Source of the DNA: Candidatus Aenigmarchaeota archaeon LH_S7 | GTDB lineage: Archaea > Aenigmatarchaeota > Aenigmatarchaeia > QMZS01 | DNA: 64,000 bases | Assembly: GCA_023659895.1 (NCBI GenBank) | Contig: JAGXOL010000001.1 | Span: forward strand, 15,757-79,756 | Reading direction: 5' to 3' | Shown here: positions 1-64,000 of the stretch, piece after piece | Layout of the letters: every line of letters starts with the position of its first letter | Position numbering within the stretch: position 1 is the stretch's first letter | Position numbers and translations under genes: made by a program | The notes under the pieces: model-generated | What the model saw: the letters and a program-made list of their open reading frames with translations, nothing else | What the model was told of the DNA's origin: nothing | Database searches by the model: none

Positions 1-455
1 TTTTGAGGTGTTTTGTCTCCATAAAGCAAGGTTAGTTTGTTATAACAACCTCTCTTTTGTATTACATATTCGATTAGTGATTTCAAAGGGGCAAGTCCAC
101 AACCCCCACTAATAAGTATAATATTTGTGTGTTCAAACTCATCCATTGGATATCCTTTACCATGAGGTCCTCTAACACCTATTTTATCCCCTTCTTTAAG
201 ATTGAAAAGAGCATTTGTTACATTACCTGTTTTTCTTGCAGTTATCTCAAAATAATTTTTGTTGAAAGGGGAGGAGGAGATCGAGAATGGTGCTTCCCCA
301 ACACCGAAAACTGTGATTAAGACAAATTCACCTGGATCAAAATAGAAATGTTCTCTTAAAATTTTGTTTTCTAGTTCTATTTGAAAAGTTTTCGTGTCCT
401 CTGTCTCTTTTATTGTTTTTTTGATTTTCCCAATATTTGGTGTATATATTTTCAT
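1..455 (-). CDS. FAD/NAD(P)-binding oxidoreductase subunit of a [NiFe]-hydrogenase/sulfhydrogenase (gamma, HydG/AsrB-like); start ATG at 455, 3' end runs off window
   Basis: Minus-strand translation from 455: MKIYTPNIGKIKKTIKETEDTKTFQIELENKILREHFYFDPGEFVL...GGCGLAP, typical ferredoxin-NADP-reductase-like gamma subunit; start abuts stop of upstream HydB-like gene. Confidence 0.55.
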   Translation of the reverse strand, partial: MKIYTPNIGKIKKTIKETEDTKTFQIELENKILREHFYFDPGEFVLITVFGVGEAPFSISSSPFNKNYFEITARKTGNVTNALFNLKEGDKIGVRGPHGKGYPMDEFEHTNIILISGGCGLAPLKSLIEYVIQKRGCYNKLTLLYGDKTPQ

Positions 456-1420
456 TTTATTTCCTCTAAAAACTTTTCGTAGTCAATTCCTACAGGACAA
501 TGTGATATGCAACGGCCGCAACCAACACACAAGAATTCATCATAATGTTTTTTTCCATATAAGAATTTGTGACTTAGGAATTGCCTCACCCTATTAACTC
601 TTTTATCTCTGAAAATAAAATCTCCTGCGACTCTTGAAAATTCTTTTGACAAACAGGAACTCCAGAATTTTTTTACTTTGCCTTCATTTTCAGATTTTGG
701 AACTTGTACTAAATCAAAACAATAGCACATAGGGCAGACTACTGAACAAGCAGTGCAGGAAAAACATTTCTTGAAGTGCTTTTCCCAGATCTTTGTGTTG
801 AAATTTCTTTCTATTTTTTTGTCTAAATCTTTTGCTAAGAAAAATCTCTTGCATTCAAAAAAAGTTTTCTTGAACGAGTTTTCCGTTCTCTTGAAGATCT
901 TGTGTTTCATCAATTTTTTGCCCCACTCACTCCCAATCTTTATGTAAAATTCTTTTCCAACATCTGTTAATAACAAATCAAAACCTTCCTTTAACTGGTC
1001 ATCCCCTAAACTTGTGCAGAAACAATTTTCCCCAGCTTTGGTGCAGTTAATTGCTATGATTTTCGTGTTTTCCCTTTTTATTCTGTAATAGAATTCCCCA
1101 CCCAATATTTTATCCAATTTCAACAGAGCATTTACATCACAAGGTCTAATTCCATATATCACTTTTTTCTTTGGCTTTCCAGGATGCTTTATTTTTATAT
1201 TATTGGATTTCTTGTATTCAAATATTGTTTCTCCATCAGGGAGGAAAAAATTCTTTGGAGGGTAATCAGTGTTTATATAATTCTTCACGATTTCATCCGC
1301 GGAACTTACTTTATCAAAAATAAGAGAGCCATTCTTTTTTACAGGAGCTATTACCTCAAAATTTTTGTTTAACAGTTTCACGAATTTTGGGAGATCTTTT
1401 TTCTTTAGAACATAATACAT
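452..1420 (-). CDS. hydrogenase beta-subunit-like iron-sulfur protein (sulfhydrogenase HydB / AsrA family)
   Basis: 322 aa; two 4Fe-4S ferredoxin-type Cys motifs (CFSCTACSVVCPMCYC and CVGCGRCISHCPVGI); architecture matches Pyrococcus sulfhydrogenase beta. Confidence 0.6.
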   Translation of the reverse strand: MYYVLKKKDLPKFVKLLNKNFEVIAPVKKNGSLIFDKVSSADEIVKNYINTDYPPKNFFLPDGETIFEYKKSNNIKIKHPGKPKKKVIYGIRPCDVNALLKLDKILGGEFYYRIKRENTKIIAINCTKAGENCFCTSLGDDQLKEGFDLLLTDVGKEFYIKIGSEWGKKLMKHKIFKRTENSFKKTFFECKRFFLAKDLDKKIERNFNTKIWEKHFKKCFSCTACSVVCPMCYCFDLVQVPKSENEGKVKKFWSSCLSKEFSRVAGDFIFRDKRVNRVRQFLSHKFLYGKKHYDEFLCVGCGRCISHCPVGIDYEKFLEEIK

Positions 1421-1437
1421 TATTTAATTACACATTA

Positions 1438-1888
1438 CTCTTTATTAAATCCCACGCAACAATCAAATCTATTATTTCAGGAATCGCTTTTTCCACTTCT
1501 TTTGATAGACCAACTTCATATTCCATTGATTTTGGTTCGCAACCCACAATTAATATTTTTGTCTCAACACCCAGCTCTTTAGCCACGAGAACTATCTTAT
1601 CTATTTTAGTCTCATGGATATTTGTGAGTTTTCCTTTTTTTTTAAATCAGATAATTCAAAGTTATATATTTCTCCTGGGTTACCTTCTCTTTTGATAGCA
1701 TCCACAACAATGATTTTTTCATATTGCTCTATTTTGTTTAGAAGAGCAAAGACTCCTGAACCAAAATCTTCCACTTCAACATTTTCAGGTAATTTCTCAT
1801 TTTTGAGTTTTTCTATTACTAAAGGACCAAGACCATCATCACCCCGCAATTTATCCCCTAAACCAGCTATTAAGATTTTCCCAACAAT
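1438..1888 (-). pseudogene. hydrogenase maturation protease (HycI/HybD family), reading frame broken at a T9 homopolymer (1635-1643); no in-frame ATG/GTG/TTG start
   Basis: Frame A gives ...LIVGKILIAGLGDKLRGDDGLGPLVIEKL...IVVDA...; after the T9 run a second frame gives ETKILIVGCEPKSMEYEVGLSKEVEKAIPEIIDLIVAWDLIKSNV*, the conserved C-terminus of the protease family. Confidence 0.55.
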
Positions 1889-1942
1889 TAAACTTAAATA
1901 TAAGGTATTTGTTACTTAACTATTTAAATTTTTATTATTGTT

Positions 1943-2161
1943 ATGAACGAAGACAGACCGATAGATGCTTTAAACAACTCTAGAGGAAGTAGAGTACTCC
2001 TAAAGCTAAAGAATGGTACAGAAATGTCTGGAACATTGAAAGCTCATGACTTGCATTTGAACATGTGGCTTGGAGATGTGGAGATCAAGAAAGAAGATGA
2101 AACAACCAAATACAAGAATATGCTTATAAGAGGAGACACAGTACTCTATATCATACCATAA
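1943..2161 (+). CDS. Sm-like archaeal protein (SmAP/LSm)
   Basis: 72 aa, Sm1/Sm2 motifs (VLLKLKNGTEMSGTLKAHDLHLNMWLGD...IRGDTVLYI); conserved adjacency to rpl37e. Confidence 0.75.
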   Translation: MNEDRPIDALNNSRGSRVLLKLKNGTEMSGTLKAHDLHLNMWLGDVEIKKEDETTKYKNMLIRGDTVLYIIP

Positions 2162-2211
2162 TTTCTGAGTTGACTAGAAGGTAATATTAAAAATTTTACT
2201 TAAATATAGAT

Positions 2212-2403
2212 ATGACAAAGGGAACTCCTAGTCAAGGAAAAAGAAACAAGTTATTGCACACTACATGCAAGAGATGTGGTGCTCATGCTTACAATATGAG
2301 AAAAAAATTCTGTGCTAAGTGTGGTTATGGAAAGTCCAAGAAAGTAAAGGATTTTTCCTGGAGAAGTAGGTCTCTTTTAGGGAAAGGAAATAGAAAAAAA
2401 TAG
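2212..2403 (+). CDS. rpl37e: ribosomal protein L37e
   Basis: GTPSQGKRNKLLHTTCKRCG...CAKCG zinc-ribbon signature of eL37. Confidence 0.8.
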   Translation: MTKGTPSQGKRNKLLHTTCKRCGAHAYNMRKKFCAKCGYGKSKKVKDFSWRSRSLLGKGNRKK

Positions 2404-3942
2404 TTGACAATAGAAAATTTTATTCTAACTTATTTTATGTCACAGGAATTGAATGATTTAGCTAAAAAATTACTTGCAAATGGAAAGATAGCCAGTCCTG
2501 AGGCTTTGGAAATCATAAGGAATAGGAATCTTTTTGATGAAGTTTTGAAGTTGGAGGAAACCATAATAAAGAAGAGTACTTTGGAATCTTTAGAAAAAGA
2601 AAAATTTAAAAATGAACAGAAAATAGAGAAAGAATCTGAAAAAGAATTAAAACAAGAAACAAAACTGGAAGAGAAACCAGAAGAACCAAAAAAAGAAGAA
2701 GTAGAAATAAGGAGAGACAGGAAAAAGAAGGTTGCTGAGGAACATGATGTAGATTTCAATATATACAATTCAGAGGTAAAGCATGTAGAACGGAAAACCT
2801 CTGATTTCATTAATTATTTTAACTCAAGGTACGAGTTGATTCAAGGAATGTTGATGAAGAGAGTAAATCCAATTTCTATTTCCAATGTTAAGAAAACTCG
2901 GAATGATGAAGTTTCTATAATAGGGATGGTTTATGATATCAAGACAACAGCTTCAAACAACAAGATCATTGAATTGGAAGATCCAACAGGAAAACTCTCT
3001 GCAATGATAACTCAGAATTCTGAGGGAAGTCTTTTTGAGGAATCAGAAAATATTTTGAAAGATGAGGTTTTAGGTGTTAGAGGTGTTTTTAAGAACAATT
3101 ATCTATTTATAAGGGAGCTTATAAGACCTGAGATACCTATTACCAAAGAAATAAAGAAATTGGATGTGCCTTTGTCCTGTGTTTTCATCTCTGACTTGCA
3201 TGTGGGTAGTGTTGATTTCCTTGAAGACACCTTCAAGAAATTTTTGAAATGGTTGCATTCAAAGGAAGCAGAGAACGTGAAATATATTTTGATTGCAGGG
3301 GATTTGGTTGATGGTATAGGAATTTATGCTTCCCAGGAGGAAGACCTATCAATAAAAAGTGGGAAGAAACAATATGAACACACTGCTGAATTATTGAAAC
3401 AAATACCTGAACATATTAAGATCATTGTTCAGCCAGGTAACCACGACATTGTTGGTAATCATGAACCTCAGAACACTTTGAAAGATACTGCATTATCACA
3501 ACTACCTAATATTGTTTTTGGTACTAATCCTTGTTGGGTAACTTTGGATAAGATAAAGATATTGATGTACCATGGTTATTCCTACGACAATTTGATAAGG
3601 GAATTACCTTCAATCAGGCAGAAAGGTTATAGGGAACCCACTTTACCTATGATAGAAGCTCTTAAAAGAAGGCATTTAGCACCTACTTATGGCTCCTCCC
3701 TAGCAATACCTGAACAAAAGGATTATTTGGTTGTAGAGGATATACCAGACATTCTCCATTCTGGGCACTTGCATACTGTAGGAATGGATAATTACAAGAA
3801 TGTTTTAACCATTAACTCTGGAACATTCCAGGGGAGAACCAAATTCCAGGAAATGTTAGGTCATGTGCCTCACCCAGGAATTTTCGTGAAGGTTGATATG
3901 GACACCAGAAAGAGTAGAATGGTAAATTTGAACAATTATTAG
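2404..3942 (+). CDS. DNA polymerase II (PolD) small subunit DP1, calcineurin-like phosphoesterase
   Basis: 512 aa; Lys/Glu-rich linker then MPP motifs (ISDLHVGS, IAGDLVDG, GNHD, GHLH). Confidence 0.8.
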   Translation: MTIENFILTYFMSQELNDLAKKLLANGKIASPEALEIIRNRNLFDEVLKLEETIIKKSTLESLEKEKFKNEQKIEKESEKELKQETKLEEKPEEPKKEEVEIRRDRKKKVAEEHDVDFNIYNSEVKHVERKTSDFINYFNSRYELIQGMLMKRVNPISISNVKKTRNDEVSIIGMVYDIKTTASNNKIIELEDPTGKLSAMITQNSEGSLFEESENILKDEVLGVRGVFKNNYLFIRELIRPEIPITKEIKKLDVPLSCVFISDLHVGSVDFLEDTFKKFLKWLHSKEAENVKYILIAGDLVDGIGIYASQEEDLSIKSGKKQYEHTAELLKQIPEHIKIIVQPGNHDIVGNHEPQNTLKDTALSQLPNIVFGTNPCWVTLDKIKILMYHGYSYDNLIRELPSIRQKGYREPTLPMIEALKRRHLAPTYGSSLAIPEQKDYLVVEDIPDILHSGHLHTVGMDNYKNVLTINSGTFQGRTKFQEMLGHVPHPGIFVKVDMDTRKSRMVNLNNY

Positions 3943-4047
3943 GTCAAAATTCTGAAGTTCAAAAAATTAAATTAGGACATAGACCTTAAAATTTAGGGAT
4001 ATGAGCCAAAATAAACTTATTTATATATCTCTTACCACTATGTAATA

Positions 4048-4485
4048 ATGGAAATATATGAAGTTGGAAAGGATGAAGGAAAGAAAGAAACAGGAATACC
4101 TCAACACTATTCACCAAGAAACTTGGAGGTTCATTTAAAAAATGGAGAAGTAAAAGTATTTCTTCCTTCTGAAAAATTTCTATTAGAGTATCATAGGGAT
4201 TTTAGTGGCGAGAAAGAATTTAAGTGGCATTATGATTTTTCTCCAGATGACATAGAAAATATTGAACCTTCAGAAGTAGCAAGAGAGGTAGAAGTTCATT
4301 TTAAGAAAGGGAAGATAGAGCCTTATTCTAAATCTGGAGGTTTACTACTAAAATTAAATATGAAACATCGGAATAAAAAAGAATTTGAGAACTGGTATAG
4401 TTTTTCTCCGGATGACATAGAAAATATTGTATATCATCCAAAACATAGAGAAAAGATTACTGATCATACCTACTGCATTGAATGA
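4048..4485 (+). CDS. hypothetical protein with internal duplication
   Basis: Repeated motif WHYDFSPDDIENIEP / WYSFSPDDIENIVYHP. Confidence 0.35.
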   Translation: MEIYEVGKDEGKKETGIPQHYSPRNLEVHLKNGEVKVFLPSEKFLLEYHRDFSGEKEFKWHYDFSPDDIENIEPSEVAREVEVHFKKGKIEPYSKSGGLLLKLNMKHRNKKEFENWYSFSPDDIENIVYHPKHREKITDHTYCIE

Positions 4486-4521
4486 TTAATAGATATTCTT
4501 TAATTTTATACATTTACTTAT

Positions 4522-5820
4522 ATGGATTATGGAACAATTGGTTTTATCATCTTCATTGTTGCTTTAGTCATCCTTGTATATTGGAAGAAAAAAAATCTCC
4601 AAATTCAGGGAGTTTTCGTGATGTTGAAGACAAAAAAACTTAGAACCCTAATAAAGAGAGCTGTAAAAAAATATCCTTTCTTTTGGAAAACTTATTTTAC
4701 AACAGGTGTTATAGTTGGATTCCTTGCAATGGTATTTGGAATTTTTTTCCTTCTTAACAATGTAATCAATCTTTTACAGGGTTTTGGTGCTCCCACTCTT
4801 TCTTTGGTTTTTCCAGGGCCAACATCTTCTTTTTCAGCTCATCCAGGTGTTCTTTTAGTTCCTATATGGTACTGGTTGATAGCAATTGTAGTTTTGATTT
4901 TCCCTCACGAGCTTTCTCATGGTTTAGCGCTAGCTTTAAACAAGTTGAAAATTAAGTCTTTAGGTGTTTTCTTGCTCTTGTTCATACCTGGAGCTTTTGT
5001 TGAGCCAGATGAAAAACAATTAAAGAAAGTAAACAAGTTCAAAAAATTGCAAGTGTATGCAGCAGGTTCTTTTTCAAATATTGTTACGGGGATTATTCTT
5101 GTTTTAATTTTCCATCTTTTCCTGTTCACAGCTTTCTCTTATGAAGGTGTAGATTATGGATATGCAAGAGATATGGTTAATAGGTCAGAAATAATAGAGA
5201 CCAATAATTTGTCTGAGGGTTTGCTTGAAATAAAAACTTCCCAAGACACTTATTTAGCAACAAAATCTATTTTGGATAGACAAGTTAATAATACAAATCT
5301 TTTGTTGTTTGATGACTGGCCAGCTGCGAGAAATAATTTATCAGGAAGTATCAAAAAGATAGATAATATTGAAATAACTTCTTTTGATAAAATGACCAAG
5401 GTTTTGTCTAATTATAAACCAGGTGATAATATTAAAATAGAGACTTCAAAAGGAATTAATAACATTACTTTAGCAAATCGTAAGGGTAAAGCATTTCTAG
5501 GAATAACTTACCCTCAAGGATATACTTATATTCTTAACATGATTCCTAGCGAAACAGTGGTTGATTTTGTATTCCCACAGAGCTACAAGAATTATGAATT
5601 GCAAGCTCTCCCAGAAAGCGTGGGAAATTTCCTTTACATGCTAATATTTTTTATCTACAATGTTTGTTTTGGTGTCGCAATCATAAATATCTTACCAATA
5701 AAACCATTGGATGGAGGTTTGATAACGGAAACTTTAACTAATAAGAGATTTGCTAACGCAATTTCATTAATTTTCTTTGCAATCTTGGTCTTTATCATAG
5801 CAGGACCTTACTTATTGTGA
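4522..5820 (+). CDS. site-2 protease family (M50) intramembrane zinc metalloprotease with PDZ-like insert
   Basis: Polytopic; HELSHG (HExxH) in TM helix and C-terminal NILPIKPLDGG (LDG motif). Confidence 0.7.
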   Translation: MDYGTIGFIIFIVALVILVYWKKKNLQIQGVFVMLKTKKLRTLIKRAVKKYPFFWKTYFTTGVIVGFLAMVFGIFFLLNNVINLLQGFGAPTLSLVFPGPTSSFSAHPGVLLVPIWYWLIAIVVLIFPHELSHGLALALNKLKIKSLGVFLLLFIPGAFVEPDEKQLKKVNKFKKLQVYAAGSFSNIVTGIILVLIFHLFLFTAFSYEGVDYGYARDMVNRSEIIETNNLSEGLLEIKTSQDTYLATKSILDRQVNNTNLLLFDDWPAARNNLSGSIKKIDNIEITSFDKMTKVLSNYKPGDNIKIETSKGINNITLANRKGKAFLGITYPQGYTYILNMIPSETVVDFVFPQSYKNYELQALPESVGNFLYMLIFFIYNVCFGVAIINILPIKPLDGGLITETLTNKRFANAISLIFFAILVFIIAGPYLL

Positions 5821-5832
5821 AAAAAGAAAAAA

Positions 5833-6072
5833 TTAAATGCGAGATTCTTCTTCGTATTTATCCATCACATAATTCACTGAAATATGTCCATTATTCTTGC
5901 TTACTCCAGAGATCTTTATGTAATTGTCTCTACCAGCTTTTATAGGGTCTTCTAGTATATCATTTTCCATTTTGTTTATCATATTATCTGCTTCCTCTTT
6001 ATTATTGAAAAGTTTGTAGAAATTATTTTCAACCTCTGAACTCTCGAAAAGATTATCTAATGGGATACTCAC
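5833..6072 (-). CDS. hypothetical small protein
   Basis: 79 aa ORF, coding-like composition, no recognisable motif. Confidence 0.3.
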   Translation of the reverse strand: MSIPLDNLFESSEVENNFYKLFNNKEEADNMINKMENDILEDPIKAGRDNYIKISGVSKNNGHISVNYVMDKYEEESRI

Positions 6073-6106
6073 CTTTGCTTAATTTCTCGTAGGACATATA
6101 ATTATT

Positions 6107-6817
6107 TTGGAAATTTTGTATATGGTATTTGTGGTTATTGAAGGAATAGATGCCTCAGGTAAGGCAACACAAACCAAGTTTTTGGTGGAAAGATTAAAGA
6201 AAGAAGGTTATGAGGTGGAAACCATAGATTTTCCTCAATATGGAAAAAAATCCGCAGGTCCTTTGGAAAATTACTTGAATGGAAAATATGGTTCTTCAAA
6301 GGAGTTGGGTGCTTACATACCTTCTATTTTCTATGCTTGTGACCGTTTTGATTCTTCCTTCAAAATAAAGAAATGGCTTGATGAAGGTAAAATTGTTATT
6401 GCTGACAGGTATATTGCTTCAAACATAAGTCATCAGGGTGGAAAAATCAAAAATCAAGAGGAAAGAAGGAAATACATAGAATGGCTTTACAATCTTGAAT
6501 ATAAAATTTTCAAGATACCTAAACCAGATTTTACAATTATTTTGAAGACTTCTCCTGAATTTTCAGAGAGATTAGTTGGAAAAGGTTATGATAAGGGAAA
6601 GGAAGAAAAACGAAAATCTTATCTGGGTAATAAGAAGAAAGATATCCATGAGAAAGATAAAGAGCATTTGCTCAATACATTGAATTCTTATTTAGAAGTA
6701 GCTGAAATGTTTCCTGATGATTTTAAGATTATTAACTGTTTGGAAGAGGGGGAATTATTATCAAAAGAGAAGATTCATGAAAAGGTTTGGTCTGTTGTTA
6801 GAAAATTGTTATCTTAA
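6107..6817 (+). CDS. tmk: thymidylate kinase-like (dTMP kinase)
   Basis: P-loop VVIEGIDASGKATQ and DRYIASNISHQG motif; alternative start at M6 possible. Confidence 0.65.
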   Translation: MEILYMVFVVIEGIDASGKATQTKFLVERLKKEGYEVETIDFPQYGKKSAGPLENYLNGKYGSSKELGAYIPSIFYACDRFDSSFKIKKWLDEGKIVIADRYIASNISHQGGKIKNQEERRKYIEWLYNLEYKIFKIPKPDFTIILKTSPEFSERLVGKGYDKGKEEKRKSYLGNKKKDIHEKDKEHLLNTLNSYLEVAEMFPDDFKIINCLEEGELLSKEKIHEKVWSVVRKLLS

Positions 6818-8016
6818 TCTTTGAATTTTTCAAAACTTTTTTCCAGAGCTTTTATACCAGGTAATTTTTTTCCTACAAGAAAATCAACAAAAGATCCTCC
6901 ACCCAAACTTACATAACCTAATTTGTTGAAATCAATTCCTAATTTCCCCAAAGCATCAGTTGTGTTTCCACCTCCAACTAAAGAATTTTCTCCCAACATT
7001 GAAAAAATATCATAGGTTCCTAACTGAAAATTTTCATTTTCATAAACCCCTGCAGGTCCCTTAACACAAACAAATTCAGAATCTTGAACTATTTTATTAT
7101 AATTTTTAATTGTTTCTTTACCAATATCAAGAATTTGTTTTTCAGAAGGAAGTTCCTCAACAGAAATCTCAACTCTATTATTTTCATTTTCTATAGCTAA
7201 GTCTACAGGCAATATTATTTTTTTACCTAATTTTTCTAACAAAATTTTTGCTTCATCTAAATATTGTATGTAACCTTTGTCATGAAGAAACTTTTCTGTA
7301 TGACCTAAATCATAACCTTTTGCTATCAGGAACAACAAAGAGATGACACCTGTAACAGGGAAAACAATATCTTTTTCACCCCATCTTTTCATCAGTTTTA
7401 TAGGTTCTTTTGGTTTTGCTCCACCTAAAATGAAACATGATTTGGAACTTTCAAGTTTCTTTGAAAACTTTTGCAGTTCTTTTAATTCTCTCTCGAAAAC
7501 ATGGCCCGCGATACAAGGCTTTAATCTTGAGAATCCAACAACGCTTGCGTGACACCTGTGAACAACTGAAAAAGCATCTAAAACAAAATAATCAATTAAG
7601 GGAGCTAGTGATTTGACTAATTCACTTTCAGAGTGTTCCTCAATATTTTTTTCAATTTTTTCATCTTCATAAAAACGTGTGTTATCTAGTAGAATTATAT
7701 CTCCTGCTTTCATTTCCTTTATTCTTTTCAACTCTTCCCTAAATTCCAAGAAACCCACAGAATCCAAATATTTATTCAATAGTTCAGTGTGTTTTTCCAA
7801 AGATATAAAATCATCTTTGCCTTTTCTTCCCTGATGTGCGAGTAAAACAATTTTTGCACCCTCTTCATGTAATTTCTTAATAGTTTCAATGTGTGCTTTT
7901 AGTCTTGCATTTTCAGATAACCTTTTATTTCTGGAATCATAAGGTAAATTTAAATCTACTCGCACAGCAACAGTTTTGTTTTTCAAGTTAAAATCCTTCA
8001 AGGTAAAGAACTCCAT
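6814..8016 (-). CDS. pgk: phosphoglycerate kinase; listed ORF is over-extended, real start at MEFFTLKDFNLKNKTVAVRVDLN
   Basis: Canonical PGK N-terminus (RVDLNLP), about 400 aa; upstream extension would overlap a tRNA. Confidence 0.85.
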   Translation of the reverse strand: MEFFTLKDFNLKNKTVAVRVDLNLPYDSRNKRLSENARLKAHIETIKKLHEEGAKIVLLAHQGRKGKDDFISLEKHTELLNKYLDSVGFLEFREELKRIKEMKAGDIILLDNTRFYEDEKIEKNIEEHSESELVKSLAPLIDYFVLDAFSVVHRCHASVVGFSRLKPCIAGHVFERELKELQKFSKKLESSKSCFILGGAKPKEPIKLMKRWGEKDIVFPVTGVISLLFLIAKGYDLGHTEKFLHDKGYIQYLDEAKILLEKLGKKIILPVDLAIENENNRVEISVEELPSEKQILDIGKETIKNYNKIVQDSEFVCVKGPAGVYENENFQLGTYDIFSMLGENSLVGGGNTTDALGKLGIDFNKLGYVSLGGGSFVDFLVGKKLPGIKALEKSFEKFKD

Positions 8017-8042
8017 AAAAATACAATATGGTTTTAATTTAT

Positions 8043-8154
8043 GCTGGGGTGGCAGAGTCAGGTTAATGCGGTGGACTCGAGATCCACTGGACCTAGTCCG
8101 CGCAGGTAGGTTTTTCTTGAAGAAAATCCCTGTAATCAAATCCTGCCCCCAGCG
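8043..8154 (+). tRNA. tRNA-Ser(CGA), class II, with a 28-nt intron in the T-loop (8108-8135, after T54)
   Basis: Acceptor GCTGGGG/CCCCAGC, 3-bp D-stem, anticodon arm GTGGA-CTCGAGA-TCCAC, variable hairpin GGAC-CTA-GTCC, T-stem GCAGG/CCTGC with loop split T|...|TCAAAT; exons total 84 nt. Confidence 0.7.
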
Positions 8155-8506
8155 TCTAAGTTTACTATATATGTTTACCCTCACTAAAGAGATAGCAAAA
8201 GAAGGGTAAATATGGAAGGCCAAGACTATTGGGAAGATTATTATAAGAGAAAAGTTAAAAAGATAAATAAAGACAAGAAAATTCTTATAACTTTCTTAAA
8301 AAATAAGAGGTCTGAAAGGGTTGGATATAGAAGGATTATAAGGTGGTTTGCCTTTAGATACAAAAACAACAATTGAGGAAAAGAAAAGAAACTTTAGATA
8401 ATTTAAGTACTGAATCCCTAAAGAAAGATAATGTTAGAGAGGCTTTTAAGGAAGCAATAAAGGAATTAATTAGAGAGAATCCTGATTTGCTGCAGGGATT
8501 GAAACT

Positions 8507-8947
8507 TTAATATTCTTCTTTCACAGTAGATACAATTTCTTCTAATCTTACAGACTGGTCAGGGGATACAGCCTCTGACTTTCCAACTGGCTTATTTATA
8601 AAACAAAGACAAGGTTCCGGGTCTCCCAAAATTTTAAAATTATGTCCACCATGTCTATGTGTAGCTCCACTAACTTTATTAATTCCTTTAATTTTTGATC
8701 GAGTGGTGAGCAACTGCGAACCAAATAAATAATCTCCTTTGGTTGCATGTGGAGTAAATTTATAAACTTTTAATTTTTGTGAAAATTTAGTTTTATTTTC
8801 ATCTGTTGTCTCCTTTTTTATACCACACATAGCATGCTTATATAGTATTATTTTTTTTATACTTTCATGTTCTTTCTGACACTGAGCTTCAAATACTTTT
8901 GATATAATACAGTCATCCACACCTGTAAATTTATTTAAAAAGAACAT
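8507..8947 (-). CDS. hypothetical protein
   Basis: 146 aa ORF, no confident family assignment. Confidence 0.3.
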   Translation of the reverse strand: MFFLNKFTGVDDCIISKVFEAQCQKEHESIKKIILYKHAMCGIKKETTDENKTKFSQKLKVYKFTPHATKGDYLFGSQLLTTRSKIKGINKVSGATHRHGGHNFKILGDPEPCLCFINKPVGKSEAVSPDQSVRLEEIVSTVKEEY

Positions 8948-8949
8948 CT

Positions 8950-9222
8950 TTATTCAAATCTTATTTTTCCTTCTTTTTCTAAATCTTTAAGAATAAAATG
9001 TGCTTCTTCAAATTTAATATTAAATCTATTAGCAATTTGTGAGGTGGTTGGTTTGCCCTTCTCTTTTATAAGTTCAAATACTTTTTGCTTTAATTTTTTA
9101 GATAAAAGTTCTAATCTGTCAGGTTCTGTTGAGAGTATCTCGTTAGGAATTGTTAAAACTAAATTAGAAATATCTGATACATTTGCCAGGTCTGGCACCA
9201 AAACTTGAAAATACTCAAACAT
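8950..9222 (-). CDS. small winged-helix DNA-binding protein
   Basis: 90 aa; C-terminal TTSQIANRFNIKFEEAHFILKDLEKEGKI resembles wHTH recognition helix/wing. Confidence 0.4.
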   Translation of the reverse strand: MFEYFQVLVPDLANVSDISNLVLTIPNEILSTEPDRLELLSKKLKQKVFELIKEKGKPTTSQIANRFNIKFEEAHFILKDLEKEGKIRFE

Positions 9223-9223
9223 A

Positions 9224-9589
9224 TTAACTTTCCTTTTTGTCTACGACTTTTTTCATATCCGGCTCAAAGGATTCTCCAAATTTTTCTATTTCATCAGCCA
9301 ACTTTCTTTTTTCATCTGCAGAGCATTCAAATAAGTTCTGAAGTTTTCTGTTAAGCATAGATGATTTAAGAATAAAGTTTATTAGAATATCTTTTTGTTC
9401 ACTTGTTAATTTTTCAGATATTTCCTCAATTAAATTTGGATTATCTTTTAATTCATCAATTATTTTATAAGCATCCGGGTATTTATCCTGAATATCAGCA
9501 AGTTTTCTAATAGCCATTGAATTACCTTTTAAAAATAAACTATAAAAATCAGTAAAATCAACAAAAAAACTATTATCTATTTCCTTCAT
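9224..9589 (-). CDS. hypothetical protein (operonic with 8950-9222)
   Basis: 121 aa; stop/start 2 nt from downstream gene. Confidence 0.35.
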   Translation of the reverse strand: MKEIDNSFFVDFTDFYSLFLKGNSMAIRKLADIQDKYPDAYKIIDELKDNPNLIEEISEKLTSEQKDILINFILKSSMLNRKLQNLFECSADEKRKLADEIEKFGESFEPDMKKVVDKKES

Positions 9590-9747
9590 AATAATACCTA
9601 TAAAATATTTATAGGTCTATCTAAATTAATCTTCAAACCCTGTTGTTGCCCCAACTTCTTCTTCAATACCATCATCTTTCATAATGATTATTTTAACAGG
9701 TCCTTCAGAATGTTCAACTTCAAATTTCTGTGGGTCTCCTCTGAGTT

Positions 9748-9936
9748 TTGTTGCCGTTTCAAAAAAGTCCTTTTACCGGTATTACTGAGATTATCGAAGC
9801 CTATGAAAAAGATAATCCAATTGATTACAAATCTTTTGGTATTCCAAGAAAGAAATTAAGAGAAGTTCTTTCAACTTATTTTGAAAATCCAGATGAACTT
9901 ATCGACAAAGCACTGAAAGAAGGTATTATTTACTAA
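9748..9936 (+). CDS. hypothetical small protein
   Basis: 62 aa ORF. Confidence 0.25.
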   Translation: MLPFQKSPFTGITEIIEAYEKDNPIDYKSFGIPRKKLREVLSTYFENPDELIDKALKEGIIY

Positions 9937-10235
9937 TCGAGAAGTGGATTTTTAAGAGTTATTTAACTCTTTCGGTTCGTTGTTATCATCTTATTTATCT
10001 TTCTTTTTATATTTGGATTGTCTATAGGACTAAACTTTAAATTTACTCTTAATTTAGAAAATAAATCTAAAAGAAACTAATTTCTAATAGTTGGATATAT
10101 GGTTTTTCAAAGATATCGGTAAGATAATTCCAAAGCAATAGCCAAAGTAGTGAGACACTATATTTATTATATGTCCACCAGAAATAAAAGTGGGTGGAAA
10201 CAAAATCAGTGCTCCAAATAATACGAAATTGGTAG

Positions 10236-10901
10236 TTAAGCCAAAAAGGAGTATATTTTTATTATCCTTTCTTTACTGCTCTTACTTATTTTGAAAAATT
10301 TAAAAAGAGGTTTTTTTATAATATCTCGATTTGGTGCCTCACCCAAAAAGAAAAAAATTGATACTGCTAAAATAACTATAAAAGGTAAACTGCCTATATA
10401 ATAGAGAGCAGGAAAAGAAATATTAAACAAAAATATTGACCACAAAAAAGAAGAATTTAGAGAAATTTTCCACGAGTATTTTATATAATTATAAACAGAA
10501 AAAAGAAGATAACCTAGAAATCCAGCATCAATCGCTGAAAAACCTAAAATAGGTGGAAGATTTGGTAAAGTATAAACAATTAGCAAAGAATTGAGAATTG
10601 GTAGTATTGTAACAAATGTTAAGGTAACAACATAGAGCCTTTTTCTATTATTCTCAAACTTGAAAATCAAGAAGATAAATAAGAAGTAATAGATCAAATT
10701 TCCTGCAAAATGAAAAATCTCAGTATGTACAAAATTTGAGAAGTAAATGCTTATTAAAGTTGGATTTGATGGCTGCAAAATAAAACATTCTTGGGGGAAA
10801 AGAAAAAGAAAATTAAGAAAAAGCGGAATGAAAGTGAAGAAAATTAAATAGTCAATTTTTTGTCTTGGTTTTGTAGAACTATAATTCTTAAGCATTATCA
10901 A
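10236..10901 (-). CDS. polytopic membrane protein, possible CPBP/Abi-like intramembrane protease; last gene of defence operon
   Basis: About 6 predicted TM segments; VHTEIFHFAGN (HxxxN-like); start overlaps PLD-SNF2 stop as ATGA. Confidence 0.45.
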   Translation of the reverse strand: MIMLKNYSSTKPRQKIDYLIFFTFIPLFLNFLFLFPQECFILQPSNPTLISIYFSNFVHTEIFHFAGNLIYYFLFIFLIFKFENNRKRLYVVTLTFVTILPILNSLLIVYTLPNLPPILGFSAIDAGFLGYLLFSVYNYIKYSWKISLNSSFLWSIFLFNISFPALYYIGSLPFIVILAVSIFFFLGEAPNRDIIKKPLFKFFKISKSSKERIIKIYSFLA

Positions 10902-13900
10902 GATATAAAATCAATTGTAACTAATTGCAATTTTGATTTATCAAAAGGTTCAATAATAGGTTTCTTAAATATTCCCTTTTCCATTAAAAAGTTATTCAGT
11001 TCTTCAACCCTTTTCTTCCAATTACCCTCCTTTTTATATTGTTTCCAAATTCTCCTTAGTATCTGCAATCTCTTTTTTGTTAGAGGGATTTTTTGTAATT
11101 TATCTAGTGTAATATCCCATACTCTCTGTATATTATTATCTGAAGGAAATTCTTCTAAATAATCATTAATTTCTTTTTCAATTGAATTAGCCATTTTTTT
11201 TACAAAAGTGGAACTTTTTGATTCGCTATGTTCTTTAAATTTTGTATCACTTTTTTGGCTAGAATATACTTCATTGTAATCTTCTTCTATTTTATTCAAG
11301 ATAGTTCTATTAACCTCATATATCTTCTCAAAGAAATTGGGAATAACCCTCACCTCTTTTTGTTTACAAGCTATGAAATCAATTATCTTTGTTTTACTGG
11401 TTATTATTGAATCTGTATTTATATCATATAAATACCAAAAATGGAAATCTTTACCATATTTGTAATAGAAAAATATGCCCGAAATTTTGTTTTTCTTTAA
11501 TCCACTATAAACACCATAAGGTATCTTTTCCAATTCCTCTAGAGCTTTATTCTTCATGAAATCCTTTAATGGCTGGTAAAATTTCTCACCACCACCAAAA
11601 GCATCTTGTTCTACTTCTGCGAATATTTTGGGATCTTTTCCTTTAATCTTTCTAATAATCCCAAAAACCTTGGGATGAATTTCTTCTCCCAAGATAGTTT
11701 GATCTAACCCTACCGATTTATCAATATCAATAATTTTATTCTGCAGAATTTCAACCAATTTTAGCAACTCTTCTAACTCATCTTCTGGAAAAAAATTGTA
11801 GACAAATATTTTTTTGTAGGGTGAACCAATCCTGTCTATTCTTCCTGCTCTTTGAATCATCCTTGTTGGATTCCAATGCAAATCATAATTAATGAGATAT
11901 TTAGCTGTTTGGAGATTTTGTCCTTGTGACAAAACATCAGTACTCATTAAAATATCAATCTCTTTTTTGAAGAATTTTTCTATAATCTTTTCTCTTTGTT
12001 GAGGATTTTTGTTCGTCAAACCTGAACTCGAAACTGCTTCAATTTTCAGTTTTGAGAATTTTTTATCCTTTATTATTTCATTATAAATATAATTTAAAGT
12101 ATCTGCATAATAAGTAAAAAGAACTATCTGCCCATCTTTTGACAAATTTAATAGTTTATCTTTAAGAACATTTAATTTAGAGTCATCTTCTGGTTTGATG
12201 GTATTTACTTTTTCAAGAATTTTGCTTAATAATTTAATGTCTTTGTCTATATCTCTAAATAAATCTTCTATTTTATAAAGGTCTTTTTCAAAAACGTCAA
12301 GTTTTGTTCCTTCCAAAGATTCGAATTTATCTAAATACTCTTCTATATCCTCCTCACTTATTGATCCAAAATTCTTCAATAACTTACTAAAATCTTTTTT
12401 CCCTAGGATTTTACCTGCTTTTAGGCTCTTCTTTAATTTTTCCAAAAAGTCTATGTGTCTCTTAATGCTTATCCGAAAAGATTCTACACTACTCTCTAAT
12501 CTTTTAAATAAAATTGTCCTGAAAATACCCCCAATCTGAATCATCCTGTTTAAAACAAACATTTCTTCTTCTGTCTTTACCCCTCCTTCTTTATATTCAA
12601 GTAGATGATAATAAGCCATTTTTAGATTTGAAATTATATCAGAAATCTCTTTATACATGCCTTTGTAAGCATTATCTAATTGATAGTTTATGTTTTCAAG
12701 AACTCTTTCCGGAAAAATTATCTTTTTCTGCTCTCCGTTAATCTCTATATAAGCATCAGGATAATTTTTAATAATATAGTCTCTTGTTCTTCTTATTGAG
12801 ATTTCATTTAGTAAGTCATTTAGTAAAGAAGGGTTGTCCTTTGCCTGTTTAAAGAACTTGAATAAATCGGGAATATTTTCTTTAATAAATGAAGATCTAT
12901 CCATCAAGATAAGAAGCATAATCTGCCAGTATAAATCCCAGAGGGTATTGTTTATTGGGGTAGCAGTTAAGAAAAGCATATAAGGTTTTTTACCCTTTTT
13001 AGCAATATTGTCATTAACCAAAGCGAAAAAATTCTCCCACCTGTTTGACAATGGATTTCTGAAATTATGGCTTTCATCAACAACTATTAATTCTACATCA
13101 TCAAATCTTCCGCCAAGAGTTTTCTTTGCTTTTTCTAAGAAATTTTCTGAGGCTAAATTTTCCTGAGACAAAATATTCTCTTTAACATCTATCTTTTTCA
13201 TCTCCTTAGCCCACATCCCCATTAACTGAGCAGGGCAGATTATCAGAATGTTTTTTCTTTCGTAGTATCCTATTCTTTCAAGAATTTTTTTAGCAATCCA
13301 AGTTTTACCTAACCCCACAGAATCAGCAACAATACAACCACCATATTTCCTCAATCTCTTCCATATTCTTTCAATAGCAGCATCCTGAAATTGAGCCAAA
13401 TTTACTTTAGTCTCTGGAAGTCCTTTTGGTTTTTCATTTTTTCCCTCTTCTACAACATCATCTTTTTGAAATTCATACAATGTCTTGATATAGATATCGT
13501 AAGGTAAATATTCCTTGCTTCCAAATCTGGAATTTTCCAAAATTTCTATAAGCTCATCTTTAAAGTCTCTTGATTCTGCCCAGAATTTTTCAAACCATTC
13601 TTTTCTTGTGAAGATTGCCTGGGATTTCTGTTTCCAGGTGTTTAATTCTCCATACCTTGTTAGTCCTGCAGCAGTAAAGTTAGATGAACCAATAACTATC
13701 CTATCATCAAAAATATAGGCTTTTCCATGCAGGAACTTTTCAAATAATCTAATTTCAACATTCTTTCTTTTTAGAAATTCAATAAACAACTTTATTGTTT
13801 TATCCTGCTCTTTTGTTAAATCAAAGCCTTCAATCTCTTTTCTTATTTCCTTTAAAAGAACGTCTCCAAGAGTTGTTTCATTCTGAATTTCCGGGGTTTT

Positions 13901-14095
13901 TCCAAGTAAAAGCCTGAATCTCTCAACACCATTTAAATTATCTTTGATCATGGCAAAAGCCTGAATATTGAAGAAAGCGGTTGCTATGTCAAAATTTGTT
14001 TTTGGATTCTCTCTTAAAACATTATTCAGGAAACTAATCAACTTGTTTCCTTCGCTGTTGTCTATTATTTCTTTTGGTATTGGCATTTTAATCAC
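10898..14095 (-). CDS. PLD-nuclease domain fused to SNF2-family helicase (DISARM DrmC+DrmD-like fusion)
   Basis: N-terminal HxK(x4)D motif HGKAYIFDDRIVIGSSNFT; helicase motifs GLGKT (I), VVDESHNFRN (II), LFLTATPINN (III), C-terminal QGQNLQ / QRAGRIDRIG (VI). Confidence 0.8.
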   Translation of the reverse strand: MIKMPIPKEIIDNSEGNKLISFLNNVLRENPKTNFDIATAFFNIQAFAMIKDNLNGVERFRLLLGKTPEIQNETTLGDVLLKEIRKEIEGFDLTKEQDKTIKLFIEFLKRKNVEIRLFEKFLHGKAYIFDDRIVIGSSNFTAAGLTRYGELNTWKQKSQAIFTRKEWFEKFWAESRDFKDELIEILENSRFGSKEYLPYDIYIKTLYEFQKDDVVEEGKNEKPKGLPETKVNLAQFQDAAIERIWKRLRKYGGCIVADSVGLGKTWIAKKILERIGYYERKNILIICPAQLMGMWAKEMKKIDVKENILSQENLASENFLEKAKKTLGGRFDDVELIVVDESHNFRNPLSNRWENFFALVNDNIAKKGKKPYMLFLTATPINNTLWDLYWQIMLLILMDRSSFIKENIPDLFKFFKQAKDNPSLLNDLLNEISIRRTRDYIIKNYPDAYIEINGEQKKIIFPERVLENINYQLDNAYKGMYKEISDIISNLKMAYYHLLEYKEGGVKTEEEMFVLNRMIQIGGIFRTILFKRLESSVESFRISIKRHIDFLEKLKKSLKAGKILGKKDFSKLLKNFGSISEEDIEEYLDKFESLEGTKLDVFEKDLYKIEDLFRDIDKDIKLLSKILEKVNTIKPEDDSKLNVLKDKLLNLSKDGQIVLFTYYADTLNYIYNEIIKDKKFSKLKIEAVSSSGLTNKNPQQREKIIEKFFKKEIDILMSTDVLSQGQNLQTAKYLINYDLHWNPTRMIQRAGRIDRIGSPYKKIFVYNFFPEDELEELLKLVEILQNKIIDIDKSVGLDQTILGEEIHPKVFGIIRKIKGKDPKIFAEVEQDAFGGGEKFYQPLKDFMKNKALEELEKIPYGVYSGLKKNKISGIFFYYKYGKDFHFWYLYDINTDSIITSKTKIIDFIACKQKEVRVIPNFFEKIYEVNRTILNKIEEDYNEVYSSQKSDTKFKEHSESKSSTFVKKMANSIEKEINDYLEEFPSDNNIQRVWDITLDKLQKIPLTKKRLQILRRIWKQYKKEGNWKKRVEELNNFLMEKGIFKKPIIEPFDKSKLQLVTIDFIS

Positions 14096-15923
14096 TTTTT
14101 ATGCTATTAAAGTAGCTTTTTAAATTTTCTTCTAAAATCTTATAAATGAAATTGAACATGGGCAAATCGTCATAAATGAAATCTAATATTCCAGTACTCA
14201 TAGAGATTAACTTGTACTTTTTTCCATTAGTTTTGACCTCTTTTTTAAAGTTTTCATGTGAAATTTCAGGCACTTCTTCGTTTTCCCCTTCTTCATAAAT
14301 TTCAACTTCTAAACCATCTTTACTTCCGTCACTTAGATAAAAAAACTGAATTTTTGGTGAGTCTTGGAATGACTTATACTCTTCTTTAACATCAAACTTT
14401 ATCATAACTTTTGATATTCCTTTAAATAAAAGTAATTTTTCTTTAATCTCTGGGAAATTATGGGACATCAGCTCAGAGTAAACTTTTGGTAAGCTATCAA
14501 AAAATATCCTTAGGTTATTTTTGACTGCATCTGGAGAAAATGTATTCCATATCCATCCGCTACCATCTTTTAATCTCGAATAGTCTTTCGGCGAATAAAC
14601 TCTATTTATATCTTTAATTTCTCTTGATTTCAAAAATAGAAACATTTCTTCAAATATCTTTAGTGGGAATCTACCATTTCCGATAGGTATTCTTGGGATG
14701 GAATCATTCTGAGTTATTCTTTCTTTTACCTTTTCTTCTACTTGTTTTCTCTCATTATCCATAATCTGGGAGATTAACATGTCTGGATCAAAGTATGGTT
14801 TCCTATACAGGCAATCTGAGTAATTCTTAATTCCATTTCTCTGATTCTTGATTAAGAATTTAATAGCTTCATCCATCCATATAGGTAAATATTTATAAAA
14901 TGCATATTCTATTTCATTAATATTAAATGCATCCTTTTTATCTAATCCCATCTGTTGATGAAATCTATCTATAAAACCAAAAATAAATTCTTTAGCTAAA
15001 AATTCGCTTACATCATGTTTCAATAATCTGTTTTTTAATAATCTAAGCATTTGAGCTTCAACAATTTCTAGTGCATATCCTTTGGGATTAGATTTTATAG
15101 GATTCTCCGCAAAATGTGCTGTAAAGCCAAGTCCCTCTTTCTCTAACTCTCTGTGCAATCCCTCGTTGACCTCCTTAATCTGAACATCATTTTTATTGGT
15201 AGATATGGGATAAAGGGCATAGTGTATCATATTATCTTCAAAACGATAATACGCTAAGCCGACTTTCCATGAGTTTGGATAAAACCTCTTTTTAATAATC
15301 AGGAATTCATTTTCTAGTAGACTATTAAACGAATCTAAGAAGAAATGAATTTTGATAAAGTCATCTTTAACTATTCTCAAAGCAGGATTTGATTTCTCAG
15401 ATAAATTTTTATAAGAGTCCTTTAGTTTATCGTATTCTTTTATCTTCTTTTTATAAGATTCAGTAATCTTTTTCCAGTCTTCAATATAACTACTATTATT
15501 ATCAATGATGTTCTCTTTTTTGAACGTTATAGTTATTGTTTTTTGATCCTCGGTGTGTAACTCACTTATTAATGAATTATTTACATGAATCCAGAAAGAT
15601 TTATTGTGATTGACATCAACACCAATCAGTAAAACCGGATTACAAGTACTGGCCTCACTATAAGAAATAAGCGAGATAGGACATTGTAATTTGTGCTTAT
15701 CCCCATTTTCTGGTAATGTCCTTATTTGAACTTCTAATTTACCAATGGGCGACCTGTTTCCGTTAACTAATTCTACATACCCGTCAATGTTCGGATACTT
15801 ATCACGTTCTTTTATGTCAGCCTTTACTTTCTCATGATTAAGGAGTTTCTTGAAAGTGTCAACTGCTTGAGTTTCTGCTTTATCAGTATTGCTATATGGT
15901 GCAGCTCTAATTTCTTCATTCAT
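14088..15923 (-). CDS. hypothetical defence-operon protein, possible N-terminal PD-(D/E)xK-like (DUF4365-like) domain
   Basis: 611 aa; N-term YPNIDGYVELVNG...IGKLEVQIRT pattern; no ATPase motifs; translationally coupled to both neighbours. Confidence 0.4.
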   Translation of the reverse strand: MNEEIRAAPYSNTDKAETQAVDTFKKLLNHEKVKADIKERDKYPNIDGYVELVNGNRSPIGKLEVQIRTLPENGDKHKLQCPISLISYSEASTCNPVLLIGVDVNHNKSFWIHVNNSLISELHTEDQKTITITFKKENIIDNNSSYIEDWKKITESYKKKIKEYDKLKDSYKNLSEKSNPALRIVKDDFIKIHFFLDSFNSLLENEFLIIKKRFYPNSWKVGLAYYRFEDNMIHYALYPISTNKNDVQIKEVNEGLHRELEKEGLGFTAHFAENPIKSNPKGYALEIVEAQMLRLLKNRLLKHDVSEFLAKEFIFGFIDRFHQQMGLDKKDAFNINEIEYAFYKYLPIWMDEAIKFLIKNQRNGIKNYSDCLYRKPYFDPDMLISQIMDNERKQVEEKVKERITQNDSIPRIPIGNGRFPLKIFEEMFLFLKSREIKDINRVYSPKDYSRLKDGSGWIWNTFSPDAVKNNLRIFFDSLPKVYSELMSHNFPEIKEKLLLFKGISKVMIKFDVKEEYKSFQDSPKIQFFYLSDGSKDGLEVEIYEEGENEEVPEISHENFKKEVKTNGKKYKLISMSTGILDFIYDDLPMFNFIYKILEENLKSYFNSIKSD

Positions 15924-15932
15924 TTTAATTCC

Positions 15933-17270
15933 TCAGTACCCATGAGCTTTTATTACCTCTTCTGTCTTTTTGAATAAGTCTTGATTGTATTCTTCTGTAA
16001 GAGCTTTAAGTTCATTCATCAATTTATTGACATCTTCTGTTTTGATATAACCGTTTTGAAAAAAATCTTCTAATTTGTCATTATCAATAACAGAAATTTT
16101 GTATTCAAAATAAAGTTTTACCAAATGTATTAGTGATTTTAGAGGAAATAATACTACTTTTAGGCTAAAGTCTTTTTCTAATGTTTTTATCATCTGATTA
16201 TCTTTTTTATTATTCAAGTCAAAATCATAAGCGAAGATTATAAAATGGGGAACTTTAAATCTAGAAGTAACATAATCCTTAGTATAGGCTTTAAGATACT
16301 TCCTTATTTGATTTTCGTGTTTTTGTAAAGGTAATTTTCCGCCTTTGTAACTCTTAATTTCTAATGGGATTAACAAACTTGGAGCACTTTTTATTACAAA
16401 TATAACTCCGTCTGGCTGATTTTTTTGGCCTAAAAGCTTTGCATTAAAAAGGGTAATTCTCAATAAGTCAGCTACATATTCTTGGAACTTTTCACCTTGA
16501 ACTTTAGAATTCTCTTTTCCTTTTTGTAACGCATAAGTTTCAATGTTCTGTATTATATCCTTCCAGAATTTTTCAATATCTACTAATTTTTTAGTATCTC
16601 TATATTTTAATTCTAATTCTAATTCTTTTCTTTTTTCTGATATTGACATTTCAATAAGTTTGAATTCTTTTTCAAAGAATTTTTTATCAAAAATCTTTTC
16701 TAAAGTTAGCAAACCGATATCTCCCCTAGAAGATAATGTGGACAGGGTAACTTCTGGACTAAAACCAATAAAGACATGAAAATCTGGAGTGTAGTTTTTA
16801 GACCAGCCTTTTAGAATATAAAGATCATTAAACCCTATTTTTTCTGTTGAAACCAAAACTGAAATCTTGAAAACTTTCCCTTGTAATAGAAATTTGTTAT
16901 TTTCTTCAGCTATGATGCTGTAGCCTTTTAGAAATCTAAGAAATTTTTCTTTAAGATACTGAATTGTTTTTTCTGTATCTAAACCAAATTCTCTAAATGC
17001 AATGTTAGAAATTCTTTTTCCACATTTTTTACAGAATGTAAATTCCATTCCTTCGGAAACACATGCAACACCACCACATTCACATTGAATCTCATATATT
17101 TTAGTAGCTCTAAGCTCCTCTAAATCATTCTTATCAAAGAACTTTATGATGCTATCTCTTTTTACAGATAATTTTCTAGATAATTCTAAGTCTGTAAAAT
17201 GCTTATCTGTTCCTTTGGATAACATTATTGAGGTAAAGATTACATTATCCTTATTCAAGCTCTTTGACAT
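15933..17270 (-). CDS. zinc-ribbon plus restriction-endonuclease-like (PD-ExK) protein
   Basis: CECGG...CKKCG ribbon near N-terminus; C-terminal QPDGVIFVIK...LIPLEIKSYK matches PD-x(n)-ExK nuclease signature. Confidence 0.5.
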   Translation of the reverse strand: MSKSLNKDNVIFTSIMLSKGTDKHFTDLELSRKLSVKRDSIIKFFDKNDLEELRATKIYEIQCECGGVACVSEGMEFTFCKKCGKRISNIAFREFGLDTEKTIQYLKEKFLRFLKGYSIIAEENNKFLLQGKVFKISVLVSTEKIGFNDLYILKGWSKNYTPDFHVFIGFSPEVTLSTLSSRGDIGLLTLEKIFDKKFFEKEFKLIEMSISEKRKELELELKYRDTKKLVDIEKFWKDIIQNIETYALQKGKENSKVQGEKFQEYVADLLRITLFNAKLLGQKNQPDGVIFVIKSAPSLLIPLEIKSYKGGKLPLQKHENQIRKYLKAYTKDYVTSRFKVPHFIIFAYDFDLNNKKDNQMIKTLEKDFSLKVVLFPLKSLIHLVKLYFEYKISVIDNDKLEDFFQNGYIKTEDVNKLMNELKALTEEYNQDLFKKTEEVIKAHGY

Positions 17271-18153
17271 GCTTCAACAAAACCTCCTTCAATTCTTTAA
17301 AAATATCCTTTATCTGTGGACGAAATGTTATTTTACCATTATCATAGAAGCTGATTGGTTTTTTGCTCATGTCCACTTTTTGAGAAATTAACTCTTTAGC
17401 AGATTCTTTAATCTTAATTCCCCTATCTTCAAAAAGCTTCAATGTCTTTTCTACATCAGAGCCTTTTATATGAATTTCATCTGCTCCAGAAAGATTTAAT
17501 CCAGTTGCCTTTACTGATTTGAATCTAATGTTTTTATCTAATTTTCTATATTCCTCTTCATTTATTTTAATCAAGTTTATAGAATCTTCTTTGAGATTAA
17601 AGTGATTTTGAAGTAAATCTTTAACAATTTCAAATTTGTTATAACTACTCGTTCTACATTCTATAATGGATATATCTGAATGATAGATGAAATATAAAGT
17701 GAATGGTCTTCTAAATCTAACATTTATTGGTTCTAATGTATTAGGTTCCTCTACGTTGCTATATTCGTAAGTATGTGAATGAGCATTCACATTAATTATA
17801 CTTTGATTATTCTGGGAAATTATTTTCTGAAATTCAAATATTAAGTCATTATCTTTATCTACAATTTTTTTGCTTTCAATTCCTTTAAACTCTAATTTCT
17901 TGTTTGAATAGGAAAAAAATACAGATCTCTTTTTAAGAAGACTATAATAATTTACGAGATATTCCAGAAGCTGTTTATCTTTTCTATACAATTCATTTAC
18001 AAAATCTTCTTTTTTTCTTGATTTTATGTCTGGAAGTTCCTTTCTTAATCTGCTTATCTTAACAATCTTCAATGCTCTTTCAATTAATTGATTTTTATCT
18101 TTCATCGTCTCAAACTCCCCGCCTTCTCCAATCTCTGCTTCACCAACTCGCAA
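17251..18153 (-). CDS. hypothetical defence-operon protein
   Basis: 300 aa, overlaps flanking genes, no recognised motif. Confidence 0.35.
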   Translation of the reverse strand: MRVGEAEIGEGGEFETMKDKNQLIERALKIVKISRLRKELPDIKSRKKEDFVNELYRKDKQLLEYLVNYYSLLKKRSVFFSYSNKKLEFKGIESKKIVDKDNDLIFEFQKIISQNNQSIINVNAHSHTYEYSNVEEPNTLEPINVRFRRPFTLYFIYHSDISIIECRTSSYNKFEIVKDLLQNHFNLKEDSINLIKINEEEYRKLDKNIRFKSVKATGLNLSGADEIHIKGSDVEKTLKLFEDRGIKIKESAKELISQKVDMSKKPISFYDNGKITFRPQIKDIFKELKEVLLKHVKELE

Positions 18154-21100
18154 ACACTCCAGTAAACCTCTTTCCTCTCCTCCTCCGTCAAGCCGAGTTC
18201 ATCAAAAATAATTTTGTCAAGCTCTGCCCTATCAGGAAGAGGTTTTGGCTCTTGTTCTCGGATTGGTTTTGATGGGTCAAGGCCGAATTCTTCGAAGATT
18301 GAGTGAACTTTTCTCTTAGAAATTTTACCGAAAATTTTTTTTAAGAAAGAAGAATTTATTTTGTTAGGATTTGGTATAAAAAATTTTCTTACTTCATATA
18401 TCATTGGTTTATTTAATCCTTCCCCGAGAGAAAACCTTCCCAAAGTTTCATAAAATAGAAATGAAATTGCCGAATTAAGCATACAGCAAATATTTTCTTT
18501 ATTGTTTTCTTTGAAATATAATCCGTACAAATTATAGTCAAGAAAACAAGTAATGTTGTTAAATGGTACAATAAATCTTTCACCAATTTGACTTGAAAAG
18601 ATAAAATCAGGGGCTTTTACTTCACCTGTAGAATACCAATTGTTTCTTCCTTTAACACTGGGAATCTCAGTATATTTAATCCCGTCTTTCTTTTGTTTCT
18701 CAGCCCACTCTATATAACTTAAAATATTTGTTCCTTTAAGTTGTTTTTTTGATTTATTACAATATAAAACATAGAATCTAAGGTTGCTTTCATTTAATAT
18801 AATAGTTTCATATTCTTTAGGTGTTTTTAAAATTTGTTTAAGATATTCCTTTTCAATACCAAGTTTCTTAATCTTATCTTTATCTAAATAAAAGAATTTA
18901 TTGATTCCGGATTTTATTCCTGGAGAAACTTTAGCAATCTTTCCTAATTCAACTAACTTCCCTTTTCCCTTCTCCAAAATTGTATAGAATATATCTGGAG
19001 CCCTCAGATATTTCCCGCCCCATTTATTGCCTTCATAACTTCCAGCTTTGAATCGGTCTTTTTTATCATAGTTTTCTGGATATTCCCAACCATCTTCAAG
19101 CAAATCTCCTTGTAAAATAGGAAAAACTCTATAATCTTGTGTTGTTTTAACATTCTTCACTAACTCAGTTATGGTTTCTCCTCTTGTTTTGACTTTAGCA
19201 TTTTCAATTTCAATCAAATTCTTTGTATTTAAAACCTCTTCAAATGGTTTTTTGAACATTACAAATTTTGCTGTGTGATTCAACATAGGCCAATCCTTTT
19301 TACCATCAACATTCAAACCTTCTATTCTTTTATCTTTAATTATAGGAGCACCAAACAAAGCAATAATGGTATTAACATCAGCATGAGCAAAACTTCTTTT
19401 TGGATTGTCATAAATTGCAGTTACAGGAGCATACCTTAACAGAAATTCCTGCAGATTCCTACCATAACCTACATCAAGCCATGAATTAGAAGTAATAAAA
19501 CAAAATGTTCCTTTTTCATTCAACAAACCCAAACCATGAAAATAGAAGTAAGTGTAATAATCACTTTTTTTATTTATCTTATTAATAATTGGAAAAATAT
19601 TTTTTACAGACTTAATCAGCTTTTCTTTATATTCTTTTCTATCTTTTAAAGTAATTTCTGCTTTTAATTTATTCGGTGGAGATATCTTTTCCTGTCTCAC
19701 ATAAGGAGGATTCCCTATAACGATATCAAAACCATTTTTGTCCCCGAAGATTTCAGCAAAGTCAATATCCCAGACAAATGGTTTCTTTTCCGGATTTTTC
19801 AGAAGTTCTTTAATTTTCTTTAGTTTTTCAATTTCTTCTTCAAATTGCTGAATTTCTTTTTCTGTTGCATTAATTTTTTCTTTTTCTTTCAGATAAACCT
19901 CAGCCTCAACATTTATCTCTGAATTAAACAATCCTACTTGTTTTCCTTGTTTCTTCATATTATTTTCCAGAGATTCGGTATCTTTTTTTAATCCCTCTAT
20001 TCGTTCATCAATTATTTCCTCAAATAATCTGGTTTCTTCGCTTCTAACTGCTTCAGGAGTCTTGAATTTTACTGTTGGAGAATTTTCAAAATATTTTCTC
20101 TTTTCCTGTTTTAGATTATCTAATTGCTCCCTTAAATGTGGTTTTATATCCTCGTTTGTTCTGAGATTAAAACTAAGCCCCCCAATTTCCTGAATTAATG
20201 AATCTCCAACCCTTAGATTAAGATTTAAATTAGGTAACAGAGGGTGTTTTCTCAATTCCTCTTTTTTAAATTCTCCTTCAACAATCAATTGCAACCACAA
20301 TCTTAATTCTGCTGCATGACTTGCCCAAGGCATTACATCAACACCATAGAGAGAATACTGAAGAATTCTCTTTTTCAACTCAAAATCCGTCAAATCATTT
20401 TTTATATTTGCATACACCATTCTGTAAAGTTCTGCGAGAACATTCAACAATCCAACTAAAAAAGCTCCTGAACCGCAGGCAGGGTCTACAGCAGATAAAT
20501 TATCCAGAACTCTTTCTATCTCATACCAAATCTTTTTATCACCAAATTCTTTCTTAAGTTTTTCCTTCTCCTCAGGAGAATCAAAAACAAGATGATAAAT
20601 TTTATCCTTTGGAATGTCAGGCAAATGTTTTGACAAATATTCAACTATTACTCTTCTGCACATGAAATCAACTTCAACTCTCGGAGTGTAGAAAATACCT
20701 AAATCATTCCTGTCATAAATCTCCTCAGCTACATTAGCCAAAGACTCATAGACATAACCAATCATCTGAGGATCAACAGCAACCTCTTGGTCTAAAGGTA
20801 TATCTTCTTTTATTGTAAAATTATATTTCTCAAAGAAATCAAAAATATTCTGAAACAATTTATCAGTTATTTCTACCTTCAATTTATCTAAATCATTTTC
20901 TTTAAATAAGCCACCATTCAGATATGGGGAATTAGAAATTACTCTATTTACTTCTTCCGGGTAACCAGTTATTTCATTTGAACGGTTATTAAAGGCTTTG
21001 AGGAAAATCTGTTTAAGCCATATTTCATAAAATTCATTGGAGTTATATTTTCCCAAATTTTTATACGACTTCCACAACCACCCAACAAATTTTGGATATT

Positions 21101-21788
21101 CAAGCCATTTCTTTTTTGAGATAAAATAGATAAACATTAATCTGTTCAGGAACTGTAAGGTAAATTCATGTGATTCTTTTCTTGGGATATTCTGTTTATT
21201 CACTTCATCCCTCAATGTAAAAAATATTTTCTTATAATCTTCAAAAAATGCTTCTGTTACTCTTTCAACGCTAAATGCTTTCTTCCATTTTCTCCAAACA
21301 TCACGCCAGTTAGTTTCTCCTTCATAACGAATATTCGAAAGAGTTTCAATAATAGTATAACCTTCTTTTTTGTTTATAATTTCGTCTCTATCTATAATCA
21401 ATTTTGTTAGTTTTAGTTTATGTTCGCCTTTTTCAGTTTTTTCACGATTCGGTAACATAAATACAATTTCAGAATAATCAGTTGCAAAAATCAATAAAAA
21501 GTGTAAATATTGTTTATCAAAAGCTGTTGTAACAGATCTTATAAAAGAAGGGTTCAATGTTTTTGTTTCAAGCAAAAAAACAGGTAGGTTCTCACCAAAA
21601 CTTGTAATTGAATACAAGTTCTTAATTCTTTGAACATCATCTTTTTTGAAATTAAAGGATTCTTTTTTTCTTTTCGTAGTTTTATAAGAATAGTTCAAAT
21701 GACTAAACAAAGTAAAAATATCATCTGCAGATTTAATTTTGCCAATATGCTGGTGTATTTTTCTCCTCAATCCTATATTATCTTCCAT
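18102..21788 (-). CDS. gamma-class N6-adenine DNA methyltransferase, large (BREX PglX / DISARM DrmMI / Type IIG-like)
   Basis: 1228 aa; GIFYTPRVEVDFM (motif X), VDPACGSGAFLVGLLN (motif I), IVIGNPPYVRQEK (motif IV NPPY); long N- and C-terminal extensions. Confidence 0.8.
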   Translation of the reverse strand: MEDNIGLRRKIHQHIGKIKSADDIFTLFSHLNYSYKTTKRKKESFNFKKDDVQRIKNLYSITSFGENLPVFLLETKTLNPSFIRSVTTAFDKQYLHFLLIFATDYSEIVFMLPNREKTEKGEHKLKLTKLIIDRDEIINKKEGYTIIETLSNIRYEGETNWRDVWRKWKKAFSVERVTEAFFEDYKKIFFTLRDEVNKQNIPRKESHEFTLQFLNRLMFIYFISKKKWLEYPKFVGWLWKSYKNLGKYNSNEFYEIWLKQIFLKAFNNRSNEITGYPEEVNRVISNSPYLNGGLFKENDLDKLKVEITDKLFQNIFDFFEKYNFTIKEDIPLDQEVAVDPQMIGYVYESLANVAEEIYDRNDLGIFYTPRVEVDFMCRRVIVEYLSKHLPDIPKDKIYHLVFDSPEEKEKLKKEFGDKKIWYEIERVLDNLSAVDPACGSGAFLVGLLNVLAELYRMVYANIKNDLTDFELKKRILQYSLYGVDVMPWASHAAELRLWLQLIVEGEFKKEELRKHPLLPNLNLNLRVGDSLIQEIGGLSFNLRTNEDIKPHLREQLDNLKQEKRKYFENSPTVKFKTPEAVRSEETRLFEEIIDERIEGLKKDTESLENNMKKQGKQVGLFNSEINVEAEVYLKEKEKINATEKEIQQFEEEIEKLKKIKELLKNPEKKPFVWDIDFAEIFGDKNGFDIVIGNPPYVRQEKISPPNKLKAEITLKDRKEYKEKLIKSVKNIFPIINKINKKSDYYTYFYFHGLGLLNEKGTFCFITSNSWLDVGYGRNLQEFLLRYAPVTAIYDNPKRSFAHADVNTIIALFGAPIIKDKRIEGLNVDGKKDWPMLNHTAKFVMFKKPFEEVLNTKNLIEIENAKVKTRGETITELVKNVKTTQDYRVFPILQGDLLEDGWEYPENYDKKDRFKAGSYEGNKWGGKYLRAPDIFYTILEKGKGKLVELGKIAKVSPGIKSGINKFFYLDKDKIKKLGIEKEYLKQILKTPKEYETIILNESNLRFYVLYCNKSKKQLKGTNILSYIEWAEKQKKDGIKYTEIPSVKGRNNWYSTGEVKAPDFIFSSQIGERFIVPFNNITCFLDYNLYGLYFKENNKENICCMLNSAISFLFYETLGRFSLGEGLNKPMIYEVRKFFIPNPNKINSSFLKKIFGKISKRKVHSIFEEFGLDPSKPIREQEPKPLPDRAELDKIIFDELGLTEEERKEVYWSVCELVKQRLEKAGSLRR

Positions 21789-22010
21789 ATTTGAAACTAC
21801 TATTTCTTATGTTCATTATTTATCAAAAGTTATTTTAAGTGTCATAATATATAAATAAAACTAATATGATTATAGGATAAACATATAGTAAACTTCTTAA
21901 TATACCCCCAGCGAAGCCTTTAAAATAAGGAAGACTATAAAGTGAAGAAAGAATCGACAAAAAGCGAATAAGATTTCTTTTAAATATAATTAAAATACCT
22001 ATTTTTTATC

Positions 22011-22373
22011 ATGGCAGAAGTTAAGGGAGAACTAGGTCTTCTCCTTTGGTTGTTAATGGTAGCAATCCTGGCTTATGCAGGAGTTTCAGTGACATCAGGA
22101 TTTGTTGGTGGTATAGTGATTGCGTCAGCATGGCTTTTCGTGAGAAGCGCTTTGCAGAGCTTTGGTGTTAAAGATAAAACCGTACACAATTTGTTTTTAT
22201 CAGCAGCAGGTTTCGCTTTGTTTGCAGCATCCTTTGAATTACTTTTAGTAGCTGTTCAATCAATAGCAGGAGGGATGTTTTGGATTAATTATTTGATTTC
22301 ATTAGGCTATGTACTTTCATGGATAACTGCTTTGGTAGCTTCACTAACATTGGCTGTGAAAAACTTTTCTTAA
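22011..22373 (+). CDS. small integral membrane protein
   Basis: 120 aa, 3-4 hydrophobic helices. Confidence 0.35.
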   Translation: MAEVKGELGLLLWLLMVAILAYAGVSVTSGFVGGIVIASAWLFVRSALQSFGVKDKTVHNLFLSAAGFALFAASFELLLVAVQSIAGGMFWINYLISLGYVLSWITALVASLTLAVKNFS

Positions 22374-22394
22374 TTTTTTCTTTTTTATAAATCA

Positions 22395-23585
22395 AAGGCA
22401 AGAAAACTCCCGAATTTATTCGTAGAGATGAATTGCCCTTAAATAGTTTAAAAACATAATTAAATATGGTTAGAGTCAGAAAAACAATTAAATGTAAAAT
22501 AATAAAACCAACAGAGTTAAAATTAAAACATTTAAACAAAGAATATAATAATGTCCAAGAACTGCTACAATTAGAATCTAAAGGAATTGAATTTCTGCCA
22601 ATCTTTCATTCTCTAAAGAAAAAAGTTTATTCTGCTAACTTACAACAGGCTTTAAGATTTTACAAGAAGATTAAACCAAATAAAGAATATCCAATATCCT
22701 TTAGAAAGGATTTGTTAGAAGTCAGGAAAACAGATAACAAACTATCTAAATATTGGGTTAAAATACCTACTAAACAAAGAAAAGGTGGTTTAAAATTAGC
22801 AATTAAATCACAACCTTTTAATTTTAAGGATTATGAGATTTGTGAATCCAAACTATTTAAAAAGAAAAATAATTGGTTTTTAAATCTAACAGTTCAAAAG
22901 GAAGTTGAACTGAATAATACTTATGACTCTGTTCTTAGTCTTGATTTGGGACAGAAGTATATGGGCGTATCAGTGATGCATCCATCTACTTTAATGATTC
23001 CTAAATTCTACGGCAAAGAAGTCAGAGGAATAAGAAGAAACTACGACTATATTAGGAAGCAACTTGGCAAAAATAAACTACTTAAAGAAATAAAAAGATT
23101 TGGACAGAAAGAGCAAAGAAAAGTAACTGATTGTCTCCATAAAATCTCTAATGAAATAGTGGATTTGGCTCTAACCAGTAATTCTACTATTGTTGTTGGA
23201 GACCTGAAAGGGATTAGAAAATCAGCAAAAGGTAAAGGTAGAAAGTTCAATAGGATTGTTTCAAATATGCCTTATCTGGAGTTAATTCAAATGCTTGAAT
23301 ACAAAGCAAATTGGGAAGGAATAAGGGTAATTAAAGTAAATGAAAGAGGAACAAGTCATACCTGCTCCAAATGTGGTAATGAAGGTTCAAGACCAAAGCA
23401 GGGAGTTTTCAATTGTTCTGTTTGTGGATTAAAAGACTATAATGCAGATGTGAATGGTGCTTCTAATATAGGTAATAAATTGTCTTCTGGGTATATCTTG
23501 GAAGATGGGGCAACCTTGACTTTGCCCGAAACTGATGTATATGAGACATCAGAATCTTCTGACTTTAGTCGTGGAGAATGTCAAA
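22395..23585 (+). mobile_element. IS200/IS605-family TnpB-only (IS1341-like) element, copy 1
   Basis: About 70 nt left end and about 40 nt right end plus ORF are about 90% identical to copy at 34509-35689; left-end hairpin GGCAA...TTGCC. Confidence 0.7.
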
Positions 23586-23590
23586 AATAA
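22466..23590 (+). CDS. tnpB: TnpB (OrfB) RNA-guided nuclease-family transposase-associated protein
   Basis: 374 aa; RuvC-like motifs and C-terminal zinc finger CSKCG...CSVCG...NADVNGASNI. Confidence 0.8.
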   Translation: MVRVRKTIKCKIIKPTELKLKHLNKEYNNVQELLQLESKGIEFLPIFHSLKKKVYSANLQQALRFYKKIKPNKEYPISFRKDLLEVRKTDNKLSKYWVKIPTKQRKGGLKLAIKSQPFNFKDYEICESKLFKKKNNWFLNLTVQKEVELNNTYDSVLSLDLGQKYMGVSVMHPSTLMIPKFYGKEVRGIRRNYDYIRKQLGKNKLLKEIKRFGQKEQRKVTDCLHKISNEIVDLALTSNSTIVVGDLKGIRKSAKGKGRKFNRIVSNMPYLELIQMLEYKANWEGIRVIKVNERGTSHTCSKCGNEGSRPKQGVFNCSVCGLKDYNADVNGASNIGNKLSSGYILEDGATLTLPETDVYETSESSDFSRGECQK

Positions 23591-24237
23591 TGCTCTACGT
23601 AATAAATTTTAAAACCTATGAACAAGCCACAGGTACAAACAGTATAAGATTGGCTAACATAATCTCTGAAATAAAAAATAAATTAGAGGCAGACATACTC
23701 GCAAGCCCACAAATTGCTGATTTGGAAAAAATAAGCAAGATAACACCTTCCTTGGCACAGCATGTTGATCCTATTAATTATGGTTCTCACACAGGTCATG
23801 TCTTGTCGCAATCAATAAAAGAAGCTGGTGCACAAGGTAGTTTAATAAATCATTCTGAAAGAAAACTTTCTCTGGAGAAAATAAAATCTTGTATTGATAA
23901 ACTGAAATCTCTTGAAATGAAATCAATCTGTTGTGCAGGTGATTTGAAAGAAGCAATGGAAATAGCAAAGTTTGCTCCTGATTACATAGCTTATGAGGAC
24001 CCTGAGTTGATAGGCAGTGGAAAGTCAATTTCTAAGTACAAGCCAGATAACATTGAAAGATTTGTTAGTGTTTTGAAGGATATAAATTCTGAGATTATTC
24101 CTCTTTGTGGTGCTGGTATTTCAACTAAGGATGATGTAGAATCTTCCAAGAAATTAGGTGCTAAAGGTGTTTTAGTTGCTTCTGCAGTTGTTAAGGTAGA
24201 AAATCAAAGAGAAGCTTTGTTGAATTTGATTTCTTAA
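23590..24237 (+). CDS. tpiA: triosephosphate isomerase (archaeal type); alternative start at 23578
   Basis: INFKTYEQATG, HVDPINYGSHTGH, CGAGIST motifs; start overlaps tnpB stop (TAATG). Confidence 0.85.
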   Translation: MLYVINFKTYEQATGTNSIRLANIISEIKNKLEADILASPQIADLEKISKITPSLAQHVDPINYGSHTGHVLSQSIKEAGAQGSLINHSERKLSLEKIKSCIDKLKSLEMKSICCAGDLKEAMEIAKFAPDYIAYEDPELIGSGKSISKYKPDNIERFVSVLKDINSEIIPLCGAGISTKDDVESSKKLGAKGVLVASAVVKVENQREALLNLIS

Positions 24238-24268
24238 TTATTTAATTTTAACAGTCTAATTATTTTAT

Positions 24269-24603
24269 AGCCCCGTCGTCTAGTGGCCAAATTCTTCTTT
24301 CTTTAGAAAAAAAGAAGCTTTTGATAGGAAGAAAGAAAAGGAAGGCTAAACTCCCGTTTTGGATGGAACCTTCCTCATAAACCTTGGGTTTATGGGGCCC
24401 CGAAAAACAAGTTTTTCGAGGTTTTAAAAAGGTTCCAGGGTTATGGATGCTGGCCTTTGGATATCAAAGGTTGGAGAAGCTAAAAAATTATTTTGGCTTC
24501 TATGATAGAAGACAGCCAGAGACCGCGGTTCGAATGGAACATCAAAAAGATAAAATTTACCAAATCCAAAAGAAAATAAGTTTCGGGAATCCGCGCGGGG
24601 CTA
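24269..24603 (+). tRNA. tRNA-Gln(UUG) interrupted by three introns: D-loop 24287-24440 (154 nt), anticodon loop 24461-24513 (53 nt), T-loop 24536-24590 (55 nt)
   Basis: Exons AGCCCCG-TC-GTCT-AGTGG | TTAT-GGAT-G-CTGGC-CTTTGG | A-GCCAG-AGAC-CGCGG-TTCGAAT | CCGCG-CGGGGCT-A sum to 73 nt; A1:U72 and anticodon loop CUUUGGA as in archaeal tRNA-Gln. Confidence 0.65.
24378..24437. repeat. conserved about 55-nt hairpin element, copy 1 (inside tRNA-Gln intron 1)
   Basis: GGTTTATGGGGCCCCGAAAAACAAGTTTTTCGAGGTTTTAAAAAGGTTCCA about 90% identical to 28705-28763; internal stem CGAAAAAC/GTTTTTCG. Confidence 0.5.
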
Positions 24604-24956
24604 TTAAATGTGACTTCCTCTCCCTGAATAAATTCAGGAGCTTCCTTAACCAAAACACTGTTTTGAATACAGAAGGCTGGCGAGGTTCTAAAGTCACTAA
24701 CAAAACTTACTATAGCAGAGGTTTTGGTCTGACACGCTTTAGTTTAGGGCTGAGTCACCTTTTTCAGATGCCTTATTTCACTATTGTAGGGTCAGCAACC
24801 CCGTCTTCCAAGATATACCCAGAAGACAATACAGGACATGTCCGTCCATATTTAATTATGTTTTAAAAGTATTAAAGGACAATTGAGCTACACGATTTAA
24901 ATCAGGAGTTTTCTTGCCTTTGGTTAAATATAAATAATTTAAAACAAAATAATTTT

Positions 24957-25808
24957 ATGAAGAAAGGTGTTAGCTCAGTAATGAGTATTATTTTATTAGT
25001 TGTTGTGGGAACCTCTTTGTCAGGTGTGGCTTATCATACTTATACTTCTATGACTAAGGATATTATTTCTGTTCAGGAAAAGCAGATAATAGGTGAGTTA
25101 GAGTTAGAAGAGTCAAAGGTAAGAATAGAAAAGGTTGGATATTGTAGTGTTAATATTAGGAATGTGGGAGACAATGATATAGATGTTAGTTCTTTAGAGG
25201 TTTATATAAATGATAAACATTTTAAAATTCCTACTACAGAAAATATTTTAGAAAAAAATGAGAACATCAGAATTAAGATAACTAGAGATATGTTGTCTGA
25301 TTTGGAAGCAGATATTTCTTTAAAAGTTGGAGGAAAAGTTAATGATATTGGAAGAATTATCTGTCCAATTCCAGTAAATGGTACCTTAAGAAAAAATAAT
25401 TGCAAGTCTGATGAAGTTTGTGTAATTGCTTTTTCTGCTCTTAATAATTCCCATGTTGAAGATTGTTCAGAAGGAAATTATCTTTATAAATTGTGTGTAG
25501 ATAATATTAATAATGTAACGATTACTTCTTCTGATTGTTCTGATGAAGAAGGTAGTCTTATTACTATGTCAGGGAATACAAATGCTCAAGTTGAGGAATA
25601 TCATTTACCTATAACAGGTTTTGCAACCAAGAAAAATGTTTGTATAAATTCTTCTTTAGGAGATGTAAATTGTATTTATGGTAATTGTTCGTCAAGTTAT
25701 TATAATCCGCTTTTTTCAATTTCAAACTTAACAATTTCAGAGTCAGCAAACGCTCATGTAGGAGATAAAGAGCACTATAACAAAGTAGTTTGCTGTAGGA
25801 TTCAATAA
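24957..25808 (+). CDS. secreted Cys-rich protein with archaeal type IV pilin-like (class III) signal peptide
   Basis: N-term MKKGVSSVMSIILLVVVGTSLSG; about 20 Cys in C-terminal two thirds. Confidence 0.4.
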   Translation: MKKGVSSVMSIILLVVVGTSLSGVAYHTYTSMTKDIISVQEKQIIGELELEESKVRIEKVGYCSVNIRNVGDNDIDVSSLEVYINDKHFKIPTTENILEKNENIRIKITRDMLSDLEADISLKVGGKVNDIGRIICPIPVNGTLRKNNCKSDEVCVIAFSALNNSHVEDCSEGNYLYKLCVDNINNVTITSSDCSDEEGSLITMSGNTNAQVEEYHLPITGFATKKNVCINSSLGDVNCIYGNCSSSYYNPLFSISNLTISESANAHVGDKEHYNKVVCCRIQ

Positions 25809-25840
25809 AAAGATTTTATTATAAATAAGAAACTATAATT

Positions 25841-26284
25841 ATGGTAGAAGAGTATGAAGTGGTTCCTATCACTCCTTTGAGAAAAATAGAAAAAAGGTTG
25901 GAAAAAATGGAGCAAGGATCTCCTGGATACAATGCTGTTTTGAGAGACTTGACAGAAATGATGAAGGAGAATCAAAAAGTAGTTGATAATCTGGTGAATA
26001 CGAACTCAGAACTTATATCAAATATAGGAACTTTATCAGAGAAGTTGGGTGAGCTGACTAAGAAGTTTGATGATTTTATGGATAGCATAGAAGTTGCGGA
26101 AACGAGTGAAGAACCAGAAGAATTTAAAACTTTGAAGGAACAGAACAAGAAATTGGAGGACACGAACCAGGAATTATCTGATAGACTGAAGAAACTGGAG
26201 AAGAGAACGAAAATGGCAGCTTTGAGTAGGTATTACTATCAAAGACCTCAACAACAAGGAAGTCAGAAAGGAGGGCAGTATTAA
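25841..26284 (+). CDS. coiled-coil hypothetical protein
   Basis: 147 aa, heptad-rich, Q/G-rich tail. Confidence 0.35.
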   Translation: MVEEYEVVPITPLRKIEKRLEKMEQGSPGYNAVLRDLTEMMKENQKVVDNLVNTNSELISNIGTLSEKLGELTKKFDDFMDSIEVAETSEEPEEFKTLKEQNKKLEDTNQELSDRLKKLEKRTKMAALSRYYYQRPQQQGSQKGGQY

Positions 26285-26286
26285 TT

Positions 26287-26625
26287 ATGGGAGAAGAAAA
26301 AAAGAAGGTGAATTTTGATATAGACCAAAATAAAGAGGGTTTTTACGCGAATAATATAGCAATTTTTAATAATCCTACTGAATTTGTCCTTGATTTTACT
26401 CAAGTCACACCAAGAATAAATATGGTTGAGGAAAAACAAATAGTTACTTATGTGGTCAAGCATAATGCTGTTGTCCTAGAACCAAAGCAGGCAAAAAATT
26501 TCTTTAATTTGTTAAAAGAGAATATTGAGAGATACGAGAAGAAATTTGGTAAGATACAACTACCAAAAGGAAAAAAGCAGAAGAAAGAGGGTTTACCAAA
26601 GAATTTTTCTGATTATATAGGTTAA
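26287..26625 (+). CDS. hypothetical protein
   Basis: 112 aa, start 3 nt after preceding stop. Confidence 0.35.
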   Translation: MGEEKKKVNFDIDQNKEGFYANNIAIFNNPTEFVLDFTQVTPRINMVEEKQIVTYVVKHNAVVLEPKQAKNFFNLLKENIERYEKKFGKIQLPKGKKQKKEGLPKNFSDYIG

Positions 26626-26654
26626 TTTGTTTTTATTTTTAAATAACTTTAATT

Positions 26655-26813
26655 ATGGCAAAGGAGAAAAGAAGAATGCCTATGACAAATGCTGGATTAA
26701 TAAATTATTCAGAGGAGGTAGAGGAAGGTATTAACTTAAGACCAGAGATTATATTAGGGGTTGGTTTTGGCATTTGTGCTCTTGTCTTGATATTGAGATT
26801 TGTGTTGATTTGA
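26655..26813 (+). CDS. preprotein translocase Sec61 beta / archaeal SecG-like small subunit (not in ORF track, 52 aa)
   Basis: MAKEKRRMPMTNAGLINYSEEVEEGINLRPEIILGVGFGICALVLILRFVLI: conserved AGLIxY motif then single C-terminal TM helix. Confidence 0.6.
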   Translation: MAKEKRRMPMTNAGLINYSEEVEEGINLRPEIILGVGFGICALVLILRFVLI

Positions 26814-26882
26814 TTTTTGTATTTTTTATGAGGTATTAGCTTATTCTCTATAATCTCTTCTTTTTTTAGAGGTAATAGATAT

Positions 26883-27263
26883 TTATTTTTTGTTCTCATC
26901 TTTTTTACTTGTTTTTTTCTCTTTACTCTTTTCCTCTTTTTCAGTTTTTTTCTTCTCTTTTACCTTGACCTCTTTTTCGTTCAAAACTTTTATTTTGTTT
27001 TTTGAGCAGTATTCTTGGATTTTTGCCCTCTTTTTATTTCCTATTTTGGAACTAATTACAATTTCCTTGGGTTTTTTTTCTTCTAGTTCATTTAGATTGC
27101 TTATAAATGGAATCTCCTCTTTTTTTGGTGTTTTATATCCTATTTTTGGTTTAAGGCCTTTCTTACCTTTTTTTATTTTGTTGGAAATCCCACGGGGCTT
27201 TCTCCACTTTCTTTTCAGTCTTTTAAACCTCCCTTCTTCAGATCTTTCAAATATTAATTTCAT
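26883..27263 (-). CDS. rpl32e: ribosomal protein L32e with Lys-rich C-terminal extension
   Basis: KRLKRKWRKPRGISNKIKKGKKGLKPKIGYKTPKK...NKIKVLN matches eL32 core. Confidence 0.7.
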   Translation of the reverse strand: MKLIFERSEEGRFKRLKRKWRKPRGISNKIKKGKKGLKPKIGYKTPKKEEIPFISNLNELEEKKPKEIVISSKIGNKKRAKIQEYCSKNKIKVLNEKEVKVKEKKKTEKEEKSKEKKTSKKDENKK

Positions 27264-27291
27264 AACATATAGAGAAATTTTATAAAGTAGT

Positions 27292-28173
27292 TCATTTTGT
27301 GGTTACAATAGGGTTTTTCAACACTAGAAGGGTGTGTTCAGAATGTGATATTTTGGAATCTCCTTTTAAAATTCTGTGTACACCCAAACAATTCCTGTCT
27401 GTTAGCTCCTTTAATGCAAGTCTTAATTTTATTCTACTTATATCTAACCAGCGATCTGAGAAAGGCATCCCTTCCCTATCTCTAAATTTTTCAATTATCT
27501 CGCGAGCTTCTTTTGTTCTACAAGGTTTTTCTTGCATCAGGGAATATGTTAAAGCGCGGTCATCATCTTTCTCTTTAATGAAATTTCTCCCTCGGGTTGC
27601 GAAGGGCTCTATTGCTATTGTTTGACCTTCTTGCAATTTGTAATGATAATCATTGTTATAGTTTGGAACTCTTGGCTCTGCGTGAACTAAAAATCTTTCC
27701 AATCCGTGGCCTGTAAGGTTTGTTATAGGGTTTAAATTGTAGTTTTTAATTGTTTCTTCTATTTTGGTTGCTATCTCATTTACATCTATTCCTGGCTTAA
27801 CAAGTTTTATTGCCTCCTGTAGAGCTTTGTCAGTTGCTTCCACTAAAATTTTATCTTCTTCTGAAAGTGCAACTGTGCAAGCAGTGTCCGCAATATAACC
27901 CTCAAAAGAAACACCAACATCCAACTTAACCAAATCATTTTCCTTGATTGTTGTTTCATCCCCTTTGTTAGGTGAGTAGTGAGCAGCAATTTCATTAATT
28001 GAGATGTTTAAAGGCCAAGCAGGGATTCCCCCTAATTCGCGAGTCCTTTTTTCAACTTGCTCAGCAATGTCAATAATCTTAGTTCCTGGCTTCACCATGG
28101 ATTTACCTTCCTCTCTAACAGTTTTAGCAATCTCACCAGATTTCTTGTATTTGTCAATAATCTTTTGGTCCAT
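27292..28173 (-). CDS. map: methionine aminopeptidase, type 2 (archaeal)
   Basis: 293 aa pita-bread fold motifs (VKPG, DIA, HYSPN, FEGYIADTA, HGLERF). Confidence 0.85.
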   Translation of the reverse strand: MDQKIIDKYKKSGEIAKTVREEGKSMVKPGTKIIDIAEQVEKRTRELGGIPAWPLNISINEIAAHYSPNKGDETTIKENDLVKLDVGVSFEGYIADTACTVALSEEDKILVEATDKALQEAIKLVKPGIDVNEIATKIEETIKNYNLNPITNLTGHGLERFLVHAEPRVPNYNNDYHYKLQEGQTIAIEPFATRGRNFIKEKDDDRALTYSLMQEKPCRTKEAREIIEKFRDREGMPFSDRWLDISRIKLRLALKELTDRNCLGVHRILKGDSKISHSEHTLLVLKNPIVTTK

Positions 28174-28233
28174 TTTTAATTTAGGATAAAAATTATTTAG
28201 ATTACAGATAAAGTCCCAAGAAAGCTACCGATT

Positions 28234-28671
28234 TTAGTGAGGGGAGAGTGTCAATTTTTTCTGTTCTTTTTCTACTACTGCTTTTTTTTCTCCAGAGGGT
28301 TTTTTGATTGTTCCACCAGCTTTGCTTATTTTTTCCTCAACTGTTTTGCTCCATTTATCCGCAATTATTTCAACTTTTTTATTTAACTCTCCTTCTCCAA
28401 GAAGTTTCATATATCCAAGTTCTTTTAAATTGATTTTGTTTCCTTTGAATTTTTCCAAATCCTTCAAGTTAATTACTTTTTCTTCTCCTTCCTTCTTCAA
28501 GGTTCTGTGAACAAAGTAATTAGGATTTTCTTTTAAGGTCTTAAAAATCTTGTGAGTTTTTGAGCCAGCCATTCCACTACCTCCTTTGTTACCTTTTCCT
28601 CTGTGCCTTTTTTTGCGGCCATAGCCACAGCTCCTTGAACCACGCATCTTCTGAGTTTTAGTTTTTCCCAT
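28234..28671 (-). CDS. rpl15: ribosomal protein L15 (uL15)
   Basis: MRGSRSCGYGRKKRHRGKGNKGGSGMAGS glycine/basic N-terminus of uL15. Confidence 0.8.
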   Translation of the reverse strand: MGKTKTQKMRGSRSCGYGRKKRHRGKGNKGGSGMAGSKTHKIFKTLKENPNYFVHRTLKKEGEEKVINLKDLEKFKGNKINLKELGYMKLLGEGELNKKVEIIADKWSKTVEEKISKAGGTIKKPSGEKKAVVEKEQKKLTLSPH

Positions 28672-28704
28672 AAGAACTTTTTTTATGAAATAATTTAAAA
28701 AGGT

Positions 28705-28763
28705 TCTACCGAAGGTTTATGGGGCCCGAAAACAAAGTTTTTCGAGGTTTCTAAAGGCTTCCA
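28705..28763. repeat. conserved about 55-nt hairpin element, copy 2 (between PIN-ATPase-KH gene end and rpl15 start)
   Basis: GGTTTATGGGGCCCGAAAACAAAGTTTTTCGAGGTTTCTAAAGGCTTCCA, homolog of 24378-24437. Confidence 0.5.
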
Positions 28764-28765
28764 AA

Positions 28766-30400
28766 TCACTTCTCAAGAATGTCTATATGAATCCCTAATC
28801 TATCTTCTAATTTGTCTATCTTTTTCCCTCTCTTCCCAATCAATTTAGGGATTGCTTCTTTGCTGATATAAATTTTAACCTTGTTACTAGAAACAAATTC
28901 TATTTTAGCTCTTGGGTCATATCTTTCAATTTCCCTTAGGACTTGTTCTCTTGCTAATTTTTCCACACCTGAATCTTCTTTCTCTTTCTCCTCAATAGGT
29001 ACAACAATTGTTTCCTCCCCATAGCTGTAGATCTCATATTCCAGTTTTCCTGTTTCAAATGAGTGGACTTCAACTAGAGGACGTGCTAAATCAGCTTCCT
29101 GCATCCCTGATGGAACTCTTACCTGCAGATTCAAGGAGTAAATTTCTTTTATTTCCCCATCCTCAACAAAGATTATTGTGTCTATAATGTTTTGTAACAT
29201 TCCTAGTTCAACCTTTCTTATGAATCTTTGTATTGCATCAATAGGATGGGAAGCATGAATTACACCTATCATTCCAACCCCAGCAAGCCGTAAATCACTA
29301 AAAACCCTAAAATCATAAGAAGTGCGGATTTCATCAAAGATTGTGTAATCAGGTCTAACCAACAACAGGATGTCCGCGGTTTTACCAAAATCCTTTAGCA
29401 AAGGAGCGTATTGAGTTATTTTTTTATCCACCTGCAAGTCCCTAGGACTTTCCATAGTCTTGACTACTTTATTCTTTTTGAGATAAAATTCTGCCATAGA
29501 AGCTGCTAGAGTTGATTTTCCACTTCCAGGAGGACCTGAAATTAAAATTCCCTCTGCTTTCTTTTCAACCCTTTCTTTCAATTTATCAGAAAGTTTGTAA
29601 TCATCTAAATCTAATTTTGCAATTGGTCTTATAATAGTTATTTCTTCCACACTTGAGAAGGGGGGTCTTGTAATAGAAATTCTCATGTCCCTAATTTGCA
29701 AGACCATTGCCCCGTGTTCTTCAAACTCAACAAATCCATATTCTTCCCTTCTCGCTTCTGTTAAAATATTTCTTGACAAACTTTCAAACTCATCTTTAGT
29801 TAGTTCCTCTTTTCTTAGTTTTTCAAGTCTTATTTTACCTGGCTTACCTCTTTTTGCCAGGGGGACACAATTGACTTTGAAATGGAGGGACATTGTGTTT
29901 TCCGTTAAAAAAGGAAGGAACTCAAGTTTCTGCTTCTCCTTTTCAACTTCCAAATATTGGACTTTTATATTATATACCTCAGCCACCAATGCTTGCACAA
30001 GGTCTCTTGTATACAAAACAGCTTTGTATTTCTTTGCTACATCCCTTATCATTGAATCTATGCTACCAGATTTAGCTAACTTAATTTCCTCCATGGTGGC
30101 TTTCCTTCCAACAAACTGCACTTTTATTTTCCTGTTGTTCAATTCTTTTATTTCCTCTAACCCAAGAAATCCTATTTCCTTACCTTTGTTCGCTTGTGCT
30201 TGCAGTTCATCAACAACAACTTCAGGAATTATAACTTTTATGTTTTTCAATTCTCCGCGATCTATTAATTCTGTAAGTTTTTTGGAGATTAGTATGCTTG
30301 TGTCAGGGACTATCTTTTTTTCTTTTGTGTTTTTATTTTGTTCAGTTTTAGCACTCTCTCTACTCTTTTTCTTAGTTGTTTCTTCTTTCTTTTTAATCAT
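28766..30400 (-). CDS. PIN-domain / P-loop ATPase / KH-domain protein (COG1855 family)
   Basis: N-term PIN (IVPDTSILI), Walker A ILISGPPGSGKSTLA, C-terminal KH (LIGKRGKKIDKLEDRLGI). Confidence 0.75.
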   Translation of the reverse strand: MIKKKEETTKKKSRESAKTEQNKNTKEKKIVPDTSILISKKLTELIDRGELKNIKVIIPEVVVDELQAQANKGKEIGFLGLEEIKELNNRKIKVQFVGRKATMEEIKLAKSGSIDSMIRDVAKKYKAVLYTRDLVQALVAEVYNIKVQYLEVEKEKQKLEFLPFLTENTMSLHFKVNCVPLAKRGKPGKIRLEKLRKEELTKDEFESLSRNILTEARREEYGFVEFEEHGAMVLQIRDMRISITRPPFSSVEEITIIRPIAKLDLDDYKLSDKLKERVEKKAEGILISGPPGSGKSTLAASMAEFYLKKNKVVKTMESPRDLQVDKKITQYAPLLKDFGKTADILLLVRPDYTIFDEIRTSYDFRVFSDLRLAGVGMIGVIHASHPIDAIQRFIRKVELGMLQNIIDTIIFVEDGEIKEIYSLNLQVRVPSGMQEADLARPLVEVHSFETGKLEYEIYSYGEETIVVPIEEKEKEDSGVEKLAREQVLREIERYDPRAKIEFVSSNKVKIYISKEAIPKLIGKRGKKIDKLEDRLGIHIDILEK

Positions 30401-30470
30401 AGTCTTGATTTTGGCTAAGCTTTTCTATTAAAATAGAAAAGTTCCATAATAAATTGAATAAAATAATATT

Positions 30471-31076
30471 ATGGATTTGAGTATAGTTGAAGGGGAATAT
30501 CTTGTAAAAACTGCTAGGGAGGCAATAGATTATAATTTGAAAAATTTTTCACTTATGAAACCTTCCCCTGTAAGTTATCCTAAGCTCAAAGAGAAAAGAG
30601 GCTTATTTTGTACATTATTGAAATATCCTGATGCAGAGCTTAGGGGTTGTATAGGTTTAATAAACCCAGATACAGACTTGGTTAATGCAACCATAGAAGC
30701 AAGTTGTTCCGCAATCCGAGACCCAAGATTTTATCCTTTGAAGGAGGATGAGCTAAAAAAAGTTACTATTGAGCTAAGTATTTTAGGGGATTTTGAGAAA
30801 ATTTTAGTTTATGAACCTAGAGATTACTTGAATCAAATCAAGATAGGGAAGGATGGACTCTTTTTAAAGTACCATTTCTATAGTTCTTTGTTCCTACCTC
30901 AAGTACCTGTGGAACAAAAATGGGATACTAAAACATATCTGTCGCAGCTTTGCAAGAAAGCAGGTTTGAGAGAAGGTGCTTGGCTGGATAAAGCAATAGG
31001 ACTTTACAAGTTTAAGACTCAAAGCTTTGCTGAATCAGAACCAGGTGGAAAAATTTTTGAGAGAAAGTTAACTTAA
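30471..31076 (+). CDS. AMMECR1-domain protein
   Basis: RGCIGLINPD signature. Confidence 0.75.
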   Translation: MDLSIVEGEYLVKTAREAIDYNLKNFSLMKPSPVSYPKLKEKRGLFCTLLKYPDAELRGCIGLINPDTDLVNATIEASCSAIRDPRFYPLKEDELKKVTIELSILGDFEKILVYEPRDYLNQIKIGKDGLFLKYHFYSSLFLPQVPVEQKWDTKTYLSQLCKKAGLREGAWLDKAIGLYKFKTQSFAESEPGGKIFERKLT

Positions 31077-31118
31077 TAGAAATCAGAACAGAGAATAAAA
31101 ACAAATAAAAAGAATTTT

Positions 31119-31988
31119 ATGTTTATAGAAATAAATAAGGTAATTAAAAAAATAAAAGAAGAAGATTATAAGAGAATTCTTATTCAGGTCCCAGAGGGTT
31201 TAAAAACAGAGGTTGTAAAAATTGCCGATAAAATAGAAAAACAAACCAAGGCACAGGTTATTATATCTGTAGAGCCCTGCTATGGAGCTTGTGATTTGCG
31301 ATTGGATGAAGCTAAACTTTTAGGTTGTGATTTGATTTTGCATTTTGGACATATTGATTTTGGTGTTAAAACAGAAATTCCTGTTCTTTATATTCCAGTT
31401 TATTTTGATTTAGAAATTCCAGAGAAAGTGAAAAAAGAGATTTCTGAAATAAAGGAGAAAAATTTAGCGATTTATTCTTCAGAACCCTTTAAAAAAGTTC
31501 TTGATGATTTGGGGAATTACCTGCTAAAAATAGGGAAGAATGTTGTTTCAAAGAAGATTATTCTTGGTTGCTCAGAAGTGAAAAATTCTGCTGAGGCAAA
31601 TATTTTCGTTGGCTCTGGAAAATTCCATCCTTTTGTCTTGAGAGGAAAAACTTATTTTCTTGATTTAGAAAAAAATAGGTTGGAAGATCTGACAGGGGAA
31701 GTTAAAAAAGAAGAAATGAAAAAAAAGGCGAGAGTTTTAAAATTTAAGGAAGCAAAAAAGGTTGGAATTCTTGTTTCAACAAAACCCGGGCAGTTTTACA
31801 AGGATTATGAGATTATAAAAAAGAAGATTGAGAGGGAAGGAAAAGAAGGAAGAATCTTGGTTTTGGATGAAATTACAAATGAAAAATTGGGTAGATTTGG
31901 TTTTGATGTTTATCTAAATACAGCCTGTCCAAGAATTCTAGATAATCATTTTGACAAACCAATTGTTAATCTAAAAGATTTATTTTAA
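31119..31988 (+). CDS. dph2: diphthamide biosynthesis enzyme Dph2-like (2-(3-amino-3-carboxypropyl)histidine synthase)
   Basis: N-term ILIQVPEGLK...EPCYGACD, conserved Cys-containing domains. Confidence 0.6.
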   Translation: MFIEINKVIKKIKEEDYKRILIQVPEGLKTEVVKIADKIEKQTKAQVIISVEPCYGACDLRLDEAKLLGCDLILHFGHIDFGVKTEIPVLYIPVYFDLEIPEKVKKEISEIKEKNLAIYSSEPFKKVLDDLGNYLLKIGKNVVSKKIILGCSEVKNSAEANIFVGSGKFHPFVLRGKTYFLDLEKNRLEDLTGEVKKEEMKKKARVLKFKEAKKVGILVSTKPGQFYKDYEIIKKKIEREGKEGRILVLDEITNEKLGRFGFDVYLNTACPRILDNHFDKPIVNLKDLF

Positions 31989-31995
31989 TTATTTT

Positions 31996-32529
31996 ATGGT
32001 AACAGCAAAAGAGAAAAGGGCAAGAGAATTATTTGAGCAGAGATATAAACCAAAAGAAGTTTCTGAAATTCCTCTTGGCAAGGGAACTAAAATCTCCGAT
32101 AGCACAATTAAAGGATATTACACTGCTTGGAGAAAAGGGTATGAAAATAATTCTGAGTATAGAAAAGATTTAGCAAGAATAAAAGAGTCTGAAAATCGTT
32201 CTGAGCATAGAGACTATTTGTCGAGAGAGGAAGGGTTTAAAAGTTATTCTGAATATCGAAAATATTTAAGAGATCCATATTTTAGAGAAATTTGGGATTC
32301 AGATGGATTAGATGAGGTAGGAAGAGATAATCACTATGTTTTAATGTTAAGGTTTTCTGAGATGAAGGATAAATTAGAAAGTGAGGCAAAAGGAGTTGGA
32401 GAAATAGAGGGAACAGAAGAATACGAGAAACTAGAAGAAATTCTTCCAAAAAAAGGTAATGAAAGAATAAAATATATTGGTAAATTAAAAAGAGGAGTAG
32501 AAATCCTAAACTATCAGGGAAAAGTATAA
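31996..32529 (+). CDS. hypothetical protein with short repeated SEYRK-type motifs
   Basis: NSEYRKDL / RSEHRDYL / YSEYRKYL repeats. Confidence 0.3.
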   Translation: MVTAKEKRARELFEQRYKPKEVSEIPLGKGTKISDSTIKGYYTAWRKGYENNSEYRKDLARIKESENRSEHRDYLSREEGFKSYSEYRKYLRDPYFREIWDSDGLDEVGRDNHYVLMLRFSEMKDKLESEAKGVGEIEGTEEYEKLEEILPKKGNERIKYIGKLKRGVEILNYQGKV

Positions 32530-32531
32530 TT

Positions 32532-32813
32532 ATGGTAACCTCGCCTCTCTCTATTTTGTTTGAAATATTTTTTGTAATTCTCTACAATACGGTCAATATA
32601 GTTATTATTGTTTTTAATTTGTTTATAAAACTGCTCTATTCCCTTAGTTTTGGTATTTCTGTTGCTGGACCTCTTGGAATAGTTCTTGCATTTGTTATTT
32701 TGATGCCTTTAACTTATTTCCTGGTAAAATTTTTCTTTGGTAGTGCAAAGATTGCTTTAATGACCCTTTCTATCTTGTTTCTATTTTTGATAATTATTTT
32801 TTTATCTGTGTAG
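32532..32813 (+). CDS. small membrane protein
   Basis: 93 aa, three hydrophobic helices. Confidence 0.3.
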   Translation: MVTSPLSILFEIFFVILYNTVNIVIIVFNLFIKLLYSLSFGISVAGPLGIVLAFVILMPLTYFLVKFFFGSAKIALMTLSILFLFLIIIFLSV

Positions 32814-32865
32814 GTTTGGATTATTACACTATTTATTTAAATCCTTTAAATTTGATATTGTAATT

Positions 32866-33252
32866 ATGCCGGAGTTTTTTTACAGGGGTAAAAAAGTAGA
32901 AAATTTAAGTAGAGAAGAATTTATAGAACTATTACCCTCTAGAGAGAGGAGGAAGTTTAGGAGAGGTTTGACTGAGCAGGAAACCAAATTTCTTGAAAAA
33001 CTTGAAAAATACAAGGAGCAGAAGGGAAAGAAATTTGTTAAGACCCATTGCAGGGAAATGATTGTTTTACCTGAAATGGTAGGTCACAAGGTTGGGGTTT
33101 ATAATGGTAAAGAATATATACCTATTGAAATTAATGAGTGGATGGTTGGACATTGTTTAGGTGAATTTGTTTTAACTAGGAAGGAAATCAAACACACTGC
33201 TCCAGGTATAGGAGCTTCTCGTGGTACTAAATTTGCATCAACCAGGAAATAA
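32866..33252 (+). CDS. rps19: ribosomal protein S19 (uS19)
   Basis: GHKVGVYNGKEYIPIEINEWMVGHCLGEFVLTRK...HTAPGIGA. Confidence 0.85.
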   Translation: MPEFFYRGKKVENLSREEFIELLPSRERRKFRRGLTEQETKFLEKLEKYKEQKGKKFVKTHCREMIVLPEMVGHKVGVYNGKEYIPIEINEWMVGHCLGEFVLTRKEIKHTAPGIGASRGTKFASTRK

Positions 33253-33254
33253 GT

Positions 33255-33965
33255 ATGTATAGTAAGGAAGTAGGAGGGAATATAGCTAAGGCGTGCACGC
33301 ACAATGCGAGAGTTTCAGTTAAGAACGCAAAACCTGTGTGCAGAGCAGTTAGAGGAATATATTTAGAAAGAGCAAAGAAGTTTCTGGAAGATGTTGTTAA
33401 ACAAAGAAGGAACATTGGAGGAAAATATTACACCAAATCCACAACAGAAATATTGAACTTAATAAAAAGTGCTGAAAAAAATGCGGAGTTCAAGAATCTT
33501 GATTTAAAAAATGTTTACATTGCTCACATCTCTGCCTTGGATGGGACAAGGATGTTAAGAAGAAGACACAAGAATAGTTTAGGGATGAAGTTGAAAACCG
33601 CAAATTTGGAAATTATCTTGAAGGAGAAAGGTGGTTTGGAGAGAGTAGAGAAAACAGAGAAAACAAAGAAAGATAAGATAAAGGAACAAGTTAAAAAGGC
33701 AGAATCAGAAAAGAGCAAAACTAAGGAGGAAGAAAAAGTTAAAAAAGAAGTGAAACCTGAACAAAAGGCACAAGAAAAGAAAGAAGCTGAGCAAGAACTA
33801 AAAAAACAGGAAAAGGAAGAAGAGGAAACTGAACAAAAAGAGAAACAGGAAAAAACAGAAACTAAAAAGGGAAAAGAAGGACAAAAACAAGAAACAAAAA
33901 AGGAAACTGAAAAGACAGAGGAGAAAAAAGAAAAAGCTAAAAAGGAAGCTGAAATAAAGGAATAA
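33255..33965 (+). CDS. rpl22: ribosomal protein L22 (uL22) with about 90-aa K/E-rich low-complexity C-terminal extension
   Basis: uL22 core (ARVSVKNAKPVCRAVRG...YIAHISALDG...) followed by KEEEKVKKEVKPEQKAQEKKE... tail. Confidence 0.8.
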   Translation: MYSKEVGGNIAKACTHNARVSVKNAKPVCRAVRGIYLERAKKFLEDVVKQRRNIGGKYYTKSTTEILNLIKSAEKNAEFKNLDLKNVYIAHISALDGTRMLRRRHKNSLGMKLKTANLEIILKEKGGLERVEKTEKTKKDKIKEQVKKAESEKSKTKEEEKVKKEVKPEQKAQEKKEAEQELKKQEKEEEETEQKEKQEKTETKKGKEGQKQETKKETEKTEEKKEKAKKEAEIKE

Positions 33966-33994
33966 GCGGAAAATCTATATCTAAATCATAATTC

Positions 33995-34387
33995 CTAATG
34001 ATTTGACAGGATTAGGACTGATGTACCGTAAAGAGCATTCTTAAAATTATTCAACCCTAAATCCTGTTCTTGTTCATTCCCTCCTTTTATTAACTTCCTT
34101 GAATCAGCAAATTTAAAAACTAAATCTTTATATCTTGTATTATCTGGAATAGAAGCCAAATAATATCTATATTCATGTCTTTTTTCATTATTTAAATATT
34201 CTATAAAAAAATTTCCCATATCTTGGCTAGTCCTATCATCAACTTCTCCAAAAGCTTTATAAGCAGCATAAGCTTCTGCAATAGTAGAGTCACTAATCAA
34301 TTCTTTTCTCTCCATGGAATAGACAGATTTAAGACTTGTGTAACACTTCAACAATGATTCCTTAGCTTCCTCCTCAAAATTTACCAT
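33995..34387 (-). CDS. hypothetical protein
   Basis: 130 aa ORF. Confidence 0.3.
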   Translation of the reverse strand: MVNFEEEAKESLLKCYTSLKSVYSMERKELISDSTIAEAYAAYKAFGEVDDRTSQDMGNFFIEYLNNEKRHEYRYYLASIPDNTRYKDLVFKFADSRKLIKGGNEQEQDLGLNNFKNALYGTSVLILSNH

Positions 34388-34508
34388 AATTTATAAATCT
34401 AATTAATATTAATAGCTTTCTATAAAATTAGTTAGACCCTTTTTGGAACTTCCTTTGTTTCTTTAGTTTTAATTTGTAGTTATCTCTTGTCCTTCTTTTA
34501 TAATTAAA

Positions 34509-35689
34509 AAAGGCAAGAAAACTCCCAAATCGTGTAGAGGATTTGCCCTTAAATAATTTAAAAACATAATTAAATATGGTCTGTGTTAGAAAAACGATTA
34601 AATGCAAGATAATAAAGCCAACAGAGTTAAAGTTGAATCAATTAAACAAAGAAAATAACAATATTCAAGAACTGCTACAATTAGAAAAATTTGGTTTAGA
34701 TTTTCTACCTATTTACAATTCTCTTAAAAAGAAGGTTTATTCTGCAAATATACAACAAGCCTTAAGATTTTATAAAAAGATTAAATTAGATAAAGAATAT
34801 CCAATATCCTTTAGAAAAGATTTGTTAGAGATTAGGAAAACAGATAACAAACTTTCAGAGTATTGGGTTAAAATACCTACTAAACAAAGAAAAGGTGGAC
34901 TAAAGTTAGCAATTAAATCACAACCTTTTCTCTTTGAAGATTATGAGATTTGTGAATCTAAATTATTTAAAAAGAAAAATAATTGGTTTTTAAACCTAAC
35001 AGTTCAAAAAGAAGTTGAACTGAATAATACTTATTCCTCTGTTCTCGGTCTTGATTTGGGACAGAAGTATATGGGAGTATCGGTGATGCAACCATCTGCT
35101 TTAATGACTCCTAAATTCTACGGCAAAGAAGTCAGAGGAATAAGAAGAAAATACGACTATATTAGAAAGCAACTTGGTGAAAAGAAACTGCTTAAAGAAA
35201 TAAAAAGGTTTGGACAGAAGGAGCAAAGAAAAGTAACTGATTGTCTCCATAAAATCTCTAATGAAATAGTAGATTTGGCTCTAACCAGTAATTCTACTAT
35301 TGTTGTTGGAGACCTGAAAGGGATTAGAAAATCAGCGAAAGGCAGAAACTTCAATAGAATAATCTCAAATATGCCTTATTATCAATTAACACAAATGCTC
35401 GAATACAAAGCAAATTGGAGTGGGATAAGAGTGGTTAAAGTGAATGAAAGGGGAACAAGTCATACTTGTTGTAAATGTAGTTCTAAAGGTTCAAGACCAA
35501 AACAAGGAGTTTTCAATTGTTCTGTTTGTGGACTAAAAGACTACAATGCTGACATAAATGGTGCTACTAATATAGGTAATAAAGTGTCTTCTGGGTATAT
35601 CTTGGAAGATGGGGCAACATTGACTTTGCCCGAAACTGGTGCAATATGACATCAGAATCTCTTGACTTTAGTGATGGGAGAGGGTCAAA
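34509..35689 (+). mobile_element. IS200/IS605-family TnpB-only element, copy 2
   Basis: Homologous ends and ORF to copy 1; conserved sequence continues about 40 nt past tnpB stop (candidate omega/reRNA and right end). Confidence 0.7.
34576..35649 (+). CDS. tnpB: TnpB (OrfB) family protein, paralog of 22466-23590
   Basis: 357 aa, about 90% aa identity to copy 1; zinc finger CCKCS...CSVCG. Confidence 0.8.
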   Translation: MVCVRKTIKCKIIKPTELKLNQLNKENNNIQELLQLEKFGLDFLPIYNSLKKKVYSANIQQALRFYKKIKLDKEYPISFRKDLLEIRKTDNKLSEYWVKIPTKQRKGGLKLAIKSQPFLFEDYEICESKLFKKKNNWFLNLTVQKEVELNNTYSSVLGLDLGQKYMGVSVMQPSALMTPKFYGKEVRGIRRKYDYIRKQLGEKKLLKEIKRFGQKEQRKVTDCLHKISNEIVDLALTSNSTIVVGDLKGIRKSAKGRNFNRIISNMPYYQLTQMLEYKANWSGIRVVKVNERGTSHTCCKCSSKGSRPKQGVFNCSVCGLKDYNADINGATNIGNKVSSGYILEDGATLTLPETGAI

Positions 35690-35867
35690 TTCCGAGAGGA
35701 GCAAGTAAGGTAAACACTGTATAAATTATAAACCCGAATACACCAAGAACTAATACACCCAAAGCTATGACTTTAGAATAATCTCTATATTCTTGCTTAT
35801 CTGGTTTTGAAGCTATAGTCATGATTCTCTTGGATTGATTCAAAAATGATTTTACTCTCTTCAACAT
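35685..35867 (-). CDS. secE: preprotein translocase SecE / Sec61 gamma
   Basis: 60 aa; SKPDKQEYRDYSKVIALGVLVLGVFGFIIYTVF matches Sec61-gamma C-terminal TM. Confidence 0.6.
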   Translation of the reverse strand: MLKRVKSFLNQSKRIMTIASKPDKQEYRDYSKVIALGVLVLGVFGFIIYTVFTLLAPLGI

Positions 35868-36343
35868 TATTAATTTTTGATTTAAATTTAAATATGGATT
35901 GGACAGATTTTCAAATTCTTTATTGGTTCTTTAGGAAAGCAAATACTGTATTATATCTGGGCAATATTGACCTCTTGAATTTCACCCTTAAGAACGCTGA
36001 AAAGGTTTATTTTGTTTCCCCTGAAAAAATTGAATTGGAGAAGCATAATCTAAAAAAATTTGAGGAAAACCCAGAATATATGGACTTATCTCTATTGCCA
36101 AAAAAAGTTGATAGGATAATAAACCTTTTACCTTTAAATGTTGTTACAAGTTTTAAAATAATGGGTCGTTTTTTAAATTTACTTGAAAAAGATATGAAAT
36201 TTTTGGTTCAACTAGAAATACCAAAGAAACAGGATAAGTATTCAAACTTGATTTTCCAGGATTTATTACCAAAATTAAATGCTGCTCAGATTTCTTATGT
36301 TGAGATAGAAGATACCAATTATTTAATTGGGAAGAAATTATAA
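35846..36343 (+). CDS. hypothetical protein
   Basis: 165 aa ORF. Confidence 0.3.
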   Translation: MILLSSTLLIFDLNLNMDWTDFQILYWFFRKANTVLYLGNIDLLNFTLKNAEKVYFVSPEKIELEKHNLKKFEENPEYMDLSLLPKKVDRIINLLPLNVVTSFKIMGRFLNLLEKDMKFLVQLEIPKKQDKYSNLIFQDLLPKLNAAQISYVEIEDTNYLIGKKL

Positions 36344-37340
36344 TATGGTTTCTATTAATGAACTTGATAATATTGTGGAGAAATTAAGGTCTTTGGAAGC
36401 AGAGAAGAAAAAGCTTGCAGATTTATTAAGAAAGATTGAAAAACTTTATTTTAAAATTTCTCCTGGAGACCTGAAAAATCTGAAGATTGGAGGGGAAGAT
36501 GGTGGATTAACAAAGAAATCCTCTCATTTAATGGATTTTGTTTTTTTGCGTGCAGTTGCTGTAGTTTTTAAGTATAACGGAGGAAAATTAGAGGATGTTG
36601 TTTATCACCCAAGAACAAATCCCACCCCTGAGATAACCTATTCTCCGGAATCCCTTTCAGATATTGAATTTAGAATATTTTGGAGTTTGCAGAGAATGAA
36701 GAAGGAAGTTAAGTTGAGTATAGATGCAATAAAAAAGCATTCTCCTGAATTGTTCTTGATGGATGGGAGCTTGATGATTAATCCAGGGGATGTCCCAAAA
36801 AAAGATAGTTCTGTTTATTCAGATTACCAGGAGCTGAAAAAATTGTTGAAAGAGTTGTATGAGGTAGGTAAAGAAAAAAATTGTATGATTGCTGGTGTTG
36901 TTGAGGACTCCCGTAGCTCTGTTTTTTGTGATTATGTAAGCAAGAATATTCTTGATGAAATTGAGAATTCGAAAGTACCTGATTTGAAAAATTTGTTAAA
37001 GAGGACAAGGGACACCAATTTATTATATTACATGTTGGAAAAAGGTGAAAGAACAATTACAGTTGATTTGGAAGATGGTGTGAAATGTTTTTATTTGAAA
37101 ACTGCTGAGTATGACAGACCTATCAGGATTGAGTTTTTGGAGAAAGAGAAGGAAATAGGAGAAATTGTTTATGCTATTTCCTCGCAAAACCAATTTTATG
37201 GTTTACCAAATGTTTTGATAGAGGCAGACCAGAGAGCAAAATTGTCAGAAAATGATACAGATTATTACACAAATCTGATTGCTTCCAAATTAGGGATTCA
37301 AAATATTTTCTTTTTGAGGAGGGATAATCGGCCGTTTTAA
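36327..37340 (+). CDS. NurA-like 5'-3' nuclease domain protein
   Basis: GGEDGG and LMDGSL (IDGS-type catalytic Asp motif) spaced as in NurA; no adjacent HerA. Confidence 0.5.
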   Translation: MGRNYNMVSINELDNIVEKLRSLEAEKKKLADLLRKIEKLYFKISPGDLKNLKIGGEDGGLTKKSSHLMDFVFLRAVAVVFKYNGGKLEDVVYHPRTNPTPEITYSPESLSDIEFRIFWSLQRMKKEVKLSIDAIKKHSPELFLMDGSLMINPGDVPKKDSSVYSDYQELKKLLKELYEVGKEKNCMIAGVVEDSRSSVFCDYVSKNILDEIENSKVPDLKNLLKRTRDTNLLYYMLEKGERTITVDLEDGVKCFYLKTAEYDRPIRIEFLEKEKEIGEIVYAISSQNQFYGLPNVLIEADQRAKLSENDTDYYTNLIASKLGIQNIFFLRRDNRPF

Positions 37341-37371
37341 TTTTTGGGTTATTACACAGTTATAATCTGTT

Positions 37372-37980
37372 TTGGATTTATATAATTTAAATACTTATTT
37401 ATTAGTAGTGGAAGATGAAAGAAACATATTTAAAAAAACAAAAGAAGATTTAAATGGAATATCCACAGAAATATCAGAATATGAAAATTTTATTGAAACT
37501 TTGAGAGAAGATGCCGATGGATCTCTTTCGAAAATTTATAGACTACCAGATAGCAAAAGATATAGATGCCATGAAGTTGCAAGACTTTTAAAAGATTATC
37601 TGGAAAAGCAGGGATATGAAGACCTTATAGTAAAAGATGGTATAGTTGAATATTCCCCTAAATTTTTGGTGGAAAAATATTTTCAAAAAGACTCTGAACT
37701 GACATATTTATTAGAAGAGCAGGCTCTTGAAGAAGATCAAAATAAAAAAAGTACCGGAAAAATTATTCACTCATGGATTGAGCAGGAAGATATTGTAATA
37801 GACTATCACCCTATTCTTGAAATCTCTCAAGATATATCGGCAAAGGAGGCTCTAATAGTAGAAGAAAAAAAGAAACTTGCGGGTAAGGCATATTATAATC
37901 CCTGTGGAAAGGAATTTGAAATATTTGGAAAGGGCTTTATATGGGTCTATCCCTTCAATTTTATTAAACTTGAAATGTAA
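37372..37980 (+). CDS. hypothetical protein
   Basis: 202 aa ORF. Confidence 0.3.
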   Translation: MDLYNLNTYLLVVEDERNIFKKTKEDLNGISTEISEYENFIETLREDADGSLSKIYRLPDSKRYRCHEVARLLKDYLEKQGYEDLIVKDGIVEYSPKFLVEKYFQKDSELTYLLEEQALEEDQNKKSTGKIIHSWIEQEDIVIDYHPILEISQDISAKEALIVEEKKKLAGKAYYNPCGKEFEIFGKGFIWVYPFNFIKLEM

Positions 37981-38178
37981 ACATTTATTATCTACTAAAA
38001 CTATAACACTGTAATAATCCATTTATTCCAAGTTAACTTAATCTTACTTGATCGTTTATATGAATTAGCTAAAAAGAAAAATAGTTTGAAAATAAAGAGT
38101 GTAAATATCTTAAAAAAATGGGGACAAGTTTTATTGTTTTTATAAAATCAGAGATGAAGAGCTGGAAGATATTTATTA

Positions 38179-39384
38179 TTAATTTCTTTTAGCTATTTTC
38201 CATCTAACTAAAAGGTGAGAGAGAAGGAAAGGTACCATGAAGCTGAATATTATTGAGGACCAAAGAATTGTTGAAAATAATAATCCACTTATAACACCAG
38301 ATTTGTATAGTATTGTTATTATTACAATAGAGGTACTAAATCTCACTGAAAGACCAATTCCTAGACAAATGGATTGTTTAGCTCCAAGGATTTTCCTTCC
38401 AGTTAAATAAGAGGCAAATATTTTTGCTGAGTTTGCAAATAAAACAAGTAAAACAACCATCCAAAGATTGAATTGCTCTGGGTGTGTTGAAACCCCTACC
38501 CAAACAAAGAAGATTGGACCAAAGAGGCCATAGCCAACAGATTTTAATTCAGATTCCATCAATTTTAATCTTTTATGAGGTATGAAATTTTTTATTGCAA
38601 TTCCAGCAAGTATTGCTCCTAAAGCAGCAGCTCCTGTGAGCTTGCCTATTCCAACAAAAAGGAAAAATATGGACATTGCAAGAAGGAAAAGAAGTTCAAC
38701 ATCAGGAAATTTTAGTTTGTCTTTTTTATTTTTTTTCATTGTTCTTAGACCATATACTAGAGAAAACATTAACATCAGTGAGAGAAAAGTGGTCCAGATA
38801 TTAATGTGTTGTTCTCCTGCAGTTATCCCTAAAAACAAGACCACTAATATTATAACAAAGAGTTCTATTATATCATCCAAAACACCTATTCCAATAATAG
38901 CTTGACCAAGTTTTCTTCTGAATAAGTTGAATTCATCTAAAATAGGGACAAGGAAAGCCTCTCCTACAGTGGCAAAGGACAAGGCAATTATTATTGAAAG
39001 AAATAAGGGATGTATGGTTGTGGAGAGAAATAATTGGTTAAGAGGTACAAAAAAAGGGAATATGAAGTAAATGAGGATTGTTCCAGTTACTGTTTCAAAT
39101 AAGACTATAAAAAGTGTTGATTTTGCGATCCAGTTTCCTTTTTTAGATACCTTATTTAGATTAATTTCAAAACCTATGAGAAAAAGCATGAAATACATTC
39201 CCAAATAGCCCAGAAACTCGAAAGTGGAGGACTGAGTTATAGACTGGAAAGGGTTTAAAATCGTTAGTATAATTCCAAAGATAAAAGCTGCGAAAATCCA
39301 GGGAATCCGGATTTTCTCCAGAATTTTTCCTATAGCAAAGGTAAACAAGAAAATGAAGCCTAAAAATATGAATATTGTTATCAT
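38179..39384 (-). CDS. cation:proton antiporter (CPA/NhaP-KefB-like) membrane transporter
   Basis: 401 aa, 10-12 TM helices, Na+/H+ exchanger-like composition. Confidence 0.55.
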   Translation of the reverse strand: MITIFIFLGFIFLFTFAIGKILEKIRIPWIFAAFIFGIILTILNPFQSITQSSTFEFLGYLGMYFMLFLIGFEINLNKVSKKGNWIAKSTLFIVLFETVTGTILIYFIFPFFVPLNQLFLSTTIHPLFLSIIIALSFATVGEAFLVPILDEFNLFRRKLGQAIIGIGVLDDIIELFVIILVVLFLGITAGEQHINIWTTFLSLMLMFSLVYGLRTMKKNKKDKLKFPDVELLFLLAMSIFFLFVGIGKLTGAAALGAILAGIAIKNFIPHKRLKLMESELKSVGYGLFGPIFFVWVGVSTHPEQFNLWMVVLLVLFANSAKIFASYLTGRKILGAKQSICLGIGLSVRFSTSIVIITILYKSGVISGLLFSTILWSSIIFSFMVPFLLSHLLVRWKIAKRN

Positions 39385-39479
39385 AAATAACCTTTCTCAG
39401 TATATTAAAATTAGGTATTATAACAGTGTTATATTAAAAACAAATTTATTTATTTATACATTATTTATGGTGAAAAAAA

Positions 39480-40628
39480 ATGGGAAAAATTACGGAAAAC
39501 GCAAAATATATTATCAAGCTTACCTTAGAAGCAGATTCTTTAGTGGAAAGACCTGATATTATAGGAGCAATTTTTGGTCAGACTGAAGGCCTTCTCGGCC
39601 AAGATATGGATTTAAAAGAGCTTCAGGAATCTGGAAGATTAGGTAGGATTGATATAATTTTTAAAGACACGAAAGGAGGAAAAATAAAAGCAGACATCAT
39701 AATACCTTCAAATCTATCTGCCTCAGAAACATCTTTATTGGCAGCATCCTTTGAAACAATTGATAAGATTGGATATACGAACGCAAAAATCAAATTGCAA
39801 GATGTTGAGGATGTAAGAGACAAGAAAAGATCTTTCATAGAGCAAAGAAGCAAGGAGATTCTAAACAAGTTTTATAGCAAAGCACCTGACACACGCGAAA
39901 CATTGGAGAAGGTTGAGAAAGACATGAAACAAAAGGAAATAAAAAATTATAATGGACTAACAAGTGGACCAGAAGTAGATTCTTCAAATGAAATAATCCT
40001 TGTTGAAGGAAGAGCAGATGTAATCAATTTAGTTAGATATGGAATAAAAAATGCAATAGAAGTTGGTGGTAGCAATGTTTCCCCACACATAAAAAATTTA
40101 GCAAATAAAAAACAAGTCACAATTTTCTTAGACGGAGACAGAGGGGGAGATTTGATCTATAAAAGATTAAAACAAGAAATAAAAATAGATAATGTAGCGA
40201 GGGCTCCTGATGGAAAAGAAGTGGAAGAATTAACAAAGAAAGAGATTTTGCAGTCATTGAAGCACAAAAAAGCTGAATCAGAAGAGACCAAAAAAACAGA
40301 AGGAGAAGGAACACAAAAACAAGAAACAAGAAGATTACCAGAAGACTTCAAGAAAAAGATAGGTCCTGTTATCAAGGAGATGCTAGGGACAAAAGAAATA
40401 AAATTCCTGGACTCAAATTTGAAGGAAGTTCACAAAGCAACTTATGACGAATTATCCAATCTCCTAAAAACAGCAGACTTAGATAATGTTGTTGCAATTG
40501 TAATGGATGGAAAACTAACTAATGAACTTGCAGAACAGATGGAAAACAAAGGAATCCAAGCAGTGGTTTGCTTTGACAAGGATAGATTTAAAACTAAAAT
40601 GAAGGTTTATGGAATACATGATTTTTAA
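39480..40628 (+). CDS. dnaG: archaeal DnaG-like primase (Toprim domain)
   Basis: Toprim motifs ILVEGRADVINL and FLDGDRGGDL. Confidence 0.8.
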   Translation: MGKITENAKYIIKLTLEADSLVERPDIIGAIFGQTEGLLGQDMDLKELQESGRLGRIDIIFKDTKGGKIKADIIIPSNLSASETSLLAASFETIDKIGYTNAKIKLQDVEDVRDKKRSFIEQRSKEILNKFYSKAPDTRETLEKVEKDMKQKEIKNYNGLTSGPEVDSSNEIILVEGRADVINLVRYGIKNAIEVGGSNVSPHIKNLANKKQVTIFLDGDRGGDLIYKRLKQEIKIDNVARAPDGKEVEELTKKEILQSLKHKKAESEETKKTEGEGTQKQETRRLPEDFKKKIGPVIKEMLGTKEIKFLDSNLKEVHKATYDELSNLLKTADLDNVVAIVMDGKLTNELAEQMENKGIQAVVCFDKDRFKTKMKVYGIHDF

Positions 40629-40638
40629 TTTTTTATTA

Positions 40639-41418
40639 TTATTTTGGCAAAATCATAAAACTTTTAGACTTGATAATCTTCACATCATAATTCAAAGTTA
40701 TTTTGAATCTTTTTTCTTCAATTTTGTTTACATGTCCACTTGGAAACTCACAAGATATTGTATCAGATGTATCTATTTCACATTTATTATTCAGGATTTC
40801 ATTATTTAAATTTAAGCTTACACTCGTTAAATTTAAGATTCCTCCTACTTTAGAGTTAACTTCCATATTTGCATAAGCTGCTCCTTCTTCAAAGGAAGGA
40901 ACCTCAAAAGGAGGGTTTTTGTTTAACTCAACATTAATACTCACAAGATTATCAGAAAAAGGATAGGTTTTTGGGTCTTTTGGAATAGGATTCCCTCCTT
41001 GTTCTCTTTTTCTTAAATAATCAGGCTCACCAAATTTTATAGGAACATAGAACTCAAATTCCCTAGATATACTTGTTTCCACGCTCACTGTTGAACTGAT
41101 TTCTTTGTCAACACTAGGAGCACTTAATTTCCATTCCAAAGTCTCTTTCTGTAAACCTGAAAGCTCTGTATCACTAGGTCCTTCTGTAACATCAAACATA
41201 CCAGGACTCATTATATTTGTTTCAATATCATACTCTTCATTTTTATCTAGATTATCCAAAACCAAATAAAGATAAGTTGTATCATCAGATTTTACATCGG
41301 TCAGATCAGACTCTAAAGAAATGGTTAATGGCTCTATATTATTAGAGGAAGGTTCCCAGAGAGTACAACCTGAAATGAATACTAATGCGAACAATAACAA
41401 AAAGATTAAATATCTCAT
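40639..41418 (-). CDS. secreted/lipoprotein-like hypothetical protein
   Basis: Signal peptide MRYLIFLLLFALVFISGC then hydrophilic Ser/Thr-rich domain. Confidence 0.4.
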   Translation of the reverse strand: MRYLIFLLLFALVFISGCTLWEPSSNNIEPLTISLESDLTDVKSDDTTYLYLVLDNLDKNEEYDIETNIMSPGMFDVTEGPSDTELSGLQKETLEWKLSAPSVDKEISSTVSVETSISREFEFYVPIKFGEPDYLRKREQGGNPIPKDPKTYPFSDNLVSINVELNKNPPFEVPSFEEGAAYANMEVNSKVGGILNLTSVSLNLNNEILNNKCEIDTSDTISCEFPSGHVNKIEEKRFKITLNYDVKIIKSKSFMILPK

Positions 41419-41446
41419 ATTTTAATTTATTTTAATAATTATAATA

Positions 41447-42490
41447 ATGGACACAGAATTATTGAAGAAGCTATGTGAAACAAATGGTGTATCAGGATTT
41501 GAAGGAAATGTTAGAGAAACTATAAAGAAAGAGATTTCCAAGTGTGTTGATTCCATTGAAGAGGATGTTCTAGGCAATTTGATTGCCCTGAAAAAGGGAA
41601 CCGGAAAGAAAAGAAAGAAGATTGCTCTTTTTGCACACATGGATGAGGTAGGACTTTTTATAAAACATATCGACAAAGAAGGTTTTATTTATCCATCACC
41701 AACATCTAGCATAGATCCTGAAATATTGCTTGGAAGAGATGTTTTTATAAAAACAAGGAAAGGTTTAGTTGAAGGAGCTTTTGGATACAAACCTGTACAC
41801 ATGCAAAGAGATGAGGATAGCAAGAAAAAAACTGAATACAAGAATTTATTCTTAGATATAGGTGTAAAAGACAAGAAAGAGGTTGATAAATTAGGTATAG
41901 AGCTAGGAATGCCAATGTTTTTTAAACAAACTTTTTCTGAGCTAGGAAAAAATTATATTAAGAGCAAAACACTAGATAATAGAGTAGGTTGTTATGTTTT
42001 AATACAGCTTTTAAAAGAATTAAAATTGAAAGATGATTTGTATTTCGTGTTTTCAGTCCAGGAAGAAGTTGGATTAAAAGGGGCAAGAGTAGCAACTTAC
42101 AAAATAAATCCAGATTTTGCTATTATTTGTGATACAGGAGGTTCAGGAGATACTCCTGGAGTGGATGAAAAAGAATCTAATCTTTGTTTAGGAAAAGGAC
42201 CTATTTTAGTTGCAGTTGAAGCTAGTGGAAAAGGTGCTATTATGAAAGAAGAAATAAAGAATGAGATGATAAGAGTTGCGAAAAAACATAAGATCCCTTA
42301 TCAAATAGAGGTTTCTACAGGAAGCGCTACAGAAAATACAATTATACAGTTAGTAAAAGAAGGTATTAATACAGCTGGTTTAGGCATTCCTTGCAGATAT
42401 TGTCATAGCCCTGTGGAAGTAGCAAATAAGAAGGATATTGAGAATTCTACAAAACTTGCCAAGTTGTTTTTAAAAGAATTGAAATTATAA
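41447..42490 (+). CDS. M42 family aminopeptidase (TET/FrvX-like)
   Basis: 347 aa; FAHMDEVG, DNRVGC and related M42 co-catalytic metal motifs. Confidence 0.8.
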   Translation: MDTELLKKLCETNGVSGFEGNVRETIKKEISKCVDSIEEDVLGNLIALKKGTGKKRKKIALFAHMDEVGLFIKHIDKEGFIYPSPTSSIDPEILLGRDVFIKTRKGLVEGAFGYKPVHMQRDEDSKKKTEYKNLFLDIGVKDKKEVDKLGIELGMPMFFKQTFSELGKNYIKSKTLDNRVGCYVLIQLLKELKLKDDLYFVFSVQEEVGLKGARVATYKINPDFAIICDTGGSGDTPGVDEKESNLCLGKGPILVAVEASGKGAIMKEEIKNEMIRVAKKHKIPYQIEVSTGSATENTIIQLVKEGINTAGLGIPCRYCHSPVEVANKKDIENSTKLAKLFLKELKL

Positions 42491-42511
42491 TTATATGAAA
42501 TATTAGTATGT

Positions 42512-42913
42512 TTATCTTTTAAGGTTTCTTCCAATCTTTAACCATAATCGCATAAAAAACTGAGGATGGTTATATTCAGAATTAGGATCAATATCTTTAA
42601 GCCAACCTACTTTTTTGAATCCTTGTTTTTTATAGTATCTAATTGCTTTGTTGTTTTTTGAATCTTTTGTACCCAAATGTATCGCAGGAATTTTTTTTCC
42701 TTGCAAAACTTAACCAGTTTTCTATTAGTGCTGTTCTATAACCTTTCCTTTGAAACTCTTTTTTAACTGCTAATTCTTCAATAAAAATTTCTTTATTTTT
42801 GATTTTTTCATCAAAGAATTTGGAATATCTTTTATATCAATACTAGGAAAAGCTTCTTTTTGAGTATTTAAATATTCTTTCTTATCTTTTGGCTTCCCAG
42901 TTCTAATTCTCAT
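42512..42913 (-). pseudogene. GNAT N-acetyltransferase broken by two frameshifts in A/T homopolymers
   Basis: Three consecutive frames give MRIRTGKPKDKKEYLNTQKEAFP..., ...EFQRKGYRTALIENWLSFARKKN (motif A), ...NNKAIRYYKKQGFKKVG (motif B); shifts near T8 at 42691-42698 and A/T runs at 42759-42810. Confidence 0.55.
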
Positions 42914-42984
42914 ACTAAATACTCCAATTTTCTATAAATATCGCTCTAAAACCAAAAATAATTTATAAATTTATTATTAATATT

Positions 42985-43737
42985 ATGTTCAAAGCAGTTT
43001 TAGATGATGTGAGCTTATTGAAGGAAAGTTTTAATGCTATTGCGGAAATAGTGGATGAGGGCAATTTTAACATAAAAAAGGATGGAATTTCCCTTGTTTG
43101 CCCTGACAGAGCAGTTATAGCAATGGTGGACTTCATGATTCTTCCTACAGCTTTTGAAAGTTATAATTGCGATAAAGAGGTAGAAATTGGCTTAAATATC
43201 CCTAGAATGTTGCAATTCATAAGGAGAGCTAAGCCAGATGACAAGCTAATCATGGCTTTGGATGAGGAAGAAGACCGCTTTGAGTTGACTTTAGAGGGTT
43301 CAACAACAAGGAAATTTGCTATGCCTATAATTTCCACACCTCAACAGGAAACACAAGACATGAGCAAGTTCAATTTTGAGAACTCTATGGAGTTAGACCC
43401 TGGAATTTTGAAAGAGGGAGTGGAAAATGCTGCTATGATATCAGATTCAATTACCATGAAATTAACTGAAGACACTTTGATCTTGAAATCAGAAGGAGAT
43501 TCAAGTTATACCCAATCAAAAGCAAACGCGGACAACCCAAAAATTTACTCTCTTAACGCCAAGGGAGAAGCACTTTCAAGATATTCTATAGAATATTTGA
43601 GCAAAATGTTAAAGGCGAGCAAGTTGGCTGACAAACTAAAAGTTGAGTTTAACAAGGATTATCCTTTACACTTGGAATTCATGATTAAAGACAAGGTAAA
43701 GCTAGGATTCATTTTGGCACCAAGGATTGAGGAATAA
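42985..43737 (+). CDS. pcn: DNA sliding clamp PCNA
   Basis: 250 aa, N-term MFKAVLDDVSLLKESFNAIAEIVDE, two-domain PCNA pattern. Confidence 0.85.
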   Translation: MFKAVLDDVSLLKESFNAIAEIVDEGNFNIKKDGISLVCPDRAVIAMVDFMILPTAFESYNCDKEVEIGLNIPRMLQFIRRAKPDDKLIMALDEEEDRFELTLEGSTTRKFAMPIISTPQQETQDMSKFNFENSMELDPGILKEGVENAAMISDSITMKLTEDTLILKSEGDSSYTQSKANADNPKIYSLNAKGEALSRYSIEYLSKMLKASKLADKLKVEFNKDYPLHLEFMIKDKVKLGFILAPRIEE

Positions 43738-43991
43738 CTCAATCTGCCTTAAAGTCCCTATCAGGGTTTTTTGATACTCCTTTATAATATCATCATACTT
43801 TCCTTCCTTGTATCTTTTTTCTGCTAAATATCCTCCGGTGTAGAGTATTAATTTGTTTTTAAATTTTAAATAACCTTCTAAAATTATCTCTACTTTTATT
43901 GATCCCAAAATTTCATAAACTTAATTCTGGTTGTCCTAGCCCTTATTAACATAAGCTAACAAAGACTTTAAAGAAAAATTTTCATATTATT

Positions 43992-44786
43992 ATGAACGAA
44001 AAAATTAGAGAATTTTTTAGACCAACTAAAAGAAAATTGTTGTTTACTTTTCTATTAGCAGTAGCAATGATAGTTGAATTTTTTTTATTGACCTTTATAA
44101 ATTCTTCTATTTGTCCGAATATAGAATTGGGGGATACTACAATAACCTCGTACTCTTTAATTCTAGCTATTTTACACTACACATTTTATATACCAGAAAT
44201 TTTAATAACTTATCCTTCAATTGTTACTGCAGTGGGTTATATTCTTTCTATATCTTTAGTGGTGATTTATAGTTATCTTCTTATTTGTTTATTTTCTAAT
44301 GTTTATAAATATTTCAGAGGTAAAGTCTCAAAAATATTTATATTGGCAATTCTCCTAATGTTATTCTTGCCTATTCCTATAACCGAACATCATCGTCCTT
44401 GTCGTATAGAACCTATGAGAATGGATAAAATGCTACAAAATTTCAATATTCCACAAGCTTATGAATGTGAAAGTAACAAAATATGCTTTGAGTTAAGAGC
44501 TTATACAAGGAATAGCATGGATATGCCAGTAAATGATAGTGCTATATCTGTGTTCATAGATAACAAACCTAAAGCTTTAGGTTATTGGGATGGAGGAACA
44601 GTAGGAATAGCTTGTAAAAGTGGTGTACAATTGTCACCAAAAGAAAGTTGTTTTGGATATGTAAATGTAAGTTCTTGTAAACCAGGAGAAAATCACAGTT
44701 TAAAAGTTGCACATAAGTGGAGAGGAGGAGGACCAGGAATTACAGTAGAATGTGGATTACCCAAACAAAAAAACCATGAAAATTAA
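43992..44786 (+). CDS. membrane/secreted hypothetical protein
   Basis: N-terminal TM helices then Cys-containing extracellular domain. Confidence 0.35.
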   Translation: MNEKIREFFRPTKRKLLFTFLLAVAMIVEFFLLTFINSSICPNIELGDTTITSYSLILAILHYTFYIPEILITYPSIVTAVGYILSISLVVIYSYLLICLFSNVYKYFRGKVSKIFILAILLMLFLPIPITEHHRPCRIEPMRMDKMLQNFNIPQAYECESNKICFELRAYTRNSMDMPVNDSAISVFIDNKPKALGYWDGGTVGIACKSGVQLSPKESCFGYVNVSSCKPGENHSLKVAHKWRGGGPGITVECGLPKQKNHEN

Positions 44787-45219
44787 TAGCTCTGCTTTTA
44801 AAAACTATCAACTTATCCCTAAAAAACATACCTGTGATGGAAAAAACATTAATCCCCCTTTCCAGATTGGTGGTGTTCCCGAAAAGGCAAAAAGCTTGGT
44901 ATTTATTGTTGATGATCCTGATGCCCCCACCGGCACTTTTGATCATTGGATAGTGTGGAACATTGACCCTTCAATCTCCTCAATCCAAGAAAACAGCTTG
45001 CCAGAAGGAGGTGTGGAGGGTTTGAATGATTTTGGGAAAAGTTCCTATGGTGGCCCTTGTCCACCACCTTCCGAAACCCATCATTATCATTTCAAGGTTT
45101 ATGCTTTGGATACTGAATTAAATTTGGCTTCTTCTTCAAACAGAGAAACTGTTGCACAAGCAATGGAAGGCCATATTTTAGATTGGGCAGAATTAGTTAG
45201 ACTTTATCGCCGAGAGTGA
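44752..45219 (+). CDS. PEBP/YbhB-YbcL family protein
   Basis: DDPDAPTGTFDHW and HHYHFKVYALD motifs. Confidence 0.7.
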   Translation: MDYPNKKTMKINSSAFKNYQLIPKKHTCDGKNINPPFQIGGVPEKAKSLVFIVDDPDAPTGTFDHWIVWNIDPSISSIQENSLPEGGVEGLNDFGKSSYGGPCPPPSETHHYHFKVYALDTELNLASSSNRETVAQAMEGHILDWAELVRLYRRE

Positions 45220-45243
45220 AAAATTATTTAATGGATAAACATT

Positions 45244-46044
45244 ATGCCAGAACTTCCTGATGTAGAATTTTTTAAAGAATACTTTAAGGATAACAGTCTT
45301 CATAAGAAGATTATTAATATTGAATGTGAAGATAAGACTTTGATTAAAAACGTAGATTTTCGAGATTTCAAAAAAAGTTTAATAAGAAAAAGTTTTAGGG
45401 ATGCTTGGCGAATAGGAAAATTTTTGATTGCTGAGATAAAAGGAATATCCGAAAACTTGATAATTCATTTTGGAATGACTGGGAGCTTGCATTATGTAAA
45501 ACAAGGAGAAGAAAGAAAAAGGAGGGATAGGTTTACCCGACTTTGTTTCAGATTTGCTAATGGTTATGAGCTAAGGTGGATAAACATAAGAAGATTAGGC
45601 AAGATTTACTTAACAAAACCCCAAAATATAAAATTGATTGAAGAGATGGGACCGGAGCCATTACAACTCTCCCAACAGGAATTTTTGAGACTATTGACAA
45701 ATCATGAACTAAAAAATATCAAAGCATTTTTGATGGATCAAAGGAATATCGCTGGCATTGGAAATGTGTATTCAGACGAGATATTATTCCAAGCTAGAAT
45801 CAATCCTCATCGAAAAATTGAGGATTTGACCCAAAGACAGAAAAAAATCTTGTTTCAGAAGATATACCAGGTTTTAACTGAAGCCACAAAAATATTAACT
45901 TTTTACCGAGCATTTCCTAAATCTTGGTTAGAGCCCCATCGCCATACCAATGATTTGATTTGCCCCCGAAACAAAAACCACAAATTGAAGAGAGAAACCA
46001 TTGCTGGGAGGTCGGCCATTTTTTGTCCCCTCTGTCAAACTTAA
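45244..46044 (+). CDS. Fpg/Nei family DNA glycosylase/AP lyase
   Basis: N-terminal MPELPDVE (catalytic Pro2/Glu3), H2TH region, C-terminal zinc finger CPRNKNH...CPLCQ. Confidence 0.8.
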   Translation: MPELPDVEFFKEYFKDNSLHKKIINIECEDKTLIKNVDFRDFKKSLIRKSFRDAWRIGKFLIAEIKGISENLIIHFGMTGSLHYVKQGEERKRRDRFTRLCFRFANGYELRWINIRRLGKIYLTKPQNIKLIEEMGPEPLQLSQQEFLRLLTNHELKNIKAFLMDQRNIAGIGNVYSDEILFQARINPHRKIEDLTQRQKKILFQKIYQVLTEATKILTFYRAFPKSWLEPHRHTNDLICPRNKNHKLKRETIAGRSAIFCPLCQT

Positions 46045-46067
46045 TTTTTCAGAAATTCTTTGGAAAT

Positions 46068-46703
46068 ATGAACAAAAGAAAAACAAGGAATACTTTGGAG
46101 AGGATATATAGAGAGCTTAAAAGAAAATATGGAAAACCTAGGGGACAATGGGTGATGTGGTGTAAAAGACCAAAAACTGAGCGAGAAAGAGAGGAAGTAA
46201 TAATTGGAGCTGTTTTAACCCAGAGAACAAACTGGGTTAATGTAAAATCAGCCTTAAATAACTTGAAGAATGCGAAGGTTTGTTCTCTTAAAGGTATTTA
46301 TAAATTAAATATTGAAGAGTTATCGGTTTTGATTAAACCTTCAGGTTTCTACCAAGCCAAGGCCAATTATCTTTTCTATTTGATTGATTTCATTCTCAAT
46401 AATTATAGTGGACTGAAAAAGCTTAAAGGAATAAATCTTAAAAAACTCAGAGAACAATTGTTAAGTTTAAAAGGTATTGGACCAGAAACAGCTGATAGTA
46501 TTCTACTTTATGCTTTGGATAAATCTGTTTTTGTTATTGATGAATATACCCGCCGCTTGGTTAAAAAAAGAAATTTGAGTGAAAATTTATCTTACACATT
46601 TTTGCAAAAATTGTTTGAGGAAAATTTAAAAAAAGATTTCCGATTATATCAAGATTTTCATGCTTTGATTGTAATGGATGGCAAAAACAAAACATCCAAA
46701 TAG
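46068..46703 (+). CDS. HhH-GPD superfamily DNA glycosylase (endonuclease III-like); listed ORF over-extended at 5'
   Basis: LLSLKGIGPETADSILLYAL...VIDEYTRRL helix-hairpin-helix GPD motif; start at MNKRKTRNTLERIY. Confidence 0.7.
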   Translation: MNKRKTRNTLERIYRELKRKYGKPRGQWVMWCKRPKTEREREEVIIGAVLTQRTNWVNVKSALNNLKNAKVCSLKGIYKLNIEELSVLIKPSGFYQAKANYLFYLIDFILNNYSGLKKLKGINLKKLREQLLSLKGIGPETADSILLYALDKSVFVIDEYTRRLVKKRNLSENLSYTFLQKLFEENLKKDFRLYQDFHALIVMDGKNKTSK

Positions 46704-46781
46704 ATTAGAAAGAATAATAAACATATTTACTTGGAAAATTCTTTGACCAAAATAAACTATTACAATTATTATAGATAGTCA

Positions 46782-48899
46782 TCAAAATTCCCCCAACTTT
46801 TTCTGCTTTTTATTTTCTAAAATGTTTTTTGAAGTTGCCCATTTTAACCTCACAATTTCATTGTAACTTTCTTTATCTAAATTCCTCAAAAATTCTGTGG
46901 TTCTTTCATCACTAGGATAACCTGAATTATGCAATAAAATACCAGAAAAGCCACCAACAAAATTCTCTATATTTTTTCCGTTTGGCTTTACTTCTAAATC
47001 ATAAACAAATTCTTTTCTTCTTAAATTTTTTATTGATTTCAGAGTATACCAACAAATATCAGAATTTAATAATTTATTTATTTTTTTGGTATCTTTACCA
47101 TCAAATATTTTTATTATCTTTCTTATAGTGGATTTTCTTATAGAACCAGATTTTTGATTCTCGATTCTACTTGTTATTCCATGATCTATACAAGTTAACT
47201 CAGCCAATTTTCTTTGGGAGATTTTATATTTTAATCTCAACTTTTTTATTGTTTTTCCTATTATCGAAGGAATATTATCTGGAGAAAGAGAATTCGTATT
47301 TTGAGAAAGCTCTCTTATTACATGCCTACCTCTACTTTGCTTAAAAGAAGAAGTAGGTTTATTTAAAAATAAATATAACCAAGATAAATCATAAAATATA
47401 TATTTGCTCCTGGTTTCTACTTCCCAATTGTTTTCATCCATATATCCATCACCATCCAGGTATCCTCTAATGAAATTTTTAATTTGTTCTTTAGAGCAGG
47501 AAAAAATAAAGTTTGGTATTCTTTTTTTGTATGCTGAATTTCCTACCCATTTATTAAAAAGTTTACATAGTATCCCTGAATTAATTTCAATACCATCTTT
47601 ATCAAATCTATAAGATGTGTTCAAATTCTTGCATGTATATTCAATTTCATTTAATACTTTATGGTCAGTGTTAGAAATACATACATTATAACCCTTTGTA
47701 TATCCCTCAGCAAGATACAACCCTAAGAGCCAAGTAAATTCTTTGTTTAGTCCTAAGATCGCTTTTATACTTGACTTTCTACCCCTACTATAAAGTATTG
47801 CATCATTTATAAATCTTTCCTTAAGGTAATCTCTCTTGAGACTAGTCACTATGTGAAGAGGTATATACGATTTCCTCTCCCATTCGTAGGATCTTACTCT
47901 ACTGTAACCTTGGGAAATACTTAGTTGCTGAATTTTTTTAAATCCCTCTCCCCTAAAAATTTTAGAGATGATCTTTCCGCTTAAATAAACAGGAGATTTC
48001 TTAGATGATGGAACAATTTTGGCAAGGTTTAAATTTTTAATACCTTTCCTTATATCTATATATTTGGCTGCTGCAATATAATCTCCAACCTTAAGATCCG
48101 AAACTTTAATGGGCATCAAATTTAAATTAGAGTTTAATTTAAAAATAGGATGGTTAAGAGTTAATCTAACTTTTTTCCCATAATTTAATTTAATTTCATA
48201 AATTGGTTGCGATGTATGTTTAATAAAGTTTGTAATTTTATATTTTTTTATTTTAAGTGAGTTTGGATCAATACTGTATGTATATAAATTCCCTTTTTCT
48301 TTATTTTCCACTACTTTTCCAATCTGCTCTAATTTTCTATCCCCTTTTCTATTTTCAATTAATATTCTCTCTTGGTATGGTAAAGATCCAAAAAATCCAT
48401 GTTTATTATGTAGCTTCTCAATCTCCCTGTCTCTTGTGACCTTTGCCAGAATGGAAGCTCCTCCAACAACAACGTACTTGTTATCTGCCTCATTCTCAGC
48501 AACAATATTTCCATCCTTGTTTTTCAATTTTTCCAAGACTTTATTCTTGAATTTCTCAGTATTGGCTTCAATAGAATCAAGATAAATTTTAGGTTTTCTC
48601 ATCCAAAAGGAATTGATTATTTGAGCGATCTTAGTAATCTCAATTTCGTTAAGATTTCTTCTTTCCATTTCTCTATTGAGTTGCTTTGATGAAATTTTTA
48701 ATACAATGTAATCATCAGCAATTTTTTTTATCTTATCTATCATTTCCTTTCTTTTCTCTGGTAAGACTTTCTTTGAGTCTTTAACACCAAGTTCTTTCAA
48801 TTTTTTTTCTTTTGATTTTTTAATCAATAAACCTGCAATAACTAGAGGACCTACAACTGCACCGCGACCAGCTTCATCAATTCCCAAAATGTAAGACAT
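46782..48899 (-). CDS. rnhB: ribonuclease HII interrupted by an about 487-aa LAGLIDADG intein
   Basis: N-extein GIDEAGRGAVVGPLVIAG...GGASILAK...HGFFG and C-extein SGYPSDERTTEF flank an insert ending ...ILLHN|S with LLGLYLAEGY and IRGYLDGDGY motifs. Confidence 0.8.
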   Translation of the reverse strand: MSYILGIDEAGRGAVVGPLVIAGLLIKKSKEKKLKELGVKDSKKVLPEKRKEMIDKIKKIADDYIVLKISSKQLNREMERRNLNEIEITKIAQIINSFWMRKPKIYLDSIEANTEKFKNKVLEKLKNKDGNIVAENEADNKYVVVGGASILAKVTRDREIEKLHNKHGFFGSLPYQERILIENRKGDRKLEQIGKVVENKEKGNLYTYSIDPNSLKIKKYKITNFIKHTSQPIYEIKLNYGKKVRLTLNHPIFKLNSNLNLMPIKVSDLKVGDYIAAAKYIDIRKGIKNLNLAKIVPSSKKSPVYLSGKIISKIFRGEGFKKIQQLSISQGYSRVRSYEWERKSYIPLHIVTSLKRDYLKERFINDAILYSRGRKSSIKAILGLNKEFTWLLGLYLAEGYTKGYNVCISNTDHKVLNEIEYTCKNLNTSYRFDKDGIEINSGILCKLFNKWVGNSAYKKRIPNFIFSCSKEQIKNFIRGYLDGDGYMDENNWEVETRSKYIFYDLSWLYLFLNKPTSSFKQSRGRHVIRELSQNTNSLSPDNIPSIIGKTIKKLRLKYKISQRKLAELTCIDHGITSRIENQKSGSIRKSTIRKIIKIFDGKDTKKINKLLNSDICWYTLKSIKNLRRKEFVYDLEVKPNGKNIENFVGGFSGILLHNSGYPSDERTTEFLRNLDKESYNEIVRLKWATSKNILENKKQKKLGEF
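46926..48386 (-). other. intein (Hint domain + LAGLIDADG homing endonuclease + HTH) within rnhB
   Basis: Begins Ser (SLPYQERIL), block B TLNHPIF, ends HN followed by +1 Ser; two LAGLIDADG blocks. Confidence 0.7.
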
Positions 48900-49118
48900 A
48901 AAATAATAAAGAAATTAAGCAAAAAGATTTTACAATACTTAAAGTATTTTTGAATATTATTTTAAGACCTTTAAGATACCTACTAGATTGTGGTCTTGCA
49001 AAAATTATAAATCTAGTGGTTATATTTATAGGTTGATTATATCTACAAATTTAAATTATTACTCCATAATTCAATAAAGGTCTATACATATTATTAATAT
49101 TTTAATCGGTTTTTTTAT

Positions 49119-49348
49119 GGCGGGAGCTGGTCCATAGCGAACTTGCTTTTTAAGTATTAGTAAGTCTGTAAGGATGGAGCAGTTAGGAGTGCTCGTCGAA
49201 CCCTTTTCTCCCTATCGCTCTAAAAGCGTTCACGGAAAAAAAGAGAAATAGGTGCGGAAGGCTCATAAGGACCTTTTTAGAAAGAGGTTCTATCCAAAAT
49301 GCATTTGGGAGACCCGAAGGTCGGTGGTTCAAATCCACCTCCCGCTAT
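49119..49348 (+). tRNA. tRNA gene with about 150 nt of intervening sequence; identity unresolved (tentative anticodon arm GAACC-CTTTT...GGTTC would be Lys-UUU)
   Basis: 3' end GGTGG-TTCAAAT-CCACC-TCCCGCT-A pairs with GGCGGGA at 49119; internal D-arm-like GAGC-AGTTAGGAGT-GCTC at 49177-49194; several extra hairpins. Confidence 0.45.
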
Positions 49349-49377
49349 TATTACTAAAATTTTAATCAATCTGATTT

Positions 49378-49683
49378 ATGAGTGAAGGATATGAGGGAGA
49401 CATTAAACCTAAAGGACCTACATATACTGAAGATTATCATGTAAATGATAGTCATATAGGTGAGAATGTAACTTTAGAAGATATAAGAATTAAGATATTT
49501 CCAGGAACAGACCGTATTAGACTTGAAGAATTTCCTGAAGAAGATTCAGATTTAAAAGAATATGTTTTAACTTGTTTATCTGAAAAAGATAAAGAGTTGG
49601 CTATAGAGATAATTCATGGCAGATATGATGAAATATATGGTGTATTAGGAAAATTATCTAAAAGAACTATTCCTAATTTTTAA
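49378..49683 (+). CDS. hypothetical protein
   Basis: 101 aa acidic ORF. Confidence 0.3.
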   Translation: MSEGYEGDIKPKGPTYTEDYHVNDSHIGENVTLEDIRIKIFPGTDRIRLEEFPEEDSDLKEYVLTCLSEKDKELAIEIIHGRYDEIYGVLGKLSKRTIPNF

Positions 49684-49692
49684 AATAAAATT

Positions 49693-50004
49693 ATGGCAAC
49701 AGAATTCAAGATAGAACCCGCAGTAAAAAGGAAAGTAAAGGATCTCAACCCCAACTTAGATTCAAGAGTTTCTTTAATTGGAAGAGTTATTGATTTGAAA
49801 GAAAATCTACTTGTTTTGGATGATGGAACAGGAAAAATCAATATTTCCTTCTCTGAGGACACACCAAAACCAGAATTGAAACAGGAACAAGTAGCAAGGG
49901 TTTTCGGATTTATTATTCCTTCAGACCCTGTGGAAGTTCAAGCAGAAATAATCCAAGACATGAGCAAGCTAAAACTAAAATATCTTGATATCTTGAGAAC
50001 TTAA
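49693..50004 (+). CDS. OB-fold nucleic-acid-binding-like small protein
   Basis: RVSLIGRVIDLKENLLVLDDGTGKINISF pattern typical of OB-fold anticodon-binding/RPA-like domains. Confidence 0.4.
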   Translation: MATEFKIEPAVKRKVKDLNPNLDSRVSLIGRVIDLKENLLVLDDGTGKINISFSEDTPKPELKQEQVARVFGFIIPSDPVEVQAEIIQDMSKLKLKYLDILRT

Positions 50005-50276
50005 TACATATTTAATTCAAATATTCTTTTTTTAACCATATTATTCATCGTTGTCCTGCTTTTAGCCCTATTAATCCTGTTAGCTAATACAGGATCACCC
50101 ACAGCTTGCTTTATCCAATCAGCAAAATCATTTTTTTCCCTGCTAACATGGTGAAAAAAAGTCTCAAAAGGAATTTCTTTTATTATTTGTGCAAGCTCCT
50201 CCAGATTTCTAATAACTCTACCATCCTTACACAAAAACTCCTTTCCATTTTCAACATCCTTTAGAAATTCACTCAT
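50001..50276 (-). CDS. hypothetical protein
   Basis: 91 aa ORF. Confidence 0.3.
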   Translation of the reverse strand: MSEFLKDVENGKEFLCKDGRVIRNLEELAQIIKEIPFETFFHHVSREKNDFADWIKQAVGDPVLANRINRAKSRTTMNNMVKKRIFELNMY

Positions 50277-50312
50277 AATATATTTACCCTATATATATAG
50301 AAATAAATAATT

Positions 50313-51092
50313 ATGGTAGAGAAAAATATTTCTAACCAAAACTTAAGGAAGATTGCCATAGTATCAGGTAAGGGGGGAATAGGAAAAACAACTTTGGCTA
50401 TCAATTTAGGATACTTGTTTAACAAGAAATTCAACCAAGATACAGTTCTTGTGGATGGAAATTTAACAACACCTCACATAAGCACAAATTTAGGTATGTA
50501 TAATTATAATTCAACTTTGAATCATATTTTAAAGGATAAAGCAAAACCTGAAGAAGCAGTTTTTGAACATCCTTTAGGCATCAAGGTATTGCCTGCTTCT
50601 CTTGAGACAGAAGACTTAAAAAACGTTGATATAATGAGATTACCTAGTAAGTTAAATGAATTAAAATCAAATGTTTTAATTGATAGTGCCCCTGGTTTGG
50701 GTAGAGAAGGTGTTGCAGCAATTTCCTCTGCTGATGATATCTTGTTTGTTACCCAACCTTTTTCAAATGCAGTTATAGATATTTATCGTGCAAAGAAGGT
50801 TGCGGAAAAATTAAACAAAAATATTTTGGGAATAGTGGTTAATGCAAAAAAAGATTTAAAACACGAACTAACAAACAATGAGATAGAACAATTAACAGAA
50901 GTGCCTGTAATAATAACAATACCTTATGATGTAGAAATAGAAAAATCATTAACTGCAAAACTTCCTTTGGAAGCATTTAATTCTAGGACAAAAACAAATA
51001 AGAATCTTAATTCTTTAGCATCTAAAATAACAGGATTTGAATTGGAAGAAAAAGGATTCTTTAACAAGTTAAAAAATTTCTTCAGAAGATAA
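50313..51092 (+). CDS. MinD/ParA-type P-loop ATPase
   Basis: Deviant Walker A GKGGIGKTT. Confidence 0.75.
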   Translation: MVEKNISNQNLRKIAIVSGKGGIGKTTLAINLGYLFNKKFNQDTVLVDGNLTTPHISTNLGMYNYNSTLNHILKDKAKPEEAVFEHPLGIKVLPASLETEDLKNVDIMRLPSKLNELKSNVLIDSAPGLGREGVAAISSADDILFVTQPFSNAVIDIYRAKKVAEKLNKNILGIVVNAKKDLKHELTNNEIEQLTEVPVIITIPYDVEIEKSLTAKLPLEAFNSRTKTNKNLNSLASKITGFELEEKGFFNKLKNFFRR

Positions 51093-51127
51093 ATAAGTTT
51101 CTAAAGTAAGAAATTATGCGTTGGTGG

Positions 51128-51227
51128 TCTAGATCTTAACAATTTATTGTTTAGAGGACAATGGCATGATACAGCCCTGCCACGGCTGTGACCCGGGTTC
51201 GAATCCCGGCCAACGCAGAACAATTTT
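51128..51227 (+). tRNA. tRNA-Gly(GCC) with about 28 nt of insertion(s) between D-stem 5' strand and anticodon stem (51141-51181 region)
   Basis: GCGTTGG-TG-GTCT...CAGCC-CTGCCAC-GGCTG-TGAC-CCGGG-TTCGAAT-CCCGG-CCAACGC-A; D region is 41 nt instead of about 13. Confidence 0.65.
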
Positions 51228-51309
51228 TTAGGAAAAATTTTCCATCGAAGAGTCCTATGATTAAAAATAAATAAATGACTTCCCTAAATCTATTATTTAT
51301 TAGTTATAT

Positions 51310-51574
51310 GGGGTTGTGGTGTAACCTGGCAGCACTGCTGGCTCCAGTGGAATCTTTTTCTTTAAAAAAGAAAAACCTTCCAGTCAAAAAGAAATAGATT
51401 CCCTTCAGTCAAAAAGAAAATGGAGTTATGACGCTTCGCGGATGAATGAAGAAACCAGCCAATCCCGGTTCAAATGGAACTTTTAGAAAAAGTTCCATCA
51501 AAACAAGCTTTTAAAAAAGCTTGAGCAAAAAAGGAACCTTTTCTAAAAAGATTCTGAAAATCCGGGCAACCCCA
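51310..51574 (+). tRNA. tRNA-Trp(CCA) with two introns: canonical 37/38 (51348-51453, 106 nt) and T-loop (about 51476-51561, 86 nt)
   Basis: Exons GGGGTTG-TG-GTGT-AACCTGGCA-GCAC-T-GCTGG-CTCCAG | A-CCAGC-CAAT-CCCGG-TTCAAAT | CCGGG-CAACCCC-A give a 73-nt cloverleaf. Confidence 0.7.
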
Positions 51575-51682
51575 GGAGATTTTTGGAGCTTCCACTTCCA
51601 TAAAAACCTCCAGCCAAAACCTGATTAATAGGAAAGGTTGCATCCAGAAAAAGAAACATATTTTTAATATTATAATTATATT

Positions 51683-52441
51683 ATGGTCAATACAAGAATC
51701 ATAGGAATTTTATCTGGTAAGGGTGGGGTAGGGAAAACCACTTTGGCTTTGAATCTTGGAGCTGCTTTAACTGATTTTGGAAAGAATGTTCTAATAGTTG
51801 ATGGAAACCTGACAACACCAAATTTAGGAATACACGCTGGAATACCTCTTTATCCTACATCTATGCATGATGTTTTGAAAGGCAACGTAGACATTTATGA
51901 TGTGATGCATATAATGTATAATGGTTTGAAAATAGTCCCAGCATCAATAAACCTGAATGACTTGAAAGGGGTAGATCCTGACATGTTATCCACAAGCTTT
52001 ATTGATTTGGCAGGAAAAATAGACTTTTTGTTGATTGATGGAGCACCAGGATTAGGAAGCGAGGCTTTATCAATTTTCAAGGCATCACACGAAGTACTGG
52101 GTATTTCAACACCAGAATTACCAGCTTTAACAGATTTACTGAAATCTGTAAGACTTGCAAAAGATCATCAAAAGGAATATGTAGGGAGCGTGGTTAATAT
52201 GGTAACTAAAAAGAAGTATGAGCCTAACAGGGAACAAATAGAATCTTTCTTAGAAGGAGTTCCTATATTAGAATTAGTGCCTCATGATCATCATGTAAGA
52301 CACGCTTTGTCAAAAAGAGTCCCTGTAATATATCATAAACCAAATGCGAAGTCTTCCCTGAAAATCAAAAGTGTAGCAGCCCAATTAGCAGGCAAAGAAT
52401 ACAAAATACCTTGGCACAAAAAAATATTTAACAGAATTTAA
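51683..52441 (+). CDS. MinD/ParA-type P-loop ATPase (paralog)
   Basis: GKGGVGKTT deviant Walker A; similar length to 50313-51092. Confidence 0.75.
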   Translation: MVNTRIIGILSGKGGVGKTTLALNLGAALTDFGKNVLIVDGNLTTPNLGIHAGIPLYPTSMHDVLKGNVDIYDVMHIMYNGLKIVPASINLNDLKGVDPDMLSTSFIDLAGKIDFLLIDGAPGLGSEALSIFKASHEVLGISTPELPALTDLLKSVRLAKDHQKEYVGSVVNMVTKKKYEPNREQIESFLEGVPILELVPHDHHVRHALSKRVPVIYHKPNAKSSLKIKSVAAQLAGKEYKIPWHKKIFNRI

Positions 52442-52993
52442 TTACTTTAATTTTACTTCACTTTTCCTTATTTCAACTGTACTAATTGGATATATTGCGT
52501 TTAAACTCTTCTTTAAATCACGTTGTAGGTTATCAGAAATAATATCTTGAACTATTTTATCCAAAGTATTTTCTCTTATATAAAGTTCCAAAAATCTTTT
52601 TACCTCTCTCCTAATATTTCTAGAAACACTTGTTTTAACATTCATAGTTGTGATTATTAATGGTTTTAAAACCAAAATGAAATCACTTTTGGTTTTTCCT
52701 TTGATATACAAATCTATTCTTGTGGAGAATTTTCTAACACTTTTTGAGATGAAAGCTCTCGAAATCTCATGACCTTTAAAAGAAGTTACAAGTTTATCAT
52801 CCTTTAAGTCTTCTATCTTGAAATCAAACTTGTAATAATATTTTTGGCTTCTTTCCCATATATCTTTCGCATAAACAGTGAACTTTCTTCCAATTATGTT
52901 TTTAGATTTTTCAGCAAAAGTTTTACCTACAGCTTTCTCTCCAAATAATTTAGGGGTTTTTATCTCAAATTCCTGTTTAGGCTTTCCCTTCAT
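52442..52993 (-). CDS. rps3ae: ribosomal protein S3Ae (eS1)
   Basis: 183 aa; C-terminal ...LKKSLNAIYPISTVEIRKSEVKLK matches eS1 tail. Confidence 0.75.
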   Translation of the reverse strand: MKGKPKQEFEIKTPKLFGEKAVGKTFAEKSKNIIGRKFTVYAKDIWERSQKYYYKFDFKIEDLKDDKLVTSFKGHEISRAFISKSVRKFSTRIDLYIKGKTKSDFILVLKPLIITTMNVKTSVSRNIRREVKRFLELYIRENTLDKIVQDIISDNLQRDLKKSLNAIYPISTVEIRKSEVKLK

Positions 52994-53049
52994 TTATATA
53001 GATAATTAAAAAATTAATAGTTTTAGTCTGATATTTAATGTAAATATAA

Positions 53050-53817
53050 TTGTTTATGAACGATGAAATATACGTGCTGAAGATAGGAGGTAGTGTAGTA
53101 ACTGAGAAAGGGAAAGAGAAAACAGCACGAAGAGAAGTGATAAAACGAATAACAAAAGAAATTGCTCTCGCACTCTCAGCTCGAAAAAATCTTATCCTGA
53201 TACACGGTGCCGGGTCTTATGGGCATCCGCAAGCAAAGATATACCAGAAAACTGGAAAAGTTAAGGATGCTTTGGTCACTCACGAATCTGTGAAAGAGCT
53301 AAATAGGTTGATAGTATTATCCATGATGGAACTTGAACTGAAAGCAGTACCCATACATCCTTTATCTGGGGTTGTGTCTAAAGAAGGGAAAATAAAGTAT
53401 AAAATAAAGGAGCAACTACAATTGGCATTAAAGGCTGGAATAATTCCAGTTTTGCATGGAGATACTATTTTGGACAAAAAAGGGGTTTTCCATATATTAA
53501 GTGGTGACCAGCTGGTGACATATGCCGCAAGAGAGTTCAAAGCGAAAAAGGTTGGAATAGGTACTGATGTGGATGGTGTTTTAAGCGATACTGGAGAAGT
53601 GATAAAAAAAGTAACGCCTGTTGAGACAGATACGATCAGTATAAAAGGGTCTAAGTATGTAGATGTAACTGGTGGAATGAAAAAGAAGGTTTACCTATTA
53701 AAAAAGCTCGCATCTGAGAATAGCATTCCTTCTGTTCTTTTTAACGCATTGAAAGAATCGAATGTTTATAAATTCTTAACTGAGGATAAAGACTTGTTCG
53801 GCACAGTGATTCTTTAA
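53050..53817 (+). CDS. isopentenyl phosphate kinase (amino-acid-kinase fold)
   Basis: LKIGGSVVTEKG and LILIHGAGSYGH motifs. Confidence 0.7.
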   Translation: MFMNDEIYVLKIGGSVVTEKGKEKTARREVIKRITKEIALALSARKNLILIHGAGSYGHPQAKIYQKTGKVKDALVTHESVKELNRLIVLSMMELELKAVPIHPLSGVVSKEGKIKYKIKEQLQLALKAGIIPVLHGDTILDKKGVFHILSGDQLVTYAAREFKAKKVGIGTDVDGVLSDTGEVIKKVTPVETDTISIKGSKYVDVTGGMKKKVYLLKKLASENSIPSVLFNALKESNVYKFLTEDKDLFGTVIL

Positions 53818-53847
53818 AAACCTGATACTTTCTTTAAGAAGTGATCT

Positions 53848-54012
53848 TTAGATCTTATACTTGCTCCTTCTCCAATGCTTTGTGTCAGATCTTATTCTCC
53901 TAGTCCTAGCTCTCTTTAAACCAAATTTCTTTATATCAGCCCATCTTGGAGCTGGCCTTTTTGAAACTGATATTAGTTTTAGTTTCTTCCATAAACCTTC
54001 CTTTTTACCCAT
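53848..54012 (-). CDS. rpl39e: ribosomal protein L39e (not in ORF track, 54 aa)
   Basis: MGKKEGLWKKLKLISVSKRPAPRWADIKKFGLKRARTRRIRSDTKHWRRSKYKI shows eL39 hallmarks (KKLRL..K, PxW, HWRR.K.K). Confidence 0.6.
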   Translation of the reverse strand: MGKKEGLWKKLKLISVSKRPAPRWADIKKFGLKRARTRRIRSDTKHWRRSKYKI

Positions 54013-54069
54013 AAAAGGTTTTTCCTTTGAAATAATTTAAAGTCTTTAATCAAAAAAATAAATTAAGAT

Positions 54070-54423
54070 ATGAAGGAAATAAAGATTAAATTAAGAAAAT
54101 TGGAAATAACCGCTTTACATATGAAAGATTGGGAAATTTACCGTGGCTTGATGTTGAGGAAACGAGGCCACGCTTTATTAGAATTCTCAGAGAACAAAAA
54201 ACACAAAATCTGGACTCTTTTCATGCTTTACCCCTTGGATTTGATTTTCATAAACAAGAACAGGGAAGTGGTAGATATAACAGAGAATGCTCCACCAGTT
54301 AATCTGAACCCTCAAACTTGGAAACTCTACACCTCAAAAAACAAGTTCAAGTATTTACTTGAACTAGATAGCAGAGATCAACTAGGAGTGTTCTTTAGAA
54401 TTGGTGATGTTTTGGAATGGTGA
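54070..54423 (+). CDS. hypothetical protein
   Basis: 117 aa ORF. Confidence 0.3.
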   Translation: MKEIKIKLRKLEITALHMKDWEIYRGLMLRKRGHALLEFSENKKHKIWTLFMLYPLDLIFINKNREVVDITENAPPVNLNPQTWKLYTSKNKFKYLLELDSRDQLGVFFRIGDVLEW

Positions 54424-54562
54424 GTTTAAATTTAAATTTAGCTTGTATGTTCTAATGCTGCTTCTCTTTTATTTTCTACTTTGTAAATACCTCTTCCTAC
54501 AATAGCATGCCATTTATTACTAGCAATATTAGTAACTTTTGTTTTATATCATTTGGTTTATT

Positions 54563-55258
54563 TCACACACCCCTACCGTATTTTCTTAAATAGTCATCAA
54601 TTCTTTTTAGTTCCCCCCCAGGAATTTTTCCTTTACTTGACAAATAATCTTTTATTTCTGAAATTGTTACTATAGATTCTACCGGTATGCCTGTCTCATC
54701 CTCAAAACTTTTTCTTGCACTTTTTCCATCTGTTCCTATTTCTTGTCTGTCAACAAGAACTATTAAACCTACATATTTTAAATTATCCGCAACACTATTT
54801 AATAAATTAATTGTATTATATTTTGTACGTCCTGTGGTCATTACATCATCTAGTATAAGTACTTTAGCTCCATCTTCAATTTTATCTCCTACAATCCAAC
54901 TTTTTTGTACGTCCTTTTTATTAGCATCCCCATAATCCTTTCGCTCCTTTCTATCAAAAGCATATCTTTTGTTTATCCCAAAACTCCTTAGGGATATTGC
55001 AGTTGCTACGGATAAAGGAATTCCTTTATACGCAGGACCAAATATTATATCATACTTATTCTCCTTAAATCTATCATCTATTCTAGATGCATAAAAATAA
55101 CCTAATTTGCTAATACTATCTCCATCACCAAATTTATCTGTTTTTATAAAATATGGAGACTTTCTATTACTCCCTAATTCGAACAAGTTAGTATCATCTA
55201 TAAAAAAGGCACCTTTATACAACATTAAGTCAATAAGCTCTTCTTTGTATTTTTCCAT
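54563..55258 (-). CDS. pyrE: phosphoribosyltransferase, orotate PRTase-like
   Basis: SNRKSPYFIKTDKF (PRPP-loop region) and VLILDDVMTTGRT PRTase signature. Confidence 0.65.
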   Translation of the reverse strand: MEKYKEELIDLMLYKGAFFIDDTNLFELGSNRKSPYFIKTDKFGDGDSISKLGYFYASRIDDRFKENKYDIIFGPAYKGIPLSVATAISLRSFGINKRYAFDRKERKDYGDANKKDVQKSWIVGDKIEDGAKVLILDDVMTTGRTKYNTINLLNSVADNLKYVGLIVLVDRQEIGTDGKSARKSFEDETGIPVESIVTISEIKDYLSSKGKIPGGELKRIDDYLRKYGRGV

Positions 55259-55432
55259 ATTCCTAATATTATTTAGTCCAAAATTTATTTATTTTTAACC
55301 CAAAACAATCACAAAACAAATCTCTACTAAAATTTATCCTTACTCAAGATCTACAAGCACAAGTAGTGATGAATTGGGCAATATAAAAGTATATTATAAT
55401 GGTATTTTAAACTAGATTCTCTCAGAAATATT

Positions 55433-55699
55433 TTGAGAGAAAAGGATGTTTGTTATAGTACTTCAGGAAAGGAAACTATTTTATTTTCAGAGTATGAAGT
55501 AGATAATAGGGAATTTAATGAAGAAGATTTTAAAGAAGTTCTTGAGAATGTGTATGGAGTAAATATAAATGATTTTGGGACTACAAGCAAAGTTAATAAA
55601 TTTATTGAAGAGATGATAAATATAAAGACAAAGATAGCTGATTCAAATATAAGCAATTATAATATTGATAAAGCAGTTGAAGAAGCTTTAAAAACCTAA
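55433..55699 (+). CDS. hypothetical acidic protein
   Basis: 88 aa ORF. Confidence 0.3.
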   Translation: MREKDVCYSTSGKETILFSEYEVDNREFNEEDFKEVLENVYGVNINDFGTTSKVNKFIEEMINIKTKIADSNISNYNIDKAVEEALKT

Positions 55700-55702
55700 T
55701 TA

Positions 55703-55984
55703 TTATTTCCTCTTAATTCTCGTTTTGGTTTCCTTTTGCTGTGTTAATGTTCTTAACAAATCCTTCAATTGAGAATCATTAATGGTTTCCTTGAGCTGTC
55801 CTTGTTGATAAACCTGAATCAAATAAGATTCCACTTGTTCTGCGAGCTGGGAATTTCCAATTCTTACATTAGCTAACCTTTCACGAGCCTCTTTTGTTAA
55901 ACATTTCGCTAAAACTTCTCTCTTCATCTTCTCTAGCTGCTCTTGTTGTTCCCTTTGCGCCTTTAATCGGTCAATATTGTCCAT
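55703..55984 (-). CDS. PDCD5/TFAR19-like double-stranded-DNA-binding protein
   Basis: RERLANVRIGNSQLAEQVESYLIQVYQQGQL...LKDLL matches archaeal PDCD5 family core. Confidence 0.65.
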   Translation of the reverse strand: MDNIDRLKAQREQQEQLEKMKREVLAKCLTKEARERLANVRIGNSQLAEQVESYLIQVYQQGQLKETINDSQLKDLLRTLTQQKETKTRIKRK

Positions 55985-56010
55985 ATATTAATAAAGTTTT
56001 AATTTTTATA

Positions 56011-56208
56011 ATGGGCTGGAAATGGGATAAGAACAAATGCTTACGTTGTGGTGGATGCGTGGCTGTTTGTCCAACACAAGCTCTCGAACTTACTGAGAAT
56101 GGAATAGAATGGGATGAAAGTCGTTGTATTCATTGTGGGATTTGCGAGGAATTCTGCCCTGTTAAGGCCATAAAAGTTAAAAAAGAAAAAAAGGAGGATA
56201 AAAAATGA
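56011..56208 (+). CDS. 2x[4Fe-4S] ferredoxin (partner of geranylgeranyl reductase); listed ORF over-extended
   Basis: CLRCGGCVAVCP and CIHCGICEEFCP cluster motifs; stop overlaps GGR start. Confidence 0.7.
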   Translation: MGWKWDKNKCLRCGGCVAVCPTQALELTENGIEWDESRCIHCGICEEFCPVKAIKVKKEKKEDKK

Positions 56209-57389
56209 GAGATGTGATTGTTGTTGGAGCAGGTCCAGGTGGGACTGCAGCAGCAAAATACTTAGCAAGTAAAGGTTATGATGTTGTTATTTACGAGAAG
56301 AGACAGGAGATAGGTGCTCCAAAAAGATGTGGTGAGGGAATTTCTTTTGGTGGTCTTGAAAGATTGGGCTTGGAATTACCAAAAAACTGTGTTAGACAGG
56401 TAATTAATAGTGCCCTAGTTTACGCACCTGATAATTCCCATGTTGAAGTTAGTTACGGAAAGGACTATGGTTATGTTGTGGAAAGAAAAATGTTTGACAA
56501 GTGGCTTGCTGAAGAAGCAGTAAGGAAAGGTGCAAAAGTTAAAGCAAAGACTTACATCAAGGAAGTTTTGAAAGAAGATGGAAAAGTTGTTGGAGTGAGA
56601 GGAGAGCACTTGGGTGAGGAATTTGAAGAAAAATGCAAAGTTTTAATTGCAGCGGATGGGATTGAGAGTAAGATTTCCAGAATGGCTGGATTAAATACAA
56701 CTGCAAACCCAATGCTTGTTGATTCTGGTTTTCAATATGAGATGACAGGAATTAAAATCTCAGACCCAAAGAAAATCCATCTTTATTTCGGAAATGATAT
56801 TGCACCTCGCGGATACATATGGATATTCCCAAAAGGAGAAGATGTTGCAAATGTTGGAATTGGTATTGTGGGAAAGAGCCAAAAATCAGCAAAAGAATAC
56901 TTGAGCGAGTTTGTGGAAAAGACAGAAGGATTGAAAGATGGTTCCATTTTAGAAGTTAACTCTGGTGGTATACCTATAGGAGGTTTAATGAACAAAATGA
57001 CCTTAGACAACTTCTTGGCAATAGGTGATGCAGCACACCAGGTAAATCCTATTAATGGTGGAGGTATGTATGAGGCTCAATTTGCTGCGAGAATTGCAGC
57101 TGATGTTATTGATGAGGGAATTCAAAAAGGAGACACTTCTGAAAAACAATTAGACAAATACAACAAAAAATGGTGGGAAGAGAGAGGAAATAAATTAAAG
57201 AAAGTTGAGAAAATTAGAGAAGTTTCTGAAAAACTTTCAGATGAAGATTTCAACTTCCTTGCAAAAGAATTAAAAGGGGATAATTTGATTGACTTCAGTA
57301 GAGGGCAAGGTTTAAAAGGTTTAGGGAAGATTTTAATCAAGAAACCACATTTGGCGAAGTATGTAAAAGGTTTACACCTTGAATTTTGA
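56205..57389 (+). CDS. geranylgeranyl reductase (digeranylgeranylglycerophospholipid reductase)
   Basis: FAD fingerprint DVIVVGAGPGGTAAAKYLA, RCGEGI, GDAAHQVNPINGGG. Confidence 0.85.
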   Translation: MRDVIVVGAGPGGTAAAKYLASKGYDVVIYEKRQEIGAPKRCGEGISFGGLERLGLELPKNCVRQVINSALVYAPDNSHVEVSYGKDYGYVVERKMFDKWLAEEAVRKGAKVKAKTYIKEVLKEDGKVVGVRGEHLGEEFEEKCKVLIAADGIESKISRMAGLNTTANPMLVDSGFQYEMTGIKISDPKKIHLYFGNDIAPRGYIWIFPKGEDVANVGIGIVGKSQKSAKEYLSEFVEKTEGLKDGSILEVNSGGIPIGGLMNKMTLDNFLAIGDAAHQVNPINGGGMYEAQFAARIAADVIDEGIQKGDTSEKQLDKYNKKWWEERGNKLKKVEKIREVSEKLSDEDFNFLAKELKGDNLIDFSRGQGLKGLGKILIKKPHLAKYVKGLHLEF

Positions 57390-57505
57390 AGATAGAGTTA
57401 AGGTACTTCTGATAGCAAAGATGTAATATTTTTAACTTTTCCAGTGATAGGGGCTTGGCCTTGGATTTTGGCTTCCTTAGATTTAAAATATGCTATTGAT
57501 GGATT

Positions 57506-59173
57506 TTATCCCAAGAAAACTTCTCCCCTCCCGTAAGGAACAACTTTTAAAAAATCTTCAATATTAATTCTTTCAATTTTTTCCTTATCTTCTTTACCAA
57601 CTTTTTCTTTCAATTTATCTTTAATTCTTCTCCCTAATTTTTTACCTTCTTCATTCCCAGGAACCACAACAAGATAATATTTCGCGTATTTCTTCACAGC
57701 TCTCTCAGGGCCTTTCACAATATAATCATCTTCATCTAAACCAATGCACAATTTCAAATCAACTCTAAGGAAGTTTCTCTTTCCATATATCATGAAGGAC
57801 CCCTTTTTAATGCTTTGATGGCCTGCAACCTTTTTACTCACTTGTTCTGGGGAAACCCAATAAACATCAGCAACACCTAACTTTGATTTCCAGAATTTCG
57901 AGTAACAACCAACAAATTGTGCAGCTTCCTCAATGTTTTTCTTAGGAATATCTTTTCCCTCACTCCTTATGACTCCAAAGGGAGAACCTGGAATATGAGC
58001 GTGTAACACAATATCACTCTTCTTACAGTGTTTTTTCACGATTTGCTCATTACTTTCAGCATCTTTCCCTGCTACAACCAAAAAACCCTCTGAAGTGAAG
58101 AAATGTCTAAACTTCTCGTACCATTCCTTTTTTTTATTTTTCTTTATACTTTTTTTCTCTTTCTTCTTAAAATCTTTTTCAATCAGTTTTTCTATCTTCT
58201 TGATTTTGTTTCTTGCTTTCTTGGATTTTTTATATAAGTCATCAATTTTTTTCTTTAAGTCCTCATCAAATCTTATAGTTGTTTTTATTTCATCAAGATC
58301 CAAAAATATTTTATCTCCAGATATCTTTTTTATAGGCTCTTTAAGTTCTTTTTTTTTCTTCCAATCCTTAATAGCTTTCTCAATTTTCTTTTTGTTCTTA
58401 AAAATTGCTTCAGCTTCTGCAACAAAATTCTTTTCCTGTCTCTTGTATTTTTCCAAAGTCTCCTTTTGCTCTTCCTTTATCCTTTCCTCTTTTGTTTTCT
58501 GCCTGTAAACTTCTTCAATAGCTTCAGAAAAACTATTTTTTTTCTTTTCATCTAAATCTAAAGTTTTCAATTCAAAAGGTGCAACAAAGAATTTTTCATT
58601 CTCTTTAAAATAAATTCTTGGAGAAAATTTTTGTTTCAAGATGTCTTTTAAAGTTATGTCTCTTTTAACAATCTCCTTTGCATAGATTTCTCCAACATGA
58701 AGTTTCAGAAGTTTGTTTTCTTCTTTAACATCCCAGGAAAAATTTTCCCCTGTAGGAGGAACATATTTTTCTCCCTTCAAGATTTTCCTGTATTTGAATT
58801 CTCTTTCTGTATAAGCACCTAATATTTCATCACCTTCACACAGGAGTATATTTCCCTTTCCAATAAATTCAAAAATCAATTTCAATCTTCCAAACCCAAA
58901 AACAACAATTTTGTTAAAATTATCCTGATAAATATTATTTACCTTTCTATTTTTCAATTTCTTCAACAAGAAATCAGCAAATTTATTCTCTTTTTTACCT
59001 TCAAGTTCCTTTACAGTTAAATAACAGTAATCCCTGCCTGCAACAAAGAATTTTCTCTTTTCTGATTTGAATTCCAATATAATATCTCCAACGGAATAAA
59101 CACCCTTTAATCTATAACCTATAATTTCCTTTAACTCATCAACCAAATAATAAAAATCTATAGGAGTTAGCAT
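57506..59173 (-). CDS. NFACT/FbpA-Tae2 family protein (Rqc2/NEMF homolog); start taken at internal Met (listed ORF extends to 59203)
   Basis: N-terminal NFACT-N, central coiled coil, C-terminal NFACT-R/DUF814 (HAHIPGSPFGVI...EEAAQFVGCYSKFWKSK). Confidence 0.7.
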   Translation of the reverse strand: MLTPIDFYYLVDELKEIIGYRLKGVYSVGDIILEFKSEKRKFFVAGRDYCYLTVKELEGKKENKFADFLLKKLKNRKVNNIYQDNFNKIVVFGFGRLKLIFEFIGKGNILLCEGDEILGAYTEREFKYRKILKGEKYVPPTGENFSWDVKEENKLLKLHVGEIYAKEIVKRDITLKDILKQKFSPRIYFKENEKFFVAPFELKTLDLDEKKKNSFSEAIEEVYRQKTKEERIKEEQKETLEKYKRQEKNFVAEAEAIFKNKKKIEKAIKDWKKKKELKEPIKKISGDKIFLDLDEIKTTIRFDEDLKKKIDDLYKKSKKARNKIKKIEKLIEKDFKKKEKKSIKKNKKKEWYEKFRHFFTSEGFLVVAGKDAESNEQIVKKHCKKSDIVLHAHIPGSPFGVIRSEGKDIPKKNIEEAAQFVGCYSKFWKSKLGVADVYWVSPEQVSKKVAGHQSIKKGSFMIYGKRNFLRVDLKLCIGLDEDDYIVKGPERAVKKYAKYYLVVVPGNEEGKKLGRRIKDKLKEKVGKEDKEKIERINIEDFLKVVPYGRGEVFLG

Positions 59174-59388
59174 TATTCTTTCTTTTCCTGGCTCAAGAAA
59201 CAATTACCACAATAATAAACTATTTTATCATTAATCTTTCTTGCACCTAGGAACACTCCTGGACCACATTTTGGACAGAAATTCTTGTTCCTCTTCAAAT
59301 TTTCACCTTCCACTGTGTAATATTTGTATTTTTGTGTGCTTTTATGTTTTGTCTTGGATTTTGCCTTCCTTTCTTTTTTCTTTCCCAT
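59173..59388 (-). CDS. rps27ae: ribosomal protein S27ae (eS31)
   Basis: CPKCGPGVFLGARKINDKIVYYCGNC zinc ribbon, basic N-terminus. Confidence 0.8.
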   Translation of the reverse strand: MGKKKERKAKSKTKHKSTQKYKYYTVEGENLKRNKNFCPKCGPGVFLGARKINDKIVYYCGNCFLSQEKKE

Positions 59389-59410
59389 AATTTAATTAAA
59401 ATTTTAAAAA

Positions 59411-60718
59411 TCATTCAACTACTACAGGTAGTCTTTGTGAGACACCTCTTATAAGTTTTTTAATTTGGTCTAAATCCTGCTCTATATCATTTATCCTCTT
59501 TTCTAAAGGCTCTATTTCCGGCTCTCTCACAGATTTTATTCTCTCTTCAATATCTTTTTTCAACTCATCAAACTTGCTTTCAGGAACATATCCTGTAACT
59601 TTTTCGTTTATTATATGTATTAATTTATTCATCTCCTCATCAATCTTGTTAGGTACTGTTTCACTTTCCATCTTATTAATTCTTTTTTCCAAACTCCCTA
59701 TCTTATTGCTGCTTATATCTTCAAGATGATTCTTAAAAGTATCTACCTCTTTTTTCATCTCCTCATCAATCTTGTTAGGCACTGTTTCACTTTCCATCTT
59801 ATTAATTCTTTTTTCCAGACTCCCTATCTTATTGCTGCTTATATCCTCAACATGATTCTTAAAAGTATCTACCTCTTTTTTCATCCCTGAAATTTGACCT
59901 TTTATATCTTTAGATAATTCTTCATATTTTTTTTCATTTTCCTCCAGTCTTTTTGATATCATTGAGAATTCTTCAATATCCTTGTCAAAATATTTTTCCT
60001 TTTCTTTTAACCTCTCTATTGCTGACATTACTACCTCTCTCAACTCCAAGTACCTATTCTTGTTCTTTTCAAATTCGTTAGCAAAGGCCTTCCATTCTCC
60101 GTACTTTTTCTCAAACTCATCAGCGGATTGTTTTATTTTTCTGAATTCATTTTTAAAGTCTTTCATCTCTTTCAATTCTCCCTGTTCTTTGTGAATTCTT
60201 TCAACCTGATAATCTACTTTTTTCTTGAACTCTTCCATTTCTTTGCCCATGCCATCAACCTTTTGTTCTAGATCTTTTTTATTTCCTTGAATTTCTTTCT
60301 TCAGATTCCCAATTTGTTTAATATCTTTTTCTCCTTCTAGTTTCTCTAATCGTTTTTTCAGATTATCTATTTGGTTGTTTATATCACTTTTTATATTTTG
60401 TACGTTCCCATCAGCCTCTTCAATGCTCTTACTTATATTGTTTATACCCTGTGAATTCCTTTCAACAGTACTTAATTTGTTCTCATATTTTTTTACAGTT
60501 TCTTTGAGGTCTTTTAATTCCTTTACTTCATCAACATCGTTTTTTAAATTATCTAGGTTTTCTTTCATCTCATTTATCCTTTGATTCAGCTTGCCTTTTG
60601 CTTCTTTGTCTTTCTCAAGTTTATCCAACCTATCATCATATCTGGCCAGAATCTTTTCTATCTGTAGAAAGTTTACTTTAAATTTTTCCTTTAATTGCTC
60701 AAAATTATTATCTGCCAT
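59411..60718 (-). CDS. long coiled-coil protein with 42-aa tandem repeat
   Basis: 435 aa, near-continuous heptads; KEVDTFKNH(V/L)EDISSNKIGSLEKRINKMESETVPNKIDEEM repeated. Confidence 0.5.
   Translation of the reverse strand: MADNNFEQLKEKFKVNFLQIEKILARYDDRLDKLEKDKEAKGKLNQRINEMKENLDNLKNDVDEVKELKDLKETVKKYENKLSTVERNSQGINNISKSIEEADGNVQNIKSDINNQIDNLKKRLEKLEGEKDIKQIGNLKKEIQGNKKDLEQKVDGMGKEMEEFKKKVDYQVERIHKEQGELKEMKDFKNEFRKIKQSADEFEKKYGEWKAFANEFEKNKNRYLELREVVMSAIERLKEKEKYFDKDIEEFSMISKRLEENEKKYEELSKDIKGQISGMKKEVDTFKNHVEDISSNKIGSLEKRINKMESETVPNKIDEEMKKEVDTFKNHLEDISSNKIGSLEKRINKMESETVPNKIDEEMNKLIHIINEKVTGYVPESKFDELKKDIEERIKSVREPEIEPLEKRINDIEQDLDQIKKLIRGVSQRLPVVVE
59631..59882. repeat. 2 x 126-bp near-identical tandem duplication inside coiled-coil gene
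   Basis: Unit atctcctcatcaatcttgttagg(t/c)actgtttcactttccatcttattaattcttttttcca...atctacctcttttttc repeated with 3-4 mismatches. Confidence 0.8.
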
Positions 60719-60726
60719 AATAATAT

Positions 60727-60936
60727 TTATTTTTCAATATTATTTTTACCCTTTACAGTTATTACTATGGTAGTAGGGGCTAATAGATGAGAGGTACATA
60801 CATATCCGTATTCCTTCAATTTGGTTATCACAGGGCTTAAGGAATTCTTGTCCATATTCATCTTTTTGCCCAAATCTGTTAGGGATACTACTTGTTCATC
60901 TGCTACAACCTTTAGCACTTTTTCCTCCAAGGACAT
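60727..60936 (-). CDS. small winged-helix transcription regulator-like protein
   Basis: 69 aa; KLKEYGYVC and beta-wing pattern. Confidence 0.4.
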   Translation of the reverse strand: MSLEEKVLKVVADEQVVSLTDLGKKMNMDKNSLSPVITKLKEYGYVCTSHLLAPTTIVITVKGKNNIEK

Positions 60937-60960
60937 AAGTTATTAAATTAAATATAAATA

Positions 60961-61317
60961 ATGAAGACGGAGGAAATAGTAGGTCTCTTAGGAATTTTAT
61001 TTGGATTGTTCCTTTTTGGAATACTTATTGCTATGGATCCTATTTCTTTAACAATTTTAATATCTATAGGAGGATTGGTTTTCTTTATCCTTTACACAAA
61101 GAATACTCATGCAATTTTTGGACTTACTGTTTTGTTATTTGTTCTTCTTTTGTACTTGTTTTTGCCAGGAACCTTAGAGCAAGTCTTCACAGGAAACCAA
61201 ACAGGAGGAAATGTTACAGTCCCAGGAATTCAAGTTCCAGATTATTACCTACCTACAATAGTTCTACTTTTAATAGTAATTGGAGGATTCTTAATTGCTT
61301 ATAAGGCTTCGGGCTAA
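60961..61317 (+). CDS. small membrane protein
   Basis: 118 aa, three TM helices. Confidence 0.35.
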   Translation: MKTEEIVGLLGILFGLFLFGILIAMDPISLTILISIGGLVFFILYTKNTHAIFGLTVLLFVLLLYLFLPGTLEQVFTGNQTGGNVTVPGIQVPDYYLPTIVLLLIVIGGFLIAYKASG

Positions 61318-62024
61318 TTTATTTTAAATTCCCCATAACCCTTTTCACTCTTTATTTTAGAGATAACTTTGTTTGCTTCTTCTTCCAAAAGTTTCTCTCC
61401 CTTTTTAGGGTTTTTGGTCTTTAATTTTATTAAGAATTTTGAATCCCCTAAGTAAGATGCTTTCGCATTTTTCATTTCATTCAAGCTATTTTTTATAATT
61501 TCTATTCCATTACCTTGCTCAGAATGTAATTCCAGAGTGCCTTTAAACTCATATTCTTTTTCCCCTGTTTTGAATCTTTCCACTAATCCCTTAAATTCTT
61601 CTCCAAGACCTAAATCTTCCCCTTCTCTAAGTTTTTTGATAGCATTAAACAAGCTTCCATGCTCTTGCTTAAGGTTTCTGATTGTCTCATCAACTAACTT
61701 AGGTTTTATCTTGTTTTCCTCAGCAACTTTTTTGAACGTTCTTTCCATCTTCCTTTCCTTTCCGTAATCCTTTAATTTCTTTTCTTTGTGGTATTTAGAA
61801 ACTCCCTTCAGGGAAAGTTCAGTTGTATGATCTGTCTTCAGAATCTTACAAACAATTAATTGTCCTTTTCTAAAAGACTTTCTTATATTTCTTATCCACA
61901 ATCCTGGGATATTTGAAACATTCAACAAACCTTTCATTTCATATTCAAGAATCTTAACTTCCACAGAATTACTGTGAACTTCTTTAATCTCTCCAACAAC
62001 TAATTCCCCTTTTTCAGGTTTCAT
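61314..62024 (-). CDS. eif2a: translation initiation factor aIF2 alpha subunit
   Basis: N-terminal S1 domain GELVVGEIKEV...WIRNIRKSFRKGQLIVCKILKTD...LSLKGV as in a/eIF2-alpha. Confidence 0.65.
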   Translation of the reverse strand: MKPEKGELVVGEIKEVHSNSVEVKILEYEMKGLLNVSNIPGLWIRNIRKSFRKGQLIVCKILKTDHTTELSLKGVSKYHKEKKLKDYGKERKMERTFKKVAEENKIKPKLVDETIRNLKQEHGSLFNAIKKLREGEDLGLGEEFKGLVERFKTGEKEYEFKGTLELHSEQGNGIEIIKNSLNEMKNAKASYLGDSKFLIKLKTKNPKKGEKLLEEEANKVISKIKSEKGYGEFKIN

Positions 62025-62062
62025 AAATTAAATTTCTTAATTTTAATAACTTATTTTCCAAA

Positions 62063-63022
62063 TTATTTTAATTTTTCAATCTCTTCCTCCACATTCATTT
62101 CTTTTACTTGGTTAACAATCATCTCCAAATCCCCAAAATATTCATTTTTCTTCACTCTTCCCATGAATAATCTTTCCTTGCCAACCAAGTTTTCATTTTT
62201 TATTTTTTCCGCGGTCTCCCTGAAACTTACGAAACGAAAAGCAGAAGTACCATCATCTAAATAACCGCGAAGAATCAGATTTTTTTTGGGCTCAACCTTT
62301 CCATGGTCTTTACAAACTTGGCTTCCATTAATTTCTTCAAGCTTTGCACCACATTGAGGACACGTAACAAATTCCTTTTCAGATGTTGAAACCACGGCCC
62401 CTCTTATTTCTGGAAAATCATTTTCCTTTAGATCTTTTAAGTTTTTTCTTTCAACCAAACTCTTGTACATCTCTTTTGGTTTCTCTTTTTCTTCTGTAAC
62501 CTTAATTTCTTTATCTTCCTTATCCAAAGTACTGCTTCTCCCCATGTGGATTTCTGGCATCCCAAATGTATTCGCTTTGGTGAAACCATTCTTTACTCTT
62601 ACTGTTTCACCTTCTTTGAAATCCTTGAGCAAATCTGTTTTATCATTCCAGAAAACAACTCTAATTTTTCCTGTTTCATCACCAATGTTAATGTGCTGAA
62701 CCTTACCTTTCTTACCTTTTCTTTCAAATTCATTTAATTCAGAAATATCAAGAATTTTTCCAACAATTTCCATACTTTTCATCCTAGGTATTATATTCTT
62801 TATTTTCAAAGTTCTGTCTTTTTTTTCTAATAAATCAAGACCCTCTTCCTTAGCAATTATATAAGCAGCTCCTTCCTCAGAAACAAGATTGGATAATTCA
62901 AGAACCTTTTCCTCAATCTTTTTTTCAACATCCTCTTTTGATAAATCTGTTTCATTCACAATTTTGTTTTTCAATTCCTCAAGTTCCATAATTAAGTTAA
63001 AAAATTTAATAATTATGTACAC
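62063..63022 (-). CDS. RPA-like single-stranded DNA-binding protein (OB fold + C-terminal zinc ribbon)
   Basis: OB-fold region (GKILDISELNEFERKGKKGKVQHINIGDETGKIRVVFW) and CPQCGAKLEE...CKDHG ribbon. Confidence 0.6.
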   Translation of the reverse strand: MYIIIKFFNLIMELEELKNKIVNETDLSKEDVEKKIEEKVLELSNLVSEEGAAYIIAKEEGLDLLEKKDRTLKIKNIIPRMKSMEIVGKILDISELNEFERKGKKGKVQHINIGDETGKIRVVFWNDKTDLLKDFKEGETVRVKNGFTKANTFGMPEIHMGRSSTLDKEDKEIKVTEEKEKPKEMYKSLVERKNLKDLKENDFPEIRGAVVSTSEKEFVTCPQCGAKLEEINGSQVCKDHGKVEPKKNLILRGYLDDGTSAFRFVSFRETAEKIKNENLVGKERLFMGRVKKNEYFGDLEMIVNQVKEMNVEEEIEKLK

Positions 63023-63386
63023 TTATAAAAAAGGTTATAGAGCGGAAAAAGAGCTGATTAAATTACTTACAAGTCTTGATTACGCGGTTTTGAGAGCCCC
63101 AAAATCAGGAAAGGACACAATTGATATTATAGCTTGCAAAAGAGGCCAGATTTTCGTTTTTGAGTGCAAGTTCTGGAAGTCCAGAGTGGGGATCACAGAT
63201 AGACAGTTGAATAGCTTGATTGATTTCTCAGAGAAAGCAGGGGCTATTCCATTAATAGCCTTGAAATATGAGAATGAGGGTTGGAGATTTTTGAGAGCAG
63301 AGGATGTTCAGGAAAACAATGGTACTGTTTCAGATGAACTTCTCAAAGAAAAAAGTTTCTCAGTGGATTTTTTTGAGAGATATTAA
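63015..63386 (+). CDS. hjc: Holliday junction resolvase Hjc; listed ORF over-extended, start at MYTYKKGYRAEKEL
   Basis: GYRAEKELIKLL...DIIACKRGQIFVFECKFWK...GAIPLIALKYENEGWRF matches archaeal Hjc catalytic core. Confidence 0.8.
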   Translation: MYTYKKGYRAEKELIKLLTSLDYAVLRAPKSGKDTIDIIACKRGQIFVFECKFWKSRVGITDRQLNSLIDFSEKAGAIPLIALKYENEGWRFLRAEDVQENNGTVSDELLKEKSFSVDFFERY

Positions 63387-63462
63387 GATTTTGTTAAATT
63401 ATTAATCAGTTTTGGATGTAACTTTCCTGTTTTTGGCTGAAGCCTTTTCCATGGAAAACTTC

Positions 63463-63716
63463 TGGGCTGGGGCAGATTTTCAAATTATTTTTCTTTTGGA
63501 GTTGGTAGACCTTTTCTTTCTAAAAGAAAAGGCATGCCTTTGAACTGCCGATCTTCGCCTTTCTCTTGTTTTTGGATGAAATCTCAAAGCATTGTAACTA
63601 CAAATTTATTATTTTCGTAGTTACCTTACTTTGTTTCTAAAAGGTTTTCTGTAAGGGCGACGTCCTAACCAATTATCTCCATAGTGATTTTCACTAATGG
63701 TCTAGACCACCAGCCC
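63463..63716 (-). tRNA. tRNA-Val(UAC) with three introns: D-loop (plus 63672-63701, 30 nt), canonical 37/38 (63561-63649, 89 nt), T-loop (63477-63538, 62 nt)
   Basis: Minus-strand exons GGGCTGG-TG-GTCT-AG | TGGTTA-GGAC-G-TCGCC-CTTACA | A-GGCGA-AGATC-GGCAG-TTCAAA | T-CTGCC-CCAGCCC-A sum to exactly 73 nt with fully complementary stems. Confidence 0.8.
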
Positions 63717-63774
63717 ATAAACTATTATTAATCTTTAAAAATCGGATATTTAAATTTTGAGTGGAAGTTATAAA

Positions 63775-64000
63775 ATGGAAGTAGGTCAAATCTGCAAGAA
63801 AGTTATAGGGAGTGAGAGTGGAAGATACTGTGTAATCTATAAACTAGAGGGAAATTTTGCAGAAATTACAGGAATAGGAAAATACAAGATGTGCAAGAGA
63901 AGAAGATGCAATTTAAAGCACTTATTTCCAACAAAATACAAGATTAAAGTAGAATCAGAAAAGCAAGATGATATAGAGAAGAAATTTTCCAGCAGTGGAT
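63775..64000 (+). CDS. rpl14e: ribosomal protein L14e (partial, runs off window)
   Basis: MEVGQICKKVIGSESGRYCVIYKLEGNFAEITG...KRRRCNLKHLFPT matches eL14 KOW-like N-terminus. Confidence 0.65.
   Translation, partial: MEVGQICKKVIGSESGRYCVIYKLEGNFAEITGIGKYKMCKRRRCNLKHLFPTKYKIKVESEKQDDIEKKFSSSG

Follow-up and report, generated by a model that had tools for sequence, protein, structure and literature searches.

A tRNA-Ser(CGA) gene with a probable bulge-helix-bulge intron in its T-loop, beside a defence island of an Aenigmarchaeota-like archaeon

The 64-kb stretch of DNA analysed here, referred to throughout as the window, carries a tRNA-Ser(CGA) gene between a divergently oriented phosphoglycerate kinase (PGK) gene and an accessory region that starts at the 3' end of the tRNA. 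Judged by homology and gene content, the host is an AT-rich DPANN archaeon of Aenigmarchaeota-like affiliation, because the PGK homologs with a source name come mostly from Aenigmarchaeota/Aenigmatarchaeota MAGs and the window encodes PCNA, the small subunit of DNA polymerase D, NurA, a diphthamide synthesis protein and archaeal ribosomal proteins. The G+C content at 8043-8154 is 54%, as against 27-37% across the window. The PGK gene and the parts of the tRNA gene are arranged as follows.

6814-8016, minus strand: phosphoglycerate kinase (PGK), divergent from the tRNA with a 27-nt spacer; Pfam PGK domain from residue 6 of the 400-aa form
8043-8154, plus strand: tRNA-Ser(CGA) gene, a 112-nt pre-tRNA with CCA not encoded (Rfam RF00005, and ARAGORN after in-silico splicing)
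8043-8107, plus strand: exon 1, with the 5' strand of the acceptor stem, D-arm, anticodon arm, variable arm, 5' strand of the T-stem and U54 (Rfam alignment)
8078-8080, plus strand: anticodon CGA (sequence, Rfam alignment, ARAGORN)
8108-8135, plus strand: candidate intron of 28 nt at T-loop position 54/55 (absent from the ortholog L002; BHB geometry)
8136-8154, plus strand: exon 2, with U55-U60, the 3' strands of the T-stem and acceptor stem and the discriminator G (unique in the window)

The tRNA family of Rfam (RF00005) spans exactly positions 8043-8154 of the plus strand with its full model (1-71), at 39.4 bits (E = 8.3e-5) against a gathering score of 29. Divided by structural element, the gene reads GCUGGGG-UG-GCAG-AGUCAGGUUAA-UGC-G-GUGGA-CUCGAGA-UCCAC-UGGACCUAGUCCGC-GCAGG-U[AGGUUUUUCUUGAAGAAAAUCCCUGUAA]UCAAAU-CCUGC-CCCCAGC-G. 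In the Rfam alignment, the acceptor stem has 7 bp and the gene ends in a 3'-terminal G (discriminator G73), the D-stem GCAG/AUGC is effectively reduced to 3 bp by a non-standard fourth pair, and the 14-nt variable region, U-GGAC-CUA-GUCC-GC, forms a GGAC/GUCC stem, while the T-loop occupies 34 nt in the gene as opposed to 6 in the model. The cloverleaf, long variable arm, serine anticodon and G73 of a class II tRNA-Ser are all present. A sequence-only reading of this DNA had proposed such a tRNA at these coordinates, with a 28-nt insert dividing TTCAAAT after T54 and the remainder intact, down to the 3-bp D-stem and the 14-nt variable arm; the alignment agrees with it on each point, and the covariance-model check that it suggested places even the unspliced gene above threshold rather than giving it a poor score. 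The letters at the junctions of exon 1, insert and exon 2 (...GCGCAGGT / AGGTTTTTCTTGAAGAAAATCCCTGTAA / TCAAATCCTGCCCCCAGCG) confirm the position of the insert, and the ortholog L002 is uninterrupted there.

ARAGORN called no tRNA on the unspliced segment 8043-8154 and returned an 84-nt tRNA-Ser(cga) once 8108-8135 had been excised. A self-splicing group I or group II intron, or a miniature mobile element, is the least credible of the explanations considered for the excised segment. Group I introns do occur in archaea (PMC6125680). In the Rfam scan of the insert region, however, the tRNA was the sole family to match, and the junctions have neither terminal repeats nor a target duplication. Furthermore, all known self-splicing introns are much longer than 28 nt.

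In the public record, the PGK call (P0001) is a protein of 469 aa at 6814-8223 on the minus strand, with a TTG start at 8223, so that it runs antisense across the whole tRNA. PGK homologs measure about 400 aa, and the length of 469 aa is found in P0001 only; on this comparison, the true start is the ATG at 8016, which gives 400 aa and makes the first 69 codons of the public call a false extension. The tRNA was evidently left unannotated in the public record, and the over-extension of PGK is explained by the intron-containing tRNA having gone undetected. Since the two genes are divergent and only 27 nt apart, their promoters must overlap. The bases just upstream of the tRNA (window positions 8010-8042; TTTAATTTAT followed by G) closely resemble those of the other orthologs, in all of which TTAT directly precedes G+1 of the tRNA.

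The two ends of the insert can be brought together in a bulge-helix-bulge (BHB) structure, the elements of which are listed below; a slash marks the predicted splice site.

8102-8105, plus strand: 5' strand of the central helix H, GCAG (tRNA positions 49-52), pairing with 8130-8133
8106-8108, plus strand: bulge 1, G53 U54 / A; the 5' cut is predicted behind U54, the second of its three nucleotides
8109-8129, plus strand: intron hairpin h', composed of GGUUUUUC (8109-8116), the loop UUGAA and GAAAAUCC (8122-8129)
8130-8133, plus strand: 3' strand of the central helix H, CUGU (intron positions -6 to -3)
8134-8136, plus strand: bulge 2, A A / U55; the 3' cut is predicted behind the second A

This arrangement is a 3-4-3 BHB, that is, a 4-bp helix with two 3-nt bulges, and it falls at exactly the proposed junctions, where the sequence-only reading had looked for a BHB or BHL-like structure. 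The pairs of H (GCAG/CUGU) are G.U, C-G, A-U and G-C, and in h', an inverted repeat within the intron, seven of the eight positions are paired, with a single U-U mismatch. An outer exon-exon helix h is absent, C48 and C56 being unable to pair, and because no such helix can form, the motif is of the relaxed BHBh' type rather than a strict hBHBh'. When 10 start positions were combined with lengths of 24-32 nt, the BHB geometry fitted only one of the 90 possible excisions, namely 8108-8135, which yields the product GCAGG-UUCAAAU-CCUGC; the ortholog L002, which has no intron, possesses exactly this T-arm. Shuffling the 28-nt intron reproduced the junction geometry at a rate of 7.5e-5 (200,000 trials). 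As a control for the cleavage rule, a canonical 37/38 intron was taken from a related locus, the tRNA-Gln(UUG) gene of L007 (5844-5952), in which H is CUUU/AAGG, the bulges are GG/U and AA/A, and h' has 5 bp; the same rule of cutting after the second bulge nucleotide applies.

Unconstrained minimum-free-energy folding of the T-arm did not return the BHB, the energy of which was evaluated as a constrained alternative fold. The BHB conformer stands at -7.5 kcal/mol against -11.1 kcal/mol for the minimum-energy fold in the window, and at -11.0 against -15.7 kcal/mol in the ortholog L003, which makes it 3.6-4.7 kcal/mol less stable than the predicted fold retaining the T-stem. Because it is not the minimum-energy structure, the BHB competes with this T-stem-keeping fold, in which the insert forms an extra hairpin. 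One might therefore picture a mature tRNA that simply retains the insert, with a T-loop enlarged to 35 nt and an additional hairpin. We regard such retention as very improbable: an insert between U54 and U55 would disrupt the T-loop/D-loop elbow of a tRNA, the junctions match the endonuclease motif exactly, and the inserts of orthologs vary in position (59/60) and in length (0-130 nt), unlike a conserved extension.

The orthologs were found through contigs that encode PGK homologs, on which a tRNA-Ser(CGA) gene lies close to PGK. The closest relative, L002, whose PGK is 74-76% identical to that of the window, has an uninterrupted gene with the T-arm GCGCAGGTTCAAATCCTGC and the T-loop TTCAAAT, scoring 59.4 bits. 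L003 and L004, in contrast, carry a homologous 29-nt insert at 54/55, AGGTTGTTAAGTGAAGAACAACTCTGCAA. Exon 1 is identical or nearly so in these three orthologs. In L003, H is GCAG/CUGC with four Watson-Crick pairs, the G.U of the window being replaced by G-C through a one-sided change. Within h', comparison of the window with L003/L004 reveals a U-A pair replaced by G-C (both sides changed), a G-C pair replaced by G.U (one side changed) and the U-U mismatch replaced by U-A. It appears, then, that pairing is preserved between the homologous introns of the window and of L003/L004, with support from covariation at 54/55 that is qualitative, as only two distinct sequences are compared. Taken with the model score, the 3-4-3 BHB and the uninterrupted gene of L002, the homologous insert of L003 and L004 upholds the earlier proposal of an intron after T54.

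The remaining orthologs have inserts at other positions. L007/L008 (9876-9972, minus strand) contain a 13-nt insert at 59/60, and in their minimum-energy T-arm the T-stem is succeeded by the helix UUCA/UGAA and an AAU bulge, while the 5' site lies in a loop; this predicted fold is a relaxed hBH motif. Longer inserts at 59/60 are found in L108 (2791-2937, minus strand; 65 nt, H = UUCA/UGAA) and L111 (1-143, minus strand; 67 nt, H = UUCA/UGGA), while that of L112 (1-101, minus strand) measures at least 37 nt and ends at the contig edge. In these genes, the readable introns (L112 being excepted on account of the contig end) are of the relaxed hBH type and combine the T-stem, a 4-bp helix and an AA/U bulge with a 5' site in a loop. 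The H helices read for 59/60 introns overall are UUCA/UGAA, UUCA/UGGA or UUCG/CGAA, together with an AA/U bulge.

Two inserts per gene were observed in a further set of orthologs. The 268-nt gene of L014 (~9708-9975, minus strand) has a 43-nt insert in the D-loop region together with a 130-nt 59/60 intron, whereas the 367-nt gene of L011 (~5532-5898, minus strand) has a 157-nt insert in the D-loop region and a 115-nt intron at 37/38 (H = CUCG/UGAG), its T-loop being intact. L012 and L013 are like L011, with a D-loop insert longer than that of L014 and a 37/38 intron; the PGK of L011, L012 and L013 is 90% identical to that of L014. Rfam at its gathering threshold misses the tRNA-Ser genes of L011 and L014, and removal of the inserts leads ARAGORN to call tRNA-Ser(cga) in every ortholog tested. 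In total, eight ortholog lineages were recovered besides that of the window; seven of them have inserts, and every testable T-loop or 37/38 insert follows the same helix-bulge rule.

These comparisons also bear on the alternative that a 28-nt insertion into the T-loop has turned the gene of the window into a pseudogene and that the structure at the junctions is a coincidence. Several observations are compatible with such decay: ARAGORN gives no call, the Rfam score drops from the 59.4 bits of the intron-less ortholog to 39.4, the BHB is not the minimum-energy fold, and few UCG codons are to be expected with a G+C content of 31%, in which case a tRNA that reads only UCG could be dispensable to the genome. 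Inactivation is nevertheless improbable in our view. The exons are intact and near-identical to those of orthologs, across relatives in which the adjoining PGK has diverged to 64-76% identity, and L003 and L004 keep an insert at the same site with changes that preserve its pairs. Furthermore, the junction geometry arises by chance at the low rate obtained with shuffled introns, and inserts occur in nearly all of the other lineages, with the testable T-loop and 37/38 ones obeying a common rule.

In a neighbour-joining tree of PGK, a single gene, the window and L002 are sisters and L003 lies nearer to the 59/60 group, whereas the anticodon arm of L003 resembles those of the window and L002. The 54/55 intron seems, from these sequences, to be patchily distributed, and its precise loss in L002 would be the simplest reading of the single-gene tree. 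Among genomes with PGK 64-91% identical, the states of this one gene comprise no intron, an intron at 54/55, an intron at 59/60 (13-130 nt), a D-loop insert and an intron at 37/38. We tentatively raise the idea, which we hold with less than even confidence, that BHB introns may still be turning over in this clade of Aenigmarchaeota, with the tRNA-Ser(CGA) gene beside PGK as a hot spot; if so, the clade would offer a natural series for the gain, movement and loss of archaeal tRNA introns. Introns may possibly have moved between the look-alike contexts CUCGAA/ of the anticodon loop and UUCGAA/ of the T-loop, as the sequences of L011 and L014 suggest. The L011 intron at 37/38 and the L014 intron at 59/60 share their first 8 nt, GCAACCCT, after UCGAA. 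Homology of the two introns was considered and not accepted, their overall similarity being not significant (31 against 21 ± 5 for shuffled sequences), and it is retained as a lead only. A 32-nt hairpin module (ACGRTGCATCATTTTC..GAAAATGAATG) is common to the T-loop intron of L014 and the D-loop insert of L011.

A scan of genome contigs for further orthologs yielded two intron-less tRNA-Ser genes from Thermoplasmata only. In metagenomes, the first search pattern gave no matches and the second gave 93, essentially all of them chance matches in GC-rich contigs, with the exception of L095. The latter (~160-355, minus strand), on an unrelated contig with 43% G+C, is a class II tRNA-like gene that encodes its CCA and agrees with the gene of the window in the sequence of T-arm and acceptor. 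The anticodon region of L095 bears an insert of about 100 nt with AUGAUGA...CUGA, which is C/D-box-like (Rfam sR1 scores only 15 bits), and its T-loop bears a 12-nt insert for which only three of the four pairs of the 59/60 helix form. Neither the intron junctions nor the inverted repeat of the island described below was found in the viral contigs scanned.

Directly downstream of the tRNA lies the accessory region, which the following features delimit and fill.

8146-8154, plus strand: direct repeat copy 1, CCCCCAGCG, made up of the 9 nt with which the tRNA ends
8155-21904, no strand assigned: accessory (defence) island of ~13.75 kb, inserted at the tRNA 3' end and absent from L002
8158-8181, plus strand: left arm of an imperfect inverted repeat, in agreement with the reverse complement of the right arm at 22 of 24 positions
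14088-15923: DUF4365 protein of the island (Pfam/PADLOC)
18102-21788: type IIG-like Eco57I methyltransferase of the island, 1228 aa
21874-21895, plus strand: right arm of the imperfect inverted repeat
21905-21913, plus strand: direct repeat copy 2, CCCCCAGCG, followed by sequence homologous to the 3' flank of the L002 tRNA

The island has a G+C content of 27-30%, compared with 31-34% in its flanks. In addition to the two proteins listed, it encodes a PLD(HKD)+Snf2 helicase at 10898-14095 (PADLOC 'HKD+Snf2', 1.4e-51), proteins of 445 and 300 aa of unknown function, and several small ORFs. The 9-mer CCCCCAGCG occurs twice in the 64 kb against an expectation of 0.01 occurrences, and L002 provides an empty site, where PGK, the tRNA, a 120-aa gene and TIM lie side by side and the island is absent. 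The data support the tRNA 3' end as the insertion site of the island, with duplication of its last 9 nt. For the 19-nt 3' end of the tRNA, TCAAATCCTGCCCCCAGCG, no second copy was found in the window even with three mismatches, and generic repeat finding returned AT-rich chance families only. The suggestion of the sequence-only reading that the tRNA served as an integration site for the accessory region is borne out by the 9-nt repeat and the empty site of L002, while its expectation that the tRNA 3' end would be repeated on the far side of the island holds for the 9-mer and not for the 19-nt end.

The imperfect inverted repeat scores 33, against 14.7 ± 2.5 for shuffled sequences (none of 1000 shuffles reached 33), and its arms are set back by 3 nt and 9 nt from the 9-nt direct repeats, towards the interior of the island. 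Nine ORFs of the island reach 90 aa; Pfam and PADLOC revealed no integrase or recombinase among them, and detected no transposase or casposase in the island. Of the hallmarks of a tRNA-targeting element, the distal direct repeat and the empty site are present, and an integrase was not found among the nine ORFs. The island resembles known genomic islands at tRNA 3' ends in that it starts right after the tRNA, is closed by a distal short repeat, has an empty-site counterpart and carries defence cargo; it differs from typical integrase-borne islands in the length of its repeat (only 9 nt), in the lack of a detectable tyrosine or serine integrase, and in its imperfect inverted repeat of ~24 nt. 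A cut-and-paste transposon was considered and rejected, as the inverted ends do not abut the direct repeats and no transposase was found in the island.

Two TnpB-like ORFs, at 22466-23590 and 34576-35649 (both on the plus strand), have a Cas12f1-like TNB domain and are without a TnpA. The first of these lies outside the island, between the 120-aa gene and TIM, overlaps the start of TIM by 13 nt, and has no counterpart at the syntenic locus L002.

Given that the island abuts the tRNA, and that the closest relative L002 lacks both island and insert, the insert might be viewed as a scar or by-product of the insertion of this neighbouring 13.8-kb element. Such an origin is scarcely credible and was rejected on account of L003 and L004, which have the homologous insert with no island, TIM being located 46 nt from the tRNA 3' end. 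Because these two orthologs possess the intron without the island, we treat intron and island as independent of each other. Moreover, the duplicated segment starts 10 nt beyond the insert and takes in no more than the final 9 nt of the tRNA, and the matches between the insert and the island ends are short and of low complexity, none being convincing.

Considering all of the above, it is highly probable that 8043-8154 is a functional tRNA-Ser(CGA) gene with a non-canonical, 28-nt archaeal BHB intron between U54 and U55, which is removed by the splicing endonuclease EndA with ligation of the exons. What has been observed directly is the gene with its motif, the way the splice sites fit, and how the intron comes, goes and changes position among orthologs; from this, a plausible course of splicing can be outlined. 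The gene is presumably transcribed, and in the precursor the 5' strand of the T-stem (G49-G52) would pair with CUGU of the intron in place of its normal partner. EndA would cleave each bulge behind its second nucleotide, and an RNA ligase would then join ...GCAGGU to UCAAAUCC..., by which the T-loop UUCAAAU would be restored and the T-stem could form. A Pfam scan of ~65 ORFs, covering the 64-kb window only, identified no EndA or tRNA_int_endo domain. By analogy with characterized enzymes, a splicing endonuclease of broad specificity is implied for this lineage, because the motifs here and in the relatives are relaxed.

T-loop introns of this kind are already known. In the DPANN archaeon ARMAN-2, they occur at 53/54 and 59/60, and the EndA of this organism, an enzyme of the epsilon2 type, cleaves them in vitro, including a 13-nt intron at 59/60 (PMC3239211). 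Among DPANN archaea, disrupted tRNA genes are associated with EndAs that carry an L3 loop (PMC5829648), and EndAs of broad specificity cleave relaxed forms of the BHB (PMC3239211, PMC5829648). The present case is similar to ARMAN-2 with regard to its DPANN host, its short T-loop introns, its BHB or relaxed hBH motifs and the failure of standard finders to recognize the genes; indeed, the 13-nt 59/60 intron of L007 matches the tRNA-Cys intron of ARMAN-2 in both type and length. It differs in its Aenigmarchaeota-like phylum, in the position 54/55 as opposed to 53/54 or 59/60, and in a motif made of both bulges and the intron helix with no outer helix.

BHB introns have been established in D-loops, T-loops, variable regions and acceptor stems (PMC3241643, PMC6379350, PMC3218864). 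Non-canonical BHB introns are a feature of Crenarchaeota, especially Thermoproteales, in which close relatives are documented to have gained, lost or repositioned introns, according to summaries of the work of Marck and Grosjean (2003), Sugahara et al. (2008) and Fujishima et al. (2010) (PMC3218864, PMC4033280, PMC3241643, PMC6379350, PMC8450103). The crenarchaeal introns share with those described here the D-loop, T-loop, variable-region and acceptor-stem positions and the marking of splice sites by 3-4-3 BHBs or relaxed variants. The crenarchaeal cases, as summarised there, belong to TACK archaea that possess an (alpha-beta)2 EndA with a Crenarchaea-specific loop, whereas the host considered here is an AT-rich DPANN archaeon. 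tRNAscan-SE 2.0 detects non-canonical introns by default, using BHB covariance models (PMC8450103).

Current understanding is not overturned by these findings, in which the lineage and the diversity of intron states within one gene are modestly new. They add an Aenigmarchaeota-like lineage to the list of those with non-canonical T-loop introns, and position 54/55 may be an addition to the catalogued T-loop intron sites. The unusually fast change of intron position and length in a single gene bears on the origin and loss of archaeal tRNA introns. There is also a consequence for annotation: when a gene such as this one is missed by ARAGORN and overwritten by an extended PGK, the tRNA inventories of DPANN archaea are under-counted and a decoder of UCG seems to be missing.

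Two further observations were made elsewhere in the window. ARAGORN calls a tRNA-Gly(GCC) at 51145-51216 (plus strand), which scores 25.2 bits in Rfam, below the gathering score of 29, aligns with model positions 7-64 only, and is atypical in having non-standard pairs in its D-stem. Finally, the RNase HII encoded at 46782-48899 (minus strand) is a protein of 705 aa that contains an intein with a LAGLIDADG homing-endonuclease domain, while its relatives in L109 and L110 measure 211 aa.

Follow-up and report, generated by a model that had tools for sequence, protein, structure and literature searches.

All six tRNA genes of the window, by which we mean the whole 64-kb stretch of DNA analysed here, are interrupted, and these loci are very probably functional genes transcribed as long precursors with archaeal introns that are spliced by proteins. 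We found the six loci by scanning for an acceptor stem together with a T stem. They encode tRNA-Ser(CGA), tRNA-Gln(UUG), an initiator-like tRNA-Met(CAU), tRNA-Gly(GCC), tRNA-Trp(CCA) and tRNA-Val(UAC). The genes contain 13 insertions of 28–154 nt, from one to three per gene, and the mean of 2.2 per gene describes these six genes only and not the genome. Summed over the six genes, 845 nt are inserted and 450 nt are exon. A relaxed scan of the window and a check of G+C-rich islands in its intergenic gaps gave no further convincing tRNA candidates. The G+C content is 24–43% in the introns versus 58–66% in the spliced tRNAs; that of the genome is 31%. Most introns contain a T-run/A-run palindrome. 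TTAT or ATAT stands immediately 5' of position 1 in each of the 16 genes inspected, and this holds for the displaced first exon of tRNA-Met too. The named homologues, with 54–65% identity, belong to Candidatus Aenigmarchaeota/Aenigmatarchaeota, and the host, judged by sequence, is a DPANN archaeon close to Aenigmatarchaeota.

A sequence-only reading had claimed that every tRNA locus of the window is interrupted, with recurrent hits in the D-loop, the T-loop and 37/38. It was right on both points. The insertions lie at 37/38 (four), T-loop 59/60 (three), T-loop 54/55 (one), D-loop 15/16 (two), 21/22, 29/30 and the 5' acceptor strand between 4/5 and 7/8 (one each), which gives three in the D-loop, four in the T-loop and four at 37/38. 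The placement of the tRNA-Gln D-loop site after AGTGG had to be corrected: the intron follows AGTGGCCAA, at 21/22, and comparison with the relative L014 shows that GTGGCCAA in the D-loop is exon. Beyond the sites listed in that reading, tRNA-Met has two more interruptions, one at 29/30 and one in the 5' acceptor strand.

When the insertions were removed, ARAGORN called all six genes end to end as canonical cloverleaves with the expected anticodons and with lengths of 84 nt for Ser(cga), 73 for Gln(ttg), 75 for Met(cat), 71 for Gly(gcc), 73 for Trp(cca) and 74 for Val(tac). We looked at the junctions for the bulge-helix-bulge (BHB), a 4-bp helix between two 3-nt bulges, counted as strict when both flanking helices are present and as relaxed when one is. 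The motif lies in the exact expected register at 12 of the 13 junction pairs (six strict, six relaxed); for some boundaries, where several registers were equivalent or nearly so, the choice was guided by the BHB. At control position pairs, a BHB or relaxed BHB was scored in about 5% of cases, and a strict one in 0.05–0.3%. The pattern of junction motifs is far beyond chance. The minimum-free-energy fold recovered the 4-bp central helix at 4 of the 12 junctions tested. Splicing in silico of nine interrupted genes of relatives likewise gave canonical tRNAs, with the BHB in register for most.

Two other kinds of disrupted gene were rejected. Split or permuted tRNA genes are ruled out, since in all six cases the exons are collinear, in the right order and at one locus, with a span of 100–335 nt. 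Group I and group II self-splicing introns have a conserved catalytic RNA core and are usually longer than 200 nt; the insertions of 28–154 nt gave no match to an Rfam intron family at E-values up to 10.

Structure of the interrupted genes

The tRNA-Ser gene (8043..8154, forward strand) consists of exons 8043-8107 and 8136-8154, and position 8043 is the 5' end of the first tRNA gene of the window. The Rfam tRNA model scores it at 39.4 bits, with a gap of 34 nt in the T-loop. Its 28-nt intron at T-loop 54/55 (8108..8135, forward) has a relaxed BHB with a 4/4 central helix, a 2-bp inner helix and no outer one, and the minimum-free-energy fold recovers the central helix. The intron is missing in the relatives L014 and L015, and the T-loop of the uninterrupted L014 orthologue has the junction that was predicted for the window gene. 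The variable arm carries a compensatory change versus a relative.

The tRNA-Gln gene (24269..24603, forward), found by the acceptor and T-stem scan, has four exons (24269-24290, 24445-24460, 24514-24534 and 24590-24603, forward) that are 100% identical to those of L014. Intron 1, of 154 nt, lies at the D-loop end, 21/22 (24291..24444, forward), and has a relaxed BHB with a central helix of 4/4 and an inner helix of 2 bp; at this site L014 has an intron of 57 nt. Intron 2 (24461..24513, forward; 53 nt) is at the canonical 37/38 position with a strict BHB (helices 5/4/5), and its homologue in L014 is 75% identical. Intron 3 (24535..24589, forward; 55 nt), at T-loop 59/60, also has a strict BHB (helices 5/4/3).

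The initiator-like tRNA-Met gene (49119..49347, forward) has exons 49119-49125, 49175-49198, 49260-49267 and 49312-49347 on the forward strand, which match those of L005 at 93% identity. Its spliced form is collinear with the intronless gene of L007. Intron 2 (49199..49259, forward; 61 nt) interrupts the anticodon stem at 29/30, where L005 also has an intron, and intron 3 (49268..49311, forward; 44 nt) lies at 37/38; both have a strict BHB. Intron 1 is different. This 49-nt insertion in the 5' acceptor strand (49126..49174, forward) has a boundary that can be drawn anywhere from 4/5 to 7/8 with the same product. No BHB was found in registers 5/6 to 7/8, and in register 4/5 a relaxed BHB forms only if two nucleotides of the 5' leader are paired. 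Intron 1 lacks a convincing BHB.

The tRNA-Gly gene (51118..51217, forward; exons 51118-51132 and 51162-51217) has a perfect acceptor stem of 7 bp. Its intron of 29 nt at D-loop 15/16 (51133..51161, forward, with a 3' boundary uncertain by 2 nt) has a relaxed BHB (central 4/4, inner 3 bp), and the whole core is visible in the minimum-free-energy fold. The intron is shared with L005, where it is 79% identical, and with L007, where it is 45 nt long. The tRNA-Trp gene (51310..51574, forward; exons 51310-51347, 51454-51474 and 51561-51574) has two introns, both of which are present in the L005 and L007 orthologues. Intron 1 at 37/38 (51348..51453, forward; 106 nt) has a relaxed BHB (central 3/4, outer 5 bp), and its 3' third is kept in three genomes. 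Intron 2 at T-loop 59/60 (51475..51560, forward) has a strict BHB with helices 5/4/3; it is 86 nt long in the window versus 244 nt in the 99%-identical NCBI strain.

The tRNA-Val gene lies on the reverse strand (63463..63716), and its 5' end, position 63716, is that of the last tRNA gene of the window. The exons are 63716-63702, 63672-63650, 63560-63539 and 63476-63463, all on the reverse strand. Intron 1 (63673..63701, reverse; 29 nt) lies at D-loop 15/16 and has a strict BHB, with the central helix present in the minimum-free-energy fold. Intron 2 (63561..63649, reverse; 89 nt) at 37/38 has a relaxed BHB with a central helix of 3/4, an outer helix of 5 bp and no inner helix, and this junction resembles a bulge-helix-loop. 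Intron 3 (63477..63538, reverse; 62 nt) at T-loop 59/60 has a relaxed BHB (central 4/4, outer 5 bp).

Intron turnover and rival explanations

We compared the exons and introns with those of relatives. Versus a relative whose proteins are about 80% identical, identity is 93–100% in the exons and 34–79% in the introns. Intron content varies: tRNA-Met has three, at least two, one or no introns across four genomes (it is intronless in L007, and in L009 the 59/60 intron stands alone), tRNA-Ser has one or none among close relatives, and tRNA-Gln of L014 has a fourth intron. Exons are conserved and introns diverged or absent in relatives; thus, the genes are very probably functional, and the introns come and go.

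These data bear on the possibility that insertions have broken these loci, which would be decaying pseudogene copies of working tRNA genes elsewhere in the genome. Such decay would suit tRNA-Met, which has an intron 1 without a convincing BHB and G1.U72 in place of the A1-U72 of its relatives; this one gene could be decaying. A genomic hairpin repeat that sits in a tRNA-Gln intron and in an intergenic spacer would also suit it. For the set as a whole, however, we consider decay very improbable, because the exons are far better conserved than the introns, three or four genomes share the interrupted loci as syntenic orthologues, the spliced products are all perfect cloverleaves with a BHB at 12 of the 13 junctions, and each of the six tRNAs occurs only once within the 64 kb.

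Some introns are related to each other: the Val-59 intron is homologous to Gln-59 and to Trp-37, and Met-37 is similar to Trp-59. For the Gln-59 and Val-59 introns, and again for the Trp-37 and Val-59 introns, none of 2000 control segments gave a similarity as high; for Met-37 and Trp-59, 3 of 2000 did. Related introns occur in different tRNAs and at different positions, the pattern read as "intron transposition" in Thermoproteales, where near-identical introns are found in different tRNAs and positions according to PMC4090602 and PMC8450103. There are also repeats. A 49-nt double-hairpin repeat in Gln intron 1 (about 24372-24420) recurs between genes at 28700-28755 and also, in the NCBI strain, within a Trp intron, where a 36-nt unit is tandemly repeated. 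Together with the palindrome seen in most introns, these repeats could mean that what interrupts the tRNA genes is miniature mobile elements or simple AT-rich repeats that have nothing to do with EndA splicing. This is still less probable than decay. The repeat lies inside introns and not at their ends, the junctions are in BHB register at sites classical for the BHB (37/38, 59/60, 29/30), and a search with a stringent pattern for the hairpin most frequent in the introns found no copy elsewhere in the window.

An artefact of assembly or binning of the metagenome-assembled genome is the least credible explanation: two Logan contigs end within the Trp 59/60 intron, and the length of this one intron, 86 nt in the window versus 244 nt in the NCBI strain, may be mis-assembled, but the NCBI assembly and two run assemblies made independently have the same interrupted genes, and diverged relatives from other samples are interrupted too.

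Proposed splicing mechanism and gene annotation

For spliced introns in functional genes, we propose the following mechanism. Each gene would be transcribed as a long precursor with one to three introns. The last exon nucleotides before the 5' splice site would pair with the last intron nucleotides before the 3' splice site, forming the 4-bp helix flanked by two 3-nt bulges. EndA would cut both bulges, and an RtcB-type ligase would join the exons. Over short evolutionary times, introns are gained and lost, grow by tandem duplication and take in a small hairpin repeat, with the exons under selection. The sequences show the interruptions, the cloverleaves after splicing, the junction motifs, the conservation of exons versus the divergence of introns, and the homology between introns; the cleavage, the ligation and the enzyme we infer. 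Position 59/60 is the geometric twin of 37/38: each site lies between the sixth and the seventh base of a 7-nt loop on a 5-bp stem, and this geometry fits with the related intron sequences at both sites.

Relaxed motifs require a splicing endonuclease of broad specificity. About half of the junctions are relaxed, with one flanking helix missing, so the enzyme must tolerate such motifs, and the relaxed specificity proposed in the sequence-only reading is supported to this extent. The same reading took the enzyme to be of the (alpha-beta)2 or epsilon2 type, for which we found no support. An (alpha-beta)2 EndA is encoded by two genes (alpha and beta), and an epsilon2 EndA by one three-unit gene of about 390 aa. 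No EndA gene was found in the window by Pfam scans or in the gene tables of the fetched loci, and no RtcB gene in the window or these loci. A database query with the ARMAN-2 EndA unit gave no match attributable to an Aenigmatarchaeota-like lineage. Several DPANN lineages with many disrupted tRNAs have an alpha4 EndA with an extra "L3" loop, and the subunit type contributes least to EndA substrate recognition (Kaneta et al. 2018, PMC5829648). In DPANN archaea, specificity is therefore not set by subunit type.

Standard tools perform poorly on these genes. ARAGORN reported a single gene in the window, at the Gly locus and with wrong boundaries (51145-51216), and with introns allowed it called this locus tRNA-Pro(agg). 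Rfam at the gathering threshold found only tRNA-Ser (8043-8154). Together, the two programs had one of the six genes right and failed on the other five, as expected from the earlier claim that standard pipelines would miss or mis-call most of them. In a public gene call, the phosphoglycerate kinase (PGK) gene is extended across tRNA-Ser. In a relative, tRNA-Met was called as Lys. Genome-quality standards make use of tRNA counts, and DPANN metagenome-assembled genomes will seem to lack much of their tRNA set. Hidden interrupted tRNAs also yield wrong isotypes (Gly as Pro, Met as Lys), and adjoining protein genes may be over-extended across unseen tRNAs.

Known archaeal systems and significance

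Multi-intron tRNAs have been described in the Thermoproteales Pyrobaculum, Caldivirga and Thermofilum (Sugahara 2008 and Fujishima 2010, as summarised in PMC4090602 and PMC8450103). As portrayed there, they have in common with the window several BHB introns per gene, non-canonical sites in the D-arm, T-arm, anticodon stem and acceptor, and strict and relaxed motifs side by side. In contrast to these hyperthermophilic members of TACK, the window host belongs to DPANN with 31% G+C, and its long, AT-rich introns reach 154 nt, and 244 nt in the sister strain. The load of 2.2 introns per gene, over six genes, compares with a Thermoproteales mean of 0.84 and a record of 1.54 in P. calidifontis (PMC8450103). 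Split or permuted tRNAs of Nanoarchaeum equitans, Caldivirga and Thermofilum, one of them a DPANN example, also undergo BHB-type processing (PMC3218864), but the exons in the window are collinear and in the right order at a single locus.

In a different superphylum, the complete genomes of the Asgard archaea Atabeyarchaeia and Freyarchaeia have introns in 92–95% of tRNA genes; more than half of the genes are multi-intron, often at non-canonical sites, and some intron-bearing tRNAs were missed by tRNAscan-SE and found manually (Valentin-Alvarado 2024, PMC11291895). Within DPANN, ARMAN-2/Micrarchaeota, Pacearchaeota, Woesearchaeota and Nanohaloarchaea show more tRNA disruption, linked to an EndA with extra loops, and prediction left their tRNA sets incomplete, which implies that some disrupted genes stayed hidden (Fujishima 2011, PMC3239211; Kaneta 2018, PMC5829648). 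Aenigmatarchaeota lie outside both papers, and the literature searched held no description of tRNA introns in them. The "strong lineage marker" of the sequence-only reading is too strong, because intron content varies among close relatives, and Asgard lineages and Thermoproteales have published loads just as high (PMC11291895, PMC8450103).

A bolder reading is that this is the heaviest tRNA-intron load yet seen, with interruptions in essentially all genes, a mean of about two introns and a maximum of four (tRNA-Gln of L014), together with active intron evolution and BHB-less removal of at least one intron, that in the acceptor strand of tRNA-Met. Under it, tandem duplication and the insertion of a small palindromic repeat would make intron lengths differ between 99%-identical strains, and introns would shift between the equivalent 37/38 and 59/60 sites. 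If true, removal of the BHB-less intron would mean an undescribed splicing specificity or an alternative pathway of 5'-end formation. We regard this reading as rather unlikely.

The window is a genuine example, at very high density, of a phenomenon already known in other archaea: similar loads are on record for Thermoproteales, for some DPANN lineages and for Asgard archaea. It leaves the known splicing mechanism unchanged. Aenigmatarchaeota join the few lineages in which the interruption of tRNA genes is nearly total, and in their close strains and species the gain, loss and duplication of introns and their spread between 37/38 and 59/60 can be followed.

Interrupted tRNA genes and their surroundings

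All six tRNA genes found in the window are interrupted. We looked for acceptor stems of 7 bp next to T stems of 5 bp and obtained six loci with tRNA-like 5′ sides. Five are on the plus strand, starting at 8043, 24269, 49119, 51118 and 51310, and one, starting at 63716, is on the minus strand. The loci at 8043 and 63716 are the start and end of the interval in which the sequence-only reading had claimed that every tRNA is interrupted. No further credible tRNA in the window came from a relaxed stem scan or from looking for short islands of high G+C content between the genes. We take the six genes to be its full set, save any too fragmented for the scans. The exon boundaries were set from the cloverleaf and from orthologues, and 13 insertions were then excised. 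Excision restored the cloverleaf, and ARAGORN called each spliced product end to end: Ser(cga) of 84 nt, Gln(ttg) of 73 nt, Met(cat) of 75 nt, Gly(gcc) of 71 nt, Trp(cca) of 73 nt and Val(tac) of 74 nt. Thus, the claim was borne out for 6/6 genes.

The tRNA-Ser gene has a single 28-nt intron at 54/55 (8108–8135). The tRNA-Gln gene has three, of 154 nt at 21/22 (24291–24444), 53 nt at 37/38 (24461–24513) and 55 nt at 59/60 (24535–24589). In tRNA-Met, a 49-nt insertion in the 5′ acceptor strand (49126–49174) is followed by introns of 61 nt at 29/30 (49199–49259) and 44 nt at 37/38 (49268–49311). The intron of tRNA-Gly is 29 nt long and lies at 15/16 (51133–51161); those of tRNA-Trp are 106 nt at 37/38 (51348–51453) and 86 nt at 59/60 (51475–51560). 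On the minus strand, tRNA-Val is interrupted by 29 nt at 15/16 (63701–63673), 89 nt at 37/38 (63649–63561) and 62 nt at 59/60 (63538–63477). Together, the genes contain 845 nt of intron and 450 nt of exon. The G+C content is 24–43% in the introns and 58–66% in the spliced tRNAs, and the 3′ CCA is encoded in none of the six genes.

It had also been claimed that standard pipelines would miss or mis-call such genes. This holds for ARAGORN and Rfam. On the unspliced sequence, ARAGORN reported only one tRNA-Gly (51145–51216) with a wrong acceptor stem, and when introns were allowed this locus turned into tRNA-Pro(agg). The Rfam tRNA model passed its gathering threshold at 8043–8154 only, leaving a gap of 34 nt in the T-loop; a partial match at 51154–51210 was below the threshold. 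Mechanical ORFs cross tRNA-Ser (6814–8223, minus strand) and part of tRNA-Gln (24384–24866, plus strand). In the former, the phosphoglycerate kinase (PGK) domain begins only at residue 75. The public gene call on the Logan contig also runs PGK across tRNA-Ser, in a long form of 469 aa, compared with 402–403 aa in relatives. This call illustrates how a protein is over-extended when a tRNA goes unrecognised.

The window has a G+C content of 31% and carries archaeal housekeeping genes, including those for the DNA polymerase D small subunit, PCNA, NFACT, ribosomal proteins, aIF2-alpha and RNase HII (Pfam scans). The Logan assembly of run SRR14170872 contains DNA identical to the window, and contig JAGXOM010000001.1 of NCBI assembly GCA_023659905.1 (hereafter the NCBI strain) is 99.2–99.6% identical. 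For two window proteins, the closest named homologues (54–65% identical) come from Candidatus Aenigmarchaeota/Aenigmatarchaeota, a DPANN phylum. A scan of the genome collection with a ParA-like protein matched only an unrelated bacterium and gave no species-level relatives.

An intein with LAGLIDADG homing-endonuclease and HTH domains interrupts RNase HII (46782–48899, 705 aa); the orthologues of this enzyme in three relatives (L005, L007 and L009) have 182–218 aa and no intein. There are two TnpB-like genes with a Cas12f1-like TNB domain (22466–23590 and 34576–35649). The first lies between a 120-aa ORF and TIM and is absent from that site in the related contig L014. A minus-strand gene block of about 13.7 kb (8200–21900) adjoins tRNA-Ser. 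It encodes a winged-helix protein, a PLD+SNF2 helicase (10898–14095), a DUF4365 protein (14088–15923), an Eco57I/MmeI-type methylase (18102–21788) and two unknown genes. In L014, which lacks the block, PGK, tRNA-Ser, the 120-aa ORF and TIM are adjacent. The block resembles a defence island that has been inserted, of a restriction-modification or DISARM-like kind. Integration at tRNA-Ser would predict a second copy of the 3′ end of this gene on the far side of the block, and none was found.

Splice-junction motifs and the presumed splicing enzyme

In the known anticodon intron, position 32 pairs with the third-last base of the intron, and we used the bulge-helix-bulge (BHB) register that this pair implies. 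The central helix joins four exon bases, the last of them two before the 5′ cut, to four intron bases that stop two before the 3′ cut. The bulges are of 3 nt and are cut after their second base; the outer helix pairs exon with exon and the inner helix intron with intron. A strict BHB with both flanking helices is present at 6/13 junction pairs (Gln-37, Gln-59, Met-29, Met-37, Trp-59 and Val-15, named by gene and position). Four more (Ser-54, Gln-21, Gly-15 and Val-59) combine a fully paired 4-bp helix with a single flanking helix, and two (Trp-37 and Val-37) have three of four central pairs and a 5-bp outer helix. Only the first insertion of tRNA-Met has no motif. Of control position pairs, taken from these sequences or from randomly drawn segments of the window, about 5% gave a motif of any class and 0.05–0.3% a strict one. 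The excess of BHB motifs at the junctions is far beyond chance. It remains so after allowing for the few boundaries that were picked from several registers with an identical or almost identical product. Minimum-free-energy folding recovered the weak 4-bp central helix at 4/12 junctions tested, a result that neither strengthens nor weakens the BHB case. In tRNA-Gly, a strict BHB also exists at pre-tRNA positions 18/39, but splicing there would not yield a tRNA, and the register was rejected for this reason. Register 15/45 gives a canonical D-loop, with the 3′ boundary of the intron uncertain by 2 nt.

By the scheme of archaeal tRNA splicing (PMC4090602, PMC12397907), the endonuclease EndA would cut both bulges and an RtcB-type ligase would join the exons. 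Because a flanking helix is missing at about half of the sites, a broad-specificity enzyme would be needed. The relaxed-specificity endonuclease proposed in the sequence-only reading is, to this extent, a fair inference; the alpha2beta2 or epsilon2 type that it named would be a candidate only. EndA and RtcB genes were found neither in the window nor in the fetched loci of relatives. A database search with the ARMAN-2 EndA alpha unit gave 45 matches, none attributable to Aenigmatarchaeota; the M. jannaschii EndA reference sequence agrees with PDB entry 1A79. For several DPANN lineages with many disrupted tRNAs, Kaneta et al. 2018 (PMC5829648) reported an alpha4 EndA with an extra L3 loop, and they concluded that substrate recognition depends least on the EndA subunit type.

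The first insertion of tRNA-Met can be placed at 4/5, 5/6, 6/7 or 7/8 with an identical product. A relaxed motif exists in register 4/5 only and needs two paired bases of the 5′ leader. Reading the insertion as two nested introns, with a strict, all-AU/GU BHB at 35/59, was rejected because this would delete the conserved U8-G9. Its similarity to the upstream region in L005, expected if it held an ancestral promoter, is weak (z = 2.3; 20/500 shuffles score as high). Directly before position 1, TTAT (ATAT twice) stands in 16/16 tRNA genes examined from seven independent families of the window and its relatives. In the window, it occupies 8039–8042, 24265–24268, 49115–49118, 51114–51117 and 51306–51309 on the plus strand and 63717–63720 on the minus strand. 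An AT-rich TATA-like sequence lies about 20–30 nt upstream of the 16 genes. The tetranucleotide may serve as initiator element of leaderless tRNA transcripts such as those of Nanoarchaeum, or it may be an RNase P context. Were the transcripts leaderless, the sole BHB register found for the first tRNA-Met insertion could not form. At position 1 (49119), the initiator-like tRNA-Met has G1·U72 in the window versus A1-U72, the pair typical of archaeal initiator tRNAs, in L005, L007 and L009. The G1·U72 pair and the motif-less insertion leave room for this tRNA-Met to be impaired.

Conserved exons and drifting introns

Contigs of relatives were reached via neighbouring proteins. L005 and L014 come from one sample and belong to a relative with about 80% protein identity to the window; L007 has about 71%, and L009 and L015 are more distant. 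In the 80% relative, tRNA-Ser is intronless, and its T-loop junction is that of the product predicted for the window. The tRNA-Gln of this relative (L014) has the three window introns and a fourth at 15/16. The fourth intron shows that GTGGCCAA is exon, so the window intron of the Gln D-loop lies at 21/22 and not after AGTGG. This is one of two positional corrections to the sequence-only reading, whose observation is otherwise confirmed; the other is that tRNA-Met is also interrupted at 29/30 and in the 5′ acceptor strand. The same relative has the 29-nt intron in tRNA-Gly, both introns in tRNA-Trp, and in tRNA-Met the 29/30 intron, followed 3′ of the anticodon by one or two short ones. In L007, tRNA-Met is intronless, the D-loop intron of tRNA-Gly has 45 nt, and tRNA-Trp has two shorter introns (39 and 19 nt). 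In L009, the only intron of Met is at 59/60, and Val(GAC) is interrupted in the D-stem and in the T-loop. In L015, Ser is intronless and Arg(UCG) carries an intron at 59/60. Across the clade, 15/18 tRNA genes seen are interrupted. In L016, a more distant relative with 44% G+C, no tRNA was found within 20 kb.

Between the window and the 80% relative, the exons are 93–100% identical, whereas homologous introns are 34–79% identical. The variable arm of tRNA-Ser shows a compensatory change from GGAC/GTCC to GGGC/GCCC. Given these identities, the compensatory change and the presence or absence of introns, the loci are genes conserved by selection; the insertions evolve fast and can be dispensed with. 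In such comparisons, this is the behaviour expected of spliced introns and not of pseudogenes.

Some introns are related to each other. Gln-59 and Val-59 have in common a stretch of about 38 nt, including TACCAAMTCCAAAAGAAAA, that occurs nowhere else in the window. As controls for similarity, we used 2000 real AT-rich window segments. None matched the level of Gln-59/Val-59 or of Trp-37/Val-59, and 3/2000 matched that of Met-37/Trp-59. The 37/38 and 59/60 sites are structurally equivalent: both come after base six of a loop of 7 nt, and the stem below the loop has 5 bp. This equivalence may explain why related introns occur at both.

The introns also change in length. The Trp 59/60 intron has 86 nt in the window versus 244 nt in the NCBI strain, with equal BHB ends. 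The longer version contains a 36-nt unit, GGAACTTTTAGAAAAAGTTCCAGCAAAAAAAAGAAG, in 3.4 tandem repeats (4164–4285 of the strain's locus, L001), and, within a hairpin loop, an inserted double-hairpin element of 49 nt (4286–4334). The element is palindromic, CCTCATAAACC..GGTTTATGGGG CCCCGAAAAAC..GTTTTTCGAGG. It recurs inverted in the Gln 21/22 intron of the window (24372–24420; about 88% identity over about 80 nt), and a shortened copy lies in an intergenic spacer (28700–28755). Its behaviour is that of a small mobile repeat. An exact pattern scan of the metagenome collection gave no other copy of the 49-nt element. A pattern for the Trp 5′ exon matched nothing there, though it fits L007; therefore, the collection evidently lacks such records. 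Two Logan contigs stop inside the Trp 59/60 intron, exactly at its hairpin, so the 86-nt intron may have arisen as a variant or by collapse in the assembly. The commonest intron hairpin (GGAAC..GTTCC) was rejected as a genome-wide module, since a stringent pattern for it gave one match only. The window, L005 and L007 share a conserved segment in the Trp 37/38 intron (51418–51450 of the window, GGAGTTATGAS...RATGAWTGA); outside the segment, the intron diverges. The TGGAG of the segment is complementary to CTCCA of the anticodon loop, and Rfam gave no match there. By analogy with euryarchaeal tRNA-Trp introns, the segment may be a C/D-box-like or k-turn guide.

Intron load in comparison

The window has 13 introns in six tRNA genes, a small sample. 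Archaea overall have 0.21 introns per tRNA gene, Thermoproteales 0.84, and Pyrobaculum calidifontis 71 in 46 genes (PMC8450103). With four predicted introns, the L014 tRNA-Gln exceeds the "up to three" of that paper. In the Asgard groups Atabeyarchaeia and Freyarchaeia, introns occur in 92–95% of tRNA genes, more than half with several (PMC11291895). Thermoproteales show the same pattern as the window, including related introns in different genes (Fujishima 2010, cited in PMC4090602). The idea that such density is a strong lineage marker was overstated. The literature searched contained no description of tRNA introns in Aenigmatarchaeota. The window introns are a known kind of archaeal intron in a new phylum. 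They make a dense, well-supported case with strain-level intron dynamics and one intron without a recognisable motif.

Follow-up and report, generated by a model that had tools for sequence, protein, structure and literature searches.

IS608, the subject of work by Barabas and Chandler, inserts just 3' of the tetranucleotide TTAC and terminates in TCAA at its right end. Members of the IS608/IS1341 subgroup lack terminal inverted repeats; near each end they carry imperfect hairpins that resemble one another and have a bulged T, and their autonomous relatives encode TnpA, a Y1 HUH protein. A TnpB nuclease takes as its guide the sequence that directly follows the right end of its element. In ISDra2, the TnpB omega-RNA (reRNA) begins within the 3' part of tnpB and extends to the right-end boundary, and has a multi-stem scaffold with a pseudoknot that uses nucleotides just 5' of the guide. 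A "rearranged" class of TnpB (TnpB2; RIIr clades, Altae-Tran et al. 2023) has lost the RuvC-II glutamate to glycine and uses an alternative glutamate about 45 residues away, on strand beta-5, an arrangement that is active in TvTnpB from Thermoplasma volcanium (PMC10691335, PMC10530073); a lack of collateral cleavage has been reported for this class. Two further relatives bear on what follows: the omega-RNA PATEs of Geobacillus stearothermophilus, which retain both ends and an omega-RNA-like gene without a protein (Meers et al. 2023), and TldR proteins, which have lost the RuvC catalytic residues and show a fixed association with a target gene such as fliC or oppF.

Here, we delimit two TnpB elements in a 64-kb stretch of DNA (the window) that comes from a DPANN archaeon resembling Aenigmarchaeota, and find that they are probably non-autonomous IS200/IS605-family (IS1341-type) insertion sequences with a TnpB and an omega-RNA. 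Elements of this kind are well known, and the two copies are a clean further case, not a new kind.

A multi-locus alignment and an empty site in a syntenic relative (L180) place copy 1, a complete TnpB-only element of 1196 nt, at 22389–23584 on the plus strand, while copy 2, also complete and TnpB-only, occupies 34502–35688 on the same strand (1187 nt). Both copies had been recognized in a first-pass annotation, whose limits of 22395–23585 and 34509–35689 are hereby refined. Over the whole element they are 86.9% identical (1046 of 1204 columns), with 81% identity in the left end, 87% in the ORF and 88% in the last 103 nt. The earlier figure of about 90% over the ORF and ends was thus fair, but the description "near-identical" was overstated because synonymous divergence between the copies reaches a dS of 0.46, by which measure they are old. 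DNA homology begins directly after a TTAT and stops at ...GTCAA (23584 and 35688); these edges are sharp, the sequences outside them are unrelated, and the 60-nt flanks show only the approximately 50% identity of AT-rich background. Chance is ruled out as a source of these repeats, since a 17-mer from the left end occurs 3 times where 0.5 would be expected, and a 25-mer from the tail occurs 2 times where 0 would be. The contrary possibility raised earlier, that only the ORFs are homologous, clearly fails as a description of these copies, whose ends are conserved outside the ORF.

Seven more loci, at other sites in genomes, have the same conserved ends as the two copies in the window, which supports reading them as transposon ends. 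All nine share the sharp right boundary (...GTCAA) and a left end that starts after TTAY, and L183 adds one more. Among 34 distinct left ends, 32 have TTAY at a distance of 13–18 nt on the 5' side of the hairpin; in a control window, 8 of 34 do. The TTAT that directly precedes copy 1 (22385–22388, plus strand) is the predicted transposon-adjacent motif (TAM) and TnpA target, with homology to other copies starting just after it; the corresponding TTAT of copy 2 lies at 34498–34501 (plus strand), and secE originally drew its TAA stop codon from the complement of this motif. Target duplications are absent from the flanks of the copies. Right-end termini across the family read ...TCAA, TCAC or TCAT, and both copies end in TCAA (TEM). 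Insertion just 3' of a tetranucleotide and a TCAA right end are features shared with the IS608/IS1341 subgroup, with TTAY here corresponding to TTAC in IS608.

The insertion sites are many and varied. As the first-pass annotation had it, copy 1 lies next to tpiA (PF00121) and copy 2 beside secE (PF00584; 35685–35867, minus strand), and secE now has its stop codon in the complement of the terminal TCA of copy 2. Close relatives sit by unrelated genes (GTPase, eRF1, amine oxidase, peptidase A24), and the neighbors differ at every locus. In L180, the copy-1 site at tpiA is empty, as is the site of a miniature element described below. The reconstructed empty tpiA site measures 20 nt against 33 nt in L180, where the junction is only approximate and not nucleotide-exact because that orthologue is just 81% identical. 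Copy 1 was also said to border a defense island; this holds loosely for the restriction/helicase cluster at 10898–21788, from which it is separated by a conserved 120-aa gene (22011–22373).

The left end of copy 1 (22389–22465, plus strand) carries a nested hairpin and a conserved A/T-rich stretch. The GGCAA...TTGCC hairpin noticed earlier is real (22397–22401 paired with 22433–22437), and encloses a second hairpin at 22407–22427 (CTCCCGAA-TTTA-TTCG, with arms CTCCCGAA and TTCG.AGAG). Among approximately 34 distinct elements, this inner hairpin resembles stem 4 of the right end within each element and differs between elements. Subterminal hairpins of similar sequence are thereby present at both ends, imperfect and with a bulged T as in the IS608/IS1341 subgroup, and terminal inverted repeats are absent. 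The A/T-rich stretch TTAAATAG, at −27 to −20 from the tnpB ATG of copy 1, is conserved and is retained even in L085 and L086, which are without the left-end hairpin; its position and conservation suggest that it may be an archaeal promoter for a leaderless tnpB.

We found no TnpA adjacent to the copies, as claimed before, nor anywhere in the 64 kb, and none beside close relatives (at least 53% identity), which leaves present-day mobility only putative. As in the IS608/IS1341 subgroup, a Y1 TnpA with an HUH motif does accompany more distant relatives (adjacent in 16 of 78). The window elements differ from that subgroup in their DPANN host, the lack of a TnpA in cis and a protein of only 357 aa. 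In copy 1 the left-end hairpin has one broken pair; in copy 2 the inner left-end hairpin is degraded, having lost 5 nt, and the right-end stem 4 is mismatched in its inner part. Because these TnpA-recognition hairpins are partly degraded, both copies may no longer be mobile.

The tnpB gene of copy 2 (34576–35649, plus strand) encodes 357 aa with D160, G245, E291, D326 and a CxxC...CxxC zinc finger. In copy 1 (22466–23590, plus strand; 374 aa), a 1-nt insertion abolishes the stop codon present in copy 2, and the ORF therefore runs 17 codons further, through the right end, to a TAA overlapping the tpiA ATG (TAATG, 23590), in agreement with the earlier observation that this end abuts tpiA with a stop/start overlap. 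An insertion of the same type is found in L081. Both ORFs match Pfam Cas12f1-like_TNB (PF07282; E 2e-21 and 2e-20), a PDB sequence search returned Cas12f/TnpB proteins (E 1e-19), and Foldseek with an AlphaFold model (pLDDT 85) gave a TM of 0.65 to AsCas12f along with matches to ISFba1 and ISDra2 TnpB. The split RuvC domain and zinc finger of TnpB are present, at less than 25% sequence identity to characterized TnpBs.

Among 41 relatives, D160, E291, D326 and the cysteines of the zinc finger never vary, and neither does a glycine (G245) at the RuvC-II position, which aligns with the catalytic glutamate of Cas12f and sits on strand beta-4. The invariant E291 lies 46 residues downstream, directly after strand 286–290 (beta-5) in the AlphaFold model. 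Together with NADxN in RuvC-III, a C4 zinc finger and an archaeal host, this matches the rearranged TnpBs, and on these features both proteins belong to that known, active class, with activity predicted for this clade; TvTnpB differs in its TAM, NTGAC compared with the inferred TTAY here. The glycine had escaped the first-pass annotation. Across pairs with dS of 0.18–0.78, copy 1 versus copy 2 included, dN/dS is 0.14–0.22, a substitution pattern that indicates functional proteins. A TldR-type regulator was rejected, as D160, E291 and D326 are invariant and neighbor genes differ at every locus; neither catalytic loss nor a fixed target gene is seen here.

The conserved 3' tail had been proposed to be consistent with an omega-RNA, and it proves to belong to a structured RNA with covarying pairs whose 3' limit coincides exactly with the right-end boundary. 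The scaffold measures approximately 103 nt, at 23482–23584 in copy 1 and 35586–35688 in copy 2 (both plus strand), and overlaps the last ~65–115 nt of the ORF. The 40-nt tail linked earlier to an omega-RNA is its last third, and about two thirds of the scaffold lie inside the ORF; the tail beyond the stop indeed measures 39 nt in copy 2, whose stop codon falls inside the loop of stem 3, while copy 1 has lost that stop through its insertion. A model of the RNA (R1) built from 14 sequences scores the two scaffolds at 106 and 105.5 bits, and the minimum-energy fold of copy 2 has the same four stems (z = −2.5). Of 86 related loci, 85 have the R1 motif at the tnpB 3' end and in the orientation of the gene.

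Covariation across 79 distinct relatives strongly supports a structure of four hairpins and a pseudoknot. Stems were paired in 95.4% of cells compared with 36–48% when partners were slid, with compensatory changes in 26 of 27 scaffold pairs. The pseudoknot joins the stem-2 loop to the terminal 6 nt (TTGAC with the terminal GTCAA in copy 1), and was paired in 92.3% of cells compared with 5.6–38% when slid, with 3 of 6 pairs compensatory. We found no conserved structure in the 150 nt upstream of the scaffold, and an Rfam search with the scaffold matched no family. The overlap with tnpB, the stop at the right-end boundary, the multi-stem scaffold and the pseudoknot just 5' of the guide all recall the ISDra2 reRNA, from which the conserved scaffold here differs in being shorter.

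Flanking DNA is predicted to serve as the guide, as in ISDra2. From the TnpB guide rule, the guide of copy 1 would be AAATAATGCTCTACGTAATA (23585–23604, plus strand), spanning the tpiA start codon, and that of copy 2 ATTCCGAGAGGAGCAAGTAA (35689–35708, plus strand), antisense to the secE 3' end. Neither has a second match within the 64-kb window, each matching its own flank only. That the omega-RNA is expressed and processed, and how long its guide would be, are predictions.

The window holds two further traces of the family, both overlooked in the first-pass annotation. The first is a gene-less miniature derivative (PATE/MITE-like) of 320 nt at 24610–24929 on the minus strand, identified by its left-end match, its R1 match and its absence from L180. 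Its left end is approximately 80% identical to those of copies 1 and 2 (one mismatch in the 17-mer) and continues to the tnpB start codon, after which 19 nt lead into an omega-RNA-like right part; TTAT stands in front (24933–24930). The right part belongs to a different sub-lineage from copies 1 and 2, with a GTCAC terminus and enlarged loops. R1 matches stems 1–2 (E 7e-7), to which statistical support is limited; stems 3 and 4 and the pseudoknot (GTGACT with AGTCAC) were read by eye, and the folding energy is not significant by itself (z = −0.67). The miniature retains left and right ends without a protein gene, like the omega-RNA PATEs, and differs from them in being archaeal and in having support for stems 1–2 only. 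The other trace, CCGATTTTAGTGAGGGGAGAGTGTCAA at 28215–28254 (plus strand), comprises stem 4 and the terminal motif only and is, by its similarity, a decayed right end; it is identified by sequence similarity only because the full RNA model is not significant (E 1.7). It now encodes the last 7 codons of a minus-strand ribosomal protein gene (28234–28671).

Between the two readings offered earlier, an IS1341-type element or a domesticated nuclease, we favor the first, because the catalytic set is intact though rearranged, the hairpins are of the TnpA type, TAM and TEM motifs are present, insertion sites are many and relatives carry a Y1 TnpA. Domestication is less supported. It would mean that the elements were immobilized and co-opted, with the host keeping TnpB and its RNA for a non-transposon job such as RNA-guided binding or regulation, and the persistence of purifying selection in old copies with no TnpA nearby would fit this, as would the partly degraded end hairpins. 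However, the invariant catalytic residues and zinc finger are unlike those of nuclease-dead TldR-type proteins, the guides match their own flank only, and the close relatives occupy unrelated loci and so reveal no conserved gene partner; we regard co-option as improbable. At copy 1 it would concern the control or expression of tpiA, whose promoter region the insertion split: a TATA-like stretch and the tpiA ATG, contiguous in L180, are separated by the copy in the window, its ORF overlaps tpiA at TAATG, and the tpiA start lies within its predicted guide. That overlap is not tpiA-specific, however, because it stems from the 1-nt insertion also found at L081. It is quite improbable that copy 1 has been absorbed into a tpiA unit, in which tpiA would be transcribed from the element promoter, perhaps with translational coupling via TAATG, and TnpB on its omega-RNA scaffold, directly ahead of the start codon, would modulate this glycolytic gene; if true, TnpB would here have taken an early step toward domestication, in a reduced DPANN genome without a TnpA in cis.

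That the copies are instead decaying relics, with non-functional ORFs and RNA conserved through recent common ancestry, is very unlikely. Decay does occur here, as the nearby right-end relic and the deletion derivative show, the window is without a TnpA, and the hairpins of copy 2 are degraded, but the dN/dS values over such a range of dS point to long-term selection on the protein, both ORFs are intact, and the RNA pairs are maintained by compensatory changes. The best PDB sequence and fold matches are Cas12f proteins, as would be expected of a miniature CRISPR-Cas12f-type effector and not a transposon nuclease. This identity is nevertheless extremely unlikely, as the window contains neither a repeat-spacer (CRISPR) array nor any further cas gene, IS200/IS605 ends enclose the genes, and relatives carry a Y1 TnpA.

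As IS1341-type insertion sequences, each element carries a hairpin of the TnpA type and a likely promoter in its left end, together with a compact tnpB and the omega-RNA gene. TnpB would bind the four-hairpin, pseudoknotted scaffold, whose 3' extension, transcribed from flanking DNA, would be the guide; after excision by a Y1 TnpA acting in trans, the rejoined site would read TTAY followed by the guide match. The miniature, keeping the ends, the promoter and the omega-RNA-like gene, would depend on TnpA and TnpB both in trans. This anatomy is read from sequence, and the roles given to TnpB and omega-RNA would be those of studied relatives.

These elements add a TnpB/omega-RNA family that occurs in DPANN archaea and on virus-like contigs and is well delimited: it is defined by the TAM TTAY, a terminal TCAA or TCAC, a rearranged-RuvC nuclease of 357 aa and a pseudoknotted scaffold that is unusually compact. 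Small TnpB/omega-RNA systems are candidate genome-editing tools, and the RNA model can be used for annotating right ends and guides in similar genomes. The family is a further case of TnpB genes under selection without a nearby transposase, and leaves current understanding unchanged.

The two tnpB genes encode proteins of 374 aa (copy 1, 22466–23590) and 357 aa (copy 2, 34576–35649), each with a Cas12f1-like/TnpB TNB domain (E 2e-21 and 2e-20, respectively). Pairwise alignment extends the DNA homology from the AAAGGCAAG region 5' of the start codons to ...GTCAA, ~40 nt beyond the copy 2 stop codon, and the flanking sequences are unrelated. With boundaries refined using other loci, the elements occupy 22389–23584 and 34502–35688 and are 86.9% identical overall (81% in the left end, 87% in the ORF, 88% in the last 103 nt and about 50% in the flanks). 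The first-pass annotation had described two TnpB copies with shared ends, and this description stands: homology reaches past the ORF on both sides, with left and right ends conserved across loci, rather than being limited to the coding sequence. The proposed neighbors also proved correct. Copy 1 adjoins tpiA (PF00121), whose true start is the ATG at 23590, and copy 2 lies beside secE (PF00584) on the minus strand. The usual tnpB stop codon of copy 1 has been lost through a 1-nt insertion, and the ORF therefore crosses the right end and terminates at a TAA overlapping the ATG of tpiA; L081, a different locus, has the same stop-removing variant.

The window is AT-rich and archaeal in character, with an intron-containing tRNA and short archaeal TpiA and SecE proteins, and the best named TpiA homologs (64–65% identity) come from Candidatus Aenigmarchaeota/Aenigmatarchaeota (DPANN). 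The nearest TnpB relatives (88–93% identity) are encoded on NCBI MAG contigs of GCA_023658935.1, GCA_023658875.1 and GCA_023659905.1, and at least about 12 near-identical TnpB proteins are found on different contigs. A TnpB protein search of genome contigs returned distant matches only, mostly bacterial and at most 38% identical. Further relatives with 70–84% identity, on JGI/ENA metagenome contigs (L085–L096 and L097/L098), lie amid many small ORFs and N6/N4 DNA methylases, surroundings that look virus- or plasmid-like. Two of these loci, L085 and L086, lack the left-end hairpin and retain the promoter-like stretch, ORF and right end; they share a right flank and differ in the left.

We defined the ends from an alignment of nine loci: both window copies, three loci from MAGs at unrelated positions and four from metagenomes (70–84% protein identity). 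The left end begins directly 3' of TTAT or TTAC. The seven closest loci share an abrupt right-end boundary at ...GGAGAGTGTCAA, and the two loci of 70% identity end at the equivalent ...GTTCA(C); an additional insertion site (L183) has identical junctions. Across 34 distinct left ends drawn from more than 80 loci, the inner hairpin varies between elements but is closely similar to its right-end counterpart within each element, and TTAY precedes the left-end hairpin by 13–18 nt in 32 of these ends (8 of 34 for a control window). IS608 targets TTAC and is cleaved at its right end at TCAA, and the window elements have the same end architecture of TTAY target, TCAA terminus and matching hairpins.

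A syntenic contig (L180; TpiA 81% identical, same gene order over at least seven genes) has 33 nt and no element between a 120-aa gene and tpiA, and the next gene directly follows the tRNA downstream of tpiA, so the sites of copy 1 and of a gene-less miniature element are both empty there. Excising the miniature element at TTAT|...|ATTTAAT leaves a 46-nt spacer, compared with 47 nt in L180, in support of its junctions. At secE, the gene as reconstructed before the insertion stopped at a TAA read from the strand opposite the TTAT target (34498–34501), and it now stops at a TGA lying opposite the TCA that ends copy 2 (35685–35690 region). Both versions end in ...APLGI*, and copy 2 insertion therefore left SecE unchanged. 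Searching the window with the flanks of four related loci (L081–L084) found none of their empty sites. In L180, PGK adjoins the conserved 120-aa gene in place of a restriction/defense-like cluster at 10898–21788 (minus strand), which may thus be an insertion. This cluster encodes a 1228-aa Eco57I/MmeI-type methylase, two unannotated proteins, a DUF4365 protein and a 1065-aa protein joining PLD nuclease and SNF2 helicase domains, a composition like that of DISARM or type ISP systems.

The best PDB sequence matches of the window TnpB are Cas12f proteins and TnpBs, and its AlphaFold model (pLDDT 85, pTM 0.76) matches the folds of AsCas12f (TM 0.65), ISFba1 TnpB, ISDra2 TnpB and Fanzor2. HMMER aligns the Cas12f catalytic Glu of RuvC-II with the Gly of IVVGDL. 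G245 (copy 2 numbering) is invariant in 41 family members, as are D160, E216, E291, D326 and four zinc-finger cysteines, and E291 lies 46 residues beyond G245 and, in the model, directly after strand 286–290. This is exactly the arrangement of "derived" TnpBs, in which the catalytic Glu has become Gly and is compensated by a beta-5 Glu, with an NADxN RuvC-III motif (PMC10691335). An alternative Glu ~45 residues away has likewise been described, and the archaeal TvTnpB of this rearranged type shows TAM-dependent DNA cleavage without collateral activity (PMC10530073). Since the class includes an active enzyme, the Gly is no sign of a dead nuclease, and the window TnpB is, as judged from its sequence, of the rearranged-RuvC type. 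All pairs, copy 1 and copy 2 included, give a dN/dS of 0.14–0.22, and dS between the two copies is 0.46, indicating that the proteins are under selection and that the copies are old.

The conserved 3' tail, initially read as an omega/reRNA, turned out to be part of a covarying four-stem RNA. RNAalifold analysis of 14 right ends predicted four hairpins within the 3'-terminal ~103 nt, with double changes in 15 of 27 pairs; the tnpB stop codon sits in the loop of stem 3, and the right-end hairpin corresponds to stem 4. At 85 of 86 loci, a covariance model of this scaffold (R1) matched the tnpB 3' end on the coding strand. In the 79 distinct sequences aligned from these matches, 95.4% of cells were paired, versus 36–48% with slid partners, and 26 of 27 pairs had compensatory changes. 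Bases in the loop of stem 2 complement those at the terminus (TTGAC/GTCAA, GTGAAC/GTTCAC and ATGAGCC/GGCTCAT, among others), forming a pseudoknot with 92.3% pairing (5.6–38% when slid) and compensatory changes in three of six pairs. The minimum-energy fold of copy 2 contains the same four stems (z = −2.5). No further conserved helix was detected in the 150 nt 5' of the scaffold, and no Rfam family matched the RNA at gathering or E-value thresholds. At two loci, R1 matches twice in succession 3' of one tnpB (L153, 1703–1818 and 1828–1952; L154, 1486–1601 and 1611–1735), the second match scoring 29.5 bits; these could represent a right end in tandem or an additional guide RNA gene.

TnpB guides comprise the 16–20 nt after the right end, and by this established rule the predicted guides are AAATAATGCTCTACGTAATA for copy 1 and ATTCCGAGAGGAGCAAGTAA for copy 2. 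Apart from a trivial 3-mismatch match arising from tRNA acceptor-stem symmetry, the window contains no second target for either guide, consistent with homing to the donor site once it has been vacated (PMC10055086). No CRISPR array was found in the window.

Two further derivatives had escaped the earlier annotation. The miniature element (24929 down to 24610, minus strand, 320 nt) has a left end ~80% identical to those of copies 1 and 2, in which the promoter-like stretch and the ATG are retained; 19 nt after the ATG it is fused to RNA stem 1, followed by stem 2 with a 41-nt loop (R1 E 7e-7). By eye we also recognized stem 3 (CTAAAG/CTTTAG), a stem-4 hairpin (CTCCTGAA-TTTA-TTCAGGGAG), a pseudoknot partner (GTGACT/AGTCAC) and the terminus GTCAC. 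Its folding energy is no better than that of shuffled sequences (z = −0.67), so stems 3 and 4 and the pseudoknot are candidate pairings from manual alignment only. The right part resembles a different sub-lineage, and the element, missing from L180, adjoins the 3' end of a tRNA gene. PATEs with omega-RNAs used in trans have already been described (PMC10055086). The second derivative is a 40-nt right-end relic (28215–28254) that now supplies the seven 3'-terminal codons of a gene for a ribosomal protein.

Several other RNA-like and repeated features lie in the window. Between tpiA and the miniature element, a GC-rich stretch (24269–24603, plus strand) resembles a tRNA-Gln(UUG) gene interrupted three times, by introns of ~155 nt in the D-loop, ~53 nt at position 37/38 and ~54 nt in the T-loop. 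Neither ARAGORN nor Rfam detected it; once spliced by hand, the sequence was called tRNA-Gln(ttg) by ARAGORN. L180 retains the exon blocks, there apparently with four introns. A ~60-nt GC-rich repeat containing GGGGCCC and a perfect hairpin (CGAAAAAC-AA-GTTTTTCG) occurs in the first tRNA-Gln intron (24385–24440) and in an intergenic position beside the ribosomal protein gene (28705–28765), both on the plus strand and 84% identical over 43 nt. Rfam reports a 112-nt tRNA at 8043–8154 (plus strand, 39.4 bits; not reported by ARAGORN), whose length implies an intron, and a 126-nt tandem duplication (59624–59885; 2.1 copies, 96% identity) lies inside the minus-strand ORF 59411–60718.

As first noted, no TnpA is adjacent to the elements: Pfam scans of 27 ORFs found no Y1 transposase in the window, and tblastn with five family-specific TnpAs gave a best E of 0.009, within a helicase gene. 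None was found beside close TnpB relatives either. Among more distant loci (44–58% TnpB identity), 16 of 78 have an adjacent 129–157-aa protein with the HUH motif PDH[ILV]HL and a C-terminal Y..Q, encoded either directly 5' of tnpB and co-oriented with it or in divergent orientation. This places the family in IS200/IS605 and makes the window copies non-autonomous members of it.

The original observation and its main interpretation are both upheld. The elements belong to an already known kind of system, and from its characterized relatives we infer RNA expression, guide use, cleavage and mobilization by a TnpA in trans. They constitute a non-autonomous IS200/IS605 TnpB/omega-RNA family of the rearranged-RuvC type in a DPANN archaeon, combining IS608-like TAM and TEM rules (TTAY 5' of the element, TCAA at its right end) with a compact pseudoknotted omega-RNA.
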